Sequence record: LR756501.1
Length of the DNA: 64,000 bases
Strand: one strand, 5' to 3'
Part shown: in pieces, positions 1 through 64,000 of the stretch
Layout of the letters: the number at the start of each line of letters is the position of its first letter
Numbering within the stretch: the first letter of the stretch is position 1
Notes under the pieces: generated by a model
The model's input: the letters and a program-made list of their open reading frames with translations, nothing else
The model's database searches: none
Told to the model about the DNA's origin: nothing
Program-made: the position numbers and the translations under genes

Positions 1-165
1 AACGAAGCAATTGACGAACTTAAGAACGAACAAGCTTTATTGGAATCAGATAAATCTCTTAAATTAACTTTTGATAATTTATTAGTTCACAGACACAATC
101 TATACAAAGAACTTAACAAAACAAAAGACGAAAAAATTCAATTTAAGAAATCCTTATTGAAGTAA
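1..165 (+). CDS. 3' end of a hypothetical coiled-coil protein (partial)
   Basis: Open frame from base 1 (NEAIDELKNEQALLES...KKSLLK) to TAA at 163-165, followed by a terminator. Confidence 0.7.
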   Translation, partial: NEAIDELKNEQALLESDKSLKLTFDNLLVHRHNLYKELNKTKDEKIQFKKSLLK

Positions 166-185
166 TAATCAGACGTTTAAGCTGG

Positions 186-223
186 GTGCCCATATTTTAA
201 TGATAAATATGGGCACTTTTTTT
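186..223 (+). terminator. Intrinsic terminator
   Basis: 12-bp stem GTGCCCATATTT/AAATATGGGCAC followed by T7. Confidence 0.85.
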
Positions 224-389
224 AAACTTTTATATTCAGTGGGCGTATAAGTTTCGATTTGATTACTAAAGCATTACAGGCACCCTAGCAAAATTGAGCA
301 TCTCCTAACAAAAACAAGCTTTTCAAGCATCTTAGCTGTTAATTTCCTAACAAATTTTTTTAATACCCTTAAAAAATAATTAAAGATGC

Positions 390-764
390 ATGGCTAATTA
401 TCTTGATGATAACGAACTCTTCTACGAGATTGTCCTTAGCAAGGGCAAAGGCTTTCTAACCAAAAAAGCGGAAAGAATGTTTATAATGATTGGTGAGAAC
501 ATGATTCGTAAAAAGAATAATATGTACAAGACCCAAGACGATAAAAATGATTGTTTACAAACTGGATTACTATTCATGTTTGAGAAGTGGACCAACTTCA
601 ACGAAAAAAAGTACAAATTAGCACTTCCTTATTTTTCTGAAATTTTTAAGCGAGGAATGGCACAAGGTTATAATGACTTAACCAATAAAAAGACTAATCA
701 AGAAAAAATTGTAATGATCAGTTTAGATTCTTGTAATGATGGCGAAGGATTCCATAATTTTTAA
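390..764 (+). CDS. gp55: T4 gp55-like late sigma factor
   Basis: Short sigma region-2-only protein: YLDDNELF start, DDKNDCLQTG, LALPYFSEIFKRG (cf. NPFAYFTQI motif of gp55-like proteins); lies upstream of the head genes. Confidence 0.7.
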   Translation: MANYLDDNELFYEIVLSKGKGFLTKKAERMFIMIGENMIRKKNNMYKTQDDKNDCLQTGLLFMFEKWTNFNEKKYKLALPYFSEIFKRGMAQGYNDLTNKKTNQEKIVMISLDSCNDGEGFHNF

Positions 765-815
765 AATAAAAAAGGTCATAGTTTTCAAAACGGAAAATTA
801 TGACCTTTTTTATTT
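764..815. terminator. Long perfect hairpin, probably a bidirectional terminator, abutting a late promoter
   Basis: 17-bp perfect inverted repeat AAATAAAAAAGGTCATA (764-780) / TATGACCTTTTTTATTT (799-815). Confidence 0.75.
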
Positions 816-823
816 AATATATA
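816..823 (+). promoter_or_regulatory. Putative late promoter AATATATA (representative copy)
   Basis: T-tract followed by AATATATA; the same motif recurs upstream of at least 16 genes or operons in the window. Confidence 0.65.
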
Positions 824-842
824 ATGTAAAGACAAAGTAAAT

Positions 843-998
843 ATGGATAAAGATAAAAAAATTTTATTTAATTTCAGAATTCATAAAGAATTGTATAATT
901 ATTTATCGAGAAAATCAAAAGATAATTATACTACAATGACTCAATATATTATAGATTTAATAAAAAAAGATAAGGAACTTGATGGGAAAAATTTGTAA
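843..998 (+). CDS. Ribbon-helix-helix (Arc/CopG-like) DNA-binding protein, 51 aa, not in ORF track
   Basis: MDKDKKILFNFRIHKELYNYLSRKSKDNYTTMTQYIIDLIKKDKELDGKNL: alternating beta strand then two helices; overlaps the HNH start. Confidence 0.7.
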   Translation: MDKDKKILFNFRIHKELYNYLSRKSKDNYTTMTQYIIDLIKKDKELDGKNL

Positions 999-1581
999 AA
1001 AATGTGGTGAAGAAAAAGAGATTATTCCGAAAACAACTCTGTGTAAAGAATGCGTGAAAGAAAGGAAAAAAATATACACTTCTACATATTTTAATAAACA
1101 TAAGGATGATCTATTATCTAGATCTAGAAAATACTATCAAAATAATAAAGAAAAACATAAAATATCAGTTAACAATTGGATAAGTAATAATAAAGAACAT
1201 AGATTAGAAACAGAAAGAATAAGAAAAAAGAAAGATAGAAAATTAAGGCCTTACATTCATGCTTGGAGAGATTCATTAAAGAGTGCTTTAGATAGATTAG
1301 GTAGGAAAAAAGAAGGACACACTATTGATATTTTAGGATATTCTGCAATACAATTAAAAGAACATATTGAGAAACAATTCACAGAAGGAATGTCCTGGAA
1401 TAACTATGGTGAATGGCAAATAGATCATATAAAAGAGGTCTGCACTTTTGATGAAAACACCCCAATTCACGTAGTAAATTCTTTAGATAATCTGCAACCT
1501 TTATGGTATAAAGAAAATCTGGATAAATGGTTTTCTTTAAAAAAGAAATTAAAAGACAATGGGATATCGAGCCAAGCCTAA
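982..1581 (+). CDS. HNH homing endonuclease-like protein
   Basis: N-terminal CxxC...CxxC; GMSWNNYGEWQIDHI...NLQPLWYKEN pattern typical of phage and giant-virus HNH nucleases; ATG at 982. Confidence 0.85.
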   Translation: MGKICKKCGEEKEIIPKTTLCKECVKERKKIYTSTYFNKHKDDLLSRSRKYYQNNKEKHKISVNNWISNNKEHRLETERIRKKKDRKLRPYIHAWRDSLKSALDRLGRKKEGHTIDILGYSAIQLKEHIEKQFTEGMSWNNYGEWQIDHIKEVCTFDENTPIHVVNSLDNLQPLWYKENLDKWFSLKKKLKDNGISSQA

Positions 1582-2080
1582 TTCACCGAAAAGATCAGAC
1601 GGTAAGGATAAGTATAAACAAGGAACTTATAATTTAATTAATCCATCCAAGTATTTAGGGGATCCGTCAGTTATATACTGGAGGTCTTCTTGGGAATATA
1701 AACTTTATTTTTTTCTCGATAACGAACCAAGAGTGTTGAAATGGAATGTTGAAGGCACAACGATTCCATATGAAATAGAAATTAATGAAAGATGGGAAAC
1801 TTGTAGGTATCACCCAGATTGTTATTGTGAAATTCAAAAATTGGATGGTTCAATATCCAAAACACTATTAGAAATAAAACCATATGCTGAAACTATACCA
1901 CCAGTATATCCAAAAAGAGTTACTGCCAAATCTCTCGAAAACCATGAGTATAGACAAAAAATGTTCTTGAGAAATCTAGCTAAATGGACAGCAGCCAAGA
2001 AATATTGCGATAAAAAGGGAATAGATTTTCATGTTATGACTGAAAAATTTTTTGAAGGTCATTCAGTAAAAATCTTTTAA
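1559..2080 (+). CDS. gp4: Head completion nuclease (T4 gp4-like, TnsA-like fold)
   Basis: YKQGTYNLINPSKYLGD, RSSWE, RYHPD, LLEIKP, NLAKWTAAKKYC...FHVMTE. Confidence 0.9.
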   Translation: MGYRAKPNSPKRSDGKDKYKQGTYNLINPSKYLGDPSVIYWRSSWEYKLYFFLDNEPRVLKWNVEGTTIPYEIEINERWETCRYHPDCYCEIQKLDGSISKTLLEIKPYAETIPPVYPKRVTAKSLENHEYRQKMFLRNLAKWTAAKKYCDKKGIDFHVMTEKFFEGHSVKIF

Positions 2081-2098
2081 GTAAAAGTATTTTAAAAT

Positions 2099-2857
2099 AT
2101 GGCAGATACATTCGCTTCATATTGTAGTGCGTTAATGGGACAATATAATAACGCCATGAAACCGTTGGTTGAAGATTCTACTGAAATGATTTTTAAATTT
2201 ATTCTTAAAAATCCGAATCTTCAAGTAAGAAGATCAATGAATGGAACTATTACTCTCGGTAAATTTTATATGATACAATATAATTACAACGGTAATAAAA
2301 TATGGTGTCCAATTTTTGTTATAGATGACAGGTACAGTACTGAATTACAAAAGAGAATAATATATGCTATAAATTTTGACTATCTTCCTTATCGTTATAA
2401 AATAGTTTATTTAGATAAATTATTTAAAATGTTTTCATCTATTATAGAAAGAAATAAAGCGAATAACGATAACGGAAACACTGTGAACGAAGAGATACCA
2501 ATGAAAGTGAATTTTGAATCTGTGTATATGACTCTTAAAAATAACGGTAATTTTAATTACGCTATAACAGCTTACGATTTTACAAAAATAGTTGGAATAG
2601 GTGCAGATCCTCAAATATACGGAATATCTACAACTATAATGAGTAGATTTATTTTCATAGATACAAAAATTATAAATAAAAGAGTTATGATGGACGCTAT
2701 CAAAGACTCAGATGTTGAAAGAGAAAAAGAAAAATTAAAAGAGATTTTAGAATTTTACGAAAAAACTGCTTTCGATTACGAAAATGACGTAAAAGAATAT
2801 TACCAGCAACTAAAATTACTTGAAAATCATTATAAAATCTATGAAAATCCCAAATGA
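2099..2857 (+). CDS. DNA end protector-like protein (T4 gp2-like)
   Basis: GKFYMIQY...PIFVID...AINFDYLPYRYK resembles the gp2 pattern GxMYxFxY...PLI...GLNLHYLP; position next to gp4. Confidence 0.5.
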   Translation: MADTFASYCSALMGQYNNAMKPLVEDSTEMIFKFILKNPNLQVRRSMNGTITLGKFYMIQYNYNGNKIWCPIFVIDDRYSTELQKRIIYAINFDYLPYRYKIVYLDKLFKMFSSIIERNKANNDNGNTVNEEIPMKVNFESVYMTLKNNGNFNYAITAYDFTKIVGIGADPQIYGISTTIMSRFIFIDTKIINKRVMMDAIKDSDVEREKEKLKEILEFYEKTAFDYENDVKEYYQQLKLLENHYKIYENPK

Positions 2858-2908
2858 TAAAAATGACATGAAAAAATTTATATATACTTAAAAATTAATT
2901 ATTAACAA

Positions 2909-4735
2909 ATGGCAAGCTATGATAGATATAGAGGAAACCAAAATCAAACAAACACAACAAATTTTGGTCTATTTAACAGAATATTAAGAGGACTATCCAC
3001 TATGTTTGGTGGATTAGAATATAACGATATGCGTATTAGAAACGCTTATTCTATTGGTGTGCACGAAGAAACAACAGACGTTCTTTACCAGCCTAATAGT
3101 TCAAATATGTATGATTTGTTCACAAAGAAAACTATTGCTAGATTCTTGGACAAAAAATCAATCGCTTATCTTGATAGAACATATCTTGATAAAAGAAAAA
3201 TTCTTAGACAATATTCTATTAAAGACGAAATAAAAGATTTTATTACACAAATCGCAGATGAATGTATAATCTACGACGAAAATAATAGATTTTGTTTTGT
3301 AAAAGATTTACCAGATAATTACGAACAAACTATTCGTCAAAAATATCAAGAAAACTTCTCAAAACTTATTAATACTTTTAATTTTAACGAAGGACAAATT
3401 GCTTGGAATTATCTCAAAAATCTTCTTATAGATGGTTATATCTCTTACGAAATTGTTTACGACGATAAACAAAAAACTATTATTGACTTAGCACCAATAG
3501 ATCCTATTACTCTTATCGTTGCTACAGATCCAAATACTAATACTATGATTTGGATTCAACATCCTGATAACCCAGCACTTAGAAGAATATTATTGGATTC
3601 ACAGATTATTTATATTTCTTATTCTAATAATAATGAGTACGGTGAAACTTCATACGTAGAGAATTTAATTAGACCTTTCAATCAATTAAAAATGATTGAG
3701 CAGGCAAGATTACTTTATAATATTAATCAGGCTTCAATTTATAAAAAGTTTGTTATTCCTGTTGGGGGTTTAACTCGTCAACAAGCTGAGCAACAGATTT
3801 ATGAATTGATGAGTGAATATCACGATGATGTGCAGTGGGATGAAAGAATGGGTACTGTATCTATTAATGGGCAGACTAATATTCCTTTCAGTAAGGACTT
3901 TTGGTTTCCAGATGGAACAGCAGGAACACCAAATATTGAAATTTTACAACCAACACAAGTAAATTTAAATGAAGATATAGTTCTTCAATGGTTTTATAAA
4001 ATTTTAAAAAGAGCAAGTAAACTTCCTTTCCAAAGATTTGATGAAGATAATGGTGGTGGTTCATATGCTTATGATTCAAGTGCAGCTATTACTAGAGATG
4101 AAGTTAAGTTTAAGAATTTTATTTGTAGAATAAGAACTATTTTCAAAGAAATTTTAGTTAAGCCTTTGAAGATTCAGATGATTTTGGATTTCCCAGAATT
4201 AAAAGACGATATTGATTTTAACAACGCTCTTAAATTAGAATTTATTTCTGATACAATGTTTGAAGAATGGCGTCATTTAAAGAATATGAATGAAAGAGCA
4301 ACTATTGCTAGTACTTTGAGTTCGTCTTTACAAGACGCCGAAGGTAAACCTTATTTAAGTATTGAGTGGATTGTTCGTCATATTATGAAATTTACTGACG
4401 CTGATATTGAAGAAAACAACAAATATAAAGCTCTAGAACGTCAAAGAATGGGCGGAGCAGGTGCTGCTGAAGGTGAAGCTGGAGGTGGTGAATTTGGTGG
4501 CGGAGGCGGTGGCTTCGGCGGAGGCGGTGGCTTCGGAGGTGGAGCTGAAATGGGTGGCGGTGGCGCTCAATTCGGTGGTGGAGCACAAGCTGGCGGCGGA
4601 GCTCAATTCGGAGGAGCACAGGGTGGAGCACAGGGAGGTGCCCAAGGCGGAGCACAAGGTGGTCAGGCACCACCACAAGGCGGTGGGCAAGCCCCACCAG
4701 CACAAGGCGGTGGAGGACAAGCACCAACATTTTAA
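2909..4735 (+). CDS. gp20: Portal vertex protein with Gly/Gln-rich C-terminal tail
   Basis: LLIDGYISYE, QLKMIEQARLLY, KDFWFPDG...PNIEIL, ITRDEVKFKNFICRIRTIF are T4-type portal motifs. Confidence 0.95.
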   Translation: MASYDRYRGNQNQTNTTNFGLFNRILRGLSTMFGGLEYNDMRIRNAYSIGVHEETTDVLYQPNSSNMYDLFTKKTIARFLDKKSIAYLDRTYLDKRKILRQYSIKDEIKDFITQIADECIIYDENNRFCFVKDLPDNYEQTIRQKYQENFSKLINTFNFNEGQIAWNYLKNLLIDGYISYEIVYDDKQKTIIDLAPIDPITLIVATDPNTNTMIWIQHPDNPALRRILLDSQIIYISYSNNNEYGETSYVENLIRPFNQLKMIEQARLLYNINQASIYKKFVIPVGGLTRQQAEQQIYELMSEYHDDVQWDERMGTVSINGQTNIPFSKDFWFPDGTAGTPNIEILQPTQVNLNEDIVLQWFYKILKRASKLPFQRFDEDNGGGSYAYDSSAAITRDEVKFKNFICRIRTIFKEILVKPLKIQMILDFPELKDDIDFNNALKLEFISDTMFEEWRHLKNMNERATIASTLSSSLQDAEGKPYLSIEWIVRHIMKFTDADIEENNKYKALERQRMGGAGAAEGEAGGGEFGGGGGGFGGGGGFGGGAEMGGGGAQFGGGAQAGGGAQFGGAQGGAQGGAQGGAQGGQAPPQGGGQAPPAQGGGGQAPTF

Positions 4736-4742
4736 ACATAAA

Positions 4743-4768
4743 GACCTCACTATTAAGTGGGGTTTTTT
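4743..4768 (+). terminator. Intrinsic terminator after portal
   Basis: Stem GACCTCACT/AGTGGGGTT followed by a T-run. Confidence 0.75.
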
Positions 4769-4852
4769 ATTGCTATTATCGTAACAACCTTGAAATGGAA
4801 AAAATAGGCTTTTTTTAACTAATATATATCTCTAAAATAAGTTAAAACGATA

Positions 4853-7276
4853 ATGATAAAAAACGTTCTTATTGTTGAAAATTCTATTAATGGTTTAAAA
4901 AAAATAAATGAAGCTGTCGCTCCATCCGGGAAGCGTCAGTATATTCTTGGTGGTATCTTCACAGAGTTTAATGTGAAGAATAGAAACGATAGGATATATC
5001 AAGCTGATAGATTTTTACCCCATTTAGAAGAATTATTAGAGAGAAAGAAAACACTGGGTGTGGTATATGGGGAATTTGATCATCCAGATGTTTTTGATAC
5101 TAGTTTAGGCAGGGTATCTCATACAGTTGAAAGTGCTTTTTTTGTAAAAGAAAAGAATAGAGTAGATGGTGAAATTAGATTACTAAATACTCACTGGGGC
5201 AAGGAAGCCCAAGCACTGATAGATGATGGATGCCCTATTTTTGTTTCATCACGCGCCGCAGGTATAACAGAGTCTAATGGCGAAGTAACTATTAAAAAAC
5301 TTTTTACCTATGATGCAGTGGCTGATCCCGGATTTAGTTCTGCTAAAATGGAACTCCGCACAATCAACGAATCATTGGGATTCAATGAGAGTGCTAACTT
5401 TAGGATATATGATATATCCGACGAGTCAAAAATAAACGATTTGTTCAATATGGATAAAAATGAATTTGTAACAAAAGAACAGATGGAAAAGTACTCGAAT
5501 TATTTAACAGACCAAATCACAAAAGCAAAAGGTGAAATCAATGAAGCCGTTACAAAAGGCGACTTTGATCCCGCAAAGTTGAATGATTTATATGAGAAGT
5601 ATGATTCCTTCCAAGAAGGCTTCCAGAAAATAGCCTCCTATCTTGATTACTTAGCAGAAACAGTGCAGGTAGTAGTCCAAGAAAACAAAAAGATTAAAAA
5701 AACCAACGAAAAGTTAGAACTCAGATTGGAAAGAACTAAAGACAAGACTGAGAAAATTATCGAACACAACGACTATTTAGCCGGTGAGCTCGAAAAAGCA
5801 ATTAACTACACAGAATACGTTGCAGAAGCCGTAGATAAATCTATCGATTATTCAAATTACATTGCTGAAACATTAGACAAATCAATTGATTTCTCAGAAT
5901 ACATTGCTGAAAATGTTGATAATACTATCAAATACTCAGAATACATCGCTGAAAATCTTGATAAATCTATTGATTATTCACAATATATTGCTGAAAATCT
6001 AGAAAAGAATATCGCTTACGCAGAGTACATTGCAGAACACGTTGATAACAACATTAAATACGCTGAATACATCGCAGAACATGTTGATAACAACATCAAA
6101 TACGCCGAATATATCGCAGAACACGTTGATAACAGTATTAAATACACAGAATATGTAGGTGAACAACTTGATAACAGTATTAAGTATTCAGAATACATCG
6201 CTGAGAATTTAACTGATAACATCGCTTACGGTAATTATTTAGCTGAAGCAATAGATAAAAACATCGAATACAATAAGTATATCGCTGAAAAACTAAATTC
6301 AAAAGGAACCATGATAAAAGAAGGTATCGAATCACCAGAACAAAAAATGGGTAATTTTAAAACTGATTCAGTTGCAAAATATTACGATGAAGACGAAACT
6401 ATGGATGATATGACTCAAGCTCAACCAGCACAAGCACAAGGTCAAGCACAACCAGGAGCTCAACCACAGGCACAAGCCCAAGGTCAAGTTCAAGGTCAGG
6501 CTCAAGGTCTTGAAGGTGAAGAGGATGAGGATATTGACGTAGAAGGAGTAAATGCACAGGAAATCCAAGATGAGGAAAGTAAATCTGAATTAACTCCAGG
6601 TCAAGTCGTTAAAATAGATGATGATAAAACAGGTGAAATTTTAGCTATGAACGCTGATAATGGAATCGCTGTTGTTAAATTATCTGATACTGGCGAAGTT
6701 CAAGAAATCCAAGAATCTAGGTTATCAATCATTGGTGACAGAATTTATGATTCAGAAAACACATTAAAGAAATTGATCTTAAAGCAAATAAATGAGTCCA
6801 AAAAACGTGAGGCCTCTAAAGACAATAACCCTCACTTCTTAGAATTTTTATCAGAAAGAAAAAAGGCTGCTTATTACAACCTTTCACAAGAAGATAAAGA
6901 GAAAGTAGTAGTTGCGATGAACGAAAGCAAATATTACACAAACGAGAACGAAGTGTTAACAATCATGGCTAAGGCATTAACCACAGCCGAAAGAAGCTTT
7001 AATGAAACATTGATCGACAATCTCCCTGCCGATCTTAGACCTATTTGGGAGAGCTTAAAACCAGAAGTACAAGGTAGTATTTTAAGTAGCGCACAATTCT
7101 ATACAAACTTGACTGAGGAAAAAATGGAAAGTTTCTGGAATAGTAGAAACCTCCATGAATATGCAAAGAAAAACATGGGTAAGGTGACTTTGTTAAAAGA
7201 AAGTAATAACAAATTTGATAACACCAAACTTAGTGATAATCAGATAGAAGCATATTTGAAAAGATTACAAAGGTAA
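4853..7276 (+). CDS. gp21: Prohead core protease (gp21-like) fused to a scaffold-like coiled-coil region
   Basis: KNRNDRIY, GEFDHP, VSSRAAG, YDAVADPGFSSA in the first ~170 aa; then a long acidic coiled coil; sits between portal and capsid. Confidence 0.9.
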   Translation: MIKNVLIVENSINGLKKINEAVAPSGKRQYILGGIFTEFNVKNRNDRIYQADRFLPHLEELLERKKTLGVVYGEFDHPDVFDTSLGRVSHTVESAFFVKEKNRVDGEIRLLNTHWGKEAQALIDDGCPIFVSSRAAGITESNGEVTIKKLFTYDAVADPGFSSAKMELRTINESLGFNESANFRIYDISDESKINDLFNMDKNEFVTKEQMEKYSNYLTDQITKAKGEINEAVTKGDFDPAKLNDLYEKYDSFQEGFQKIASYLDYLAETVQVVVQENKKIKKTNEKLELRLERTKDKTEKIIEHNDYLAGELEKAINYTEYVAEAVDKSIDYSNYIAETLDKSIDFSEYIAENVDNTIKYSEYIAENLDKSIDYSQYIAENLEKNIAYAEYIAEHVDNNIKYAEYIAEHVDNNIKYAEYIAEHVDNSIKYTEYVGEQLDNSIKYSEYIAENLTDNIAYGNYLAEAIDKNIEYNKYIAEKLNSKGTMIKEGIESPEQKMGNFKTDSVAKYYDEDETMDDMTQAQPAQAQGQAQPGAQPQAQAQGQVQGQAQGLEGEEDEDIDVEGVNAQEIQDEESKSELTPGQVVKIDDDKTGEILAMNADNGIAVVKLSDTGEVQEIQESRLSIIGDRIYDSENTLKKLILKQINESKKREASKDNNPHFLEFLSERKKAAYYNLSQEDKEKVVVAMNESKYYTNENEVLTIMAKALTTAERSFNETLIDNLPADLRPIWESLKPEVQGSILSSAQFYTNLTEEKMESFWNSRNLHEYAKKNMGKVTLLKESNNKFDNTKLSDNQIEAYLKRLQR
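5765..6300 (+). repeat. About 13 tandem 42-bp / 14-aa repeats (YAEYIAEHVDNNIK consensus) in the scaffold region
   Basis: Directly visible in the translation; central units nearly identical at DNA level. Confidence 0.95.
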
Positions 7277-7354
7277 TTATTGTTTGATGTATCAAGCATT
7301 TTGGAAAAAAATGACTTTTTAAATCAAATATATAATAAAAAAAAACTTAAAAAA

Positions 7355-9106
7355 ATGAATTTTATAGTTGACAGTGCGAAAGCAATGAAAAAATGGGCAC
7401 CAATCTTAGACGCTCTCAGAGTAGTTGATGATGAAAAAAGAGCATGGATGTCCGAGTATGCAGAAATGCATCAGATGAATGAAAATGTTGGTTATGCCAC
7501 ATTAAATCAAAATGGTATGGGTAGAGTTCTTGCTCCAGTAATCTCCACAATTCCAGGTGCAACTTGGCAAGCTGATGGAACAATTGGTTCAGGTGACGTA
7601 GCTCAAAACTTACTCCCAGTAGCAATGAAGATTGCCGCTCAAACTATCGGTTTGGACTTAGTAGCTGTTAAACCAACTGCTTCTCCAAGAATCGAATTAC
7701 TCTTTGTTGACTTTAAGTATGATAATGCTTATGGTGATGGTATCCGTGAGGACGCTGAAGCAAGACAAAGACCATTAGTTTTCAAAGTAAAGACTACTAG
7801 CACAGCTACAGATTTACTTTTAAAACAAGCTATCCAATTACAACTCAATTTATTGAGCATTCAAGAAAGAGTTGGTGGTTTAACCAAGAGATGTTGGGTA
7901 CATATTGGTGCAGGTGGAGCAGTAGCTTATTTCTCTACACCTCCTGTAACTTACACAAACTGGATGGAATTCTTAGGATTCTCCAGAATTGATGGACACC
8001 CAATGTTCAGAATTTACAGACAAGCTGGCTTCTCAGTTGGATCATTAGTTCCACAAGATGCATCAGGAACAGGAAACATTTGGGACGCAGCTCTCAATAC
8101 ATTCCCACAAACTGGAGCAATTACTGATTATTTAGCATCAGGTATTGCTACTTTAACTGGTTTAACCTCAACAGGTATCACAGCATCGGGTGCTACATAC
8201 TCAATTGAGTTAGTATCATTACTCGAAGATCACATTCCAGGATTCAGCGCAGGTTGGACATCCAATATGGAAAATGGTTGGGAAGGTCCAATGACCAGAT
8301 ATCAAGATGAAAAAACCTATCCAGGTGTTATCGGTCCTGACGTGTTTACCAAGTCAGTACAAGTCGGTGATATCGAAATCTCCTCAACATTGAAGAGAAC
8401 CCAAATTGAAGATATCAAGGCCGCAACTGGTATGGATATCGTTCAAAAACTTGAAGGAGTTCTTATTAACGAACTTACCCAAGTTATTTCCAAGGAAATC
8501 GTTGGTAAAATTAGAAACCTCGCTCTTAAGAACAGAGTTTCTTACACAGCTCCTAAGGCCGTTGATGGTGTAACATCCAAATTCGACTTAGACGTTGATG
8601 ATTACTTAACACACCTTGGTACAGGTATGGGTGAAACAACTCACTCAGTTCAAAGAAAGCTTATCGCTAAATTGAACAATGCCTCTAACTTCATCGCAAC
8701 AGATGGTAGAATAGGACCAGCTCAATATTTGGTTACAAACGGTAACTTAGCTTCCGTTATCCAAGATATCGCTGGTTATACAATCAACCCAGTTAACGCT
8801 GGTAAGTTGAACACCAACGGTCAACTCTACCCAATGGGTAATGTTGGTCAAATCGCAATCTATGTAGATCCTTACATGAGATGGGATGATAACTACATCT
8901 ATTTAGGAAGAAAGAACTCAGTTGACCAACCAGGTCTTCTCTTTATCCCTTATTTGATGGCTCAATCAATTTCACTTATCAGTGAAGCAACTTGGGCTCC
9001 CAGAATGCTCATAAGATCAAGATATGCAGTAGCTGATATTGGTTTCTTCCCAGAAAAACAATTTATGGCTATTAAGGTTACCGACACAAACGGTGTACTT
9101 ATCTAA
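7355..9106 (+). CDS. gp23: Major capsid protein (T4 gp23-like)
   Basis: MNFIVDSAKAMKKWAPILD start after an AATATATA promoter at 7327; DLVAVKPT, ELTQVISKEI, IAIYVDPY, GLLFIPY, RSRYAVA; likely maturation cleavage at MNE. Confidence 0.95.
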   Translation: MNFIVDSAKAMKKWAPILDALRVVDDEKRAWMSEYAEMHQMNENVGYATLNQNGMGRVLAPVISTIPGATWQADGTIGSGDVAQNLLPVAMKIAAQTIGLDLVAVKPTASPRIELLFVDFKYDNAYGDGIREDAEARQRPLVFKVKTTSTATDLLLKQAIQLQLNLLSIQERVGGLTKRCWVHIGAGGAVAYFSTPPVTYTNWMEFLGFSRIDGHPMFRIYRQAGFSVGSLVPQDASGTGNIWDAALNTFPQTGAITDYLASGIATLTGLTSTGITASGATYSIELVSLLEDHIPGFSAGWTSNMENGWEGPMTRYQDEKTYPGVIGPDVFTKSVQVGDIEISSTLKRTQIEDIKAATGMDIVQKLEGVLINELTQVISKEIVGKIRNLALKNRVSYTAPKAVDGVTSKFDLDVDDYLTHLGTGMGETTHSVQRKLIAKLNNASNFIATDGRIGPAQYLVTNGNLASVIQDIAGYTINPVNAGKLNTNGQLYPMGNVGQIAIYVDPYMRWDDNYIYLGRKNSVDQPGLLFIPYLMAQSISLISEATWAPRMLIRSRYAVADIGFFPEKQFMAIKVTDTNGVLI

Positions 9107-9142
9107 TCGAACTACTGATAATTATATTATCATAGTAAACTC

Positions 9143-9175
9143 AAAAAGACCCGGTATTGTACTGGGTCTTTTTTT
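9143..9175 (+). terminator. Intrinsic terminator after capsid gene
   Basis: AAAAAGACCC...GGGTCTTTTTTT. Confidence 0.85.
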
Positions 9176-9221
9176 ATGTTCGAACCACAAAGGTTTAATA
9201 TATAAAAATAAAAAAAGCGCT

Positions 9222-10493
9222 ATGTTTATAAGAGTACTAATAATTAACGAAAACGAAATTGATACTAGTTTAATAAAATCTAAAGAGATATATGCTAGTA
9301 ACAGAGATTTTGAATTTTTACAAATAAAAGACGATTCAAATCTTAAAGAGATTCTATCCACATTTAATCCTCAAATTATATTAACTTTTCTTGAAGAGAA
9401 GCATATAACATCAGATCCTTTAGAAACTCAACATCTTATACCAGCGAAAAGATTTCCAAATCTTTACAACGCTAGAATAGAAGAAAATAGAAGATGGTTA
9501 TCTTTACCTCTGACTTTATCACCAGAAGAAATAGCAGAGGAATTGATGGGAATGTTCGTAAAAATAACTGCACATAAACCTCATATGTTATTTTCTGTAA
9601 TCACCACATTATACATGACGCCAATTTTCAAATTGAAAAGATTATATGAATCTATACTGAGACAAACAAATACAAATTGGGAATGGATTGTAGTCGACGA
9701 TTCACCGATTGATCACGTGACTTCATATAATTACATAAATGAACTATCCAAAAAAGATAATAGGATTCAATTATTTAGAAGAAATAAATCTAGTGGTGTT
9801 ATCGGTGAAGTTAAGAAATACGCTTTTGGTTTAGCCAACGGTGATATTCTGGTTGAAGTTGATCACGACGACGAACTCATAGATAGTTGCCTTGATAATT
9901 TATGTAGATCATATCTTTATTCAGATGATATAGGATTTGTTTACGGGTTAGTTTGTGAACAATACGAAGATAGCACAGATATCGTAGATTACGGTAATAG
10001 TTGGGCGTTTGGTTACGGTGGTTACATGGACTATACATATAAAGATAAATATTACAAAACTGCTCTTGCCCCAAATATAAACTCAAAAACAATTAGACAT
10101 ATAGTTGGTGCACCAAATCACGTTAGAAGTTGGAGAAAAGAAGTTTATCAGGCAATAGGTGGACATAATAAATACGTACACGTTGCTGATGATTACGAAT
10201 TAATGATAAGAACTTTCCTTTATACTAAAATGGCAAAAATGCCAGTTCTTAGTTATATTCAATATTTTGAAAAAGACGCATCTAATTCACAATTCACAAG
10301 AAACGGTGAAATTCAAAGATTGGTAAATTATTTTGCCACATACTATAATAATCTCATAAGAGATAGACTTGTAGAACTTGGTGCCGACGACTTTTGTTGG
10401 ACTGAAACAGGTTTCGATTTAATGATGCCAAATCCAGAAATTGAAACTATAGCCAACTATATAATACCAATAGAATTATTGGTTCAACCATAA
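9222..10493 (+). CDS. Family 2 (GT-A) glycosyltransferase
   Basis: FSVITTLY, WEWIVVDDS, GDILVEVDHDD, ADDYELMIR; ATG at 9222 follows AATATATA at 9197. Confidence 0.9.
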   Translation: MFIRVLIINENEIDTSLIKSKEIYASNRDFEFLQIKDDSNLKEILSTFNPQIILTFLEEKHITSDPLETQHLIPAKRFPNLYNARIEENRRWLSLPLTLSPEEIAEELMGMFVKITAHKPHMLFSVITTLYMTPIFKLKRLYESILRQTNTNWEWIVVDDSPIDHVTSYNYINELSKKDNRIQLFRRNKSSGVIGEVKKYAFGLANGDILVEVDHDDELIDSCLDNLCRSYLYSDDIGFVYGLVCEQYEDSTDIVDYGNSWAFGYGGYMDYTYKDKYYKTALAPNINSKTIRHIVGAPNHVRSWRKEVYQAIGGHNKYVHVADDYELMIRTFLYTKMAKMPVLSYIQYFEKDASNSQFTRNGEIQRLVNYFATYYNNLIRDRLVELGADDFCWTETGFDLMMPNPEIETIANYIIPIELLVQP

Positions 10494-10497
10494 AAAG

Positions 10498-10529
10498 AAA
10501 GCCTCAAAATCATTTGGGGCTTTTTTTTT
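10498..10529 (+). terminator. Intrinsic terminator
   Basis: AAAGCCTCAAA/TTTGGGGCTTT followed by a T-run. Confidence 0.8.
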
Positions 10530-10543
10530 ATAAATATTTTTTG

Positions 10544-10551
10544 TATCTTTG
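10544..10551 (+). promoter_or_regulatory. Bacteroidota-type -7 promoter element TAnnTTTG
   Basis: TATCTTTG, 4 nt upstream of the ATG at 10556; no clearly spaced -33 element. Confidence 0.5.
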
Positions 10552-10555
10552 CTCA

Positions 10556-10996
10556 ATGAAAATATCCTTCGACTTCGATTCAACTCTTGAATACAAGCAT
10601 ATACAAGAATATGCCAAAGAACTCATGGATAAAGGTTACGAAATCCATATAGTTACTTCACGTCCAAAAAAATGGTCACAGAAATGGAAAGTTAGAGGAA
10701 ATCCTTATACTTTATGGGATAACGATGATCTATATGAGGTCGCAGATAGATTAGGGATTCAAAGAGATAATATCCATTTCACAGATTACACACCGAAATA
10801 TAAATTCTTTGATAAAGACAAAGATTTTATTTTTCATTTGGACGACGATTACAACGAAACTTTCGGTATAAATAATTATACAAAAATAAAAGGTATCACT
10901 TTAGATAGCGATGACTGGAAAGAAAAATGTAACGAAGTTTTATTTATTGATTTTTTCACAAACGTAAAAAATGCAAACATTCCTACCGTACGCTGA
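10556..10996 (+). CDS. HAD-superfamily phosphatase-like protein
   Basis: ISFDFDSTL (DxD motif I), IVTSR (motif II), FHLDDD (motif IV). Confidence 0.8.
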   Translation: MKISFDFDSTLEYKHIQEYAKELMDKGYEIHIVTSRPKKWSQKWKVRGNPYTLWDNDDLYEVADRLGIQRDNIHFTDYTPKYKFFDKDKDFIFHLDDDYNETFGINNYTKIKGITLDSDDWKEKCNEVLFIDFFTNVKNANIPTVR

Positions 10997-11399
10997 TTTC
11001 GAAAAATCAGCACAAGTTTTAGATTACCAACGTTTAGGCAAACAAAGAGTTGAAGCCTATCAAATATATAGGTGCCTAATTAATCCTACACGTTGGAAAA
11101 ATCATCCCGCTGTTAAAATGTGGGATGGTTATAGAGGTGCACTAGCTGAATATCATAACGCTATGATAGTAGAGTGGATTAAACGTGGTTACGTGAACAA
11201 CATGCATTATATTATCTACGAAGAAAAATATGAATATCCCTGGTGGTTGGGTAACGAAGATTTCCACAGAGCAATGCGTAGTCGTTTAATTCAAAAAAAT
11301 AAAGAATTTTATTTACCAAAATTTCCGAACGATGAAGGATTTAACGATAGTAAATATATGTGGCCTGTAAATGAATCAAAAACTTTTAGAATAATCTAA
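10971..11399 (+). CDS. Pyrimidine-dimer DNA glycosylase / endonuclease V-like protein (MSMEG_6728-type)
   Basis: MQTFLPYADF...LDYQRLGKQRVEA...NHPAVKMW...EWIKRGY. Confidence 0.85.
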   Translation: MQTFLPYADFEKSAQVLDYQRLGKQRVEAYQIYRCLINPTRWKNHPAVKMWDGYRGALAEYHNAMIVEWIKRGYVNNMHYIIYEEKYEYPWWLGNEDFHRAMRSRLIQKNKEFYLPKFPNDEGFNDSKYMWPVNESKTFRII

Positions 11400-11436
11400 T
11401 TTCAAAAATTAATATATAAAATAAAAAATTCCTAAT

Positions 11437-11733
11437 ATGGCAAAGATTAAAAGACTGAATGAGAACGCTGAAGTTTCTTATACTATTGAAGAAATTAAAG
11501 ATATTTGTAAAAAATACAATACATTAAAAACTGAATTATTACCAGTTGCCATTAATAAATGGAACGCTGAAACAAAAGCTAGATGGGAGAGTAGAGCAGA
11601 TTTAATTATGGAACCATCTGATTGTATGATAGATTGGGTAGAAGATTTTGGCGATAGAGGAATAGGCGTAGAATTTCTTGATCAAGACGGTAATGATTAT
11701 AATATTACCTTAACCAAAGAAGACTTAGCATGA
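11437..11733 (+). CDS. Hypothetical protein with CTS-like N-terminus
   Basis: MAKIKRLNE start; AATATATA at 11411. Confidence 0.7.
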   Translation: MAKIKRLNENAEVSYTIEEIKDICKKYNTLKTELLPVAINKWNAETKARWESRADLIMEPSDCMIDWVEDFGDRGIGVEFLDQDGNDYNITLTKEDLA

Positions 11734-12326
11734 AAGTAATGTTTATTACAGGATCGTGTTGGATGCGCGATAAACAAAATAACCTACTACCCTTTGTAAA
11801 AAGTCAAGGATTTATTGATACGTTCACTATGTTTGGTGATCAATTAGTGTACCCTGAGATATATTGGTACGAAGGCGATTATCTATTTCCTTATCTCGAA
11901 AAGATAGTGGAAAAGGAAAACATTGATCTAATTATAGGTTATTCTGCTGGTGGTCATCCTGGTTTTCATCTTTGTAATAAATATAAAATCAAAGGTATTC
12001 ACTTTAATCCAGCCATCGCTTCATCTAGCGAAGCCCCAACTCTTCAAATCTTACCGGAAGATTATAAAAATCTACCTATATACGGTGATCAAGTCATGGT
12101 CATTGGGTCAGAAGACAAAAAATATAAAGGTGGTGTAGACTCACATCTTGTTGTTAGGTATTTAGAACAAAAAGGGTTTGAAGCTGCAGGCGGTGAAATT
12201 CTTATAATTCCAGGTCTCGAGCACGCTGTATCACTCCAATTATTTAAAATGGCGTTTGAATATTATAGAGAAATTTGGTGGGGAGAAAAACAATCAGTTA
12301 GTGAAAGAGCTGACGTCGTGATTTAA
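11730..12326 (+). CDS. Alpha/beta hydrolase (YqiA/UPF0227 esterase-like)
   Basis: IIGYSAGG nucleophile elbow, FNPA, GSED, GLEH. Confidence 0.75.
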   Translation: MKVMFITGSCWMRDKQNNLLPFVKSQGFIDTFTMFGDQLVYPEIYWYEGDYLFPYLEKIVEKENIDLIIGYSAGGHPGFHLCNKYKIKGIHFNPAIASSSEAPTLQILPEDYKNLPIYGDQVMVIGSEDKKYKGGVDSHLVVRYLEQKGFEAAGGEILIIPGLEHAVSLQLFKMAFEYYREIWWGEKQSVSERADVVI

Positions 12327-12342
12327 AAAAAATATTGCATTA

Positions 12343-12912
12343 ATGGAAAATCTAAACGATTATAAACAGTTCAACGAGAATATTCTCAATTTATCTAAAA
12401 AGAGAAAATTTCCGACTCTTGGAGAAAGAGATGGAAAAGTTCATAAAGGTAGTTGGGGTCATTCCGATGTATATTCTATTTACCATCTTTCCAAAAAAGA
12501 TTTAGGTAAATATTTAAACACTTGGTTTGTAGGTGAAGTTGTTCTAGGTAAATATGGAGATACTTTAACTGACGAAATGTGGACTGTTAAAAGAGTAGAT
12601 AAACAAACGGCAGATAACTTATATCGTAAAAATATTAATCCTATTAGGATAGCTATCATGTGTCCAACTGGAGCCAGATTCAAAAAAGACGAATCTGGTG
12701 TTATCACAAATTATCAAATGAAAGCCCAAATTTATTCAATTGATGATTCATCTTATGGCGTTTGGTTTGGTGACATGAAATTAGAAGATCTCAAAAAAAT
12801 TAGACCTCAAATCATGGAATGGATTAACGATCAAGACGAAGTAAACGGTGACGAATTTATTGATTTTTGTTTATCGTTAGGAGCTGATCCTGATAGTGTT
12901 GATTATAATTAA
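12343..12912 (+). CDS. Hypothetical protein with CTS-like N-terminus
   Basis: MENLNDYKQFNE start. Confidence 0.75.
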   Translation: MENLNDYKQFNENILNLSKKRKFPTLGERDGKVHKGSWGHSDVYSIYHLSKKDLGKYLNTWFVGEVVLGKYGDTLTDEMWTVKRVDKQTADNLYRKNINPIRIAIMCPTGARFKKDESGVITNYQMKAQIYSIDDSSYGVWFGDMKLEDLKKIRPQIMEWINDQDEVNGDEFIDFCLSLGADPDSVDYN

Positions 12913-13264
12913 AATTCTTAACAAATTTCACTATTCTTTCTGATAGAAATAAATACATTGAAGTCAGTACTATTATTGAAGAATAGGCGTAATATTTTAA
13001 CATACCAATCAAAGTGATCTTACTCAATAAAGTTAATAAAAATCCAATCAATCCTGGTACAAATACTATTATACCTATAATCAATAATGGTATTAAAGCC
13101 AACGAATACTTCTTAATTCTTAAAATTCTTTCTGCTTTAGCTGTTTCGTAATTCGTACAACAAACCATGACGTTGTCCACGAAATCATCAGAAGGACAAC
13201 ATTCATCTATCCTCCCGATGTTCTCTCTTAGAAAATTATCAAATTTTGTGTCGAATTCTTTCAT
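12857..13264 (-). CDS. Membrane protein with anti-sigma-like N-terminus (PSDDFVDNVM) and two TM helices
   Basis: ATG at 13264; two hydrophobic segments. Confidence 0.6.
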   Translation of the reverse strand: MKEFDTKFDNFLRENIGRIDECCPSDDFVDNVMVCCTNYETAKAERILRIKKYSLALIPLLIIGIIVFVPGLIGFLLTLLSKITLIGMLKYYAYSSIIVLTSMYLFLSERIVKFVKNFNYNQHYQDQLLTINKNQ

Positions 13265-13266
13265 AT

Positions 13267-13404
13267 TTAACAATTACAATTTTTACAATGAGCTTTCAGT
13301 TTTTCAGTTGTTTTATTTGAAGTTGTCTGCCAACCACATTTCTCACACACATATACTTTACTCATGGTGAAAAACTTTCTTATACCTTCTAATATCCTTT
13401 TCAT
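13267..13404 (-). CDS. Small zinc-finger protein, 45 aa, not in ORF track
   Basis: MKRILEGIRKFFTMSKVYVCEKCGWQTTSNKTTEKLKAHCKNCNC; fills the gap between two co-oriented genes. Confidence 0.6.
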   Translation of the reverse strand: MKRILEGIRKFFTMSKVYVCEKCGWQTTSNKTTEKLKAHCKNCNC

Positions 13405-13409
13405 TTACT

Positions 13410-13658
13410 TTAATTTATTTTTGTTGTATCTTCATCAAAAGTTGCCTCTTTTGGTGTGATTGGTTTTAACATATTAATATCTATTATAGATATTTCTTCT
13501 TCAAATGTTGCTTCCTTTGGAGTAATTGGAGTTAAGCTTATTAAAGCGTTAACACTCACTTCACTGTTTGTATTTACAGTTGTTGTTGATACTCTATCTC
13601 CTTCACCATATACTGAGAAAGCAACCATCATTAAAATTATCATTACTACTTTTTTCAT
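13410..13658 (-). CDS. Small secreted protein with duplicated PITPKEATF(E/D)E motif
   Basis: Signal peptide MKKVVMIILMMVAFSVYG; two copies of the motif. Confidence 0.75.
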   Translation of the reverse strand: MKKVVMIILMMVAFSVYGEGDRVSTTTVNTNSEVSVNALISLTPITPKEATFEEEISIIDINMLKPITPKEATFDEDTTKIN

Positions 13659-13827
13659 CTTTTCCGTCTTTCTTTTTTATTTATATATAATGATTCTAAA
13701 CTGAAGTTTTTCCATATTTTAATTTAATCTAAATTAACTCGTGTAGAACTCATTATCTCTCTTTATTTTGGAGATTAGACACCCGAAATGAAAAAAGGTT
13801 ACAAAAATATTTAATTTTAATTTAATA

Positions 13828-14313
13828 TTAAATTGTTGGTATATCTACAATGTTTAAAATTTCAATAGCTTTCTTTAAACATTTATTATCAAACCCTTTG
13901 GTTTGTTCCACTTTAACGTAATGACTTAATTGATTGAGGAGCATGTCCTCACTATCATCTATTATAACGTAACTTTCTACGTATCTTTCCATGTTGGTAT
14001 ATTTTATTAACCACTCTTTTATTTCCATGCCTCTTGGTGCTCTGAATTTATTGTTCCAATCTTCTGTTGGATAAACTTTTAACACATTGAATATTGGAGT
14101 CATGTCGAAAATCCCTTCAATTTCATATTTTTCTAGAAATTTTCTAACTTCATCTAATCCTTTTCTACGCCAAGTAGATGATATAACTATCTTAGCTCCT
14201 GTTTCTTTAACAAGTTTATTAATATTATCGACACATTTTTTATCGAAACTGTTTCCCGTGACTGGTCTAAGTACACCGTCTATATCAAGAAATATAACTT
14301 TAATCTTTTCCAT
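13828..14313 (-). CDS. HAD-domain protein of the Swiss-Army-Knife RNA-repair type (HAD_SAK_2-like)
   Basis: VIFLDIDGVL, IVISSTWR, RGMEIKEWL, YVIIDD. Confidence 0.85.
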   Translation of the reverse strand: MEKIKVIFLDIDGVLRPVTGNSFDKKCVDNINKLVKETGAKIVISSTWRRKGLDEVRKFLEKYEIEGIFDMTPIFNVLKVYPTEDWNNKFRAPRGMEIKEWLIKYTNMERYVESYVIIDDSEDMLLNQLSHYVKVEQTKGFDNKCLKKAIEILNIVDIPTI

Positions 14314-15097
14314 TCAATTTGAAGTTTTTATATTTTATTATAAATCCTTCTGTAAGTTTGTTTTTATCATCTAAAGTTTTTATATATCTCAATAATTCTT
14401 TAACAGTATCTAAACCGTCATTATAAATCTTTTCCCATATTACATCTTCGTATTCACTTAAATCTACTGTGTTTACGTACTCACTGTACTTATGGATAGG
14501 TAAAACTTCTTCTGAGTGATTTTCAGAGTAACAATACGTTGAATAAACTCTTTTTGGATTTTCCGGGTTGTGAGTATAAAATACAAATGATCTTGTTATT
14601 TTAGATCCAAAATTTCTAAGGAAACTATTTATCTTGTCTCTTGTTCCACCCGAGAAATAACTATCATCCATAAAGACAAAATCTTCGCCTTCAATATCAT
14701 ATCTTTGTTTGAGGATTTCTATTTTATTACCTTCGTCCTCTTTTACTTTTCTAATTTGACCACTAACTATAACTATATTACCATCGAATTCAATTTCACC
14801 TTCTTCAACAAGTTGATAAATCCACAATCCAAAACTACCCGATGAAACTATATTAACTTCACCCTCTTGTCTCTCAATGATTTCAAACATTTTTCTAATC
14901 ATATCCACGTTATCTGGATTTATAATAAATTCATCTATTCTTTCTAAAAAAGGAAAAGTAAAAACCGCTATTGATTTTTTTCTATATATGGCGTTAATGA
15001 AGTCAACAAAAAGAGCTATATTTTCGTCAGCGATATCGCTAGGTTGAACACTCATATCAAGTAGTTCATCTACGTATTTCCCTAGTTTTTTGTTCAT
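14300..15097 (-). CDS. Type I phosphoribosyltransferase-fold protein (paralog 2)
   Basis: FVFMDDSYFSGGT PRPP-binding loop; ATG at 15097 overlaps the upstream TGA (ATGA). Confidence 0.7.
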   Translation of the reverse strand: MNKKLGKYVDELLDMSVQPSDIADENIALFVDFINAIYRKKSIAVFTFPFLERIDEFIINPDNVDMIRKMFEIIERQEGEVNIVSSGSFGLWIYQLVEEGEIEFDGNIVIVSGQIRKVKEDEGNKIEILKQRYDIEGEDFVFMDDSYFSGGTRDKINSFLRNFGSKITRSFVFYTHNPENPKRVYSTYCYSENHSEEVLPIHKYSEYVNTVDLSEYEDVIWEKIYNDGLDTVKELLRYIKTLDDKNKLTEGFIIKYKNFKLNGKD

Positions 15098-17103
15098 AAT
15101 TTTTTCATATTGGTAATTTGAAAGAAAGGCCACACAGACTCAAATTGAATAACTTCACCAGTATATCCCTCAACATCATGAGCGTAATCAATCCTTAATA
15201 CTCTATAACTATCATTACTATCGTGCTTTACCCAGTGTCCTTTGTGTTTAACGTCCGTTTTATTAGTCTCTTGTGTTACTTGATCATGCCAATAATAACC
15301 TACTCTTTCTATCTTTGCTCTATCTCCAACACTAAATATATTTTCTACAACTTCCATAGGTTCGTTATCACTCAACTTTCCCTTTGAATACCATCTAACT
15401 TCTTCTTCTATTAGATTACCAGGATAAGTGTCTTCTATTCTAAATCCCCACACATCAATGTAATTTTTAGCCTTTTGTATCGCTTCTTCTTCGCTTCCAA
15501 AATTTGTATAATTTCTAACTTTTTTCCATTTTGGATTTCTTACGTAAATATTATATTGCCAAGTGTCGTAATGTTTTTTAGGTCTTATTATAATGCCTTT
15601 ATATTCAACATCATTTTCACCCACATCTTTAAATTTGCTGTTAATTTTAAATTCAGGTTCTTCATCATCTCCTAATCTACCTTTATTGTACCATCTAACT
15701 TCTTCATCTAAAGATCTTTCTCTTACTATAATTGGGAAATTATTATCTACTTCCAAGACACCATATTTCTTTGTATCAAATAAAATTAATATTTGGTTAT
15801 TTTTCTTTGATAGAGCTGGCATTAAACCACATATTTGTCCTTTATATACATCAACTTTAGATTTAGCGTGAAATTCCACTTCTCTGCCTCTTAATAAGAT
15901 GATTACACTTTTTCTTCCTTCTCTTACGTATTTTGACCAGAACTGTGTAACAAGGAATGTTTGTTCATATCTTTGTTTAACATAAGCTTCATTGGTGTCC
16001 CACACTTCTTCACCGTAAGGATCTTCAGGTGTTACCACTCTTTTTCTTGGTGCCATTTCTTGAATAACTATCATTTCATCAGTAACTTCATCTTTGGTTA
16101 AACCACCAATAGGACTACTTAATTTACCTTCTGGGGTTATATATGCTACTTCATATGTATTTTTACCGTTAGAATAATACTTATCACCAAATAAAACAGA
16201 TATTTTATAACCGTTATCAAAAGTCATTTTAGCCTTTTTACCTAAAGTGGGAGGTCCCAAGTGGGGCTTAAATTCTACAATATCTACAAATACTAAATCA
16301 TCGAATGTTTTAAATTCGCCAAGATTCTCATTTAAAAACCCTTTATATTTTTTAATCTTCCTTTTTTCATATTCCCTCTTATAACCATAAGACTTAATAT
16401 TAACTTTATTCGAACCAGCATTTTGAAATTTTTGTTTTAATAATTGAATTTCTTTTAATAATTCTTTTATACTCCTTATCTGCCCCTTCATTATCTGATT
16501 TTCAAGCATATCGTATGGAATATTCGCTTCATCTATATTATTCAACACACTTAACAATTTCTTAACAGGAAGTATATCGTCCATGTGATAATCATAATAT
16601 CTATATACCGCGTAAACATCAGATCTCTTTTGAAAGCTACCGTCGTAAAACACATAAGTTTTAATTATTTTAGCTTTATATTTTTCTAAATGTTTATCTA
16701 TTTCTTTCTTTGTTGATCCAGAGTAATAACTATCATCAAGTAATACAAAATTTTTGTTATAAACTCTGTTCTCATCTCCGCCTATAATTTGGAAGGTTTT
16801 GTTTTTAATACTGCTTCTAAGTGAACCACTAACATGAATAACTATACCAGTTACTTTAATTTTACCTGTTTTTATAAGATTATAAATCCAATCTCCAAAT
16901 TTACCAGTAAGTATAAGATTATAATTAGTGCCTTGCTCTTGTCTTATCTTATCAAAGAGATGATAAACCATATCTATATTTTTAGGATCACGAACAAACT
17001 CATCCATTCTATCAAAGAAATTAGCACCACCTTCGGGTTTATTCTTTTTAAGATTATTAACTACGTCAACTATTTTATTCTTATCCTGCAATAATAAATC
17101 CAT
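15094..17103 (-). CDS. Multimodular protein: N-terminal PRTase-fold domain, internal CTS-like motif, DPYGEE motif and several small domains
   Basis: FVLLDDSYYSGST; KIKKYKGFLNE; DPYGEEVW; two EEVRWYxKGxL copies; FSVGD KOW-like end module. Confidence 0.75.
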   Translation of the reverse strand: MDLLLQDKNKIVDVVNNLKKNKPEGGANFFDRMDEFVRDPKNIDMVYHLFDKIRQEQGTNYNLILTGKFGDWIYNLIKTGKIKVTGIVIHVSGSLRSSIKNKTFQIIGGDENRVYNKNFVLLDDSYYSGSTKKEIDKHLEKYKAKIIKTYVFYDGSFQKRSDVYAVYRYYDYHMDDILPVKKLLSVLNNIDEANIPYDMLENQIMKGQIRSIKELLKEIQLLKQKFQNAGSNKVNIKSYGYKREYEKRKIKKYKGFLNENLGEFKTFDDLVFVDIVEFKPHLGPPTLGKKAKMTFDNGYKISVLFGDKYYSNGKNTYEVAYITPEGKLSSPIGGLTKDEVTDEMIVIQEMAPRKRVVTPEDPYGEEVWDTNEAYVKQRYEQTFLVTQFWSKYVREGRKSVIILLRGREVEFHAKSKVDVYKGQICGLMPALSKKNNQILILFDTKKYGVLEVDNNFPIIVRERSLDEEVRWYNKGRLGDDEEPEFKINSKFKDVGENDVEYKGIIIRPKKHYDTWQYNIYVRNPKWKKVRNYTNFGSEEEAIQKAKNYIDVWGFRIEDTYPGNLIEEEVRWYSKGKLSDNEPMEVVENIFSVGDRAKIERVGYYWHDQVTQETNKTDVKHKGHWVKHDSNDSYRVLRIDYAHDVEGYTGEVIQFESVWPFFQITNMKKL
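16006..16023 (-). repeat. DPYGEE 18-bp coding repeat (first of 12 copies)
   Basis: GATCCTTACGGTGAAGAA; other copies at 17133, 26122, 26649 (minus strand) and 60807, 61379, 62062, 62906, 62948, 63188, 63546, 63874 (plus strand). Confidence 0.95.
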
Positions 17104-17117
17104 TTTATATTTTTATT

Positions 17118-17726
17118 TTAATCATTCCAATCCTCTTCACCGTAAGGATCTAATTCTGATATTTTTATATCAAGTGTGTTTATATCTGTAAAAACAGGAA
17201 GAAGTTCTATATCACCTTTTTCTGTTAATATTGCGAATTGATCGTGCTTTGTTTCTTCGTCTTCAACTATTAAAATATCTTTAACACTTGTAACAACATC
17301 TATAGCCTTTTGAAATTTTCTCTCTCTCTTAAATTTTACATCTTTTCCAATAAATTTCTTCAAATTTTCAATAAAAGGTTCCACTTCATAATACGCATGT
17401 GAAAAAGGAGTATTATAAACATTCATTTCATTCCCTTTATCGTCAACGAAAATAATATTACTATCACTAGCTGGTCTATCCTCACATGGTTTAACATCAG
17501 ATATTCTTCTCATTCTAACGCAAGCGTTTCTAAACTTTCCATTCTCCTGAGATATTTTAAAGAAGATTAATTTACCAACAAGATTTTCTTTTAGAACTTC
17601 AACCATCCTAGATGTGAGTTTCTTATACTCTTCAGCAAATATATTGCCAAAACTCAATTCATTATTGTAAATCTCTCTACCAGAAACTTTTGCTTCATTT
17701 AAAAACTCTCTGAACATTTTCACCAT
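17118..17726 (-). CDS. CTS-bearing hypothetical protein ending in ELDPYGEEDWND
   Basis: Start re-called at MVKMFREFLNE (17726, or 17717) because AATATATA lies at 17732-17739 inside the longer ORF. Confidence 0.75.
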   Translation of the reverse strand: MVKMFREFLNEAKVSGREIYNNELSFGNIFAEEYKKLTSRMVEVLKENLVGKLIFFKISQENGKFRNACVRMRRISDVKPCEDRPASDSNIIFVDDKGNEMNVYNTPFSHAYYEVEPFIENLKKFIGKDVKFKRERKFQKAIDVVTSVKDILIVEDEETKHDQFAILTEKGDIELLPVFTDINTLDIKISELDPYGEEDWND

Positions 17727-17772
17727 AAACCTATATATTAAACTTTTCATACAGAAAAATTATATATAAAGT

Positions 17773-17910
17773 ATGCAAACTTTAATAGTAATAACAATAA
17801 TTCTTACAGCCTTAGGCATAGCTGTTTACAATATAATCAGGGGTTTCGTAAAACCAAAAACACATTGCAACGGTTGCAATGTGTCTGGGTGTTCAATCAG
17901 GAAAAAATGA
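17773..17910 (+). CDS. FeoB-associated-type Cys-rich small membrane protein, 45 aa, not in ORF track
   Basis: MQTLIVITIILTALGIAVYNIIRGFVKPKTHCNGCNVSGCSIRKK: one TM helix plus CxxCxxxxC; TATATA promoter-like motif just upstream. Confidence 0.7.
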   Translation: MQTLIVITIILTALGIAVYNIIRGFVKPKTHCNGCNVSGCSIRKK

Positions 17911-17911
17911 T

Positions 17912-19474
17912 TTATTTATTCTTAATCTTCTTGATAATATAATCAACTATTATACCCGGAATATCAATTTCTGATATAACTGCAAATGTTGGGAAGTGAG
18001 GTGAAGAATTAGTTTCCATCACGTAATATTCTTTAGTTTCCATATCTTGAATAATATCAAAACCTACAATATCACATACAAGATGATGAGATATATCTTC
18101 ACACATTCTAATAATATTCATTGGTAATGTTCCCTTTACAGCCTTACCGCCTCTAGCAACGTTGGCTCTAAATTCCTTACTACCTTTAATTCTTTCTTTC
18201 TTAATAACCATTTCTACTTTGTTCTTTATAGATATAACTCTATAATCACCGTCATTAGGAACGAACTTTTGAATAAGCATTAACTTATTACTATAAGAGA
18301 ATTTTTGTGATAACTCCTTCATTGTATCAACTTTCCATACACCTTCTCCTCTATTCAAGTTAATATCCTTAACAATTACAGGGAAACCAAATTCTTTAAC
18401 AGCTTCAATTACTCTTTTAGTTAATCTTGAAGCCATAATCGATGGAATATAAGGATAACCTAAAGAATCAATAAGATGCATTTCGTAAGCTTTATTATCT
18501 AAGTCTTTATACGTACCATATTTAAGATAAGGGATATTATGTTTATCAAGGTAAGATATAATCATCTTTACTATTGTAGTAAAGTTTGCCATAAAACCAA
18601 AGAATACAAAATCGTAATCTTTAAGTTTCATATTATCTATGTAAAAGTCTGGTCCTGTTCTATATACGTCATCGTATTGGCAGAAATCAACGTAGGAATC
18701 TGGTAATCTTTCTTCGAAAAGAACAGTGAATAGATCGGACATTTTATCTTGTCCTTTGAAGAAGTTGTGTTTATCTTCTTCGCCGTGTGTATCGATAGGT
18801 AGATCGAATTGTAGGAATAATATCTTAAATTTACCAGACATATCTCTATCTACCTTTTTAAATCTCCTCATTTTGAATGGGATTTTATATCCAAGATCGA
18901 TATGTGGTTCACCTCCACCGTAATATCTACCGCCTTTATCTGTAACAGATTTAACTTTATAATGTGGTTTAGCTTTTAAAAATTCCAATTGATTTTTATT
19001 CAAGTCCTCAAAATCGTCACAAACAACGTAATCACCAGTTTGAATAGGGAGTTCTTCAACGTTATATACTATTTCATCCTCGGGTATTTCATCTGTTGGA
19101 ACTTCTTCTATTGTTCCATCTTCTTTTTTAGTCTTAGTCATCCAATTCAATATTTCCTTTGGAATATATTTGAAAAATGGATGTTTTTCGAGGTCCGATT
19201 TTTTAACTTTCACTTCTTCTTTCTTTTTACCTTTACCCATCATTTTAAGGAAACCTTCGTATGGTTGACCTCCGTATGGTAATGGATCGTCGTCGAAAAA
19301 AGGAAAAGAAAATTGCTTACCTTCTTCCCCAATTTCTTCTTCGGGAACATAAGGTTTCACTGGTTTTTTAGCCGCTTTAACAGGATGTTTTTCTTGTTTT
19401 TTGGCTGGCTGTTTTTCAACCTTATCTTCTTTTTTCTCAAAGTAGGCTGTGTAATTGTGAACTTTTGCCATCAT
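17912..19474 (-). CDS. RimK-family ATP-grasp ligase with long N-terminal extension
   Basis: FGFPVIVKD, RGEGVWKV, LIQKFV, DYRVI, EFRANVARGG, VGFDII, VMETNSSPHF. Confidence 0.85.
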   Translation of the reverse strand: MMAKVHNYTAYFEKKEDKVEKQPAKKQEKHPVKAAKKPVKPYVPEEEIGEEGKQFSFPFFDDDPLPYGGQPYEGFLKMMGKGKKKEEVKVKKSDLEKHPFFKYIPKEILNWMTKTKKEDGTIEEVPTDEIPEDEIVYNVEELPIQTGDYVVCDDFEDLNKNQLEFLKAKPHYKVKSVTDKGGRYYGGGEPHIDLGYKIPFKMRRFKKVDRDMSGKFKILFLQFDLPIDTHGEEDKHNFFKGQDKMSDLFTVLFEERLPDSYVDFCQYDDVYRTGPDFYIDNMKLKDYDFVFFGFMANFTTIVKMIISYLDKHNIPYLKYGTYKDLDNKAYEMHLIDSLGYPYIPSIMASRLTKRVIEAVKEFGFPVIVKDINLNRGEGVWKVDTMKELSQKFSYSNKLMLIQKFVPNDGDYRVISIKNKVEMVIKKERIKGSKEFRANVARGGKAVKGTLPMNIIRMCEDISHHLVCDIVGFDIIQDMETKEYYVMETNSSPHFPTFAVISEIDIPGIIVDYIIKKIKNK

Positions 19475-19554
19475 GGAACTTTTCTTTTTTAATATATTAT
19501 TTATATTTTAGTTTGTTTAGGTATATATATTAAAAATAAAAAGTATAAATAATT

Positions 19555-19583
19555 AAAAAAGGACTGATTAAATCAGTCCTTTT
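19555..19583 (-). terminator. Terminator hairpin overlapping the stop codon of the AsnRS-like gene
   Basis: 13-bp inverted repeat AAAAGGACTGATT/AATCAGTCCTTTT, with a U-run on the minus strand. Confidence 0.7.
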
Positions 19584-20443
19584 AATTTCATCGCCCTTTG
19601 TAACCTCGTTACACCCATCCCGAATCCCCATCTTGGTATCATCGGTAAAGCCAAATAATCTTCTAATTCTCTTTCAACCCTTTCTTTACTAAAATGATTG
19701 TAAAGTAATTTAGCGTACATTCCATCAGATATAGAATGAAAACTATCTCTCATTTGTTCTGAGTCACTTGATCTTTCCGCTGATCCAAATGTTTCTTGTC
19801 CACATACTATAAAGTCTGTCTTCTTAAATAACCTTTCTCCTCTTTCATTTATACCATCTTGTTTCATATTCCAAAATGGATGAGTCCTTTCAGGAAAATA
19901 AGTTATTCCAACTACGTCACCGTATTCTTTCCACATCAATTCTTCGTGCTCGGCTTCAAGTGTGTCCACTTTATAATGATCACAAAGTTCGTCGTAAGTA
20001 AAAATTGGTATATCCTCTGTTTTCTTCACAAAACCTAAATGTACACATAATTCACTTAATGTCTTCAAAAGATGTTCAAAATCCCCTTTGTGCTCTGCTT
20101 CCCACATTGGAAATATTTTATTGTGTCTTCCTTCAATTGGATTTGGTTCGTCTCTATAAGATGTTGTAAGACAATAGACTCCATTCACATCTTTAGCGTT
20201 GGCTAATAAATCTCTTTCTAACCATACTTGATTTGTTTGTGCTAGTGGCCAAATTTCACCACCGAAGACAAATGTTCTAACTGTCTTTGGGTCTTCACAG
20301 GCTGCTAAAATTGATAGTCTTGGTTGTGGGTAGGTTTCTAAGTAACCATTTTGCGTAAAAAAACCTCTCAACTTTGAAACCATTTTATCAAAATCTTGAG
20401 GTTCAACGATTTTCTGTTCGTAAACTCGATTGTTCATAAGCAT
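19568..20443 (-). CDS. Anticodon-domain-less class II aaRS paralog (AsnRS2 / archaeal-type asparagine synthetase-like)
   Basis: Motif 2 TTSYRDEP...RHNKIFPMWEAE; ETFGSAERS; motif 3 PRWGFGMGVTRL; only 291 aa. Confidence 0.85.
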   Translation of the reverse strand: MLMNNRVYEQKIVEPQDFDKMVSKLRGFFTQNGYLETYPQPRLSILAACEDPKTVRTFVFGGEIWPLAQTNQVWLERDLLANAKDVNGVYCLTTSYRDEPNPIEGRHNKIFPMWEAEHKGDFEHLLKTLSELCVHLGFVKKTEDIPIFTYDELCDHYKVDTLEAEHEELMWKEYGDVVGITYFPERTHPFWNMKQDGINERGERLFKKTDFIVCGQETFGSAERSSDSEQMRDSFHSISDGMYAKLLYNHFSKERVERELEDYLALPMIPRWGFGMGVTRLQRAMKLKGLI

Positions 20444-20492
20444 TTTTTTTTTGGGCGGAGTTACCCCACCAAAAAAAATAATGTAATCTTAA

Positions 20493-20586
20493 AAATTTGG
20501 CGAACCCTAAGCGCGGTAGATTTGTAAATTTACTTATGCTAACAATTTGTCGGCACGCTTATCCTAGGTTTTACTCGCCAAGATTT
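20493..20586 (-). ncRNA. Candidate structured 5' leader RNA
   Basis: Nested helices UUGGCGA/UCGCCAA, AACC/GGUU and UAAGCG/CGCUUA enclose inner hairpins; GC-rich relative to flanks; begins right after AATATATA (20586-20593). Confidence 0.5.
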
Positions 20587-20615
20587 ATATATTGATATTA
20601 AAATATCAATTTTTT

Positions 20616-20894
20616 CTATTCGTACACAGTTGTTGTTATTTGTCTTGGGAAAACTTCTGTTAATGTTTCAGGAAAATCTCTTTCGAAATTATAATCCATA
20701 TCCCAATCCGTATAACTAACTTTGAAGAATTTACCGTCTTCTTTTCTTTTTATAACAGCATCGTGATCGGCGCCACCGTCCTCGGGATCTGATCCTGTTA
20801 TCTCATCGTACATTAAAACGTAATTTTCTTTATTATCTTCATAAAGAATTGATCTTAAAAGACGTTTATTAATTGTAATTTTCTCTCTTTTCAT
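20616..20894 (-). CDS. Hypothetical protein
   Basis: 92-aa ORF co-oriented in the polymerase operon. Confidence 0.7.
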   Translation of the reverse strand: MKREKITINKRLLRSILYEDNKENYVLMYDEITGSDPEDGGADHDAVIKRKEDGKFFKVSYTDWDMDYNFERDFPETLTEVFPRQITTTVYE

Positions 20895-20898
20895 AAAT

Positions 20899-21126
20899 TT
20901 ATATTTTTTTTATATATTTATTCAATACATCTTCCAATTGGGGATCAACCCTGATATAATTTTGTAACTCTGTTACTATATACCAACCGTTCTCCCCCAC
21001 ATATCTCAATTCCATGTCTTTATCTTCACGTTCATCAGGATATGCCAATATAACATTATAATGATCACATCCATTATAATTTTTAATTAACTTTGGTTTA
21101 CTCACTTGTACTTCCATATCAATCAC
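20899..21126 (-). CDS. Hypothetical protein
   Basis: 75-aa ORF overlapping the polymerase stop. Confidence 0.65.
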   Translation of the reverse strand: MIDMEVQVSKPKLIKNYNGCDHYNVILAYPDEREDKDMELRYVGENGWYIVTELQNYIRVDPQLEDVLNKYIKKI

Positions 21127-22633
21127 TATACTCTAATTCCATTATCAACTCATCCTCTGCGGCCTTCAATGTTCTCTTGTAATCCTCCAACTCATCGTGA
21201 TCCTTATTCATAAAGCCTTTAAACTTCTTTCTATCACCATAAATATCAGTCATAACCTGATTTACTATACCAGTCTCGTTCTTAAATACTGTATTATTAA
21301 GTAGTTTAATATCAGTTGGTTCTAGTTCTATTCGATGACCGTTAAACACAGCGAAGTCCTTTGCTGGCGACAGCACGCCCTTATATGAGTCTGCTGATAT
21401 ATTGAACATTCTCATACAGGTAGGGTACAAACTTGCGAAGTCGTAACAGGCTACCCAGTAACCCATACCTTTTACTGGGTCTTTAACCCATCCACCTTTC
21501 ACTGCTTTCTCTGCTGTTTCTATAACTGTATCAGGTAATGATTTCTCTAATCTACAAAGAATAACGTTCTTTTCTTCTTTGAGTTTTCTTCTTAATATAC
21601 CTTCTGTAACTGGTAAGGTTGAATAAGCGTCAAGTGTTTTGATTCTAGAAAGAGTAGAAATACCGTAAAGAATATCAATCCATTTAGTCTTTTCATGTAT
21701 TTTCTGAACAAGAATACTATCGACTGCGTTATAGAAAACGAATTTCTTGTAATCAGAAGCTGCAAGAGTTTTAAGTGAACCTTCGTAGTTTACTTTCTTA
21801 ACACCCAGAATACCATCAGAAACAAAATCAAGACTGCTGGCTTCCTTTACTTTGATAGTGGTGTTCCACTTATCATAAAGTTCCATGTAATCAACTACAA
21901 GTCTGTGTGCTGGTAATTCACAGTATGATATAATTTCTTTACCGTTTTTGTTATTTCTTTTAAATGGTTGACGAAGTAATCTTGTATTTGATGCTGATGA
22001 CGGATCTACACCAATCTTTCTAGCTCTATTGGTGAGGAATACCCAATCGTATTCTGTGAAATTCCATCCTGTGATGACTGGCATTTTAGGAACATATTTC
22101 TCGAAAAAGTTGAGTAACATTTCGTATTCATTTTTATATCTAATGAATTTGAAATCGTAATCAGCGTTGAATTTAGCGAAGTAATTGTTTATATCTTCTT
22201 TAATAGATTTTTCTTGGTCTTGTGATAAGGCGTCAACACCCATAACAAGTACTTTATTCTTTGTGACTATGGATATGGATTGTACAGCACTTTCAGCTAA
22301 GTGTGGTTGAGGTTTCTTATCAAGAATTTCGTTCTCGATATCAACGAAGAATATTTCGGGTTCGACGTATTTGAAAAGAATATCTTGTTCTTCTTGTGGA
22401 AGGTTATCAAGGTAGTCGTAGACACAATATCTATCTGGGTATCTGGTATATACTTTCTTAACACTCATTCCATCCCATGTAACGTATTGACCATCTTTAT
22501 CTCTATCATCATCACTACACGTTACATATTTACTAGGATTTGGCCATTTATAGTACTTCATTTTTATCCAACCACCATCGGACACATAAGACACCATTAA
22601 CTGCTGGTTTTTATATTCATAATCCACAACCAT
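21119..22633 (-). CDS. gp43: Family B DNA polymerase, N-terminal half only (3'-5' exonuclease plus motif A; gp43A-like)
   Basis: ExoI FVDIENE, ExoII GWNFTEYD, ExoIII YNAVD, motif A YDFASLYP; ends in the fingers helix with no KxxxNSxYG or DTDS. Confidence 0.9.
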   Translation of the reverse strand: MVVDYEYKNQQLMVSYVSDGGWIKMKYYKWPNPSKYVTCSDDDRDKDGQYVTWDGMSVKKVYTRYPDRYCVYDYLDNLPQEEQDILFKYVEPEIFFVDIENEILDKKPQPHLAESAVQSISIVTKNKVLVMGVDALSQDQEKSIKEDINNYFAKFNADYDFKFIRYKNEYEMLLNFFEKYVPKMPVITGWNFTEYDWVFLTNRARKIGVDPSSASNTRLLRQPFKRNNKNGKEIISYCELPAHRLVVDYMELYDKWNTTIKVKEASSLDFVSDGILGVKKVNYEGSLKTLAASDYKKFVFYNAVDSILVQKIHEKTKWIDILYGISTLSRIKTLDAYSTLPVTEGILRRKLKEEKNVILCRLEKSLPDTVIETAEKAVKGGWVKDPVKGMGYWVACYDFASLYPTCMRMFNISADSYKGVLSPAKDFAVFNGHRIELEPTDIKLLNNTVFKNETGIVNQVMTDIYGDRKKFKGFMNKDHDELEDYKRTLKAAEDELIMELEYSD

Positions 22634-22640
22634 CTGATAA

Positions 22641-22799
22641 TCAATTAGTTTTTAGTTTATCTTTTAATATTTGTTCAATAAACTCTGATTTAGATATACC
22701 TAATTTTTCAATTTGTTGGTTTAATAATTTTTCAAGTTCTGGATTTATAGTAAAAGTTATAGATTTTTTCTTTTCTTCTTTTGATAATTTATGTCTCAT
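22641..22799 (-). CDS. Ribbon-helix-helix protein, 52 aa, not in ORF track
   Basis: MRHKLSKEEKKKSITFTINPELEKLLNQQIEKLGISKSEFIEQILKDKLKTN. Confidence 0.8.
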   Translation of the reverse strand: MRHKLSKEEKKKSITFTINPELEKLLNQQIEKLGISKSEFIEQILKDKLKTN

Positions 22800-22886
22800 A
22801 TTTGAAATATTTTTTGAAAAATTGTTATAAAATGATAATTTATGACTTTATTTATTTAATATATACAATTAAAAGAAAAATGTTTT

Positions 22887-23051
22887 ATGAAAAGAGTTGA
22901 AAACAAAAAGGTGACTATTTCCATATCTTTGAGTCCAGATATATTAAAATTATTAAATGATGTGACTTCTAATAGATCCAACTATTTAGATTGGGCATTA
23001 TTAGAATATTTTAAAAGAAATGGAATTGATATATCTAAAATAAAATTATGA
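22887..23051 (+). CDS. Ribbon-helix-helix protein, 54 aa, not in ORF track
   Basis: MKRVENKKVTISISLSPDILKLLNDVTSNRSNYLDWALLEYFKRNGIDISKIKL; stop lies 1 nt before the nuclease ATG. Confidence 0.8.
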   Translation: MKRVENKKVTISISLSPDILKLLNDVTSNRSNYLDWALLEYFKRNGIDISKIKL

Positions 23052-23052
23052 T

Positions 23053-23757
23053 ATGAGTAAAAAATTAACAATAGAAGAATTTTTAAATAAAGCCAATAAA
23101 GTTCATAATGGTATATATGATTATTCATTAGTTGATTACGTTAATTATCATACTAATATAGAAATTATTTGTAGTGAACATGGTATATTTGAACAAAATC
23201 CTATTAATCATTTAGTTGGAAAAACTAAATGTCCAAAATGCGTAGGTGGAGTTAAACATTCATTAAATGATTTTATAAATAAATCTAAAAAATGTCATGG
23301 CGATAAATATGATTACTCGTTGGTTGAATATAAAAATGCTAGAACTAAAGTAAAGATAATATGTCCAGAACATAAAATATTTGAACAAGTTCCACAACAT
23401 CACACAAATGGGGTTGGATGCCCGAGTTGTTGTGAATCCAAAGGGGAGAAAGCTTTAGTTAAACTTTTGGATAATATGGAAATTAAATACATGAGAGAAA
23501 AAAGATTTAAAGATTGTAGATTTAAGAACCCATTACCTTTTGATTTTTATTTACCTGAAGCAAATATTTGCATAGAATATGACGGAATGCAACATTTTAG
23601 AAAATGGGATAGAATAGGTGGAGATGTTGCGCTAGATAAACAAGTCGTTAAAGATCAGATTAAAACCCAATATTGTAAAGACAATAACATTAAACTTATA
23701 AGAATAAGATATGATGATAATATAAATCAAGATAAATTTGAAATATTACTAAAATAA
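23053..23757 (+). CDS. Homing endonuclease-like protein: two DUF723-like Zn repeats plus a PD-(D/E)XK / DUF559-like nuclease
   Basis: YDYSLVxY...IICxEH...CPxC twice; PFDFYLP...IEYDGMQH. Confidence 0.85.
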   Translation: MSKKLTIEEFLNKANKVHNGIYDYSLVDYVNYHTNIEIICSEHGIFEQNPINHLVGKTKCPKCVGGVKHSLNDFINKSKKCHGDKYDYSLVEYKNARTKVKIICPEHKIFEQVPQHHTNGVGCPSCCESKGEKALVKLLDNMEIKYMREKRFKDCRFKNPLPFDFYLPEANICIEYDGMQHFRKWDRIGGDVALDKQVVKDQIKTQYCKDNNIKLIRIRYDDNINQDKFEILLK

Positions 23758-23789
23758 AAAAACCCAGATAGTAGCGAGCTTTCTGGGTT
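23754..23789 (-). terminator. Terminator for the minus-strand 23.8-28.3 kb operon
   Basis: AACCCAGA/TCTGGGTT stem with a U-run on the minus strand. Confidence 0.7.
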
Positions 23790-23830
23790 GTAAAAATAGC
23801 CGAAGCTATAACGATCCTAATAATCGTATA

Positions 23831-24661
23831 TTATTCTAAATCCATAATATCCTGTATGGTTGATTTCAGATCTAATGTTTTCATACTATCGTGATAACCC
23901 CTAGTATAATAGGTTACGTGATAACCACTATGTTCTCTATTAGGATGAGTACTATAGATTTCAAATTTAACTGGATATCCAGATCCTTCTTTTTCGTCTG
24001 TGATAAAAACTCCGTCGTTCCCAGCTTCATCTGTGCCAATTTCATATGAAAATCCTAAATCATCTAAAGTATCTGATATAAATTGATCAGAACTATCTAA
24101 ATTTCCTCTTAATCCTTCTTTTAAAGAAGGTGTAAAATATTGAACCATCATTCTTTTGGCTTTATAATCTCCAACGCTAGGTTTACAATTATGTTTATTA
24201 TATAAATGTCCGATTTTAAAGTTTATATTATCACAAACTTCTTCACCACATTCATTGCATTTCACTTTTGGACAAGGTTGTTTAGGAATCATGTTTTCGT
24301 TGGTTTTATATTTTTCATTCCACCAAATATCGAAATCAGCTCTCGATGATGTATAATCAAATACAGTTCCCTCACTTTCAGCTATTTGTGAATCTCTTTC
24401 TTTCCAAGCTTCCCAAGCTATTTCCATTGCATCAGTCATAGAAATCATTTCGTTACTACCTAATTTTGGTTTCATATATCTTTCTCTGAACTTCTTAGCC
24501 CTTTCATTATCTGGATCATCGAAACCATCATTATAACTATTTCCTTTAAATCCACTTATACTAAAGTGTCCCTTTTCTTCACCACTTAAAGAACTATCGT
24601 GGTCGCTCCAAGGTTTTAGTTCTTCTTGGATATATTGATCTCTTTTCTTTAGATTATTCAT
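23831..24661 (-). CDS. CTS-bearing modular hypothetical protein with a Zn-finger-like segment
   Basis: MNNLKKRDQYIQE start; CNECG...HLYNKH; internal TNE and LKE junctions. Confidence 0.75.
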   Translation of the reverse strand: MNNLKKRDQYIQEELKPWSDHDSSLSGEEKGHFSISGFKGNSYNDGFDDPDNERAKKFRERYMKPKLGSNEMISMTDAMEIAWEAWKERDSQIAESEGTVFDYTSSRADFDIWWNEKYKTNENMIPKQPCPKVKCNECGEEVCDNINFKIGHLYNKHNCKPSVGDYKAKRMMVQYFTPSLKEGLRGNLDSSDQFISDTLDDLGFSYEIGTDEAGNDGVFITDEKEGSGYPVKFEIYSTHPNREHSGYHVTYYTRGYHDSMKTLDLKSTIQDIMDLE

Positions 24662-25448
24662 AGCTTTCTATTTTAGTTTTTTTTCTTTCTGGAAGTGGAT
24701 TATCTTCTGTACCTCTTACGATTTTAACTTCGTCCTCTTCTTCCATTTCATCGAGATCTTCAGTTACAAGTTTTACTTGTTTTTGATTAAAACTTTCCCA
24801 ATAATTAACCCAACTTTCATTTGGCATATCTCTTTTATTTCCTTTATTTGGAAGTCCTTCTGGGTTATCTTCTGTGCCAAAACGAATCTTATTTGAATTT
24901 AGTCCTCTTAACATACTCTTTGTATCTGGATTTTCTTCATCGGCGTCTTCTTCCTCGTCAGTGCCTCTTTCTATTTCTTCGGGCTCTTCCTCGTCACCGT
25001 ATTCTAAGTCTTGCTCTTCAGCAACTTCTACTTCATCGGGATCGAGTTCTCTTTCTCTCTCGGGCTCATATTCGTCATCAAAAGATTCATATATCTTCTG
25101 TTTAGTTGCCCAAGCTGGTGCGCCTTCAAATCCTTGAACAGTTGAAGAACCAGGTTTATCGTCTTTCTTCTGGGTGAGTTCTTTAAGAACTTCTTTCAGG
25201 GTGTATTTCTTGGTTTCACCAGTCATTCTATCAGTTATATAGATACTTTCGTTTTGAACGCTGTCGATGAAACCGTCTATTTTTTTCGTCAAAATATGTT
25301 TACCAACTCTAAGAAAATCCATTGTTGGAATAGCTCTATTTATAGTTTGTTTCAATGGAGCTTTAGGGAATAGATCAGTATCACCACCTACACCTTTACC
25401 TTTATTTTCGACGCTTTCTTTTACGAAATTATTGAATCTTTTTATCAT
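24654..25448 (-). CDS. CTS-bearing acidic protein
   Basis: MIKRFNNFVKE start; Glu-rich; GTEDNP twice. Confidence 0.8.
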   Translation of the reverse strand: MIKRFNNFVKESVENKGKGVGGDTDLFPKAPLKQTINRAIPTMDFLRVGKHILTKKIDGFIDSVQNESIYITDRMTGETKKYTLKEVLKELTQKKDDKPGSSTVQGFEGAPAWATKQKIYESFDDEYEPERERELDPDEVEVAEEQDLEYGDEEEPEEIERGTDEEEDADEENPDTKSMLRGLNSNKIRFGTEDNPEGLPNKGNKRDMPNESWVNYWESFNQKQVKLVTEDLDEMEEEDEVKIVRGTEDNPLPERKKTKIESYE

Positions 25449-25465
25449 TTTGTTTTATTATTTTT

Positions 25466-26041
25466 TTAAAATACTATTTCTTTTGTATCAACAACCTTCA
25501 TAATCTTCTTGGCTGTTTTTCTTAGTATTGCGTTCCATTCACCTGATAATCTTTCAGTTTCATCTGATCTCTTAATATCATATCCACCAAATCTCTCATA
25601 AAGTACGTTGAAATATTTTTCATTATCTAATCCTATATTTATACCAATATATGAGTAACTTCTTCCGTCTACTGCCAATCTGATTCCGTCTTTTAATAGG
25701 ATTTTTACGTCGCCGTGTTTATTTGATTTAATTTTACCTATATTTTCCTCTGTTACCATCTCCCCGATCTCTATCATATTCTGAATACCATCAGTTAATT
25801 CAGTTCCTTGTCTATCATAAATTTCTTGATATTGTTTAGTTCTACCATCGGTAAATTCTCTAGCTTTACCTTTAAAGTATTCTTTTTTATCTTTGTTGAA
25901 GAATGGTTCATTTGGATCTTTTTTGGCCCCCCTGCCTTGACTTCTCGCAACATTTTCTTCACCTTGTTCTGTTTCCCAACCGGTGGCGACGTGAAAACTT
26001 CTATATTCTTCGTATGTTTTTAAATTATTAAATTTTTCCAT
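25466..26041 (-). CDS. CTS-bearing hypothetical protein
   Basis: MEKFNNLKTYEEY start. Confidence 0.75.
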   Translation of the reverse strand: MEKFNNLKTYEEYRSFHVATGWETEQGEENVARSQGRGAKKDPNEPFFNKDKKEYFKGKAREFTDGRTKQYQEIYDRQGTELTDGIQNMIEIGEMVTEENIGKIKSNKHGDVKILLKDGIRLAVDGRSYSYIGINIGLDNEKYFNVLYERFGGYDIKRSDETERLSGEWNAILRKTAKKIMKVVDTKEIVF

Positions 26042-26052
26042 TTTATCGGGGT

Positions 26053-26568
26053 TTATTTTTTGTAATATCTTTGTTGCCTTATTTCATTCCAATCATATTT
26101 TGTTCTATTATCGTCCCAAATTTCTTCACCGTAAGGATCTAATTCTGGATCAACAACCTTTTCTTCTTCCTCTTCTACTTCTTTCTTCTGAATCCATTTG
26201 TGTTTCTTTTTCCATTCTTCAAAAGAAAATTTGCCCTCTTTTACATAATCTGTGCCTTTATGTTTCTTTGGATCTCCTTCTTTAGTATATCCCAAACTAT
26301 CTCTTGAATCATCTTGTACAAAAGTTTCATATGAATCTATATGTCTATCAAGAGGGTTATCCCAAAAGAATAAATTATTCATTTGATGTTTTTTCAAATC
26401 TTGCATCACTCTATCACCAATATCACCACCCATACTAGACTCATCCGGTCCAACTTTTATAACTTGAGATTTTTTAATTTCATCTCTTATTCTATGAAGT
26501 TGATCCACAGTTGATTGTCTTGGCAGACTTTCAAAAACCTTATCGTATTTATTAAATTTAGTTATCAT
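26053..26568 (-). CDS. CTS-bearing protein with DPYGEE motif
   Basis: MITKFNKYDKVFE start; ELDPYGEEIWD. Confidence 0.8.
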   Translation of the reverse strand: MITKFNKYDKVFESLPRQSTVDQLHRIRDEIKKSQVIKVGPDESSMGGDIGDRVMQDLKKHQMNNLFFWDNPLDRHIDSYETFVQDDSRDSLGYTKEGDPKKHKGTDYVKEGKFSFEEWKKKHKWIQKKEVEEEEEKVVDPELDPYGEEIWDDNRTKYDWNEIRQQRYYKK

Positions 26569-26570
26569 AT

Positions 26571-26837
26571 TTATTTATAAGATTTAGCTCTCTTATCGGC
26601 TGCTGTAGCTTTTTTGGCGGCTTTTCTTTCTTTTCTTTCGTCTTGTTCTTCTTCACCGTAAGGATCGCTAGAACTTACTTTATTATCTTTCTTACCTTTT
26701 TTAAGCATCGCTGCTTTTTCTTTTTCTTCTTTGGCGTGTTGTTTTTTGTATTCTTCGTCGGGAGATAATTCTTTTTTAGCTCTTAAGAACCCTTCGTTTA
26801 CGAACTCGTCAAATGATGTATTTATATTTTTACCCAT
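26571..26837 (-). CDS. CTS-bearing basic protein with DPYGEE motif
   Basis: MGKNINTSFDEFVNE start; SDPYGEEEQD. Confidence 0.8.
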   Translation of the reverse strand: MGKNINTSFDEFVNEGFLRAKKELSPDEEYKKQHAKEEKEKAAMLKKGKKDNKVSSSDPYGEEEQDERKERKAAKKATAADKRAKSYK

Positions 26838-26855
26838 TTTACTTTTAATTATTTT

Positions 26856-27194
26856 TTATTCATCTTTCATTTTTAAATAATTCTCAATCATATTAAAATC
26901 GTGTTCTACGTCTTCAATCATATCTTTGATATTAGGCATTCCATTTATAATTTTCTCCTGTATATCGTCTATACAACTGAATATCTCTTCGTCGTAATGT
27001 TGTAGGTCAGCCATAAAATCTTCAAGAGGTTGAGGTAATACTTTCTCAATAGCTTGACTAACGTGATTAATAGTATCACCAAGCATTTGTACAAGTACCT
27101 TTTGTTCTAGAAGAGCTTGCATGATTTTATCAATCTTGTCTTCGTAGTTTACGTCAGCGTTTTCAAAAGTTTTATATGTTTTAAGTTTATTCAT
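26856..27194 (-). CDS. CTS-bearing helical protein, paralog of the N-terminal domain of 27187..28257
   Basis: MNKLKTYKTFE start; LGDTINHVSQAIEKVLP. Confidence 0.8.
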   Translation of the reverse strand: MNKLKTYKTFENADVNYEDKIDKIMQALLEQKVLVQMLGDTINHVSQAIEKVLPQPLEDFMADLQHYDEEIFSCIDDIQEKIINGMPNIKDMIEDVEHDFNMIENYLKMKDE

Positions 27195-28257
27195 CTTTTT
27201 TCTTTCTTGTTGCTCTTGGTTTTACTGCCCTTTTTACGGGTTCTGGTTTTTCTGGAAAAGGTTCTTTAGATAAATATTTCTCAGGCATTCCCTGTATATT
27301 CACACCAGCCACCTTACTTGATGGGTCGTGTAGATCGTATGTATCTTCTTCGCCTTTTTGTACTACTGTACATTTTTTACCGTTATATTTGATGGCGTGT
27401 CCCTTTATTCCTCCTATATAAACGACGTCGCCTTTTTTAAATTTATCTTTGCTTTCTTCTTTCTTAGGTTCCTCTTTTTTAGGTAACACTTTTGGTTTAT
27501 TTTGTTCGGCAAAAGATTTAATTTTTCTTTCTAAATCACTCATTGGTTTTTTAGATTCACCTAATTTTTTTGGTTTTCTTTCTAATTGATCTTCGTTTTC
27601 TTCTACGTCTTCAACGAATTGATCTTTAGAATCATCGTCCTCTACTTTACCCTTTTTAGGTTGCATCATTTCAATATAATCATCGTCGTCATCTTCGTCC
27701 TCGTCTTCTTCTTCTTCATCGTATTCTGGTTTAAATCCAGTACCGTTACATGCGTCACATTCTATTCCCCTTTTATTCTCACCTGTTCCTTCACATTTGG
27801 GGCAAATATGTTCGTCACCGTTTCCATCATCATCGTCATCATCATCGTCTTCATCGTCGTCACCTAGTCCTTTAAGTATATTATCCATATTATCTTCTGT
27901 GTATTGATCAATGTTTCTCAGTACCATAACAATTTCGTCTAATTCAGTTAGAGTATTAGAATTATCTAATAAATCTAGTAAATCATCAACTAATCCACCT
28001 AACATTTCGTCTTTATCGTTGAGGGAATTAGAAAAAGCGTCCACATTTGGTGGTATTTGTTTTTCTATCATCTCATATACGTGTTCGGCTGTATCTTGAA
28101 GTAACATGAAATATTCTTTTGTTTTAAGTATATTCGCAACTACTTCTTTTATCTTATTGTTAATCACTTCATCAGAAACTTTATCAGTTTTTGGTTTAGC
28201 GTCTCCACCAGCTTTTTCGTAATTTTCGAACGTTTTTAATTTTCTGAATTTTTCCAT
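27187..28257 (-). CDS. CTS-bearing multimodular protein: helical domain, DnaJ-type Zn knuckle, acidic tracts, KOW-like module
   Basis: MEKFRKLKTFE; CPKCEGTG...CDACNGTG; FKKGDVVYIG. Confidence 0.8.
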   Translation of the reverse strand: MEKFRKLKTFENYEKAGGDAKPKTDKVSDEVINNKIKEVVANILKTKEYFMLLQDTAEHVYEMIEKQIPPNVDAFSNSLNDKDEMLGGLVDDLLDLLDNSNTLTELDEIVMVLRNIDQYTEDNMDNILKGLGDDDEDDDDDDDDGNGDEHICPKCEGTGENKRGIECDACNGTGFKPEYDEEEEDEDEDDDDDYIEMMQPKKGKVEDDDSKDQFVEDVEENEDQLERKPKKLGESKKPMSDLERKIKSFAEQNKPKVLPKKEEPKKEESKDKFKKGDVVYIGGIKGHAIKYNGKKCTVVQKGEEDTYDLHDPSSKVAGVNIQGMPEKYLSKEPFPEKPEPVKRAVKPRATRKKKDE

Positions 28258-28289
28258 GCACTTATATATTATTTTAAAAATATGATTTT

Positions 28290-30353
28290 TTATGAAATAA
28301 CAAATATTCTTCTACCAGTTGTTGGAGCGCTAAGTATTATATTAAAATTACCACTAGCCAACGGATCTCGAAGCGACATATCAAGAGTATTAGCCAACGG
28401 TATAACGTCATTACTCCTACCAACCTTTGTATTATCATATCTTCCGACAGCGAATATTGTATCAGTATTATCAATCCAAGTGGCTGAAAAAGCACCACCA
28501 GCGCCACTAGTTGCAGTCAATACTAATTCTTCGGTTGTTCCATCAATTCTAAAAATATCAATAGTAACACCAGTTAAAGCCACAGCGTTATCTGTGGTAC
28601 ATGTGCCTGATACAGTATATGTTATAGCGTTATAAGTGTAATAATAACCACCGTATCCGTAACCAGTTGGGTTCATATCGTATCTATATCTTCTTGAAGT
28701 TTTAACGTTTAATCTATCTGGATCTGGATCACCGTTCCATCTTTGGAAGTTTGTTCTAGCTGCCCCGTAATATGTGTTATTCGCGTTTTCAACGTCAATT
28801 CTTGAATATCCACTAAATAAAGAATTCCAACCACCTGGCCCACCATTCTCAGTTGTTAAAATTTCAGCTTGTATAGTTAAAGCTTGTGTTAAAGCAGTAG
28901 TTACAGCTGCTGGTGCCATATTAGCCGCCCACATTGGTACGTATCCTATTAAATAATAATAGGTCTCGGGTATTGGACAAGCAATAGTAAGCGAAGTAGC
29001 AACTCTTAGAGTACCAGCGTTAACAGGTAATAGAGTTCTTTGAAAGCATGTTTTAGCGTGTACACCAACTCCATCAGAGTGTCTACCAGATGTATAATTA
29101 AGTATCATGTATCCAGATAATCCCCATCCAGCACTATTTGTATTTGAATACATTAATAGTCTATAAAGATTTTTACCTCTTTTTAAATATAAACCTTTAC
29201 CGTTTCTTCCACCCGCATCTATTCTATGAAAAACAGAATATTGGCCACATTGGACAGCGCCAGCGGTAACTACATAAGCTGAAGCGGATGTCTGACCTGA
29301 TGTAGTGCCTGTTACCTGTAAGTTTAAAGTGAAACCAGCAGTATCATTAAAATATAAAGCCACTGCACTTTCTCTAATTCCAATTGTATCAGGCTCTTCA
29401 ATATAAATTGTTCTTTCCCATACGTCTTGATCTCCAATTGTTGTACCACCAATCCATCCAGTAACATCAGAAGCACCTAGTATTAAACTATTTAAAATTG
29501 AAGTACTACCAGTGGCGTTAAATTCATATGTACAAGTTACTGTGCCACCTAATAAAGACATTCTCGTTGCCAGACTTGATACAGCCTCTATATAATAATT
29601 AGTGCTACCAGTCAAATTCAAAGGAGTTATATCTGTCCAACTTCTTGCCCATCTAGCTGAGTTTAAAGCCCCAGTGGTACTTGTCCACCACACGTAAGTT
29701 GTTCCACTATTTATTCTTACAGTACTAGTGAAGTTTACAGTAGAGTTTGTACCTTCCTGAGCCTGTAGATCTAAAAATATTTGTCTAACTGTTATACCAG
29801 ATTCTGGTAAATACGTCCCTTTAAATGGCGGAATAGCTGCACCACCACCTAATGTGGCGTAAGATGCAGTAAGAGTTGTTAAAGTGGATTCAATCGGTAT
29901 TCTTACTGTTTTAACCTGTGTTGGTGAAGTCGATTCTTCGTATTGATACGTAATTGTAACTTTAGCTGAATGATTAGTTGTAACGGCACCTGTACCAGTA
30001 AATGCCACTGTCCACGGCATACTTACACCAGCCCAGTTTGTTGTGAAATAAGATGTAACATCAAATGCTAATTGCCATGCCTGTGCCTCACCTGAGTTAG
30101 CTGCTGGTGATGAAAATGTTTGACCTGTTTCAGCCACTGTTCCAAGATTAAAGTTGATAACAGGTGTGGTCATTGATTGTGCTGTAGCACCATCAGTTGA
30201 TACGAATACTTCAACAATACAAGATTTAAAAGTTAATGTGGATTCAGGTATAAAAATAGAGGTGGCACCAGTTAATGTTCTTTTGGTGGCAGCAGCCAAC
30301 GATGTTGTATTAACAGTTGCAGCGAATTCAATCATTTTAAGTCTTAGAGCCAT
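28290..30353 (-). CDS. Beta-rich Thr/Ser-rich putative virion protein (paralog B)
   Basis: 687 aa, collinear with 30369..32339 (RIPIEST, RTIYIEEPDTI, HRIDxGG, LNYTSGxH, DNTDT). Confidence 0.75.
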   Translation of the reverse strand: MALRLKMIEFAATVNTTSLAAATKRTLTGATSIFIPESTLTFKSCIVEVFVSTDGATAQSMTTPVINFNLGTVAETGQTFSSPAANSGEAQAWQLAFDVTSYFTTNWAGVSMPWTVAFTGTGAVTTNHSAKVTITYQYEESTSPTQVKTVRIPIESTLTTLTASYATLGGGAAIPPFKGTYLPESGITVRQIFLDLQAQEGTNSTVNFTSTVRINSGTTYVWWTSTTGALNSARWARSWTDITPLNLTGSTNYYIEAVSSLATRMSLLGGTVTCTYEFNATGSTSILNSLILGASDVTGWIGGTTIGDQDVWERTIYIEEPDTIGIRESAVALYFNDTAGFTLNLQVTGTTSGQTSASAYVVTAGAVQCGQYSVFHRIDAGGRNGKGLYLKRGKNLYRLLMYSNTNSAGWGLSGYMILNYTSGRHSDGVGVHAKTCFQRTLLPVNAGTLRVATSLTIACPIPETYYYLIGYVPMWAANMAPAAVTTALTQALTIQAEILTTENGGPGGWNSLFSGYSRIDVENANNTYYGAARTNFQRWNGDPDPDRLNVKTSRRYRYDMNPTGYGYGGYYYTYNAITYTVSGTCTTDNAVALTGVTIDIFRIDGTTEELVLTATSGAGGAFSATWIDNTDTIFAVGRYDNTKVGRSNDVIPLANTLDMSLRDPLASGNFNIILSAPTTGRRIFVIS

Positions 30354-30368
30354 TTTCTAAAATATTTT

Positions 30369-32339
30369 TTATCCAGCCGACATATCAGCACTTCTACCTA
30401 TATGTGTGCTATCTTCTTTAGCTACGGCGTATAATGTATCTGTATTATCTGCCCATTTACCAGTAAATGTTCCGCCAGCAGTAGTTGTGAGTTGTAATAT
30501 TAAATCGTCATATGCTCCTATTTTTGCTTTTCTGTAAATATCAACTGGTATTCCACTACCGTCGCCAGCAAAACCTGAACATGTTCCAGATACAGTAAAT
30601 GTTATACTATTATAGGTGTACCATAGTCCAACACTTGTATAGCTAATTGGATTTGTATCTAATCTATATTTTCTACTAGTTAGAAAATTTAATCTACTTG
30701 TATCTGGATCACCTGGCCATCTAGTGAAAGAAGATCTAGCAGCTGAAAAATTCCATCCTGCCATGTTTTCACTATCTGTTCTACCGTTACCTGTATATAA
30801 TCTTTCCCATCCGTCCCCACCTCTTGGAGGATCAGTTGATACTATTTCAGCGTTTAATGTGAAATTAACGTCAGCAGACGCTGCTATATTATAATTCATA
30901 TAATTAACTATTCCCATAATATAATAATTTGACTCTGGAACAGTTGGAGCTATAGTGGCTCCAGTTAATATACTAATACCAGCAACAGTATAAGCTGGTT
31001 GAATTAAATGTTGATATACTGAATGTGAGTGAGCAGCGTATCCGTCAGCGTGTTTACCTGACGTGTAATTTAATATTAATAAACCTGATAAATTCCATCC
31101 AGAGTCAGCAGTCCCCGTGAAAAATTTCAAAGTGTATAAATTTTGTCCTCTCCTCAATGTTCCAAGTCCAGATACACCATTCTGACCACCTGAGTCAATT
31201 CTATGAACAAGTGAATACATACCGCAATTTAAAGCCGCTGTTACAGTATATGCTTGTGCTGCTTGCCCTGTTGTATCTCCAGAGCAACTAAGACTGAAAG
31301 TAAAAGCCCCAGAGTCGTTAAAACACATAACTACACCACTCTCTTTTTGTGTTATTGTATCAGGCTCTTCTATGTAAATAGTTCTTTGCCAAGTTCCTTG
31401 ACTGGCAGCAGTAGTACCTCCAATATATCCATCAGTATCAGCAGCACCAAGTAATAGACTATTATAAATTATAGTGCTTGTAGAGGGGTTAAATTCGTAA
31501 GTTACATTAATCCAACCACCGTAAAGAACCCCTCTATTTGTTGTTGTTAATGATAACATTTGTAAAGAAGTTGCACCTGTTAAAACGTAATTCGTTATAT
31601 CAATCAAACTATGTGACCATATACCTGAATTCAATCCTACCGCTGAAATTCTCCAAACGTCAACATTTGCTAGACCAGCTATACTAGCTTGTATAGTATT
31701 TGCGGCTGTAGCACTTGCTTGTCCACTATTACCAAAAAGTTCAAGAAAAATTTGTCTTATCGTTATACCTGTTTCTGGTAAATATGGAGACGCGGAAAAA
31801 TTCTTAATACCTGGAATAGCTGTGGCACCACCTACCGTTTGAAGAGTTGTAGTAAGCAAAGCTCTCGTTGATTCTATTGGAATACGAATAGTTTTTATAT
31901 GAGATGTTGGAGATGAAGTATCATCATATGTATATGTTATGATTATTTTGGCTGCGTGATTACACGTTGCTGGACCAGTAAATGTTACTATTAAATACCA
32001 TGGCATATTAGCACCTGTCCATTGGGAAGTCATTACTGATGTTACGTCTCTAGAAAATATCCAACTTTCGTTTTCACCTGATTGAGCGTTTGGATTACCC
32101 ATTGTTACTGAACTAAATGCGTTATTCCCTAATCTAAATTGAATCGTTGGAACTGTTAAGTTTGCTGTAGCCGCGTTATCACCAGTACAATCAACAAATA
32201 AATTACAAGAAATAAAGGTTATACCTGTCTCGGGTATATATATTTGAGTTGTACCAGTTAAGCTTCTAGCAGTAGCTGAAGCTAATGTAGTTATAATAGT
32301 TTGTGTCGCGAATTCAATGGTTTTTATTCTGGTGGCCAT
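30369..32339 (-). CDS. Beta-rich Thr/Ser-rich putative virion protein (paralog A)
   Basis: 656 aa; AATATATA at 32361-32368 on the minus strand. Confidence 0.75.
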   Translation of the reverse strand: MATRIKTIEFATQTIITTLASATARSLTGTTQIYIPETGITFISCNLFVDCTGDNAATANLTVPTIQFRLGNNAFSSVTMGNPNAQSGENESWIFSRDVTSVMTSQWTGANMPWYLIVTFTGPATCNHAAKIIITYTYDDTSSPTSHIKTIRIPIESTRALLTTTLQTVGGATAIPGIKNFSASPYLPETGITIRQIFLELFGNSGQASATAANTIQASIAGLANVDVWRISAVGLNSGIWSHSLIDITNYVLTGATSLQMLSLTTTNRGVLYGGWINVTYEFNPSTSTIIYNSLLLGAADTDGYIGGTTAASQGTWQRTIYIEEPDTITQKESGVVMCFNDSGAFTFSLSCSGDTTGQAAQAYTVTAALNCGMYSLVHRIDSGGQNGVSGLGTLRRGQNLYTLKFFTGTADSGWNLSGLLILNYTSGKHADGYAAHSHSVYQHLIQPAYTVAGISILTGATIAPTVPESNYYIMGIVNYMNYNIAASADVNFTLNAEIVSTDPPRGGDGWERLYTGNGRTDSENMAGWNFSAARSSFTRWPGDPDTSRLNFLTSRKYRLDTNPISYTSVGLWYTYNSITFTVSGTCSGFAGDGSGIPVDIYRKAKIGAYDDLILQLTTTAGGTFTGKWADNTDTLYAVAKEDSTHIGRSADMSAG

Positions 32340-32418
32340 CTATTTTATTATATTTTGTTCTATATATTAAAAAAGAAAGATCAAAAATGGATGTTAAAAT
32401 TTTAATATATAAATTATT

Positions 32419-33810
32419 ATGGCAATATCGATAGTTAACACATCAACAGCAAGTATTGGATGTACATCTGGCACAGTTGCTATGCCAACTGGTGTTACTA
32501 CTGGGGATTTATTACTAATGTGTTACGCTGTAGAAGATAGAAACTGGCCAAATGAATCAGGATCTGTTACAGGATTTACAGAGTTATTAAACATTGGGGA
32601 TAATTTTGGCGGAACAGGTAGAGTTTTATATAGAGTTATTACACAACCTGAAACAACAGGCGGAACAACATATACTTTAAATAATTTAAATAAAAACTGT
32701 TGTGTAATGTTAATGGCTCTAAGAGGAGCAGATACATCAAGTCCTTTAGATAGATCGAATTTAGTTGGTAGAGGTGTTAATGATACGACAACTGGTATAA
32801 CAACTACTGTTGATAACTCTTTAATTTTCCAAATGGCTGCAAGTATAAGAAATACTCCTACTTTTTCGGGTTGGACTAATTCTGTAAACCCTTTAACTTG
32901 GACAGAACAATGTGATTTTCTCGGAAATAGAGATGTTTCTTGGTGTCCTGCCGCTGATGGTGTAGCTATGGGTCTAGCTACAGCACCACAAACAACGGCT
33001 GGTAATATAGGAAATACCAGTTTTTATTCAACTCTTGGTGCTCAAAATAATGATTTAATCTTGGTTTTTAATATAAAAGCGGCATCAGCTGCACCTGTTA
33101 TTTATCAAAATCTTTTAATAAGAAAAAATCCAGCTGGTGGTATATTTTACTTTAAAACAGGTGAATATGTCGCTCCAATAGTGGGTAAAAAATTAGCAGT
33201 TAATTTAGCGGCTTTGGGTGAAAACGGTGTTGGTACTGTTGGTTATTATACTGGTATTACTTGGACACCATCTGGTGGAACACAACAAAGTTGGACTTGG
33301 AATTTCTTACCTTCCGATATATTAGGACAACCTCCAACAACTGCTTGTACAATGTCTATGAAATACACAGATGGTACGTCACCATCTTCACCGTATTGGG
33401 TAAGAATTATGTCTTATTTTAGTGCCACTTATAATAATGGTAAAGTTACTGGGAATAATACGGGTGTTTATCCAGATAATGTTATACAATATAATTTAGC
33501 CAATTATCAATTTCCTGTTGCTTCTCAAAATATCAGATTATCTGGTTTAACAACCACAATAACTTATAAATTAACATTTTGTGGATCAAGAACTGATCCA
33601 GGCTTTTTGTGTGGGTCCATGTGGACTATAACTGGTGGAACGACAAAAGACGGAAGTAATGTTTCATTAAATGTAACTGATAATGCTCTAAATACAGTTA
33701 GTATTAGTGCTATACAACCATCATCTACTGGAATAATAGATATAGCCATGAATTATACAGGAGCTAGTCAAGGTGAATGGTGCTCAATAGAAATTGATGA
33801 AAATGCTTAA
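32419..33810 (+). CDS. Putative virion-surface / fibre-associated beta-rich protein
   Basis: 463 aa, Thr/Gly-rich, divergent from the paralog pair; AATATATA at 32404. Confidence 0.65.
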   Translation: MAISIVNTSTASIGCTSGTVAMPTGVTTGDLLLMCYAVEDRNWPNESGSVTGFTELLNIGDNFGGTGRVLYRVITQPETTGGTTYTLNNLNKNCCVMLMALRGADTSSPLDRSNLVGRGVNDTTTGITTTVDNSLIFQMAASIRNTPTFSGWTNSVNPLTWTEQCDFLGNRDVSWCPAADGVAMGLATAPQTTAGNIGNTSFYSTLGAQNNDLILVFNIKAASAAPVIYQNLLIRKNPAGGIFYFKTGEYVAPIVGKKLAVNLAALGENGVGTVGYYTGITWTPSGGTQQSWTWNFLPSDILGQPPTTACTMSMKYTDGTSPSSPYWVRIMSYFSATYNNGKVTGNNTGVYPDNVIQYNLANYQFPVASQNIRLSGLTTTITYKLTFCGSRTDPGFLCGSMWTITGGTTKDGSNVSLNVTDNALNTVSISAIQPSSTGIIDIAMNYTGASQGEWCSIEIDENA

Positions 33811-33833
33811 ATTTCCTAATGATTTTTCGTGCT

Positions 33834-36800
33834 TTATCTTTTGATATACTTCACACTCACGTGTAATATATTCACTGTACCACTTTTCGCTGTAGATATT
33901 AATTTTACCCAACTATGTTCAGGTATATTATAAGTATTAAATTGACTTGTTATATAATTTTGACCAGTTGTTGTACCTGTAATTGCTTGTGCTGTAGTTA
34001 ATATATTTGTACTACCTGTTAAAGACGCATCTAATGTAGATGATACTTGTATTGTTACAGATGGTGAAGTACCAGCTACAACTGCTTGAATTTCTTTTAC
34101 TGTTATAGCACTAAACGTGTAGAACATTACTAAATTCTCCGAACTAGTAGGAGATTCAACCGTTATGGATTTCGTCTCGTAGGCGGAGTGGTCCAATCCC
34201 ACCAAATGAGCTAGAAGTGTCGTGCCTGTTACGAAATATTGTTGTGGAGTATATTGAATAGTACCACTATCTAAGTAATCTGTTGACTGTACGTTTATCC
34301 ATTTATTTACAGTTCCACCTGAATATACAAATAAATCACCTGTTGTTAATGTTCCTATTTGAACATCTGTTAAACCTGAAAGTGATGTTACTCCTCCACC
34401 TACACCGTCTTTACCAGAACTACCTGCGGTTCCAGCTATTCCACTTGTTCCAGAACTACCTGGTGAACCAGAACCACTTGTACCTGAACTACCATTCCCT
34501 GATGTACCGGAAGTACCTGATGTTCCACTGGTTCCAGATGTACCAGAAGAACCACTAGTCCCTGAAGAACCGGCTTTACCTGAAGATCCTGATGTACCAG
34601 ATGTGCCTGAAGTTCCACTAGTTCCAGATGTACCTGATGTACCACTTGTTCCTGATGTACCAGACGAACCAGTTAATCCTGAAGAACCTGATGTTCCACT
34701 GGTCCCTGAAGTTCCACTAGTCCCACTAGTTCCAGATGTACCTGTTGTTCCACTTGTTCCTGATGATCCACTTGTGCCATCTTTCCCAGAAGTGCCACTT
34801 GTCCCTGAAGAACCAGTTAATCCTGAAGATCCTGATGTACCACTTGTTCCAGATGTACCACTTGTGCCTGATGTTCCACTTGTTCCCGATGAACCTGTTA
34901 TACCAGAAGATCCAGAAGTTCCGCTTGTGCCACTTGTTCCTGATGTTCCGCTTGTTCCACTTGTTCCTGATGTTCCACTAGATCCTGTTATTCCAGATGA
35001 ACCTGATGTACCACTTGTACCTGATGTTCCACTCGTGCCTGATGTTCCACTTGTACCTGAACTACCTGAAGAACCTGATGTTCCACTAGTTCCTGATGTT
35101 CCGCTTGTTCCACTTGTACCAGAAGAACCTGTTAATCCTGAAGATCCTGATGTTCCGCTTGTTCCAGATGTGCCTGATGTTCCACTAGTACCTGATGTTC
35201 CACTAGATCCTGTTATTCCTGATGTACCTGATGTTCCACTAGTTCCACTAGTTCCACTGGTACCAGAAGAACCTGTTATTCCTGATGAACCTGATGTTCC
35301 ACTAGTCCCTGATGTTCCACTAGTTCCAGAAGAACCTGTTAATCCTGAAGAACCTGATGTTCCACTAGTTCCACTGGTACCGGATGTTCCGCTTGTTCCT
35401 GATGTACCACTAGATCCTGACGCACCAGATGAACCTGATGTACCTGATGTACCTGATGTTCCACTTGTTCCAGAAGAACCTGTTATACCAGAAGATCCAG
35501 AAGTTCCTGATGTGCCACTTGTCCCTGATGTACCTGATGTTCCACTTGTTCCAGAACTACCACTTGTACCTGTTATACCAGATGAACCTGATGTTCCATT
35601 AGTCCCCGATGTTCCAGAACTACCACTTGTACCTGTTATACCAGAAGAACCTGATGTTCCACTTGTTCCACTAGTCCCTGATGTTCCACTTGTTCCACTA
35701 GTCCCTGATGTTCCACTTGTTCCACTAGTCCCTGATGTTCCACTTGTTCCAGAAGAACCTGTTAATCCTGAAGAACCTGATGTACCACTAGTTCCAGACG
35801 TTCCTGAGGTTCCAGATGTACCACTAGTACCACTAGTTCCTGAAGAACCTGAACTACCAGTTGTTCCAGATGTTCCTGATGTTCCACTAGTTCCAGATGT
35901 TCCTGATGTTCCACTTGTACCATCTATTCCAGAAGTGCCACTAGTTCCTGATGTACCTGAAGAACCTGAACTACCACTAGTTCCAGATTCTCCACTAGTA
36001 CCTGAAGTTCCACTTGTCCCTGATGTTCCACTAGTGCCTGATGTTCCACTAGTGCCCGAAGAACCTGAACTACCACTAGTTCCTGAAGTTCCTGAAGAAC
36101 CACTAGTTCCACTTGTTCCAGATGTTCCACTGGTTCCAGATGTTCCACTAGTTCCTGAAGAACCAGTTATACCAGATGAACCTGATGTACCACTAGTTCC
36201 AGATGTACCTGATGTACCAGATGTACCACTAGTTCCTGAAGAACCAGTTATACCAGATGAACCTGATGTACCACTAGTTCCAGATGTACCTGATGTACCA
36301 GATGTACCACTAGTTCCAGAAGAACCTGTTATACCAGAAGATCCAGAAGTTCCACTTGTTCCTGAAGATCCAGTTAGTCCTGAAGAACCATTGGTTCCAC
36401 TAGTTCCAGATGTACCACTAGTTCCTGAAGTCCCTGAAGATCCTGATGTGCCAGTAGTTCCTGATGTTCCACTAGACCCTGTTATTCCAGATGATCCTGA
36501 TGTTCCACTTGTGCCAGAAGTACCTGATGTACCACTTGTGCCACTAGTTCCTGAAGATCCTGATGTGCCAGTAGTTCCTGAAGATCCTGATGTGCCAGTA
36601 GTTCCTGATGTTCCACTGGTACCTGATGTGCCTGAGGTTCCACTGGTACCCGAAGATCCTGTTATACCGGAAGAACCAGAAGTGCCTGATGTACCACTAG
36701 TCCCAGATGAACCTGATGAACCTGATGTACCACTTGTTCCAGATGTACCTGATGTTCCACTTGTTCCAGATGTACCTGATGTACCTGATGTTCCACTTGT

Positions 36801-39800
36801 ACCAGAAGAACCTGTTAATCCTGACGACCCACTAGTTCCTGATGTTCCACTGGTACCTGATGTGCCTGAGGTTCCACTAGTTCCAGACTCACCTGAACTA
36901 CCAGATGTTCCACTTGTTCCAGATGTTCCAGATGTTCCAGATGTACCACTAGTTCCAGATGTACCAGATGAACCACTAGACCCACTAGTTCCAGATGTGC
37001 CAGATGTGCCAGATGTGCCTGTTGTACCACTAGTTCCAGAAGAACCTGTTATACCAGATGAACCTGATGTTCCTGATGTTCCACTTGTTCCAGATTCTCC
37101 TGATGTTCCACTTGATCCTGATGTTCCGCTTGTTCCTGAAGAACCTGAAATTCCACTTGTTCCACTAGTTCCGGATGTTCCACTAGTACCTGAAGTTCCA
37201 CTAGTCCCTGACTCCCCCGATGTTCCACTGGTTCCTGAAGAACCTGATGTTCCACTGGTTCCTGAAGAACCTGATGTTCCACTGGTTCCAGATTCACCTG
37301 ATGTACCACTTGTTCCTGATGTGCCACTTGTTCCACTTGTTCCAGATGATCCACTTGTACCATTAATACCAGAAGATCCACTAGTTCCTGTTGTACCACT
37401 TGTGCCTGAGGTTCCACTAGAACCTGAACTACCACTAGTTCCACTAGTACCTGATGTTCCTGAAGTCCCAGAAGTTCCGTCAACACCAGAAGATCCTGTC
37501 GTTCCACTTGTACCTGTTGTTCCTGAAGTTCCACTGGTTCCTGAAGTTCCACTAGTTCCTGATGTACCTGAAGAACCTGATGTTCCACTAGTTCCTGATG
37601 CACCTGAAGAACCTGATGTTCCACTAGTACCTGAAGTCCCTGAAGTACCACTTGTTCCTGTTGTTCCACTGGTTCCAGATGTTCCTGTTGTACCAGATGT
37701 TCCATCTATTCCAGATGTACCTGATGTGCCTGATGTTCCAGAAGTTCCAGAAGAACCACTTGTCCCTGCGACTCCACTAGTTCCAGATGTACCTGATGTA
37801 CCAGAAGTTCCAGAAGAACCACTTGTCCCTGCAACTCCACTAGTGCCAGAAGTTCCACTTGTTCCACTGGTTCCAGATTCCCCTGATGTACCACTAGTTC
37901 CTGATGTACCGCTAGACCCGCTAGTTCCAGAAGAACCACTTGTTCCTGTAATACCACTAGTTCCTGTTGTACCACTAGTGCCAGAAGTTCCACTAGATCC
38001 ACTAGTGCCAGAAGTACCTGTGATACCACTAGTTCCACTAGTTCCTGAAGTTCCACTAGTTCCAGATGTGCCTGATGTTCCTGTTGTACCAGATGTTCCA
38101 TCTATTCCAGATGTACCTGATGTTCCACTAGTTCCAGAACTACCATTTGTACCACTAGTTCCATTAGTACCAGAACTACCATTTGTGCCACTAGTTCCGC
38201 TAGTTCCAGATGTTCCACTAGTTCCATTTGTGCCACTAGTTCCACTAGTGCCAGAAGAACCTGTTAATCCAGATGTTCCACTGGTTCCTGATGTTCCTGA
38301 TGAACCTGGACTACCCACACCAGATGTACCACTTGATCCTGTTGTACCACTAGTCCCTGATGTACCACTAGTTCCACTAGTTCCAGACGAACCTGTTGTT
38401 CCTGAAGTTCCACTAGTTCCTGAAGTTCCACTAGTTCCTGAAGTTCCACTAGTACCACTAGTTCCAGATGAACCTGACGTGCCTGTTGTTCCTGAAGTTC
38501 CACTAGTCCCTGACTCCCCTGATGTTCCACTAGTTCCAGATGAACCTGACGTGCCAGAAGTTCCAGAAGAACCACTTGTCCCTGATGTACCACTAGTTCC
38601 CGATGTACCACTAGTTCCTGAAGTCCCACTTGTTCCTTCAATTCCACTAGTGCCAGATGTACCTGTTAGTCCGCTAGTACCAGATGTACCAGATTGTCCT
38701 GATGCCCCTGCTAGATTTATACTCCATGAAGTATATGAACCAGATCCTTGCATACCAGCAATTTCTGATGTTACAACGAAAGCTCCTGTTAATGTATCAT
38801 AACTTACAACTTCAGCTTCAAAGTGATTACTAGAGTCGTGTGCTATTAATATTGTTTGAGCTGGTGTATATGCTAAAGATGTGCCTCCTGTAAAATATAT
38901 TGTAACCCCAGATAAAGTAGGGATTGTAATGTTGCTTCCTGATGTAGTGGCGTATTTATCACCAGCTATTCCAGAAGTTCCTGAAGAACCTGATGTTCCA
39001 CTGGTTCCTGTTGTACCAGAAGTTCCACTAGTACCGTCAATTCCAGAAGAGCCTGATGTTCCACTGGTTCCTGTTGTACCAGAAGTTCCACTAGTGCCGT
39101 CAATTCCAGAAGAGCCTGATGTTCCACTAGTCCCTGTTGTACCTGAACTACCACTAGTTCCAGTGGTTCCTGATGTTCCACTAGTCCCTGTTGTACCTGA
39201 ACTACCACTAGTCCCTGTTGTACCTGATGTTCCACTAGTTCCAGTGGTTCCTGATGTTCCACTAGTTCCAGATGATCCTGATGTTCCACTAGTTCCTGAA
39301 GTTCCTGAAGAGCCACTAGTTCCACTAGTACCATCAATACCGGAAGAACCAGATGTTCCACTAGTTCCAGATGTTCCACTAGTTCCAGATGTTCCACTAG
39401 TTCCAGATGTGCCTGATGTTCCACTAGTTCCCGAAGTTCCTGTTGTTCCACTAGTTCCAGATGATCCTGATGTTCCACTAGTTCCAGATGATCCTGATGT
39501 TCCTGTAGTTCCAGATGTGCCTGATGTTCCTGTAGTTCCAGATGTTCCTGATGTTCCACTAGTTCCTGACTCGCCTGAAGTTCCACTGGTACCTGAAGAA
39601 CCTGATTTACCACTAGTCCCACTAGTTCCAGATGAACCACTAGTTCCAGACTCACCGGATGAACCACTGGTTCCAGATGTACCAGCTGTACCACTAGTTC
39701 CAGATGCGCCTGTTGTTCCACTAGTTCCAGATGTGCCTGTTGTTCCACTAGTTCCAGATGTGCCTGTTGTTCCACTAGTTCCTGAAGAACCAGATGTGCC

Positions 39801-42284
39801 TGATGTTCCAGATGAACCTGATGTTCCACTAGTTCCATCTAATCCGGAAGAACCAGAAGTGCCTGATGTACCACTAGTCCCAGATGAACCTGATGTTCCA
39901 CTAGTTCCATCTAATCCGGAAGAACCAGATGTGCCAGATGTACCACTAGTTCCAGACGTTCCTGAGGTTCCAGATGTACCACTAGTACCACTAGTTCCTG
40001 AAGAACCTGAACTACCAGTTGTTCCTGATGTTCCACTAGTTCCTGATGTACCTGATGTTCCACTAGTTCCTGATGTTCCACTAGAACCACTAGTGCCAGA
40101 CTCACCTGATGTACCACTAGTCCCACTAGTCCCACTAGTTCCAGATGTACCACTAGTCCCACTAGTTCCAGATGTACCACTAGTTCCAGATGAACCACTA
40201 GTTCCTGTTGTTCCACTAGAACCACTAGTGCCAGACTCACCTGATGTACCACTAGTCCCACTAGTCCCACTAGTTCCAGATGTACCAGAAGTTCCTGATG
40301 TTCCACTAGAACCACTAGACCCACTAGTTCCAGATGTGCCAGATGAACCACTAGTCCCACTAGTTCCAGATGTGCCAGATGTGCCTGTTGTACCACTAGA
40401 ACCACTAGTGCCAGACTCACCTGATGTACCACTAGTCCCACTAGTCCCACTAGTTCCAGATGTACCAGATGAACCACTAGTCCCACTAGTTCCAGATGTG
40501 CCAGATGAACCACTAGACCCACTAGTTCCAGATGTGCCAGATGTGCCTGTTGTACCACTAGTCCCACTAGTTCCAGATATGCCTGATGTGCCACTAGTTC
40601 CAGAAGAACCACTGGTTCCTGTTGTACCACTAGTCCCACTAGTTCCAGATGTGCCAGATGTGCCTGTTGTACCACTAGTTCCAGATGTGCCAGATGAACC
40701 ACTAGTACCAGACTCTCCAGATGTACCACTAGTTCCAGATGTACCTGTCGTTCCACTAGTTCCTGATGTACCACTAGTTCCAGACTCACCTGATGTACCA
40801 CTAGTTCCAGTAGTTCCTGATGTGCCTGTTGTTCCACTAGTTCCTGATGTACCACTAGTCCCACTAGTTCCAGATGAACCACTAGTTCCAGACTCACCGG
40901 ATGAACCACTGGTTCCAGATGTACCAGATGAACCACTAGTTCCTGTTGTTCCACTAGTTCCTGATGTACCACTAGTCCCACTAGTTCCTGATGTACCACT
41001 AGTCCCACTAGTTCCTGATGAACCACTTGTGCCAGACTCACCTGATGTACCTGAAGTTCCACTTGTTCCAGATGTCCCGGATGTTCCACTTGTACCAGTT
41101 GTCCCACTGGTTCCTGAAGTCCCTGAAGTTCCACTAGTCCCTGACTCCCCCGATGTTCCACTGGTTCCTGAAGAACCTGATGTTCCACTGGTTCCTGAAG
41201 AACCTGATGTTCCACTGGTTCCACTAGTCCCTGACTCCCCTGATGTGCCTGATGTTCCACTGGTTCCTGATGTTCCACTAGTCCCTGAACTACCAGATGT
41301 GCCTGATGTTCCACTGGTTCCAGATTCTCCTGATGTACCACTTGTTCCTGATGTGCCACTTGTTCCTGATGAACCACTTAATCCAGTTTCACCTGAAGAA
41401 CCTGATGTTCCAGAAGTTCCAGAAGTTCCTGATGTGCCAGAAGTACCTGAAGTTCCACTAGTTCCTGATGTTCCATCTATTCCAGATGTACCACTCGTGC
41501 CATCAATACCAGAAGTCCCTGATGTTCCTGAAGTCCCTGATGTTCCTGAAGTCCCTGATGTTCCTGATGTTCCTGATGTTCCGGATTCTCCTGAAGTTCC
41601 ACTGGTTCCGTTTGTGCCACTAATACCTGATGTTCCAGCAGTACCACTTGTTCCAGATGTCCCTATAGCTGTAGATCCACTTAAAATAGCAATTGTACTT
41701 GTTAACGTACTACCTATGTAAACCCATACCTTAATCTTTAAAGGATTTGGAGCTGGGTTAGTTTGTTGGAAATAAATACCAGACTGGTATTGATAAATCC
41801 AGTTTCTACTATCTAACAAGTCAATTTCAGCAGTCATACCAGCGTCAGAATATAAACGAGCAGTATAACCACTGTTAAATTCTGTTATTGAACCACCATA
41901 TAAGTTATAAGCTGGTGTTATTGCGTTATAAACATAACTACCAGCAGTAATTCCAGCTAAGGATCCAACGTTATAAACATAAGGATTACCTGTTTTCACG
42001 TCTGTACCTGTTGGTACAACAGAAGGCCAAGTTGCGTAATAACCGTGACTAGCAGAGTTTGGATGTAAAGTTAAATCTGCGTTAACTTCAATAGCATTAC
42101 CAGCAGTCATTGTAGCCCAACGATCACCAGTTATGGTAGACGTCCAAACATAATCCTGCGAAGGGTTTGGAAATATACCAAAAGGCTCATTACCAAGATC
42201 ATGTTCTGCTCTTGTTTGTGAACGCCCCATCACATTTTTAAAGGCTACATTCGCTCTGTTATCACCACTTGAACCAAAAGGCAT
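33834..42284 (-). CDS. Giant collagen-like (Gly-Thr-Ser)n fibre protein, 2816 aa
   Basis: About 2300 aa of Gly-X-Y (X,Y mostly T/S) in two blocks, flanked and interrupted by small globular domains. Confidence 0.85.
34390..41660 (-). repeat. Degenerate 9-bp periodic array encoding [12 protein letters not shown] triplets, interrupted at about 38700-38965
   Basis: Directly visible; boundaries approximate. Confidence 0.95.
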
Positions 42285-42317
42285 TTATTAATCTATTATT
42301 TTTTATTATATATCATT

Positions 42318-45300
42318 TTAAAAAGATGTTAATTGTACTTGTGTCGCAGTTATTGTAGTATTAGTTGTTATTCTAAGTATCACATAACCACCACTATAAG
42401 CAGTTCCATCTGTTCCAAAAGTTATTCCCCAGTTTCCGCCAAAAGCTTGACTAGATCCGTAAGCTGAAGCGTAACATCCACCATTAGCGACAGTTCTAAA
42501 ACAATCTTTCCACCCTGTTAAATTTGGTCCTGGATTTAATCCCGCTTGTGCTTCTACCCATATATAATTTCCACTTGAGTCGGCTGTAGATTTAAATGTT
42601 CCAGAACCAGAACCACTTAAAACTAAAACCATATTCGAAACACCAGTACCCAAGAAGAATTTTCTTAAATACGTTCTAGCTCCCGTTAATCCTGTATAAT
42701 TTGGATTACCAGCAGGACCATTTGTTATTGTTGAGAAGTTTGTTGATGGATATACTAAAGTTCCACCGTAAACTTGTAATCCTGTTACACCAGTTAAACT
42801 ATCATTTGATGTCCAAGCGTTTGTCGCACCAGTTATATCTCCCCATTGAGTATATGTGTTATTTTTCAATCTATATCCTTCACCGTCAAATAAATCTAAA
42901 GTGTTTGTTGAAGCATCTGTTACAGCATCCATTAAGATATTAGATATTGCCACTGCTGAATTTGTAGGTGATGATGATCTACCAGATACAGCAGTTAAAG
43001 TTCTCTGTACAACATTTACTTTACAATCTATTGAAGCATTTAATAATCTTGAAGCATTTATAGTTACTGTTCTACTTATTCCTATTTGAGTAGTATCAGC
43101 ACCTGAACCAGTTACGTTACCAAGTGTTGTATTAGTTGTTGTACCATTAGTTACAGTAAAAGATACTGTACCAGCGTTGTAATAAGTGTTCTTGTAAGCA
43201 TTTTGTATAGTACAATAATAATTTGAAGTACCTGCTGTATAATATTGAACACCAGATAAATATTTACTACCAGTCATAACAAGATTGGTATGAGTTCCTC
43301 CTGTTATAGCAGTCGCCGTAGCGTCTTTATCTACCATAAAAGCATTAGTTCCTATAACAGATGATCCGTAAGTAACTTCAACATAATTAAAACCGTTATT
43401 TAAGTTTGTTGATGCTATAGACCAAGTTCCTGTTCTATAAGAAAATGTAGTAAATGGAGTTAAATCTGAAAATTTATTGAAAGTCGCAGCACTTATTGTT
43501 AATGTTATACCACTAACAGTTGCTATATAAGTAGATCCAGATGATAAAGAATCTAAATTAACTGAATGTGAATATGTTGTACCACTATAAATATTTTTAA
43601 CTGTAATTGTACCAGTATTATTAAAAGCGTTCACTGGATATGAATAAGCGTGTGCTGAAACATTATTAGCCAATGTTCCTGTTACTGCTCCGTTACCAGC
43701 AGATAGATAATAAGATGTTCCAACTGTATATCCACTATACCAATATGTAGCAACCATATTATCTGTACCAAATGATATTTTACCATTTGATGCTTCTACT
43801 GTTCCACCAACCGCCGTTGACGAAGATGATAAAGTTGGAGCTGGAGGAGGTGCTAGACCTTTTAAAAGTTCGTTAAATCTATCTATAGCTGTACCTATTG
43901 GTGTATCTTGTGTGAAATCGACGAATAATCCATCTGTATATGTTCCGTCTTCTGCTGATCCTATTATACCAGGTTGACTCGTCCAAGTATTACCACTCCA
44001 AATTAAGAAATCTCTCGTTGTATTTCCTGTTACAGAAAAACTCGTACCTGAACTACCTGCAGTTCCACTTTCCCCAGAACTACCCGATGATCCAGTTGTA
44101 CCTGAAGTACCACTAGTCCCAGACTCCCCTGATGTACCACTAGTTCCAGATGTTCCTGACGTACCACTTGAACCACTTAATCCAGTTTCTCCTGAACTGC
44201 CTGATGTTCCACTAGTTCCAGATGATCCTGATGTTCCTGTAGTTCCACTGGTACCAGAAGTTCCTGATGTTCCACTAGTTCCTGACTCTCCTGAAGTTCC
44301 ACTCGATCCAGCAGTTCCAGATGTTCCAGATGTTCCAGAAGAACCACTTGTACCTGATTCGCCTGATGTTCCAGATGTTCCACTAGAACCAGCTGTTCCG
44401 CTCGAACCACTTGTGCCTGACTCTCCTGATGTTCCACTAGTTCCTGATGTACCACTGGTCCCTGATGTTCCAGAAGAACCACTTGTACCTGACTCACCTG
44501 ATGTTCCACTGGTCCCCGATGTTCCAGATGTTCCACTAGAACCACTTGTACCTGTTGTTCCTGATGTTCCACTAGTGCCAGATGTACCACTAGTTCCTGA
44601 TGTACCACTGGTCCCTGATGTTCCAGAAGAACCACTTGTACCTGACTCACCTGATGTTCCACTAGTGCCAGATGTTCCTGATGTTCCACTGGTCCCCGAT
44701 GTTCCAGATGTTCCACTAGAACCAGCTGTTCCACTAGAACCACTTGTGCCTGACTCACCTGATGTTCCACTAGTACCAGATGTGCCTGAAGTTCCACTAG
44801 TTCCCGATTCACCTGAACTACCAGAAGTTCCTGAAACACCTCTTTTTGTGGTGGCTAATAATACTTTATCGCTATTACTGAATGTTGTAGTTCCACTTTG
44901 TATAAAAGAAATGCCAAAATCATAATAACTTGGTTGCTGAATTATCGATGTTACTTCATATAAGAAAAATATAGAACTATCTGTCTGTTTTTGAATATAT
45001 AATAGATCGTTTATAGATATTAATCCTAGGAAATTTGTTATATCAGTTCCGTTATCATTTGTTCTACTTACATAAGTTGTTGTTGCTCCAGAAAGTTCTA
45101 ACGTGAAAAATTTTAAATATCCTGATGATGGAGCGTTACCAGATGTATTACTTGAGTATCTATATGGTGTACTAGCTACATACGATCCATCAACTCCACT
45201 ACTACCGCTTGTACCCGAAGTGCCTGAAGTACCCGATGTTCCTGTTGTTCCAGAAGAACCGCTTGTACCAGATTCACCCGATGTGCCTGTCGTTCCACTA

Positions 45301-48300
45301 GTTCCTGACGTTCCATTTGTTCCACTAGTCCCTGAAGTACCACTGGACCCTGAGGTGCCATTAGTCCCTGAAGTTCCACTAGTGCCACTAGTTCCGCTGG
45401 TGCCATCTTTACCAGAAGTACCTGATGTACCTGAAGTTCCACTTGTGCCAGAAGTACCACTTGTTCCACCAGATAGAGACGAGTCTACGTATAACTCACC
45501 TGTTGCACCTATTACCTTTAAATAACCGTTAGAATTATAAGTGTTAAAATAAACTGTACCACCTGTTGTTACGTCTAATATTTTACTTGAATCACTATAA
45601 ACTTCGAATTTAGAACTTTCAGAATACCCTGTTGATCCAATAATAACTTGTTTAGTATCAAACATTCTCCCATTACTATCTATGTAAAAATCAGGTAATT
45701 TATCTAAATATGCTGAATATACAGCAAATCTAAATTGTCCGTGAGGAAGAACAGTAATAATTTTTGGAGCCTTAGTACAAACAGTAGTTGTTATAAATCT
45801 TATCCAATATAAGTCATAACCAGTTTCTATATGATTTGGTGGATATGTTGTTACCCAATCTGGCATTGTAGAATTCTCAAATCTAAATAAACCAGTTTGT
45901 GTTAAATTGTTTGTACCGTCATTTATATCATTTAAAGCTGATAACATTGTCCAACCAGAATTTGCGTCGTAATATTCAACTCTCATTGTAACACCACTAG
46001 CTGGCTCTGATAAATTGAACATTACACTATGGAAAGGTGCTTCAACACCAACATAAATAGCTACAGTATCACCAGTCAACCAAGATATATTTGTATTATC
46101 ATAAGATGACGACGCGTAAAATGTAAAATCAGTATAAGTCGCCGCAGATGATGTCCAATCTAATGTTCCCAAAATTTCAGAGAACATCGGTGGAGCAATA
46201 GACATTGTTGCTTGTGGCAATTGTGGATAAGCGTTAAAATACCATCCGTCATTCAAACTATGTCCAGTAATGTTCTCAAATAATACACCAACTCCACTAT
46301 CTATTAAAGTATCATTTGTAGAACAAGGAATAGATGAAGAAAAAGAACCATATGTTTTTCCGTAATCTTCTGATTTTCTCCAAACAAAGTAATCTGTTGC
46401 GCCTGTTACTACTATAAATATTTGATATAATGATTGATACGTTCTATCATATAAACCCCCAACTACTAAATTATTCGATCCATCACCGTATGGGTTTAAA
46501 TAACCCGCGTGATATTGTGGTATATTAGATTGTTTATTAATACCAAATCTACCACCTTCTGAAACAACCATTATATCTCTTTGATAATTATAATTATATA
46601 AATACTTAAAAGAACCAAACTCATTTCTGTAAATATAATCTTCCCATTTTCTTACACCATTATCAGCCCACACTAAACCTTTATCACCATCAACCACACC
46701 GTCAATCATGATATTATTGAACATATCATCTTCAGCATCAGGAACATTTTGAATACCAAATGTATGAACAAGATTTTGAGGATTTGTGATATTAACACCC
46801 ATATAACCAGGTAAAGGTGTAGCATTTAATCTCTGATAATCGCCCAATATAACTCTACCTAGAGCGTCAACAAACATAGCTGGAAGTGGATCAAGATGAG
46901 AAGCACGAACACCAAATCTACGAAGACCATGTGGAGCAACCAAAATAACTGTAGCCGCAGTGATCACATTAGTAGTAGATGATATTCTGATCCAATTATA
47001 TGAAGTATCTGTAATACCAGTTAACAATTGTTGACCCCAATCTTGCATCAATGATGTGTCCCAACTAATGAGACCAGATTGTGATAAGTTATCTGTTTGG
47101 TCTATATATGAATGTAAAGTAAAATCTAAAGTTGTCCAACCAGTTAAAGTAGAATATTCACACTTTAAAGTTATACCAGATGGAATAGTATTTATATCTA
47201 AAAATACATAAATACTATTAAAAGCTCTTGTTAATCCTATATACGCATATGAATTTGTACCTGTTTCAATTAAATCAAATGATAGAGATGATGAGAAAGA
47301 TGAATTATAAGTCCAATCTTTATAAACGATAGGATAAGCTGTGTAATCTGGTGTTACACTAACTTGTGCAAACATGTCCGGCGCTACAGACAATGAAGCA
47401 CCAGGTAATTGTGGAAATGCCCAAAATCTCCAATAATCATTTAATGAGTGACCAGCTACGTCTTTAAAATAAATTTCAATACCGTTATCTAAAACTATAA
47501 TATCGCCACTACAATCAATATCTATTGAGTAATTTGTCCATGTTGAACCGTAATCAATAGAAGATCTCCATTTAAATTGATTTGGTGTAACTCCAGTATT
47601 ACTTATATCGATTTCGTAAAATCTTATAATTCTTTTATTATATTCACCTCCAACAACTAAACTATTATTGCCTGTAAAACCAGTATTATAATATACAGCG
47701 TGTGAATTCATTGTAGGTGAAGCCCAGTTCATACCAAAACGACCACCCTCACTCATCACCAATATATCTTTTTCTGTGGAATATGAATAAGTATATCTAA
47801 ATTCGCCTTTTTCGTTTCTATATAAATAATCTTCAAATTTCTTAAAGCCATTATCAGCAAACATTATACCCTTATCACCATCAGGAACACCATCGATCAT
47901 CAAGTGATTATGCATTGTGTCCGAAGCATCTGGTGTGGTATCTAAACCATAGATATGAACCATATCCTGTGGTTGTGTAATATTTACACCTAAATAACCA
48001 GTATTTGTATATGGACTATTTGTAAGTGTATGGTTATAATCACCCATAATAACTCTACCTGCACCATCAACATAAAATGACGGATTTGCATCCAAATGTG
48101 CACTATATACTCCTAATCTAACAGTTCCACCCAAAGATAATGAATCTACAACAGGGGCGACAGATGGTGTTGTTGTAGTTGTTACTCTTATCCAATATAA
48201 ATCATATCCTGCTCCTTCATTTTCTAATTGATGATTGATCCAATCTAATTCCTGTCTATCCCATTCAACTTTACCATCTACTGCTAAATTATTTGTAAAA

Positions 48301-49436
48301 TCAGCCAATGTTCCCAATGTTTCACCCGTTGAAATCACAGTCCAACCGGATGATGAATAATATTCAAATTGTAAAGTTAGCCCACTTGCGTTTTGACCGT
48401 TATTAAAAAATATTGAATTAAAAGGTAATTTCCAACCTACAAATAACGCATCAGTTAACCCAGATAAACATGTTTCAAAACCCGAATATGTAGTTGATAA
48501 ACCATTAGTTACATCTTTATATGTTATACCTGTACCAGCAGTATAATCTAGTGTGGTTAATATTTCAGTATAACCATTTGCGGCTACAGTAAATGATCCT
48601 TGTGGTAATTGTGGGAATGCTGTAAATTGCCATCTGTCGAAAGTATTATGACCTGTTGTATTAGCAAAAGAAACTGTTATATAATGTTCAATGTCTGTTG
48701 CCCCAGTTGAACAAGGAATATTGGATGACCAACTATTCCAAGTTACACCGTTATCTCTAGATTTTCTCCAATGAAATTCATCTAGAAGACCAGTTACAGA
48801 TATTTGAATTTCGTATAACGATTGATATAATCTATCATACCAACCGCCAACATCCATATCATTAATGTAACCCTGATTAACAGGTGCTAAATATTGTGAG
48901 TGGTAATTTAAAACGTTAGATTGTTTATTTATACCAGATCTTCCACTTCTCGAATAAACTTGAGCTAAGTTGTTTGTTACTGGGTTAAAAACATAATAAA
49001 AATCACCATTTTCCTCTCTGTATGTTTGAAGTGCCCATTTACGAACACCATTATCACCTAAAGTAAAACTCTTATCTGAGGTTGATAAACCATCTATGAA
49101 TATTTCACCTCCTGGACTTATTGATGACTCGTCTACATATACACCACCGTCTACACTATAAGAATGTATTCTAGCAGTAGCTCCTGACTCAGAGCCTATC
49201 ATCATATATAAATTTGAAGGGTTAAATGTGAAACCAGTATCAGCGTTATAACCACTAGTTGTTCCACTATCTCTAAAAATTATCTGGTAAGGACTACCAA
49301 TCTTAGGCAATAATCCATCAATGGTATTATACTTTACCAAACCATCAGCATCCTGTACTAAAATCTGAGTTTCTGTATTACCCGATAAGACGTTATGTAT
49401 CACCAGACCTTTTCTGGCAACGAATTCATTATTCAT
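42318..49436 (-). CDS. Large tail-fibre-like protein, 2372 aa: three ~400-aa tandem modules, two GTS blocks, beta-rich C-terminus
   Basis: MNNEFVARKGL start; repeats with DNGxxK, FPQLP/YPQLP, AHLD/AYLD anchors about 1.2 kb apart. Confidence 0.85.
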   Translation of the reverse strand: MNNEFVARKGLVIHNVLSGNTETQILVQDADGLVKYNTIDGLLPKIGSPYQIIFRDSGTTSGYNADTGFTFNPSNLYMMIGSESGATARIHSYSVDGGVYVDESSISPGGEIFIDGLSTSDKSFTLGDNGVRKWALQTYREENGDFYYVFNPVTNNLAQVYSRSGRSGINKQSNVLNYHSQYLAPVNQGYINDMDVGGWYDRLYQSLYEIQISVTGLLDEFHWRKSRDNGVTWNSWSSNIPCSTGATDIEHYITVSFANTTGHNTFDRWQFTAFPQLPQGSFTVAANGYTEILTTLDYTAGTGITYKDVTNGLSTTYSGFETCLSGLTDALFVGWKLPFNSIFFNNGQNASGLTLQFEYYSSSGWTVISTGETLGTLADFTNNLAVDGKVEWDRQELDWINHQLENEGAGYDLYWIRVTTTTTPSVAPVVDSLSLGGTVRLGVYSAHLDANPSFYVDGAGRVIMGDYNHTLTNSPYTNTGYLGVNITQPQDMVHIYGLDTTPDASDTMHNHLMIDGVPDGDKGIMFADNGFKKFEDYLYRNEKGEFRYTYSYSTEKDILVMSEGGRFGMNWASPTMNSHAVYYNTGFTGNNSLVVGGEYNKRIIRFYEIDISNTGVTPNQFKWRSSIDYGSTWTNYSIDIDCSGDIIVLDNGIEIYFKDVAGHSLNDYWRFWAFPQLPGASLSVAPDMFAQVSVTPDYTAYPIVYKDWTYNSSFSSSLSFDLIETGTNSYAYIGLTRAFNSIYVFLDINTIPSGITLKCEYSTLTGWTTLDFTLHSYIDQTDNLSQSGLISWDTSLMQDWGQQLLTGITDTSYNWIRISSTTNVITAATVILVAPHGLRRFGVRASHLDPLPAMFVDALGRVILGDYQRLNATPLPGYMGVNITNPQNLVHTFGIQNVPDAEDDMFNNIMIDGVVDGDKGLVWADNGVRKWEDYIYRNEFGSFKYLYNYNYQRDIMVVSEGGRFGINKQSNIPQYHAGYLNPYGDGSNNLVVGGLYDRTYQSLYQIFIVVTGATDYFVWRKSEDYGKTYGSFSSSIPCSTNDTLIDSGVGVLFENITGHSLNDGWYFNAYPQLPQATMSIAPPMFSEILGTLDWTSSAATYTDFTFYASSSYDNTNISWLTGDTVAIYVGVEAPFHSVMFNLSEPASGVTMRVEYYDANSGWTMLSALNDINDGTNNLTQTGLFRFENSTMPDWVTTYPPNHIETGYDLYWIRFITTTVCTKAPKIITVLPHGQFRFAVYSAYLDKLPDFYIDSNGRMFDTKQVIIGSTGYSESSKFEVYSDSSKILDVTTGGTVYFNTYNSNGYLKVIGATGELYVDSSLSGGTSGTSGTSGTSGTSGTSGKDGTSGTSGTSGTSGTNGTSGSSGTSGTSGTNGTSGTSGTTGTSGESGTSGSSGTTGTSGTSGTSGTSGSSGVDGSYVASTPYRYSSNTSGNAPSSGYLKFFTLELSGATTTYVSRTNDNGTDITNFLGLISINDLLYIQKQTDSSIFFLYEVTSIIQQPSYYDFGISFIQSGTTTFSNSDKVLLATTKRGVSGTSGSSGESGTSGTSGTSGTSGTSGESGTSGSSGTAGSSGTSGTSGTSGTSGTSGTSGTSGESGTSGSSGTSGTSGTSGTSGTSGTSGTSGTTGTSGSSGTSGTSGTSGTSGESGTSGSSGTSGTSGTSGTSGTSGESGTSGSSGTAGSSGTSGTSGESGTSGSSGTSGTSGTAGSSGTSGESGTSGTSGTSGTSGTTGTSGSSGTSGTSGSSGETGLSGSSGTSGTSGTSGTSGESGTSGTSGTTGSSGSSGESGTAGSSGTSFSVTGNTTRDFLIWSGNTWTSQPGIIGSAEDGTYTDGLFVDFTQDTPIGTAIDRFNELLKGLAPPPAPTLSSSSTAVGGTVEASNGKISFGTDNMVATYWYSGYTVGTSYYLSAGNGAVTGTLANNVSAHAYSYPVNAFNNTGTITVKNIYSGTTYSHSVNLDSLSSGSTYIATVSGITLTISAATFNKFSDLTPFTTFSYRTGTWSIASTNLNNGFNYVEVTYGSSVIGTNAFMVDKDATATAITGGTHTNLVMTGSKYLSGVQYYTAGTSNYYCTIQNAYKNTYYNAGTVSFTVTNGTTTNTTLGNVTGSGADTTQIGISRTVTINASRLLNASIDCKVNVVQRTLTAVSGRSSSPTNSAVAISNILMDAVTDASTNTLDLFDGEGYRLKNNTYTQWGDITGATNAWTSNDSLTGVTGLQVYGGTLVYPSTNFSTITNGPAGNPNYTGLTGARTYLRKFFLGTGVSNMVLVLSGSGSGTFKSTADSSGNYIWVEAQAGLNPGPNLTGWKDCFRTVANGGCYASAYGSSQAFGGNWGITFGTDGTAYSGGYVILRITTNTTITATQVQLTSF

Positions 49437-49447
49437 TATTTACCTAC

Positions 49448-49477
49448 AATTTATTTTTTCACTTTCCAAAATAAATT
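49448..49477 (-). promoter_or_regulatory. Stem-loop presenting GGAAAGUGAA just upstream of the 2372-aa gene start
   Basis: Perfect 10-bp arms AATTTATTTT/AAAATAAATT, located between AATATATA (49494-49501) and the ATG (49436). Confidence 0.5.
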
Positions 49478-49537
49478 TTAGAATACTTGGGTCTATATAT
49501 TAAATAAAAATATTGCAATTTTGATTTTTAGAAGTTA

Positions 49538-50236
49538 TTATACATACGGTGCCCAGAAAGCGTTACTACTAGTAATAGTTTTGCTCAAACCACTAGAATC
49601 ATCAAATACAGTACTAGGTGTTGAAGCTAATAATAATAATTTGGTGCCAGTTACAGCGGTTAATGGTTTAGTTGGAATATCAAAATTAGAAGAATATAGA
49701 CATGTTCCTTTTATCCATCTAAAATTTGTTATATTACCACCAAATGCAGCCGAACCTAAATGATCTGTTTGATTCCCAATACATAAATCATCTGTTCCAG
49801 TATAATTAAAAGATGATGATATATCTGATCCAATTTGGGTACCATCTTTGAAAGTTTTAATTGTTGAACCACTTCTGGTAACAGCAAAATGAACCCATGC
49901 GTTTTTATACGAACCTATAGATCCCTGATCAATTAATAACCCGCCTTCCCAGTAATAAAAAAGTCCACCTTCTAATGATACTGATATTGTAGAGCTTGGC
50001 CAAGAACCTTGTGACCAAGGCCTTGTGTATGGACTATTATCTGTTTGATATTGGAACCATTCTACTGTGAAATCGCCTGTTCCAAATTGAAAATCTACAT
50101 CGCTTGCAATAGTAATATAAGATGATGTATTTCCTGTAAATAATATAGTACCGTATAGTACAGATATTGGTATATTTCCAATGGTTATACTACCACCATT
50201 TATAGTAAGTGATGATTTTCCATTTAGAGTTATCAT
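49538..50236 (-). CDS. Concanavalin A-like / LamG domain protein
   Basis: GDFTVEWFQY, WVHFAVTRSG, FGGNITNFRWIKG; start re-called at 50236 (ATGA overlap). Confidence 0.85.
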   Translation of the reverse strand: MITLNGKSSLTINGGSITIGNIPISVLYGTILFTGNTSSYITIASDVDFQFGTGDFTVEWFQYQTDNSPYTRPWSQGSWPSSTISVSLEGGLFYYWEGGLLIDQGSIGSYKNAWVHFAVTRSGSTIKTFKDGTQIGSDISSSFNYTGTDDLCIGNQTDHLGSAAFGGNITNFRWIKGTCLYSSNFDIPTKPLTAVTGTKLLLLASTPSTVFDDSSGLSKTITSSNAFWAPYV

Positions 50237-53200
50237 ATTACTTTTATTGCGGTTTTTACGTTCCAAGTGCCACCAGTTATAACAGCTAACAATCTTACGT
50301 TAGATCCAGAAATATCTACGTCAAAAGATACGTCATTTGTTGAACCACCTAAATCACGTGTTGAAGTTTCAGTATATTGAACATTAGTACCGTCCCAAAC
50401 AGAAGACACATTTCCTGCTCTCATTGTTCCACCACTTGAAACATAATAATCAAAGAAAGCAGCGTTTCCACTAGTTTTCAAAACATTGGCTATAGCGTAA
50501 GTTGAAGCAGTTAAACTTGTAAATAATGTACTGTTTTGATATAAATTACCGTTTAATGTGAAGTTACCATTTAATGTTAAATTATCATTCCATGTAGGTG
50601 TTCCACCAACATAGGTTAAACCTGATATCGCCTCCCATTGAGTTAAAAATAAATGGTAAAATTGATCATTTCCTCCTCCCTGTAAATTAGATAAATCATT
50701 ATGATCTCCTGTTGTAGAAAGGGCAAATGCAGCAGAGAATATACTATCTATTTGATATGCAGTATCATGGGCTTGTTCGACAATGATACGGCCTACTAAT
50801 ATCGCGTGAGATGTAATAATAGAAGGTAAATTTGGTGGTGGTAAACTACCTTGTGCTTCAAGTAAAGTGTAATTACCTTGTCCTAGGACCATATAACACT
50901 CATTTTCAACTTCAACTCCTCGATAAATGTAGTTCACCGCGTATTTATTAGGATTTAAAGTTTGTAATCCTAATCCATTATCATATTGTAAATTATTATA
51001 TTGTGTTACACCACTTGGAGCTTCCCACGTTCCGCCAGAATTATGATATAAAAAGAATAGGGTATTGCCTGATGAGTTAAAAGAGGGTAAAGTAAAATTA
51101 TTTGCACCTACCCACACTATACCTTCTGTTAATGTTACTGTTCTACCACTTGTTATTTCACCTAATGCCAATCCACTTTGTAATCTATATCTTTGTGTTT
51201 TAACAATGGATTGATGTATTTTATTAACTAAAGCCAAACCAAGATTTTGCCAAGGTAAAATGTGTAATCTAGTCCCACCTCTATAAATTGTTAAGAATGG
51301 TATAATTGTAGTTTCATTAATTAATGTTACATCAGTAATGATGCGAATATAAGGATTGCCTCCATCGTAATCAGCAACTACATAATTAGTCATTAAATCT
51401 GTTAAGGCAAATGTTCCGCCAGTTATTTCATAAGTTCTAATTAATCCACTACCATCAGCGTTTTTTGATAAGTTGAATAATCCAGTATTTCCAATTGTAA
51501 CGCCTGTTCCGTTATCGACATAAGTTGGTGTTATTACCATACCAGTTGATAATCTTTGATTTCTATTGAAAATTGACCAATGTCCCTGTCCGTCACTCTG
51601 GTAACGAACATTATTATATTTTGAAATTTGAATATTATAAGTATCGCCAGCTATAACATCACTACCATTAGGAATAATTTTTAATCTGTTCGTAGCAGTT
51701 ACATTTCCATTCTCATCGTTAACTTCAATAACTTGACCAAAAGTAGTAGCGGGAGGTAAAGTAACTGTTCTTTTCTGTGTTAAACTAGTATAAGATATCG
51801 TTAAATTAGTTGTTCCAGTTATAATATAATCAGCGTCAGCAACAGGTACTCTTGTTGTTATAAAGGATGATCCAGATGTTCCTGACGACCCACTAGTGCC
51901 AGATGTTCCACTTGTTCCAGATTCACCTGAACTACCAGATGTTCCACTTGTACCACTCGTTCCACTTGTACCTGTTGTTCCAGATGTACCACTTGTTCCA
52001 CTAGAACCACTCAATCCAGTTTCACCTGAACTACCTGATGTTCCACTTATACCAGATGTACCTGATGTTCCAGCAAATACAGTAGATTTCTTTATGGTTG
52101 TTCCATCAAGAATTAAATACGTTGTAGTTGAACCAGTTACTATATTTGTAACATCCAAAGTGCCATTTAAAAATGTATTTCCTGTTAAATTAAGATTTCC
52201 TAATCCGTCTATTGTTAATACTGTATTACCAGAATCATCATTTATAGTTAAAATGTTTCCACCTACTGAATCAACAACTGATAATAACTGACCGTTATAA
52301 CCATTAATATTAAGTACAGTGCCGCCAGATCCTGATATTGTTAAAGTATTACCGTCATATGTTAATCCACTACTTGTTTCATATCCATATGTAGCACCAC
52401 TATCCCTAAATAATATCTCGTGAGTATTACCAATTAAAGGTAAAAATCCAGAAGTTCCAGATGAACCACTTGTTCCTGATGTTCCACTAATGCCTGATGT
52501 TCCACTTGTTCCTGATGTTCCTGAACTACCACTAGTTCCAGATGAACCTGGACTACCAACACCACTTGTTCCAGAACTACCAGCTGTTCCACTAGTTCCC
52601 GATGTGCCTGAAGTTCCACTAGTTCCCGATGTTCCACTTGTTCCAGAAGAACCACTTGTTCCTGATGCGCCTGAAGTTCCACTAGTTCCTGAAGTACCAG
52701 ATGAACCACTGGTGCCCGTTGTACCTGAAGTCCCACTAGTTCCCGATGTCCCACTAGTTCCAGAAGAACCATTTGTTCCTGATGTTCCTGAAGTTCCAGT
52801 TGTGCCACTTGTTCCAGTAATACCACTAGAACCACTTGTACCTGAAGTTCCACTAGTACCTGAAGTGCCTGAAGAACCAGTTAACCCAGATGAACCACTT
52901 GTTCCTGTTGTGCCTGATGTTCCACTAGTTCCTGATGTACCTGTTATACCACTTGTTCCAGAAGTTCCGGTTGTACCACTAGTTCCGTCTTTTCCACTAG
53001 TACCACTAGTACCACTTGTCCCAGAAGTACCTGATGTTCCACTTGTTCCAGATGAACCGCTTGTCCCAGAAGAACCACTTGTCCCTGAAGATCCTGATGT
53101 ACCACTAGTCCCTGATGTTCCAGAAGTGCCACTGGTACCTGTTGTACCAGATGTTCCACTCGTGCCTGATGTACCATCTTTACCAGATGTGCCACTAGTT

Positions 53201-55227
53201 CCTGAACTACCTGATGTTCCACTAGTTCCTGAAGTTCCACTAGTTCCTGAAGTTCCACTTGATCCACTAGTTCCAGAAGAACCACTTGTTCCAGTAATAC
53301 CACTAGTTCCTGCAGTTCCACTGGTTCCCGAAGTTCCTGTTGTGCCTGATGTGCCACTAGTTCCAGAAGAACCACTGGTTCCTGATGTTCCTGAACTACC
53401 TGGTGTGCCTGAATGTACCCATAATACGCTGAGCAGATTACCCTCACTAAATGAACCTATTTTACTTATCTCAGTAAAAGCAAATCTATAATAATTTGAA
53501 ATTAAAATCGCGTCCTCCGCAATTAAACATATCATATAGTTAATACCCTGTCTATCTGATATTTGTATTAAATCATTAGCCTTAATTCTGCTCCAAATTG
53601 CGCTATCATCATTACTAGCGTCATCTACTCTATTTATGTATATATAAGAAGGATCTCTATATAAAGCTCCACTATTTGTATATGTTGATGACCAATGATA
53701 ACGGAACATTGGATTGATGCCATCTTCACCAGACGAACCTGATGTTCCTGAAGTCCCTGATGTACCACTAGTACCAGAAGTGCCACTTGTACCACTAGTT
53801 CCAGAAGTACCATCTTTACCACTAGTTCCTGAAGTGCCGTCTTTACCACTTGTTCCAGATGATCCTAGAAATGATCCATCCTTACCAGAACTACCTGAAG
53901 TTCCAGTTGTCCCACTGGTTCCACTGGTTCCTGTTGTTCCTGAAGTTCCAGTCGTCCCACTAGTTCCACTAGTGCCTGTTGTACCAGAAGTACCTGATGT
54001 CCCACTAGTTCCTGATGTTCCATCTTTTCCACTAGTGCCTGATGTGCCTGTTGTTCCTGACGTACCAGATGTTCCAGAAGAACCTGATGTCCCACTAGTT
54101 CCAGATGTACCACTAGTTCCACTAGTTCCAGTTGTGCCTGATGTACCACTTGTTCCGGTTGTGCCAGATGTTCCATCTTTTCCACTAGTGCCTGATGTAC
54201 CTGATGTTCCAGAAGAACCTGATGTCCCACTAGTTCCAGTTGTACCACTAGTACCTGTTGTTCCACTGGTTCCATTTGTCCCCGATGTGCCTGAAGTTCC
54301 ACTGGTTCCATTTGTCCCCGATGTGCCTGAAGTTCCACTGGTTCCTGATGTACCATTTGTACCAGATGATCCTGATGTTCCACTGGTTCCAGCAGTTCCA
54401 CTGGTTCCCGAAGTTCCGCTTGTTCCAGCAGTTCCACTTGTCCCACTGGTTCCGTCTAATCCAGATGTTCCACTAGTGCCAGCAGTTCCACTAGTTCCTG
54501 ATGTTCCGTCTATACCACTTGTTCCTGAAGTTCCACCAGTACCACTGGAGCCATGTGTACCGAAAAATGTTCCATCAACACCCGAGCTACCTGATGTACC
54601 TGCTGTTCCACTTGTTCCTGATGTTCCACTTGTTCCACTAGTCCCTGTTGTGCCACTTGTGCCAGATGTTCCAGAAGTTCCGTGACTACCTCTTATACCA
54701 TCTTTTCCGTCTCTACCTGACTTACCTGAACTACCACTAGTTCCTGAAGTTCCGCTACTACCCGATGAACCACTTGTGCCTGATGTGCCTGTTGTTCCAC
54801 TTGTACCTGATGAACCAAGAAAATTTCCGTCTTTACCATCTTTACCCGAAGATCCACTTGTACCAGTGCGTCCTGATGTTCCAGATGTACCAAAAGTTCC
54901 ATCGTGTCCACTTCTACCAGATGAACCAGATATACCACTAGAACCATATCCTGAAGTTCCCGATGATCCGCTATATCCGCTACTTCCCGAACTACCACTA
55001 CTACCGTAAAAATTACCATCAACACCAGAAGAGCCTGATGTTCCACTAGTTCCGCTTGTGCCAGATGTTATACCACTAGTAACACCAGATAAGTATAATA
55101 AATTAACATACTCTACTGTTGCAGCTGAAGGGGAGTCAAAGAAAGTTGGGAGAGATAAATCAAGATTACGTTGTTCTATTGTGTAATCATCTATCTGTTT
55201 TCCTTTAATTTTATCACGTGGAATCAT
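50233..55227 (-). CDS. Collagen-like (GTS)n fibre protein, 1664 aa
   Basis: Three GTS blocks separated by globular domains; fibre-type C-terminal domains. Confidence 0.85.
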   Translation of the reverse strand: MIPRDKIKGKQIDDYTIEQRNLDLSLPTFFDSPSAATVEYVNLLYLSGVTSGITSGTSGTSGTSGSSGVDGNFYGSSGSSGSSGYSGSSGTSGYGSSGISGSSGRSGHDGTFGTSGTSGRTGTSGSSGKDGKDGNFLGSSGTSGTTGTSGTSGSSGSSGTSGTSGSSGKSGRDGKDGIRGSHGTSGTSGTSGTTGTSGTSGTSGTSGTAGTSGSSGVDGTFFGTHGSSGTGGTSGTSGIDGTSGTSGTAGTSGTSGLDGTSGTSGTAGTSGTSGTSGTAGTSGTSGSSGTNGTSGTSGTSGTSGTNGTSGTSGTSGTNGTSGTTGTSGTTGTSGTSGSSGTSGTSGTSGKDGTSGTTGTSGTSGTTGTSGTSGTSGTSGTSGSSGTSGTSGTTGTSGTSGKDGTSGTSGTSGTSGTTGTSGTSGTTGTSGTTGTSGTSGTTGTSGSSGKDGSFLGSSGTSGKDGTSGTSGKDGTSGTSGTSGTSGTSGTSGTSGTSGSSGEDGINPMFRYHWSSTYTNSGALYRDPSYIYINRVDDASNDDSAIWSRIKANDLIQISDRQGINYMICLIAEDAILISNYYRFAFTEISKIGSFSEGNLLSVLWVHSGTPGSSGTSGTSGSSGTSGTSGTTGTSGTSGTAGTSGITGTSGSSGTSGSSGTSGTSGTSGTSGTSGSSGTSGTSGKDGTSGTSGTSGTTGTSGTSGTSGTSGTSGSSGTSGSSGTSGSSGTSGTSGTSGTSGTSGTSGKDGTSGTTGTSGTSGITGTSGTSGTSGTTGTSGSSGLTGSSGTSGTSGTSGTSGSSGITGTSGTTGTSGTSGTNGSSGTSGTSGTSGTSGTTGTSGSSGTSGTSGTSGASGTSGSSGTSGTSGTSGTSGTSGTSGTAGSSGTSGVGSPGSSGTSGSSGTSGTSGTSGISGTSGTSGSSGTSGFLPLIGNTHEILFRDSGATYGYETSSGLTYDGNTLTISGSGGTVLNINGYNGQLLSVVDSVGGNILTINDDSGNTVLTIDGLGNLNLTGNTFLNGTLDVTNIVTGSTTTYLILDGTTIKKSTVFAGTSGTSGISGTSGSSGETGLSGSSGTSGTSGTTGTSGTSGTSGTSGSSGESGTSGTSGTSGSSGTSGSSFITTRVPVADADYIITGTTNLTISYTSLTQKRTVTLPPATTFGQVIEVNDENGNVTATNRLKIIPNGSDVIAGDTYNIQISKYNNVRYQSDGQGHWSIFNRNQRLSTGMVITPTYVDNGTGVTIGNTGLFNLSKNADGSGLIRTYEITGGTFALTDLMTNYVVADYDGGNPYIRIITDVTLINETTIIPFLTIYRGGTRLHILPWQNLGLALVNKIHQSIVKTQRYRLQSGLALGEITSGRTVTLTEGIVWVGANNFTLPSFNSSGNTLFFLYHNSGGTWEAPSGVTQYNNLQYDNGLGLQTLNPNKYAVNYIYRGVEVENECYMVLGQGNYTLLEAQGSLPPPNLPSIITSHAILVGRIIVEQAHDTAYQIDSIFSAAFALSTTGDHNDLSNLQGGGNDQFYHLFLTQWEAISGLTYVGGTPTWNDNLTLNGNFTLNGNLYQNSTLFTSLTASTYAIANVLKTSGNAAFFDYYVSSGGTMRAGNVSSVWDGTNVQYTETSTRDLGGSTNDVSFDVDISGSNVRLLAVITGGTWNVKTAIKVI

Positions 55228-55288
55228 TTTTTACCCGGAGTTTTCTCATATATATTAAAATTAAAAACTTGAATAAAATAAGGAGTGA

Positions 55289-55924
55289 TTATATCAAATA
55301 ACTGAAATCCATCATATCAGTACTCTCTACATCAAATCCTGCTGTGTAACCAACCCAATATAGTTGATCCCCTAGCATTACATCACCGTCATTTACTCTG
55401 GCTTGATATGGATCACCAGCGGCGGCGACAGATGTGAAATAACAACCATATTGATTAGCTTCAATCGGTAAAGTTGGAAGACCGCACTCAATATGACTAC
55501 TTCCTCTTATAATAACTTCAACTCTAGAAGTTGGTTGCTGTTGAATTGGTGTAGTTGAAACCAATTGTGGATTAGTCCAAGGATCAGCGTTAGGTGTAAT
55601 ATCTCTACACCACATATTTCTATTTAATGTGTTAAATGTAGGTCTATTAGGTCTTGTAATATCACCTTTAGCAATCATTAATGATTTTCTGTAAGAGTCC
55701 AGTTTATCAAGAGCCTGTTGAGCAACAGTTCTACTTTCAAAACTTAATATCAAATCATTTTTATTAGTAATCTTAATAACCAAACAATTATTCTTAACAA
55801 AATAATGTGATATATCAGTAGTCAAACTATCAATATAATTATTATCTTTGTCCCATATAATTAATCTCTGGTCTCCGTTTATTGGAACAGAAACGAAATT
55901 GTCTAGCTTAAATTCATACGTCAT
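55289..55924 (-). CDS. Hypothetical, probably virion-associated protein
   Basis: 211-aa ORF co-oriented with the fibre genes. Confidence 0.7.
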   Translation of the reverse strand: MTYEFKLDNFVSVPINGDQRLIIWDKDNNYIDSLTTDISHYFVKNNCLVIKITNKNDLILSFESRTVAQQALDKLDSYRKSLMIAKGDITRPNRPTFNTLNRNMWCRDITPNADPWTNPQLVSTTPIQQQPTSRVEVIIRGSSHIECGLPTLPIEANQYGCYFTSVAAAGDPYQARVNDGDVMLGDQLYWVGYTAGFDVESTDMMDFSYLI

Positions 55925-55939
55925 TTAAAAAAATTATTT

Positions 55940-57070
55940 TTAAGTTATTATCATATAAAATTGTAAAACGCTATTGTTATTAGCTAAATCTTTAACTTCA
56001 AATAATATATTATACGTACCTACATCAGTTATAACTGTAATTGGCACTATATCATTCTGAGCGTTAATAGTCACTTGTATATCATATTTACTTATTTCAC
56101 CATCCCTATTATCAGTCACACCAGATATGAAATAATCTATCAAATTAGTTGTGGTTAAAGTAGAACCACTTGGTAAAGTGTAAAGATAAACGTCTGTAAC
56201 ACCACTTGTTATACCTGTTGTAGTTCCTGTCGTTAATCCACTATTCATGATATATGTTGGAACAGTAGTATCTACTGGTGGAGCAGTTATAGTCAATATT
56301 CTACTTCTTTGTGCTTTTAATACCCAATTAATTCTACTGTTAGCTTGATCTAAATTAAATTCACTTAAAAAATTCAATATTACTTTCTCTTCTGTGTCCA
56401 ATCCAATCCATAAAGTAGTAGCGTCAACTTTTAATATTGTGCGTATATTAGTATATGGTATAACAGCAAGAGTATTACCAGTTATATCCAATATTTTTAA
56501 TTCTGTTGATCCTATTGATGTTGGTATAGTGTAGTTTACAATATCAGATGTAATTGAATTCCAATATAATCCATTGAATGAACTACTTTGAGCGTACTGT
56601 TGTGTATTTGTTAAACTACTTTGTGGTAAGTTAGCCATTAAAACTTCAAGATATACTTTGTACTTTGAACTAGGATTATTCAAATATATTTGAGGTATTC
56701 TATTTGTACTATTACCTGTTAATAATAACATTTGACCCATTGATCTTTTCATACCTGGATCGTCTTTGTAATAATATTGTATATATTGCTCTGTCTCAAC
56801 AGCCCAGTTTGGATCAAGTGGCATATATTTTGCCCTAATAAGTAAGAATGTAATATTCTCACCTAAAAACCCGTACATAAGAGGTTGGTCAGCTGCGTTC
56901 TCGTTAAGTGTGAGCTGTGATAAATAATAAGAGTCGTACCTAATCTCAAGACCATCTAAATTCATTTTACCTTTCATGTTTGGTCCTTCAATGACGATCC
57001 ACGAACACTCATAAGGTTTAATGAGTTTCTCAGTAGGGGTTAATAATAAATTAGGTTGTATATATGGCAT
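55940..57070 (-). CDS. Hypothetical, probably virion-associated protein with Ig-like C-terminus
   Basis: 376 aa; ends in VTDNRDG...GTYNILFEVKDLANN. Confidence 0.7.
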   Translation of the reverse strand: MPYIQPNLLLTPTEKLIKPYECSWIVIEGPNMKGKMNLDGLEIRYDSYYLSQLTLNENAADQPLMYGFLGENITFLLIRAKYMPLDPNWAVETEQYIQYYYKDDPGMKRSMGQMLLLTGNSTNRIPQIYLNNPSSKYKVYLEVLMANLPQSSLTNTQQYAQSSSFNGLYWNSITSDIVNYTIPTSIGSTELKILDITGNTLAVIPYTNIRTILKVDATTLWIGLDTEEKVILNFLSEFNLDQANSRINWVLKAQRSRILTITAPPVDTTVPTYIMNSGLTTGTTTGITSGVTDVYLYTLPSGSTLTTTNLIDYFISGVTDNRDGEISKYDIQVTINAQNDIVPITVITDVGTYNILFEVKDLANNNSVLQFYMIIT

Positions 57071-57087
57071 TGTAAGTTATTATTTTT

Positions 57088-57321
57088 TTAATACATCATT
57101 TTCAATTCATCTAAGGCTTCTACAGCCGCTACGATTCTATTACGCATTTCATTTGAAATGGTTCTATCGTCTTCTTGCTCGATTATTCTACCTATCTCAT
57201 CTAAAAGTGGATAAGCCATCTCTATAAGATCGTTCAATCTCTTAGTATCAATTGCAACTGCAACTTCCTCTTCTGGTTGAAATTGTTCGTATTTCTTTAA
57301 TTTAGTTGTGCCTTTTCTCAT
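57088..57321 (-). CDS. Small helical protein with CTS-like start
   Basis: MRKGTTKLKKYEQF. Confidence 0.7.
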   Translation of the reverse strand: MRKGTTKLKKYEQFQPEEEVAVAIDTKRLNDLIEMAYPLLDEIGRIIEQEDDRTISNEMRNRIVAAVEALDELKMMY

Positions 57322-57338
57322 ACATTTTTATTTATTTT

Positions 57339-58031
57339 TTATCTGTGTATATTTTTCCACATCGCTGCGGCAGCCACCTTTTTACCTTTTTCTTCAGATC
57401 CGTAGTGAGCCGCTGCCTTCTTAGCGACAGCATCAAAATTTTTACCTTTTTTACCTATATCTTCGCCCTTCTTGGCACTCTTAACTATTTCAGATTTTTT
57501 CTTCTTAGTTAAACCAGCAGATGGTTTTTTCTTTTCTATAATTAATCCTTCATTCTTAAATCCTTCTTCTGATTCACCAGATAACCATCTCTTATATCTT
57601 CTTAGTAGTGCAATAAGCTCAGCGTTATCTTCAACAATACGTCTTCTACCTCTGGCATCAGTCTCCAAATATTTCTTCACTCCTTCGTCTTCCAAAGCAT
57701 CAAGAATTTTATTAACATCTATCTTGTATTTTTGCATATCGTAGAACAAAGCAAATTCTGGTCTTCCTTCTTCGTTCTTCATAACCTGCATAGCGATAGC
57801 CAATTCACCGACTATATCACTTATTTTATCGTAACCAGCTCTATTTTTATAAGTGTTTCTTATATTTTTAAAGTCTAAATGTACAAAGTCGTCAAGTAAA
57901 GACATAACGTGTAAAAATTTTTGAATGCCTTTTGAATTGTGCATTTTTCTCATTACATCAAAGGCTGCGTGTTTATTTTTATCGTATTCCTCATTTACGG
58001 AATATTGGTCGAAATTCATAAGATTGTTCAT
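57339..58031 (-). CDS. CTS-bearing protein with basic C-terminal module
   Basis: MNNLMNFDQYSVNE start; after LIIE a Lys/Ala-rich AKKGEDIGKKGKNF...YGSEEKGKKVAAA module. Confidence 0.8.
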   Translation of the reverse strand: MNNLMNFDQYSVNEEYDKNKHAAFDVMRKMHNSKGIQKFLHVMSLLDDFVHLDFKNIRNTYKNRAGYDKISDIVGELAIAMQVMKNEEGRPEFALFYDMQKYKIDVNKILDALEDEGVKKYLETDARGRRRIVEDNAELIALLRRYKRWLSGESEEGFKNEGLIIEKKKPSAGLTKKKKSEIVKSAKKGEDIGKKGKNFDAVAKKAAAHYGSEEKGKKVAAAAMWKNIHR

Positions 58032-58101
58032 AGGTGTGATATTAATTTTTGGTTTTCTTGTTTTTATATATATATTAAATTAAAAAACTCCTTTTTTTGA
58101 A

Positions 58102-60621
58102 ATGAACTATCTATTAAGTAAAAAATTTGACGGAACATTCACAATGAACTTTATTGGGACACAAACTTTAACCCAAACTAATAATACTATGTACCTCAAA
58201 CCAACAGCCCCAATAATGGGAGTTAAGAAAATTACAGGATATACAGACATAATAAGAGGTCAAAATTCTTACCAGTACGTTAAAGTATATTTCAAATACC
58301 AAAATAAATACGATAACCCAAGTGCGAAGTGCCAAGATTGCTGGAGTGAAATGATGCCAATTGCAGCGATAACAGGTATAACATGTATTCCAAACGAACC
58401 ATTTGATATTGAATTATTCTATTACAGAGTTGACGACGGTCCATTTGATAGTAGTCACCCTAGAACAAACATATATATTGGTGACGACAGTTTATCACAA
58501 GCCGTAGTTATATCAGGCGAATACGAATTTAATTATACAGACGGTCCTTTTACTCTAACAACCGTTAACAACGAAGTAGTACTAGTACCTAAAGATATTT
58601 ATAAAATATTTTCTATTAGTGATTTTCAAATAATTGCAGATGATCCAGGAAATTTAGAATTACATTATAGAGTTACACAAGATAACGGAAGAACATATTC
58701 GAATTGGGAACCACTTAATAAAGCTAATATATCCAGTTTTAGATTTAATAATCTTAGATTTGCTAGAATGGAATATAAAATCAAAATGATATACGACGAC
58801 GGTAATCCAATAAATGTTTACGATATTATACTTATAGGAGATTTTCAAAACGTATCAGCTAACTATCTTAAAACCAACAGGTATGGAATAAGACAGGATT
58901 GTTTAACTTCTTATATAAATCCAACGACTGGTAATACAGATACTTGTGGTTGGAATATAAGTACACAGTCTGGTGCTTCATATGGAATAGCACCTGGTAA
59001 CGGGTTTGTTACTCCTGCTATGACTCCTGCTGATTTAAATAATAATTTCTGGACACAAGGATTAAGTTGTTACTCGGCTAATCCTAATAATTCAAATGGT
59101 GTAGTACCATCTGGTGGTGTAATGGCTGGTGTAAATGCTCAAAATCAAACAGCTGCTGCACAAAGCACTTTATGGAACCCATATAGTATAACACAGATTA
59201 TGGCGTTTGCTAATACGATGGCAAATCAACTTAATAGCATATTTGCTTGGGAAATTGATTATCACTTAACAGATCCAGATTCAAATGGTATAGACTTTGT
59301 TCTACATGAATATCAATTATATAACATCATTGATATGAAGAAGGTAAAGATATTGGTACCTGATAATAAATTCCCTGATAATATGATTAAGTTTAATCAA
59401 TTCAGTTTAGATTTATTCGATACCTTTGAAATACATATTCTTAAAGACGAGTTCAAAAGAAAATTTGGTATAACTGCTCGCCCCGCTGAGAACGATATTT
59501 TGTTCATTTGTCCTATCAATAGATTGTACTACGTTAAACACGCTCAAGTTTTTAGAGACGTTATGAACGCTGGTTACTATTACAAAGTTATTCTTGAAAA
59601 ATACGAACAAAAAGCAAATATCAGAAACCTACACGCAGAGTCAAAAGCTCTTCTGGACGTTCTCACCAAAAATACCACAATGGACGAACTCTTCGGACCT
59701 GAAAAGACACAAGAAGAAAATATCATCGCTAATATCGAACAATTTAAACCATTTACTTTCGATCCAATGCGTTATGTTGTTAATAATAAAGTAATTAGAG
59801 TTGAACAAGATTTATATAACGGTAATTTTGATTTTTCGAAGAATCATTATGATTTTAAGAACGTAATTAATAAGACTGCTGTAGTATTTAAAAAGAGTGA
59901 TAATACGTTTCTTGAGTCGTCTAACAGATCATTGATCTGTTGGTTTAATTTCAACAACGCTTGGGTATATGAAAAACCAAGTAAGGCTGCTATCACCACT
60001 TATAATGTTGATCAGAATACCAATTTCTGGTTGCTTGATAATTTTGATGAGTCAACTAATAAGGGCTATAGAATGTGGTATTACAAGAAGGATATTAACT
60101 TCCAGTTGAATGATCAGTTCTACAAGATACCTAATCTTAATTTATTAACTAATATATGGTATGCTTTAATAATCAATATTGATCAACGTCAAAAGACTGT
60201 TAATCTTAATATTTACACAAGGGATAACGATTACGATATTGTTTTCTTCCAACCAGATTCTTACCAGATGAGTACAATAAGTTGGACAGATACAACAGGA
60301 TATACTTATTTGATGAGTATGGGATATAAACCAGTAGATAATGTGGAGTTAAGAAATCCATCTACTGAGTACGTGGCAGTAAAAGAATCTAATTACGAAA
60401 ATGTTTACGTACAACATTTCGAACACGAGATGGATATAACTATAAAAGGGTCTAATATAAAATATACTAATTTAAGAATACTTACAGATATAGTGCCTAA
60501 TAACGAAATATTTAATACTTTAAATCAATATTACGTGGCTAACGCAGAGAAAGTGTTGTTGGCTGATAACGCTGATAGAAATATTTATACTGATAACTAT
60601 ATAAATAAAAACTGGACATAA
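58102..60621 (+). CDS. Large structural protein with a central T4 gp14 neck-like domain
   Basis: FDTFEIHI...FKRKFG...RPAENDILF...RLYYV...YYKVILEKYE resembles the gp14 RPxEGDLIY...LFEI region. Confidence 0.55.
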   Translation: MNYLLSKKFDGTFTMNFIGTQTLTQTNNTMYLKPTAPIMGVKKITGYTDIIRGQNSYQYVKVYFKYQNKYDNPSAKCQDCWSEMMPIAAITGITCIPNEPFDIELFYYRVDDGPFDSSHPRTNIYIGDDSLSQAVVISGEYEFNYTDGPFTLTTVNNEVVLVPKDIYKIFSISDFQIIADDPGNLELHYRVTQDNGRTYSNWEPLNKANISSFRFNNLRFARMEYKIKMIYDDGNPINVYDIILIGDFQNVSANYLKTNRYGIRQDCLTSYINPTTGNTDTCGWNISTQSGASYGIAPGNGFVTPAMTPADLNNNFWTQGLSCYSANPNNSNGVVPSGGVMAGVNAQNQTAAAQSTLWNPYSITQIMAFANTMANQLNSIFAWEIDYHLTDPDSNGIDFVLHEYQLYNIIDMKKVKILVPDNKFPDNMIKFNQFSLDLFDTFEIHILKDEFKRKFGITARPAENDILFICPINRLYYVKHAQVFRDVMNAGYYYKVILEKYEQKANIRNLHAESKALLDVLTKNTTMDELFGPEKTQEENIIANIEQFKPFTFDPMRYVVNNKVIRVEQDLYNGNFDFSKNHYDFKNVINKTAVVFKKSDNTFLESSNRSLICWFNFNNAWVYEKPSKAAITTYNVDQNTNFWLLDNFDESTNKGYRMWYYKKDINFQLNDQFYKIPNLNLLTNIWYALIINIDQRQKTVNLNIYTRDNDYDIVFFQPDSYQMSTISWTDTTGYTYLMSMGYKPVDNVELRNPSTEYVAVKESNYENVYVQHFEHEMDITIKGSNIKYTNLRILTDIVPNNEIFNTLNQYYVANAEKVLLADNADRNIYTDNYINKNWT

Positions 60622-61019
60622 TGAAACATTTGACGTCAATATATGAATTATATAAAACTCCTAATCTTAAGCAGAATGATATAGAGGAGATGATAAAGTA
60701 TTTGGAAGATTACGCTGAAAGAAACGGTCACGATATTTATAGACAAAAGCCTATGGATGTATCCGCGTTGTTGCCAGATTTTAAAGAAACTAGAATAAGT
60801 GGAGAAGATCCTTATGGTGAAGAAGAATGGGAAGTTGAAAAACCAAAACTAATGTCTGCTGCTATAATGTTATTTGAAGATGATTCAAAGAACGCTAAAA
60901 AAATTCTAACATTTGCATGGATGACTAGTGGAACAAAATATTCTAATTCATTATATATAGGTTACTCTAAATTTGATAACATAGATTTTAATATACTAAA
61001 ACAACTTGTAGAAGGATGA
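60621..61019 (+). CDS. Hypothetical protein with CTS-like start and DPYGEE motif
   Basis: MKHLTSIYELY; EDPYGEEEWE. Confidence 0.75.
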   Translation: MKHLTSIYELYKTPNLKQNDIEEMIKYLEDYAERNGHDIYRQKPMDVSALLPDFKETRISGEDPYGEEEWEVEKPKLMSAAIMLFEDDSKNAKKILTFAWMTSGTKYSNSLYIGYSKFDNIDFNILKQLVEG

Positions 61020-61411
61020 TAAAGAAATTTAAACTATTTGAAGCTGATGAAGTTGAACTCGTTGAGAAAGGCGAATTCGATATAGAAGGTCTAATGGAAA
61101 GACTTAAAGATCAAGAAAATAGAATAGAATTTTTAACTATTTTCTTGAATAGAATTCTAAGAGATAATTACGCGTCTTTTAGTGTAAGAGATGGTGGTAA
61201 GATAGAGAAAGTAAAGGTAAAAGAAATTCATATACTGCTCAATCAGTCGAATGAAGATAATGATACTGTTTTGATGAGTATATTTTTAAGAGATGATTCT
61301 AATAAAGATTATTGTTTACATTCAACTGAAAGAATCACAGTTTTTAGAATTGCTGGTAAAACAGTTATAACAGCAGAAGATCCTTACGGTGAAGAAGAAT
61401 GGTCGTATTAA
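61016..61411 (+). CDS. CTS-bearing protein ending in EDPYGEEEWSY
   Basis: MIKKFKLFE start. Confidence 0.8.
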   Translation: MIKKFKLFEADEVELVEKGEFDIEGLMERLKDQENRIEFLTIFLNRILRDNYASFSVRDGGKIEKVKVKEIHILLNQSNEDNDTVLMSIFLRDDSNKDYCLHSTERITVFRIAGKTVITAEDPYGEEEWSY

Positions 61412-61426
61412 AAATAAAATATAAAA

Positions 61427-61741
61427 ATGGATAAGTTAGAAGATTTTAAATCATTTGAAGGATATAAAGGTATGGAAGTTGGTGGTATAATTGCAATGTT
61501 AGACACACTTCAAAAAATGTCTGACGTGGCTGAAATGTTAAAAGCAACTAAACCAAAGACTATACAAAAGAAGATATTATCTTTTTTAAAGAATAACGAA
61601 GGTAATATTGATGAAATGACTGCTGCAAGAATTAGGTATATAGCACAAATATGGAACGACGCTTTTGAAGGAACAGGTATAATATTTGGTTTAAAAAGAA
61701 GAATTGACCCATTAGTCGAAAAATTAAAACAATTGAAATGA
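61427..61741 (+). CDS. CTS-bearing helical protein
   Basis: MDKLEDFKSFE start. Confidence 0.75.
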   Translation: MDKLEDFKSFEGYKGMEVGGIIAMLDTLQKMSDVAEMLKATKPKTIQKKILSFLKNNEGNIDEMTAARIRYIAQIWNDAFEGTGIIFGLKRRIDPLVEKLKQLK

Positions 61742-62562
61742 TAAAAACATTTGACGAGTTTATAAATGAATCAGATTACAGAAATGTAACTGGTTACGGT
61801 ACAATGGGTGGAAGTGGTGATCAAAATACAGGACCTTCATTTAATAAAGGACCTGATGCAGCCACTTATAGATTACCTTCTGTTGTTGGTGTAGAATCTG
61901 ACGATATAAGTGATCCTTATTTTTCAGGTAGAAGAAGTCAAAAACGTAAAAAACTTAGAAAACACCCAGCCATAGAAAAGAACAGAAAAGATAAAACTAA
62001 ATATCTTGACAGGTTGGAAAAAGATACTCAAAATAAATTAATTGAGAATAAAAATGATTTAGATCCTTATGGTGAAGAAAATTGGGATGAGAAGAATCCA
62101 AATGGTAATTTTCTTCTTAATTTTGAACAGCGTAGATTACAAGAAGCTGAGGATATGTTACCTAAAATACAACAATATTTACCTAACGCGTATATAGATC
62201 AAGAAAATCAAAACTTTGCTGCTATATTATGTGACGCTGATGAATATTTAACATTAGATAGTTTTGATCCAGCAAATCCAGGTGTATCTTACGGTGAATT
62301 TGCCAGTAACGCCTTTGAAGATTTAGAAGGATTAAGAGAAATTGTAACAAGTTTAAAAAATATTGGAGCTAAAAATATTTTAGTTGCTTCAATACTTATA
62401 GATGATATACAAGTTGAGGAAAAACCATATCAAGTAATTACATCAGATACATTATATTTTGAAGGAATAAGTAGAAGACAAGCTAATGAAGACGTGGATT
62501 GGGGAGTACATCCAAATGAATTAGATGGTGGTAATAGATCATGGAGAGCTTGGTGGGATTAA
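61738..62562 (+). CDS. CTS-bearing two-module protein with DPYGEE at the module junction
   Basis: MIKTFDEFINE start; LIENKNDLDPYGEENWD. Confidence 0.8.
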   Translation: MIKTFDEFINESDYRNVTGYGTMGGSGDQNTGPSFNKGPDAATYRLPSVVGVESDDISDPYFSGRRSQKRKKLRKHPAIEKNRKDKTKYLDRLEKDTQNKLIENKNDLDPYGEENWDEKNPNGNFLLNFEQRRLQEAEDMLPKIQQYLPNAYIDQENQNFAAILCDADEYLTLDSFDPANPGVSYGEFASNAFEDLEGLREIVTSLKNIGAKNILVASILIDDIQVEEKPYQVITSDTLYFEGISRRQANEDVDWGVHPNELDGGNRSWRAWWD

Positions 62563-62572
62563 AAGAAAAGAT

Positions 62573-63463
62573 ATGATAACTAAATTTAAAATATTTGAGG
62601 CTATATCGCTAGACTATCCACTACCTTTATTTAAGGTTGGGGATACTGTTTATTATCACGGAAGACTTAGAAAACATCATGGTTATTATAAAGTAAAAGA
62701 ACGTTATCATTCTAGTTTATTTCAACAATCTGAATTAGAAAAAGGTGATACTGGATGGAGATATGATTTAAGTGAAGATGGTGTTCATATATTTATCAGA
62801 GGTTCTTGGGAAATGTCGTCTTCACCAACAGAAGAGGAAGGTAAAAGAAAAGATAAAGAATATCAAGATAAAAAAGAAGAATTAAGAAAACTTCATATGG
62901 ATTTTGATCCTTACGGTGAAGAGGTTTGGGAATCAATCAGACAGGATGATCCTTACGGTGAAGAAATTTGGGAAAATGAAGAAGTATTTAAAATAGGTGA
63001 TAAAGTTATATGTATGAACACTGAAAACGCCATTGGTGTAACATTACATAAAAAATATATTGTGTCTAATCCTAATCCACAGATATTTAATAATAATTGT
63101 GTAGAAATAATAAATGATTTTGATAAAAAAGGAATTTATATTAACAGTAGATTTAGAAAAGTTTTAAATGAAAATGTGAATATTTTAGATCCTTACGGTG
63201 AAGAAGATTGGGAAGATAAAAACAAAGCATCTGAATTTGATATATTTGATGATGACGACAGAGAAGAAAATCTTTATCATAGAGTGGGTGAATGTAGATT
63301 ATGTGGTAGATACGCTCCTCACGGATTGATGTTAGACGACGTTTGTCCAGCTTGTAGGTTCGAAGATGATCATTGCTATATGTGTGGAAGTTACGTACCA
63401 CACGAATTTCTACACGACGGTGCTTGCGATTTATGTTTAAAGGATCCAACATGGAATATGTAA
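62573..63463 (+). CDS. CTS-bearing protein: three DPYGEE motifs, two KOW-like modules, tandem Zn fingers
   Basis: Start re-called at MITKFKIFE; FKVGDTV, FKIGDKV; CRLCG..CPAC, CYMCG..CDLC. Confidence 0.8.
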   Translation: MITKFKIFEAISLDYPLPLFKVGDTVYYHGRLRKHHGYYKVKERYHSSLFQQSELEKGDTGWRYDLSEDGVHIFIRGSWEMSSSPTEEEGKRKDKEYQDKKEELRKLHMDFDPYGEEVWESIRQDDPYGEEIWENEEVFKIGDKVICMNTENAIGVTLHKKYIVSNPNPQIFNNNCVEIINDFDKKGIYINSRFRKVLNENVNILDPYGEEDWEDKNKASEFDIFDDDDREENLYHRVGECRLCGRYAPHGLMLDDVCPACRFEDDHCYMCGSYVPHEFLHDGACDLCLKDPTWNM

Positions 63464-63494
63464 AAAATAATTTTTTAATTTAATATATAGCGGT

Positions 63495-63830
63495 ATGTTA
63501 AAAAAATTCGATAAATTCGCAAATGAGAAACTGAACTCCGAACTTGACCCTTATGGTGAAGAAAGGGATGAAGACGACGTGTTTGAGGAATTTGATATTA
63601 ATGATGACTTATCGGTTGAAGATGTATGGGTTGAAACCACTTATACATACAATGTGAAATTAGGTAAATATAAATTGAAATATAAATTAGTATATGACGA
63701 TGATGGTTTTTCTTCGTTAGATAGAGTAGAAGAAAATGACGAAAAATTACCAGAACATGTTTTAGATTTCTGTGAAGAATATGACGAAGAAATAAAAGAA
63801 ATATTAGTGGCTGAGAGATATGGTAGATAA
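63495..63830 (+). CDS. CTS-bearing acidic protein with DPYGEE motif
   Basis: MLKKFDKFANE...ELDPYGEERDE; AATATATA at 63482. Confidence 0.8.
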   Translation: MLKKFDKFANEKLNSELDPYGEERDEDDVFEEFDINDDLSVEDVWVETTYTYNVKLGKYKLKYKLVYDDDGFSSLDRVEENDEKLPEHVLDFCEEYDEEIKEILVAERYGR

Positions 63831-64000
63831 TTATAAAAAGTTTATAAAAGAAAACGACGAACATAAAGACGTTGATCCTTACGGTGAAGAAAACTGGAAG
63901 GAAAAACCTTATTTAGATTTTGATAAAGATAAAATGGTAAGTGATTGTCTTGATATGATTTATCAAGATATGAGTGGATATAGAGATTGGATAATGCAAG
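63820..64000 (+). CDS. 5' part of a CTS-bearing protein with DPYGEE motif (runs off the window)
   Basis: MVDNYKKFIKENDEHKDVDPYGEENWKEKP... Confidence 0.8.
   Translation, partial: MVDNYKKFIKENDEHKDVDPYGEENWKEKPYLDFDKDKMVSDCLDMIYQDMSGYRDWIMQ

What the first reader, a model, noticed from the sequence alone, without database searches (positions are those of the whole stretch)
11437..63855. About 20 proteins share a T4-like capsid-targeting N-terminus: an unusually large packaged or injected cargo set
Seen: N-termini of the form M-x(1-6)-(K/T/N/D)-(F/Y)-x-x-(F/Y)-x(0-2)-E, e.g. MIKTFDEFINE, MLKKFDKFANE, MVKMFREFLNE, MIKRFNNFVKE, MENLNDYKQFNE, MGKNINTSFDEFVNE, MIKKFKLFE, MITKFKIFE, MNKLKTYKTFE, MEKFRKLKTFE, MVDNYKKFIKE. 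They cluster at 11.4-12.9, 17-19.5, 23.8-28.3 and 57-64 kb. Established: T4 internal proteins use a 10-aa CTS (IPIII MKTYQEFIAE) that gp21 removes after Glu, and T4 IPI* is an injected anti-restriction protein. The capsid protein here has a matching HQMNE site. Inference: these are internal head proteins delivered with the DNA, and so candidate anti-defence or host-takeover effectors.
Basis: partly seen in the sequence, partly recalled or inferred. Interest (0 to 1): 0.72.

Follow-up and report, generated by a model that had tools for sequence, protein, structure and literature searches.

The report
Megaphage capsid-cargo tags on many proteins
About a tenth of the proteins of the 735-kb "huge phage" start with the same short peptide that phage T4 uses to load proteins into its head, and a second, undescribed motif (DPYGEE-x-W) marks about as many, which suggests this phage may carry an unusually large set of proteins into its host.

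Summary
The window is bases 69,061-133,060 of the 735,411-bp uncultured phage LR756501.1. About 16 window ORFs (10 strict, 6 loose) start with M-x-K-x-[FY]-x-x-[FY]-(aliphatic-x)-E. Genome-wide 97 of 1,043 ORFs do (81 at the first start codon; shuffles give 9±3).

The tag is conserved as protein, not DNA, and sits on 84 unrelated families, enzymes included. A matrix built only from these tags scores the annotated internal head proteins of T-even phage RB33 at 18-26 bits and nothing else there.

The window also encodes a T4-type portal, a gp21-type head protease fused to a scaffold, and a gp23-type capsid protein. The scaffold's 14-residue repeats carry the same core.

It lies at C-termini or between modules, with up to 10-12 copies per protein in relatives, and is absent from cellular genomes.

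Best reading (about 0.6): the tags are T4-type capsid-targeting propeptides on a very large packaged cargo. Packaging, cleavage and anti-defence roles are inferred, not shown. The role of DPYGEE-x-W is open.

The parts
2909..4735 (+). T4 gp20-like portal protein
   Evidence: Pfam Portal_T4, E=1e-69; tblastn to T4-like portals
4853..7276 (+). Head maturation protease (gp21/S77 type, residues 4-249) fused to a scaffold
   Evidence: phrog_207 head maturation protease, E=4.9e-27. Pfam Peptidase_S77 at 22.9 bits is below its cut-off of 27. PTm1 has the same gene order and annotates the gene as 'prohead core scaffolding protein and protease'.
5795..6313 (+). Run of about 12 tandem 14-residue scaffold repeats (I-x-Y-x-x-Y-[IVL]-A-E-x-[LV]-D-x-x) carrying the tag's core
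   Evidence: The ORF holds 14 of the genome's 61 internal [FY]xx[FY][ILVM]xE cores, about 12 of them in this run. The repeats are conserved in the LR756504 orthologue. The full tag matrix does not score them above 14 bits.
7280..9106 (+). gp23-like major capsid protein; the start is probably the ATG at codon 26
   Evidence: Pfam Gp23, E=1.9e-25; phrog_138; relatives listed
7469..7483 (+). HQMNE, a candidate capsid maturation site (an alternative Glu lies 6 residues upstream)
   Evidence: It aligns with TINE|N of the PTm1 capsid protein. The RB33 gp23 site FGSFLTE|A has the tag core.
12343..12912 (+). Loose N-tag protein (MENLNDYKQFNE...), 189 aa, no known domain
12857..13264 (-). Strict N-tag protein (MKEFDTKFDNFLRE...), 135 aa, hydrophobic C-terminal half
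15094..17103 (-). 669-aa multi-module protein: PRTase-like domain, internal tag-like site, DPYGEEVW at nt 16000-16023
   Evidence: Pfam Pribosyltran at 23.3 bits is below its cut-off of 26.3. Internal tag scores 23 bits at residue 250, nt 16321-16356. D-motif.
17118..17726 (-). Strict N-tag protein (MVKMFREFLNEA...), 202 aa, ending in ...ELDPYGEEDWND
   Evidence: Orthologues at 54-79% identity keep both motifs. TAATATATAG lies 4 nt before the ATG.
17912..19474 (-). RimK-like ATP-grasp protein with a weak, doubtful tag (…YTAYFE…)
   Evidence: Pfam RimK, E=1.7e-20
24654..25448 (-). Strict N-tag protein (MIKRFNNFVKES...), 264 aa, acidic low-complexity tail
25466..26041 (-). Loose N-tag protein (MEKFNNLKTYEE...), 191 aa; faint PBECR1 hint (E=0.09)
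26053..26568 (-). Loose N-tag protein (MITKFNKYDKVFES...), with DPYGEEIW at nt 26116-26139
26571..26837 (-). N-tag protein with a longer prefix (MGKNINTSFDEFVNEG...) and a degenerate D-motif (DPYGEEEQ)
26856..27194 (-). Strict N-tag protein (MNKLKTYKTFEN...), 112 aa
27187..28257 (-). Loose N-tag protein (MEKFRKLKTFEN...), 356 aa, zinc-finger-like CxxC pairs. First gene of a minus-strand run of tagged genes (28257 down to about 24654), preceded by AATATATA.
57088..57321 (-). Weak tag candidate (…KLKKYEQFQPEEE), 77 aa
60621..61019 (+). Protein with an internal DPYGEEEW (nt 60807-60830) and no N-tag
61016..61411 (+). Strict N-tag protein (MIKKFKLFEA...), 131 aa, ending in ...EDPYGEEEWSY
61427..61741 (+). 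Strict N-tag protein (MDKLEDFKSFEG...), 104 aa
61738..62562 (+). Strict N-tag protein (MIKTFDEFINES...), 274 aa, with DPYGEENW at nt 62062-62085
62573..63463 (+). Strict N-tag protein (MITKFKIFEA...), 296 aa: module, two adjacent D-motifs, module, a third D-motif, zinc ribbon
   Evidence: In homologues modules come and go at the D-motifs. AF2 folds residues 15-110 and 236-296; the tag and all three D-motifs lie in low-confidence coil.
63495..63830 (+). Strict N-tag protein (MLKKFDKFANE...) with a D-motif 6 residues after the tag
63820..64000 (+). N-tag protein (MVDNYKKFIKE...) with DPYGEENW; runs off the window (125 aa in the record)

Best explanation
The shared N-termini are capsid-targeting propeptides of the T4 type. 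The proposed sequence of events is as follows.
1. A peptide of 9-14 residues, M-[IV]-K-K-[FY]-x-x-[FY]-([ILV]-[NK])-E, brings the protein into the assembling prohead core. The core is built from the protease-scaffold protein, whose own 14-residue repeats carry the same aromatic-x-x-aromatic-aliphatic-x-Glu core.
2. After the shell closes, the gp21-type protease cuts after the Glu. This frees the cargo inside the head and chops up the scaffold.
3. The cargo leaves with the DNA at infection.

In this megaphage the device is attached to about 100 unrelated proteins (about 16 in the window). These include enzymes and multi-module 'beads-on-a-string' proteins.

What is shown and what is inferred:
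- Shown: the motif and its excess over chance; protein-level conservation; attachment to unrelated families; likeness to the T-even tags; presence of the T4-type head genes.
- Inferred: targeting, cleavage, packaging and injection.

The second motif, DPYGEE-x-W, ends each module of many of the same proteins. I take it to be a second signal of the same system, either a docking site or a processing site, but with low confidence (about 0.3).
For: - Excess over chance: 81 tags against 9.1±2.9 from shuffles genome-wide; 7 against 0.6 in the window.
- Synonymous codons in the tag follow genome usage for F, Y, E, K and N, so selection acts on the peptide.
- The 97 tagged proteins fall into 84 BLAST families once the tag is masked.
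- The tags precede otherwise ordinary domains: methyltransferase from residue 52, PPK2 from 166, DeoC from 48, radical SAM from 22.
- RB33 Ip4, Ip7, Ip9 and one IP-locus ORF match the regex. They score 18-26 bits on a matrix trained only on this phage and are the only 4 of 63 ORFs above 12 bits. The RB33 gp23 maturation site has the same core.
- The residue after the Glu (P1') is A, S or G in 52% of tags, against 17.5% background.
- Portal, gp21-type protease and gp23-type capsid genes are present.
- 14 of the 61 internal cores in the genome lie in the scaffold, and the LR756504 scaffold keeps them.
- Homologues keep the tag at 40-60% identity, 22 of 27.
- Tagged genes cluster: 58 adjacent pairs against 24±4 expected. 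In the window they lie behind the same promoter-like TTTAATATATA as the portal, protease and giant tail-fibre-like genes.
- A stand-alone protease paralogue, a scaffold-repeat paralogue and capsid-protein fragments carry DPYGEE-x-W.
- Established background: T4 internal proteins share only the targeting sequence, which takes them to the scaffolding core, and gp21 cuts after Glu (PMC3012670, PMC5694885).
Against: - There is no protein-level evidence of any kind. The phage is uncultured, and no metaproteome was searched.
- About 100-160 different packaged proteins would be without precedent. The set includes enzymes one expects in the cytoplasm: DeoC aldolase, PPK2, radical SAM, a CCA-adding enzyme.
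- The regex finds few tags and the matrix none above 16 bits in 50-kb samples of the nearest relatives by capsid protein (LR756504, LR756500, Lak-A1, PTm1). The likeness to T-evens could therefore be convergence on a protease site rather than shared descent.
- The scaffold repeats share only the core with the tag and do not score on the full matrix.
- The promoter-like motif is not specific to tagged genes: 18.6% of them have it against 15.5% of other genes.
- DPYGEE-x-W does not fit the aliphatic-x-Glu rule.
- The AF2 models are of low confidence overall.
Confidence: 0.6

Rival explanations
1. The tag is a processing signal only. A gp21-family protease, for instance the stand-alone paralogue, removes a leader from many proteins in the cytoplasm, as activation or quality control, and nothing is packaged.
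For: A second, free-standing protease paralogue exists at record 11314-11850. Many tagged proteins are metabolic-type enzymes. The core is also the RB33 gp23 cleavage-site pattern, so it may simply be a protease recognition site. Internal tag-like sites occur at module borders.
Against: In T4 the same peptide is sufficient for encapsidation of foreign proteins (PMC5694885, PMC3012670). Known gp21-type proteases act inside proheads. A leader serving only to be removed does not explain the strict N-terminal position and the conserved M-I-K-K prefix.
Confidence: 0.13
2. Both motifs are address labels or docking motifs for another phage-built structure or hub rather than the capsid. Candidates are a replication or assembly compartment, a condensate, or a common chaperone.
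For: About 15% of ORFs carry one or both motifs (159 proteins). DPYGEE-x-W works at any position (N-proximal, between modules, C-terminal) and lies in predicted coil, as short linear docking motifs do. It has no known counterpart.
Against: The N-tag is the same as the T-even capsid tag, and its core recurs in the head scaffold. Head-protein paralogues carry the D-motif. No candidate compartment or receptor gene was identified.
Confidence: 0.12
3. The pattern is a by-product of A+T-rich composition, of translation-start constraints on the mRNA, or of one expanded paralogous family.
For: The genome has about 30% G+C and its proteins are rich in K, F, N, I and E. Codon 2 prefers ATA (73% against 46%), which hints at some start-context effect. 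One family of 22 holds 11 tagged members.
Against: Shuffles that keep each N-terminus's composition give 9 matches against 81 observed. PTm1 and Lak-A1, at the same G+C, have none. Synonymous sites are free. The tagged proteins fall into 84 families.
Confidence: 0.03

Closest known systems
T4 capsid-targeting sequence (CTS) of the internal proteins IPI, IPII and IPIII and of Alt (Mullaney and Black 1996, as cited in PMC5694885; PMC3012670)
   Same: An N-terminal peptide of 10-20 residues shared by otherwise unrelated proteins. The consensus is near-identical to the T-even RB33 Ip N-termini. It ends in aliphatic-x-Glu followed by a small residue. The phage also encodes a gp21-type protease, a scaffold and a gp23-type capsid protein. 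The genes cluster in islands.
   Different: About 100 genes instead of a handful. The tag sits on enzymes and on multi-module proteins of up to 1,233 aa. There is a second variant ending ...[FY]-K-[LI]-[FY]-E. Protease and scaffold are fused. An extra DPYGEE-x-W motif is present. Nothing has been shown experimentally.
Processed ejection and inner-body proteins of giant phages phiKZ, 201phi2-1 and SPN3US (PMC5694885, PMC7411985, PMC10052503)
   Same: Large heads holding about 50 protein species, many of them ejected. A T4-related prohead protease cuts after Glu. A diverged protease paralogue is present. Propeptides are thought to act as targeting signals.
   Different: Their propeptides are mostly longer than 100 residues and lack a shared consensus. 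Their cleavage motif is small-x-Glu (A/S/G), not aliphatic-x-Glu. Only 8-19 proteins are processed. G-E-E within DPYGEE formally fits the small-x-Glu pattern, but this was not tested.
Polyvalent proteins of phages and conjugative elements (Iyer et al. 2017, PMC5512222)
   Same: Multi-domain polypeptides that combine disparate activities and are predicted to enter the host with the DNA. The domain repertoires overlap: GNAT, Pol-beta nucleotidyltransferase, PRTase-like, methyltransferase, deaminase here, and ART-PolyVal in a relative.
   Different: Here the modules are separated by an invariant 8-residue motif and headed by a T4-type tag. No zincin-like processing peptidase was seen. Many units are small domains of unknown function.
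Cargo-loading peptides of encapsulins (from my own knowledge, not tested here)
   Same: A short terminal peptide on unrelated cargo proteins that docks to the inside of an HK97-fold shell. The position of DPYGEE-x-W (C-terminal in about 36% of cases) is reminiscent of this.
   Different: The consensus is different. Here the motif also occurs internally and in many copies. No binding partner is known. This is an analogy only.

Membership tests
T4-type capsid-targeting propeptide (CTS) | A short (10-20 aa) N-terminal peptide shared by otherwise unrelated proteins | tested here: met
   The Glu lies at residue 9-14. The 97 tagged proteins fall into 84 families once the tag is masked.
T4-type capsid-targeting propeptide (CTS) | Sequence likeness to the T-even CTS | tested here: met
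   RB33 Ip4, Ip7, Ip9 and one IP-locus ORF match the regex and score 18.1-25.6 bits on a matrix trained on this phage (median of the training tags 22.6). They are the only 4 of 63 RB33 ORFs at or above 12 bits.
T4-type capsid-targeting propeptide (CTS) | Ends in a gp21-type cleavage site: aliphatic-x-Glu followed by a small residue | tested here: met
   P3 is I, L or V in 58 of 61 variant-B tags, and L or I in 22 of 36 variant-A tags. P1' is A, S or G in 32 of 61. This is sequence evidence only; cleavage itself was not tested.
T4-type capsid-targeting propeptide (CTS) | The same genome encodes a gp21-family prohead protease and a scaffolding core | tested here: met
   phrog_207, E=4.9e-27, on residues 4-249 of ORF 4853-7276, followed by a repeat scaffold. 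The Pfam S77 score is below its cut-off. No sequence hit in the PDB.
T4-type capsid-targeting propeptide (CTS) | The tagged proteins are found in virions with the tag removed | not testable with these tools
   The phage is uncultured and no proteome is available.
T4-type capsid-targeting propeptide (CTS) | A few genes in hypervariable internal-protein loci | tested here: not met
   About 97 genes spread over the whole 735 kb, although in islands. This is a difference in scale.
Polyvalent proteins (PMC5512222) | Several domains of disparate activity in one polypeptide | tested here: met
   Met for some. Record ORF 154863-158564 has a deaminase at residues 115-227 and a CCA-adding enzyme with HD domain at 790-1144. 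Relatives have up to 10-12 modules.
Polyvalent proteins (PMC5512222) | Processing by an embedded zincin-like metallopeptidase | tested here: not met
   No peptidase family appeared among the Pfam hits of 72+111 proteins. These aggregated scans show only the top families.
phiKZ/SPN3US-type processed ejection proteins | Long (>100 aa) propeptides cut at small-x-Glu | tested here: not met
   The tags are 9-14 residues long with an aliphatic P3.
Encapsulin-type cargo-loading peptide | A terminal peptide that docks to the shell interior | not tested
   Analogy for DPYGEE-x-W only. 39 of 92 D-motif proteins have the motif within 6 residues of the C-terminus.

The most novel reading that the evidence does not exclude
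This megaphage clade loads an 'injected proteome' of 100-160 different proteins, including polyproteins of up to about 12 modules, using a two-signal code. One signal is a T4-type N-terminal targeting propeptide. The other is a previously undescribed module-end motif, DPYGEE-x-W, which would be a new cargo-docking or processing signal of tailed-phage heads.
Probability: 0.35. Interest if true: 0.9.

Novelty: new variant of a known kind. Interest (0 to 1): 0.78.

Why it matters
- If the tags work as in T4, the 735-kb phage (the largest known when described, PMC7162821) does not rely on its DNA alone. It would arrive with on the order of a hundred ready-made proteins, many of them enzymes. That would change how the "extra" genes of huge phages are read, and it gives a sequence rule for predicting virion cargo in uncultured phages.
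- The tag also shows that the T4 targeting peptide is much older and more widespread than the T-even group, or else has been reinvented.
- DPYGEE-x-W is a clean, invariant, clade-specific peptide signal with no described counterpart. It occurs about 109 times in one genome and in at least 220 protein clusters in public data. Its receptor or protease is an open, directly searchable question.

Tried and rejected
- **Paralogy:** rejected by all-against-all BLAST with the motifs masked.
- **DNA-level repeat or recombination site:** rejected, because synonymous sites vary.
- **Composition artefact:** rejected by shuffles and by PTm1 and Lak controls.
- **Host mimicry by DPYGEE-x-W:** 596 Gb of cellular genomes gave 72 single hits. 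That is about the roughly 70 I estimated by hand from pattern degeneracy, not a computed null.
- **Scaffold repeat equals the whole tag:** only the core matches, and the full matrix gives under 14 bits.
- **Late-promoter test:** TTTAATATATA heads the head and tail genes and the tagged operons, but it is not specific to tagged genes, so it does not discriminate.
- **C-terminal D-motif followed by an N-tagged gene (split polyproteins):** weak (6/25 against 61/651) and explained by clustering.
- **Structure:**
  - AF2 of 17118-17726 was poor (pLDDT 47).
  - AF2 of 62573-63463 resolved the two flanking domains only.
  - Fold search was not run on such models.
  - The PDB sequence search of the protease domain found nothing.
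- **Literature:**
  - No phage paper mentions DPYGEE.
  - The paper describing the 735-kb genome contains neither 'internal head' nor 'packaged'.
- **Cultured relative with virion proteomics:** PTm1 lacks both motifs in the 50 kb sampled, so it cannot serve.

Full report
**What the window is.** The 64-kb window is identical to bases 69,061-133,060 of LR756501.1 (and LR756503.1), an uncultured phage of 735,411 bp. Its length matches the 735-kb genome described in PMC7162821 as the largest phage genome then known; the accession itself is not in that text. That paper places the largest genomes in the 'Mahaphage' clade and predicts Bacteroidetes hosts. The record has no annotation. To judge the motif genome-wide I read the rest of the record in separate 50-kb pieces. 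I analysed each piece on its own and joined nothing.

**Check of the observation.**
- Ten window ORFs match a strict pattern: M, 1-6 residues, [FY]xx[FY], then either E or aliphatic-x-E.
- Six more match loosely.
- One strict match (10971-11399) is a false positive, because its N-terminus belongs to the Pyr_excise domain.
- The ORF at the finding's first coordinate is not tagged.
- Shuffling residues 2-16 of every ORF gives 0.6±0.8 strict matches in the window against 7 at first start codons.

Genome-wide, 97 of 1,043 ORFs of at least 50 aa carry the tag. Of these, 81 are at the first start codon, against 9.1±2.9 in shuffles. Only 28 of 3,456 internal Met residues are followed by it. Tagged genes lie in islands: 58 adjacent pairs against 24±4 expected.

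**What it is not.**
- It is not a composition effect. Fifty-kb samples of Tenacibaculum phage PTm1 (29% G+C) and Prevotella phage Lak-A1 (27%) have none.
- It is not a DNA repeat. F, Y, E, K and N codons in the tag follow genome usage.
- It is not one gene family. With the motifs masked, the 97 tagged proteins fall into 84 BLAST families.
- Pfam finds each domain family once among them: PPK2, methyltransferase, DeoC, radical SAM, GNAT, and a deaminase plus CCA-adding enzyme with HD domain. The tag lies ahead of the domain, which starts at residue 22-166.

**Likeness to T4.** Instead I fetched a T-even record that a search had shown me (RB33, KM607001.1).
- Its annotated internal proteins Ip4, Ip7 and Ip9, plus one unannotated ORF of the same locus, match the strict pattern.
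- A position matrix built only from 61 tags of the megaphage scores them at 18.1-25.6 bits; the median of the training tags is 22.6. They are the only 4 of 63 RB33 ORFs above 12 bits.
- The same matrix finds none in the PTm1, Lak-A1 or LR756504 samples.
- The gp23 maturation site of RB33 (residue 65) has the same aromatic-x-x-aromatic-aliphatic-x-Glu|Ala core.
- In the megaphage the residue after the Glu is A, S or G in 32 of 61 tags; Ala makes up 25% against a 3.7% background.

According to PMC3012670 and PMC5694885, T4 internal proteins share only this targeting sequence. It takes them to the scaffolding core, gp21 removes it by cutting after Glu, and it can carry foreign proteins into heads.

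**Head machinery in the window.**
- ORF 2909-4735 is a gp20-type portal (Pfam, E=1e-69).
- ORF 4853-7276 begins with a head maturation protease (phrog_207, E=5e-27). The Pfam S77 score is sub-threshold and there was no PDB sequence hit.
- The same ORF continues as a scaffold with about a dozen tandem 14-residue repeats. Fourteen of the 61 internal copies of the tag core in the whole genome lie in this one protein, and three more lie in a small paralogue.
- The 636-kb relative LR756504 keeps these repeats. The full tag matrix does not score them, so the likeness covers the core only.
- ORF 7280-9106 is a gp23-type capsid protein.
- HQMNE aligns with ...TINE|N of the PTm1 capsid protein and is a plausible maturation site, but a Glu six residues upstream is as good a candidate.

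D-P-Y-G-E-E-x-W occurs about 109 times in the genome, all but two of them inside the called ORFs.
- In the 107 copies within called ORFs, D, P, Y, G, E and E are invariant and W is present in 101.
- Synonymous codons vary, so the constraint is on the peptide.
- Ninety-two proteins carry it and 30 of them also have the N-tag (Fisher p=2.5e-11).
- In 39 proteins it lies within six residues of the C-terminus. In at least a dozen it follows the N-tag after 4-7 residues. In long proteins it separates modules.
- One 1,233-aa ORF reads: tag, D-motif, deaminase, three D-motifs, CCA-adding enzyme.
- The window has 12 copies.
- In homologues of ORF 62573-63463, modules come and go exactly at D-motifs. 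AF2 places the tag and all three D-motifs in low-confidence coil between two confidently folded domains (shallow alignment, so weak evidence).
- A stand-alone protease paralogue, a scaffold-repeat paralogue, a portal fragment and capsid-protein fragments carry the motif.

**Distribution.**
- 62% of the ORFs in those loci have homologues in this genome, so the loci belong to relatives. 199 of their 1,353 ORFs have the N-tag.
- In 596 Gb of bacterial and archaeal genomes the pattern gave 72 single hits. That is about the roughly 70 I estimated by hand from pattern degeneracy, not a computed null.
- A profile of the motif found 220 cluster representatives (E ≤ 0.001) among 1.84 billion proteins. 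Some show up to 12 matched stretches, or up to 10 strict motif copies, with a median spacing of 120 residues. Of the 150 best hits, 69 start with the N-tag.
- Pfam hits among the 111 hits scanned include Gp23, ankyrin repeats and ART-PolyVal.
- Fifty-kb samples of LR756504, LR756500, Lak-A1 and PTm1 have no D-motif.
- No phage paper in the library contains the motif.

**Mechanism.** The N-tag is a T4-type targeting propeptide that joins cargo to the scaffold core and is cut off after its Glu by the gp21-type protease. The cargo set is about 100 proteins, many of them enzymes of the kinds listed for injected 'polyvalent proteins' (PMC5512222). I put this at about 0.6.
- Shown: the motif, its statistics, its T-even likeness and the head genes.
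- Inferred: targeting, cleavage, packaging and injection.

The D-motif most likely belongs to the same system as a module-end docking or processing signal, but this is weakly supported (about 0.3). It does not fit the aliphatic-x-Glu rule, and it is too invariant for a typical protease site.

Rival readings:
- leader removal without packaging;
- an address for some other phage structure;
- artefact, which is essentially excluded.

**Novelty and interest.** T4's targeting sequence and hypervariable internal-protein loci are known, as are the processed ejection proteins of giant phages. What is new:
- the scale, about 9% of ORFs carrying the N-tag and 15% carrying either motif;
- the presence of the T-even-type tag in a Bacteroidetes-associated megaphage;
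- the link to the scaffold repeat;
- the DPYGEE-x-W motif and its bead-on-a-string proteins.

I class the finding as a new variant of a known kind, with a real chance that the second motif is a new kind of signal.

**Limits.**
- ORFs were called mechanically, so some starts are wrong.
- Relatives were sampled at 50 kb each.
- The promoter-like TTTAATATATA heads the head and tail genes and the tagged operons, but it is not specific to them.
- There are no proteomic data.

Noticed in passing
record LR756501.1: 142020-143048, 15148-15435, 48028-48549 (portal-like); 542326, 552409, 276342, 730457, 145891, 497197, 565330, 564998 (capsid-protein fragments); 11314-11850 (protease paralogue); 619760-620383 (scaffold-repeat paralogue): The genome carries many small ORFs that are paralogous fragments of its own portal, major capsid protein, protease and scaffold. 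Several end in DPYGEE-x-W. In one (730457) the N-tag aligns next to the end of the capsid propeptide.
   Followed up: partly
window upstream of 2909, 4853, 11437, 17726, 19474, 28257, 32339, 32419, 42284, 49436, 55227, 58031, 58102, 63495: A promoter-like element, TTTAATATATA with a conserved A 13 nt downstream. Its 8-nt core AATATATA occurs 290 times in the genome, and 157 copies lie within 100 nt upstream of a gene start, mostly 10-40 nt. At 17726 and 63495 it ends only 4-5 nt before the ATG, which suggests leaderless or near-leaderless mRNAs.
   Followed up: partly
window 33834-42284(-), 42318-49436(-), 50233-55227(-): Three giant ORFs (2,816, 2,372 and 1,664 aa) with higher G+C (0.41-0.47 against about 0.30) and very long antisense ORFs. 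They are presumably repetitive fibre-like structural proteins. No family search was run on them.
   Followed up: no
window 15094-17103(-) residues ~520-600; record 573490-573855: A further recurrent short peptide, (E)VRWY-x-KGKL, appears twice in one window protein and directly after the N-tag in other proteins. It may be a third shared motif or a small repeated domain.
   Followed up: no
window 4300-4735(+): The portal protein ends in a Gly/Ala/Gln low-complexity tail of about 90 residues (GGAQ-type repeats), which is unusual for gp20-type portals.
   Followed up: no
window 1559-2080(+), 10971-11399(+), 9039-10493(+): A TnsA-like endonuclease, a denV-type pyrimidine-dimer glycosylase and a family-2 glycosyltransferase sit inside or beside the head module. 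The glycosyltransferase ORF, as called from its TTG start, overlaps the end of the capsid gene.
   Followed up: no
record LR756501.1 154863-158564(-): A 1,233-aa ORF with this layout: N-tag, D-motif, cytidine/MafB19-like deaminase, three D-motifs, CCA-adding enzyme with HD domain. It is the clearest polyprotein-like architecture in the genome.
   Followed up: partly

What the first reader, a model, noticed from the sequence alone, without database searches (positions are those of the whole stretch)
16006..63891. DPYGEE(x)W tag: 12 in-frame copies of a near-invariant 18-bp coding element in 10 otherwise dissimilar genes, all with a capsid-targeting-like sequence
Seen: GAYCCTTAYGGTGAAGAR occurs at 16006, 17133, 26122, 26649 (minus) and 60807, 61379, 62062, 62906, 62948, 63188, 63546, 63874 (plus). 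Every copy is in the sense frame as DPYGEE, and 10 of 12 have Trp two residues later. All variation is synonymous (GAT/GAC, TAC/TAT, GAA/GAG), which points to peptide-level selection. Yet Pro is CCT and Gly is GGT in 12 of 12, although CCA and GGA are common in this genome, which points to DNA-level copying. The tag sits at protein ends or module junctions, often near an xNE/xxE putative cleavage site. Nine carriers have an N-terminal CTS-like sequence and the tenth has an internal one. I recognise no described family for this motif. Inference: either (a) a second address label or short linear motif that docks cargo on a common receptor (scaffold, portal, or a host protein after ejection), or (b) a coding-embedded recombination anchor that shuffles modules among packaged-protein genes, or both.
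Basis: partly seen in the sequence, partly recalled or inferred. Interest (0 to 1): 0.9.

Follow-up and report, generated by a model that had tools for sequence, protein, structure and literature searches.

The report
Shared peptide tag in huge phage
An eight-residue peptide (DPYGEE-x-W) is written, always in frame, into about one in eleven otherwise unrelated proteins of the largest known phage genome and its close relatives; it sits at the ends of protein modules and behaves like a proteome-wide address or docking label of a kind nobody has described.

Summary
All 12 copies are at the stated coordinates, in frame, with none expected by chance and no degenerate variants. The window is 98.4% identical to LR756501, the 735-kb "Mahaphage" genome. 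That genome holds 109 in-frame copies in about 90 genes, 86 of which share nothing else. Hundreds more occur in related metagenomic phages, up to 10 per protein. Cellular genomes show only chance-level hits, and 350 kb sampled from the nearest sequenced relatives holds none.

Selection acts on the peptide: there are 99 perfect copies against 10 near-misses, and synonymous sites vary. The CCT/TAC/GGT preference is mostly the genome's ordinary codon-pair bias. However, 17 consecutive copies, including all 12 here, share Pro and Gly codons more than permutation allows, which suggests recent copying.

Tags sit at true C-termini (39), just after an N-terminal leader (22) or between modules (43). 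Module gains and losses between relatives are bounded by tags. Carriers are enriched for the leader and for fragments of head-assembly genes.

Best reading: a lineage-specific docking or recognition peptide for one unknown common partner, possibly the prohead core. No family or paper describes it.

The parts
16006..16023 (-). tag copy 1 (DPYGEE, W at +2), internal in the 669-aa protein
17133..17150 (-). tag copy 2, four residues before the stop of the 210-aa protein
26122..26139 (-). tag copy 3, in the 171-aa protein
26649..26666 (-). tag copy 4 (no W), in the 88-aa protein
60807..60824 (+). tag copy 5, mid-protein in the 132-aa protein
61379..61396 (+). tag copy 6, four residues before the stop of the 131-aa protein
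62062..62079 (+). tag copy 7, between two modules of the 274-aa protein
62906..62923 (+). tag copy 8, first of three in the 312-aa protein
62948..62965 (+). tag copy 9; this copy and the module after it are absent from the ortholog on contig L215
63188..63205 (+). tag copy 10, before the Cys-rich C-terminal module
63546..63563 (+). tag copy 11 (no W), directly after the N-terminal leader of the 111-aa protein
63874..63891 (+). tag copy 12, directly after the N-terminal leader of the ORF cut by the window end
15094..17103 (-). carrier, 669 aa: weak PRTase-like N-terminal module, internal leader-like junction, tag, then modules that hold the second motif (WY-x-KG-K/R-L) twice
17118..17750 (-). 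carrier, 210 aa, C-terminal tag
26053..26568 (-). carrier, 171 aa, N-terminal leader
26571..26837 (-). carrier, 88 aa, Lys/Glu-rich
60621..61019 (+). carrier, 132 aa
61016..61411 (+). carrier, 131 aa, with leader and C-terminal tag; only one homologue found (64% identical, tag kept)
61738..62562 (+). carrier, 274 aa; its N-terminal module recurs in four different architectures in relatives
62525..63463 (+). carrier, 312 aa as listed; the likely true start is the internal Met at 62573, where the ortholog starts; three tags
63495..63830 (+). carrier, 111 aa, leader followed by tag
63820..64000 (+). carrier cut by the window end (125 aa in LR756501), leader followed by tag

Best explanation
DPYGEE-x-W is the invariant core of a peptide of about 17 residues. 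A basic and hydrophobic stretch lies before the core and two acidic residues lie after the Trp. It works at the protein level as a recognition or docking label. Each independently shuffling protein module of about 120 residues in this sub-lineage of Mahaphage-type huge phages carries one label, at its C-terminal end or just after an N-terminal leader. When modules are fused, the labels end up in the linkers. I infer that one common partner reads the label and so gathers many unrelated proteins in one place or process. That partner is most likely phage-encoded, because cells do not use the label. The most likely destination is the prohead core or capsid interior, in the manner of a cargo-loading peptide. 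Shown here: the tag is in frame only, it is under purifying selection on the peptide, it is restricted to one lineage, it sits at module boundaries, and it is associated with the leader and with head-gene fragments. Inferred: that a partner exists, and what it is. The tag copies must have spread by copying rather than by convergence. The 17-copy run with identical Pro and Gly codons is probably the youngest wave of that copying.
For: 1. 12 of 12 window copies and 109 of 109 copies in LR756501 are in the sense frame of ORFs of 55-1237 codons. None is intergenic or out of frame.
2. There are 99 perfect DPYGEE.W copies, 9 one-residue variants and 1 two-residue variant. All synonymous codons are used.
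3. 86 of 90 carriers are singletons when the tag is masked. They include a CCA-adding enzyme, a deaminase, a GNAT, a methyltransferase, nucleotidyltransferases and small membrane-anchored proteins.
4. Position: 39 tags lie within 8 residues of a true stop, with ordinary stop-codon usage and no sign of readthrough. 22 lie within 40 residues of the start and 43 are internal. The residues just after the tag are 44% acidic and only 17% hydrophobic.
5. Distribution: at least 120 tag-bearing stretches on about 35 large AT-rich IMG/VR contigs. 225 representative proteins score E<=1e-3, with up to 10 perfect tags each and a median spacing of 120 residues. 596 Gb of cellular genomes give only 72 single hits against about 69 expected by chance. 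350 kb sampled from the nearest relatives holds none.
6. The tag is kept in 45 of 54 homologous pairs whose flanks are 20-39% identical. This sample is biased towards tag-bearing loci.
7. The same modules recur in different architectures with tags at the joints, and one ortholog differs by a tag-plus-module indel.
8. Link to the head: the window encodes a T4-type portal, an S77 protease and a gp23-like capsid protein. Carriers are enriched for the N-terminal leader (odds ratio 10.9, P=1e-12). They are also enriched for fragments of capsid, portal, protease and scaffold genes (odds ratio 7-10, P=1e-3 to 4e-5).
9. Precedents exist: a leader of about 10 residues targets T4 internal proteins to the prohead core (PMC9958956). 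Giant-phage heads hold 50 or more proteins (PMC10052503). C-terminal targeting peptides load encapsulins (PMC7925596).
Against: No partner has been identified and no binding has been shown. Several carriers begin with a predicted membrane helix, which is odd for capsid cargo. In proteins with up to 10 tags, one address label should be enough, yet every copy is perfect. Seven invariant residues is far sharper than known targeting peptides and looks more like an enzyme's recognition site. The structure predictions were useless, with pLDDT of 35 and 51 on two-sequence alignments. The link to head genes is an enrichment covering 6-8 of 90 carriers, not a rule. The excess codon uniformity of 17 neighbouring copies is not explained by peptide selection.
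Confidence: 0.55

Rival explanations
1. The tag is a processing site. It is the recognition sequence of a phage protease, either the S77 prohead protease or another one. The protease cuts multi-module 'beads-on-a-string' proteins into single modules and removes leaders.
For: The near-invariant core of 7 residues has the information content of a specific protease site. Tags lie between all modules of proteins with up to 10 modules, at a median spacing of 120 residues. An S77 protease is encoded in the window. Related giant-phage proteases cut after Glu in short motifs, and they cut many head proteins several times (PMC10052503). The core ends in Gly-Glu-Glu.
Against: 39 of 104 tags lie 2-4 residues before a true stop in stand-alone small proteins. 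Cutting there would achieve nothing, yet these copies are as perfect as the internal ones. Known S77-type sites are loose three-residue motifs, not eight-residue ones. Modules carry one tag each rather than one on each side.
Confidence: 0.15
2. The tag is a structural cap or connector. It is a small autonomous strand-turn-helix-start element that ends or begins a module and has no external partner.
For: The same eight residues occur in the enolase of Lactobacillaceae and of candidate-phyla bacteria. From my own knowledge of the enolase fold, not tested here, that stretch joins a strand to a helix. A similar stretch occurs in the linker of archaeal Nop10. The native capsid protein has a related conserved segment at the position where a capsid-paralog piece carries a perfect tag. 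The stretch before the tag looks like a beta strand.
Against: A local fold does not demand seven invariant residues in 100 unrelated contexts. At an extreme C-terminus there is nothing to connect. The segment after the tag is acidic and poor in hydrophobic residues, as exposed linkers are. The PDB match has E of about 1, and Pfam Nop10p is not hit.
Confidence: 0.1
3. The tag is a DNA-level element. The 18-mer would be a recombination anchor, or the footprint of a selfish in-frame cassette, that moves modules among genes. The peptide would be a by-product.
For: 17 consecutive copies share Pro and Gly codons beyond any of 20,000 permutations, while local codon-pair usage is ordinary. The commonest 18-mer occurs 24 times against 16.0 +/- 2.8 expected. 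Module indels and ends of homology coincide with tags. Two capsid-paralog regions are each divided into consecutive small ORFs that each end in a tag.
Against: 0 of 109 copies is out of frame, intergenic or antisense. Outside the 17-copy run, codon choice equals the codon-pair expectation: CCT 54/87 against 54% and GGT 52/87 against 65%. No nucleotide conservation extends beyond the residues that are conserved as protein. Non-synonymous variants are almost absent while synonymous ones are common. The one indel examined is not a simple tag-to-tag crossover.
Confidence: 0.07
4. The tag is a modification or degradation signal. It would be the substrate motif of one enzyme, for example an ATP-grasp ligase acting on its Glu residues or an enzyme acting on its Tyr. 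Alternatively it would be a degron that times the removal of many proteins.
For: The sharpness of the motif suits an active site. A RimK-like ATP-grasp gene (17912-19474) lies next to two carriers. A degron would suit membrane-anchored and enzymatic carriers alike, and would explain the preference for the extreme C-terminus.
Against: Only one such neighbourhood was seen. No protease, adaptor or modifying enzyme has been tied to the tag. Ten tags in one protein are not needed for a degron.
Confidence: 0.1

Closest known systems
Capsid targeting sequence (CTS) of phage T4 internal proteins
   Same: It is a short peptide shared by otherwise unrelated proteins in a phage with a gp20/gp21/gp23-type head. 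The N-terminal leader that accompanies many tags resembles it in position and length (about 10 residues, ending in a hydrophobic-x-Glu pattern).
   Different: The CTS is N-terminal only, is present in a handful of proteins and is removed by the protease (PMC9958956). The tag is mostly C-terminal or internal, occurs in about 90 proteins and up to 10 times per protein, and is far more invariant.
Encapsulin cargo-loading (targeting) peptides and microcompartment encapsulation peptides
   Same: They are short conserved peptides at a terminus of unrelated cargo enzymes, joined by a linker, that dock on the inside of an HK97-fold shell (PMC7925596).
   Different: They occur once per cargo, in a few cargos per system, and are encoded next to the shell gene. 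The tag is dispersed over a 735-kb genome, is multi-copy, and no docking has been shown.
Propeptides and protease sites of giant-phage head proteins (phiKZ, SPN3US)
   Same: Many head proteins are processed after Glu by an S77-type protease, and dozens of packaged proteins are known (PMC10052503).
   Different: Those sites are loose three-residue motifs in N-terminal propeptides, not an invariant octapeptide at C-termini.
Cleavage sites of viral polyproteins
   Same: They are highly specific motifs of 6-8 residues that recur between all modules of a long protein.
   Different: Polyprotein sites are not kept at the extreme C-terminus of stand-alone small proteins.
Selfish in-frame repeats such as Rickettsia palindromic elements (from my own knowledge)
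   Same: A short element is found in frame in many unrelated genes of one genome.
   Different: Those elements are conserved and palindromic as DNA and degenerate as peptide. Here the reverse holds.
Bacterial C-terminal sorting signals (sortase, exosortase or T9SS type)
   Same: They are a signature shared by many unrelated proteins of one genome and read by one machine.
   Different: Those signals are tripartite, with a membrane helix and a basic tail, or are 80-residue domains. They are strictly C-terminal and found on exported proteins. None of this applies here, and no NCBIfam model matches.

Membership tests
T4-type capsid targeting sequence | Located at the extreme N-terminus, about 10 residues long | tested here: not met
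   The tag is C-terminal in 39 of 104 copies, internal in 43, and within 40 residues of the start in 22. The separate N-terminal leader does meet this feature.
T4-type capsid targeting sequence | Phage has a gp20 portal, a gp21 (S77) protease and a gp23 capsid protein | tested here: met
   Pfam Portal_T4 at 1e-69, Peptidase_S77 plus PHROG head maturation protease at 5e-27, and Gp23 at 2e-25.
T4-type capsid targeting sequence | Sufficient to bring a protein into the prohead core, and removed by the protease | not testable with these tools
   Needs virion-level protein data.
Encapsulin-type cargo-loading peptide | Short conserved peptide at a terminus of otherwise unrelated proteins | tested here: inconclusive
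   The carriers are unrelated (86 of 90 singletons) and 61 of 104 tags are near a terminus. The other 43 are internal.
Encapsulin-type cargo-loading peptide | Binds the inner face of an HK97-fold shell protein | not testable with these tools
   No multimer prediction was available, and the single-chain models had pLDDT of 35-51.
Protease cleavage site of a polyprotein | Lies between all functional modules | tested here: met
   Up to 10 tags per protein, with a median spacing of 120 residues. In the 1179-aa protein the tags lie between the deaminase and CCA-enzyme domains.
Protease cleavage site of a polyprotein | Not needed, and so not conserved, at the very end of stand-alone proteins | tested here: not met
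   39 perfect tags lie 2-4 residues before real stops.
DNA-level repeat or recombination site | Conserved as nucleotides irrespective of frame and strand | tested here: not met
   All 109 copies are in the sense frame. Every synonymous codon is used. The flanks are not conserved.
DNA-level repeat or recombination site | Codon choice departs from the background | tested here: inconclusive
   Genome-wide it is explained by codon-pair context. A run of 17 copies is more uniform than any of 20,000 permutations.
Nop10 linker (H/ACA RNP) | Significant match to the family profile | tested here: not met
   The PDB profile search gives an 8-residue match at E of about 1. Pfam Nop10p is not hit even at E<=10.
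RiPP / graspetide precursor | Small precursor peptides next to a dedicated ATP-grasp or other maturase | tested here: not met
   Carriers range from 55 to 1179 residues and are spread over 735 kb. Only one RimK-like gene lies next to carriers.

The most novel reading that the evidence does not exclude
The tag is one half of a proteome-wide, multivalent tag-and-reader system private to this phage lineage. About 9% of its proteins, including strings of up to ten tagged modules and membrane-anchored tags, would be knitted by a reader into one assembly. That assembly could be an internal capsid body or an intracellular factory. Tagged modules would be exchanged among genes like interchangeable parts. 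A second, basic motif (W-Y-x-K-G-K/R-L) occurs 22 times and has the same restricted distribution. It could be a counterpart or a second label.
Probability: 0.25. Interest if true: 0.9.

Novelty: new variant of a known kind. Interest (0 to 1): 0.8.

Why it matters
Huge phages encode hundreds of proteins with no recognisable function. A label shared by about 9% of them would sort a large part of that dark matter into one functional group. It would also point to a single reader protein that organises them. If the destination is the capsid, the tag gives a sequence-only way to list the packaged and injected proteins of uncultured giant phages. It also offers a compact natural peptide tag with very sharp specificity, and a clear case of domain shuffling in a virus in which module boundaries are marked in the sequence.

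Tried and rejected
1. Optimal-codon explanation. The head genes do not prefer CCT or TAC, so I rejected it. Codon-pair context explains the bias instead.
2. Stop-codon readthrough or recoding after C-terminal tags. Stop usage matches the genome and further in-frame stops follow, so I rejected it.
3. The tag as the N-terminal extension of an SH3-like barrel. Only 7 of 104 tags are followed by that signature, or 62 of 387 in multi-tag proteins, so I rejected it.
4. Mimicry of a host protein motif. Cellular genomes show chance-level single hits plus one enolase family, so I rejected it.
5. Nop10-like peptide. The match is not significant.
6. Known family for the tag. Pfam, PHROGs and NCBIfam have none, and three papers that contain the letters are unrelated.
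7. Word-indexed homology searches for two carriers gave one homologue each. The AlphaFold2 models were therefore too poor to use, and I ran no fold search.
8. The tag as a feature of the whole Mahaphage clade. I found none in 350 kb sampled from five relatives, so I rejected it.

Full report
**Observation**

The degenerate 18-mer that encodes D-P-Y-G-E-E with CCT and GGT matches 12 times, at exactly the coordinates and strands given. Shuffles expect 0.00 matches. Opening the Pro and Gly codons and allowing one mismatch adds nothing. In six-frame translation all 12 copies read DPYGEE inside long ORFs and 10 have Trp two residues later. The four-residue sub-words PYGE and DPYG occur nowhere else in any frame. 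The carriers are ten ORFs. They have no shared Pfam or PHROG family.

**What the window is**

Positions 40000-64000 are 98.4% identical to LR756501.1 and LR756503.1, an uncultured phage of 735,411 bp. This is the largest genome in the huge-phage survey. It belongs to the clade named Mahaphage and its predicted host is Bacteroidetes (PMC7162821). The window carries a T4-type head module:
- a portal at 2909-4735;
- an S77 protease fused to a long repeat-rich scaffold-like part at 4853-7276;
- a gp23-like capsid protein at 7280-9106;
- three giant collagen-like fibre genes.

**Genome-wide picture**

I read the public record in 15 pieces and analysed it piece by piece. It holds 109 DPYGEE copies, every one in the sense frame of an ORF of 55-1237 codons. 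In a crude set of 1004 genes, 90 are carriers with 104 copies, and Trp follows in 99.

The motif is almost all-or-none. There are 99 perfect DPYGEE.W copies, 9 with one change (5 of these lack only the Trp) and 1 with two changes. DPYGEE is by far the most over-represented six-residue word in the proteome, present in 90 genes. The next words come from collagen repeats. With the tag masked, 86 of the 90 carriers have no BLAST relative among the others.

Conservation extends a little beyond the core. Counts out of 104:

| Position relative to the tag | Commonest residues |
|---|---|
| -6 | R 30, K 11 |
| -5 | V 23, K 18, I 14 |
| -4 | F 20, I 15, V 11, Y 9 |
| -3 | S 30, K 20, N 18, T 12 |
| -1 | L 41, E 17, I 11 |
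| first residue after the Trp | E 34, D 34 |
| second residue after the Trp | D 32, E 25 |

In 39 copies the protein ends within 8 residues of the tag, usually exactly two residues after the Trp. 22 copies lie within 40 residues of the start and 43 are internal. Stops after C-terminal tags follow genome usage (TAA 31, TGA 6, TAG 2) and are often followed by more in-frame stops. These are therefore real ends. The five residues after the tag are 44% acidic and 17% hydrophobic, against a background of 14% and 39%.

**Codons**

Inside the tag, CCT is 68%, TAC 72% and GGT 66%. Overall usage is 34%, 36% and 51%. This is not a preference for optimal codons, because the head genes do not share it. It is the genome's codon-pair context:
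- Pro before Tyr is CCT in 54% of cases;
- Tyr before Gly is TAC in 69%;
- Gly before Glu is GGT in 65%;
- Asp before Pro is GAT in 82%.

A residue of DNA-level signal remains. The commonest 18-mer occurs 24 times against 16.0 +/- 2.8 expected from shuffled codon columns. 17 consecutive copies, at record positions 44.9-135 kb and including all 12 of this window, use CCT and GGT. In 20,000 permutations the longest run was 15. Codon-pair usage in that region is the same as elsewhere. Outside the run, codon choice matches expectation. Within the run only two-fold sites vary. Nucleotide conservation does not extend beyond the residues conserved as protein. I read this as a younger wave of copies, or short-patch homogenisation, and not as a DNA-level function. 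It is not fully explained.

**Distribution**

It returned 120 stretches on about 35 large contigs of 20-34% G+C. These hold 270 DPYGEE copies, 261 with Trp and 83 C-terminal. Proteins on these contigs are 30-95% identical to those of LR756501.

A profile of the 12 window copies against 1.84 billion representative proteins found 225 proteins at E<=1e-3. Almost all have several tags, with up to 10 perfect tags in one 1162-residue protein and a median spacing of 120 residues. The only variants seen were DPFGEE.W (12) and DPYGED.W (10), against 385 standard copies. All are unnamed metagenomic proteins.

In 596 Gb of bacterial and archaeal genomes there are 72 single hits, against about 69 expected by chance. 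These are scattered chance hits, an enolase family of Lactobacillaceae and candidate-phyla bacteria, and a few small AT-rich contigs with typical C-terminal tags. Most of those contigs come from Bacteroidetes bins and are probably mis-binned phage.

The nearest sequenced relatives by capsid protein are the following:
- genomes of 634, 636 and 642 kb, at 49-52% identity;
- a 462-kb genome, at 34% identity;
- Lak phages, at about 29% identity.

350 kb sampled from these relatives held no tag at all, whereas LR756501 has at least one in every 50 kb. The tag is therefore private to one sub-lineage.

**Modules**

In homologous pairs that span a tag, DPYGEE is kept in 45 of 54 pairs whose flanks are only 20-39% identical. 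The sample is biased, because the loci were fetched for having tags. Decayed variants and tag-sized indels also occur.

The N-terminal module of the 274-aa window protein recurs in relatives in four forms:
- alone;
- with another module and a C-terminal tag;
- at the end of a multi-barrel protein;
- inside a four-module protein.

The ortholog of the 312-aa window protein on a syntenic contig lacks the second tag and the barrel module after it. The indel begins right after the first tag and ends shortly before the third. Internal ends of homology lie within 10 residues of a tag in 32 of 107 cases, against 13.5 +/- 3.3 for random positions. Masking the tag may itself end some alignments. In the 1179-aa carrier the four tags lie before the deaminase domain and in the linker to the CCA-adding enzyme.

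**Associations**

A leader of the form Met, aliphatic, polar, polar, Phe/Tyr, x, x, aromatic/aliphatic opens 23 of 90 carriers and 28 of 914 other genes (odds ratio 10.9, P=1e-12). The leader and the tag often form one unit at the N-terminus, and this unit is seen fused internally in relatives. Other carriers start with a hydrophobic helix and end in the tag.

Fragments related to the capsid protein, portal, protease domain and scaffold repeats occur in 15-17 other genes, and 6-8 of these are carriers (odds ratio 7-10, P=1e-3 to 4e-5). In two places consecutive small ORFs together cover a contiguous stretch of a capsid-protein paralog. Each pair is divided by one stop, and each ORF ends in a tag. 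The native capsid protein has a conserved Asp-Pro-Tyr ... Trp-Asp-Asp-Asn segment at the position where one such piece carries a perfect tag. The tagless relatives have Tyr in place of that Trp.

**Interpretation**

The frame restriction, the absence of near-misses and the free synonymous variation show selection on the peptide at each of about 100 sites. Seven invariant residues cannot have arisen 100 times independently, so the copies spread by copying together with, or next to, modules. One label per module, exposed acidic surroundings, use at either end or in linkers, and absence from cells all point to a recognition peptide read by one common partner, probably phage-encoded.

The head connection makes prohead or capsid loading the leading specific guess. 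It rests on the T4-type head machinery, the leader, the head-gene fragments and the precedents from T4, giant phages and encapsulins. I put about 0.55 on a recognition or docking label in general. Within that, about 0.25-0.3 is on the capsid as destination.

The cleavage-site, structural-cap, DNA-anchor and modification or degron readings are set out with their evidence under the rival explanations. Membrane-anchored carriers and ten-fold repetition fit none of the simple models well.

- Gene calls are my own crude ORF set.
- The relatives were sampled, not read whole.
- Structure prediction failed for lack of homologues.
- They were a T4 leader, the acidic tails of SSB and tubulin, a RiPP core, a stretch of enolase, the 3' end of 16S rRNA, a plant-virus protease site, a 2A-type motif and arrest-peptide features. 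After first noticing this I did it again.
- One search printed a tblastn alignment that runs across a stop between capsid-paralog pieces. I joined, saved and submitted nothing from it.

Noticed in passing
window 15373-15393 and 15673-15693 (-); 22 copies in 15 genes of LR756501: There is a second short motif, basic where the tag is acidic: (K/R)(I/V)(R/K)-W-Y-x-K-G-(K/R)-L. It also sits at module ends and at some C-termini. It is absent from the 350 kb of tagless relatives and present in tag-bearing IMG/VR loci.
   Followed up: partly
LR756501 record 44.9-135 kb (includes window 16006-63891): 17 consecutive tag copies use CCT and GGT, and no permutation out of 20,000 reaches that run length. 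Regional codon-pair usage is normal and only two-fold sites vary. The cause is unexplained: either recent copying or short-patch conversion.
   Followed up: partly
LR756501 (L003, L006, L010, L011, L012, L015 and others): Many small genes are fragments related to the capsid protein, portal, S77 protease domain and scaffold repeats. About half of them carry the tag. In two places consecutive ORFs, divided by one stop, together cover a stretch of a capsid paralog.
   Followed up: partly
window 17912-19474 (-): A RimK-like ATP-grasp protein (Pfam 1.7e-20) with a long N-terminal extension lies directly next to two tag carriers.
   Followed up: no
window 21119-22633 (-): A 504-residue ORF covers only the exonuclease domain and the start of the polymerase domain of a family B DNA polymerase. 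The rest must be encoded elsewhere or be missing.
   Followed up: no
window 13828-14313, 14300-15133, 19568-20443 (-): Three neighbouring ORFs: a HAD domain of the 'Swiss army knife' RNA-repair type, a PRTase-like paralog of the N-terminus of the 669-aa carrier, and a 291-residue class II aminoacyl-tRNA-synthetase-like protein.
   Followed up: no
window 33834-42284, 42318-49436, 50233-55227 (-): Three giant ORFs of 2816, 2372 and 1664 residues. The last has collagen-like and tail-fibre PHROG matches. They have markedly higher G+C (41-47%) than the rest of the window (about 30%).
   Followed up: no
window 4853-7276 (+): The S77 protease domain (first ~250 residues) is fused to about 550 residues. 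These include a run of short, roughly 14-residue repeats and a Gln/Ala/Gly-rich stretch, and probably form the scaffold.
   Followed up: no
loci L137, L150-L152, L140, L189 and others (cellular genomes): The enolase of many Lactobacillaceae and of some candidate-phyla bacteria contains the exact octapeptide after a Ser-Ile-Glu strand. Archaeal Nop10 has Ser-Pro-Glu-Asp-Pro-Tyr-Gly-Glu in its linker. These are probably coincidences, but they show how the sequence sits in known folds.
   Followed up: partly
loci L138, L194, L202, L162: Small AT-rich contigs binned into Bacteroidetes, Bacteroidales and other MAGs carry typical C-terminal tags. They are probably phage fragments mis-binned with a host.
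   Followed up: no
locus L109 (IMG/VR): A 430-residue protein has four barrel-like modules separated by another acidic-aromatic linker motif (Glu-Glu-Asp-Ile-x-Trp-Phe/Tyr-Glu-Ser) instead of the tag.
   Followed up: no
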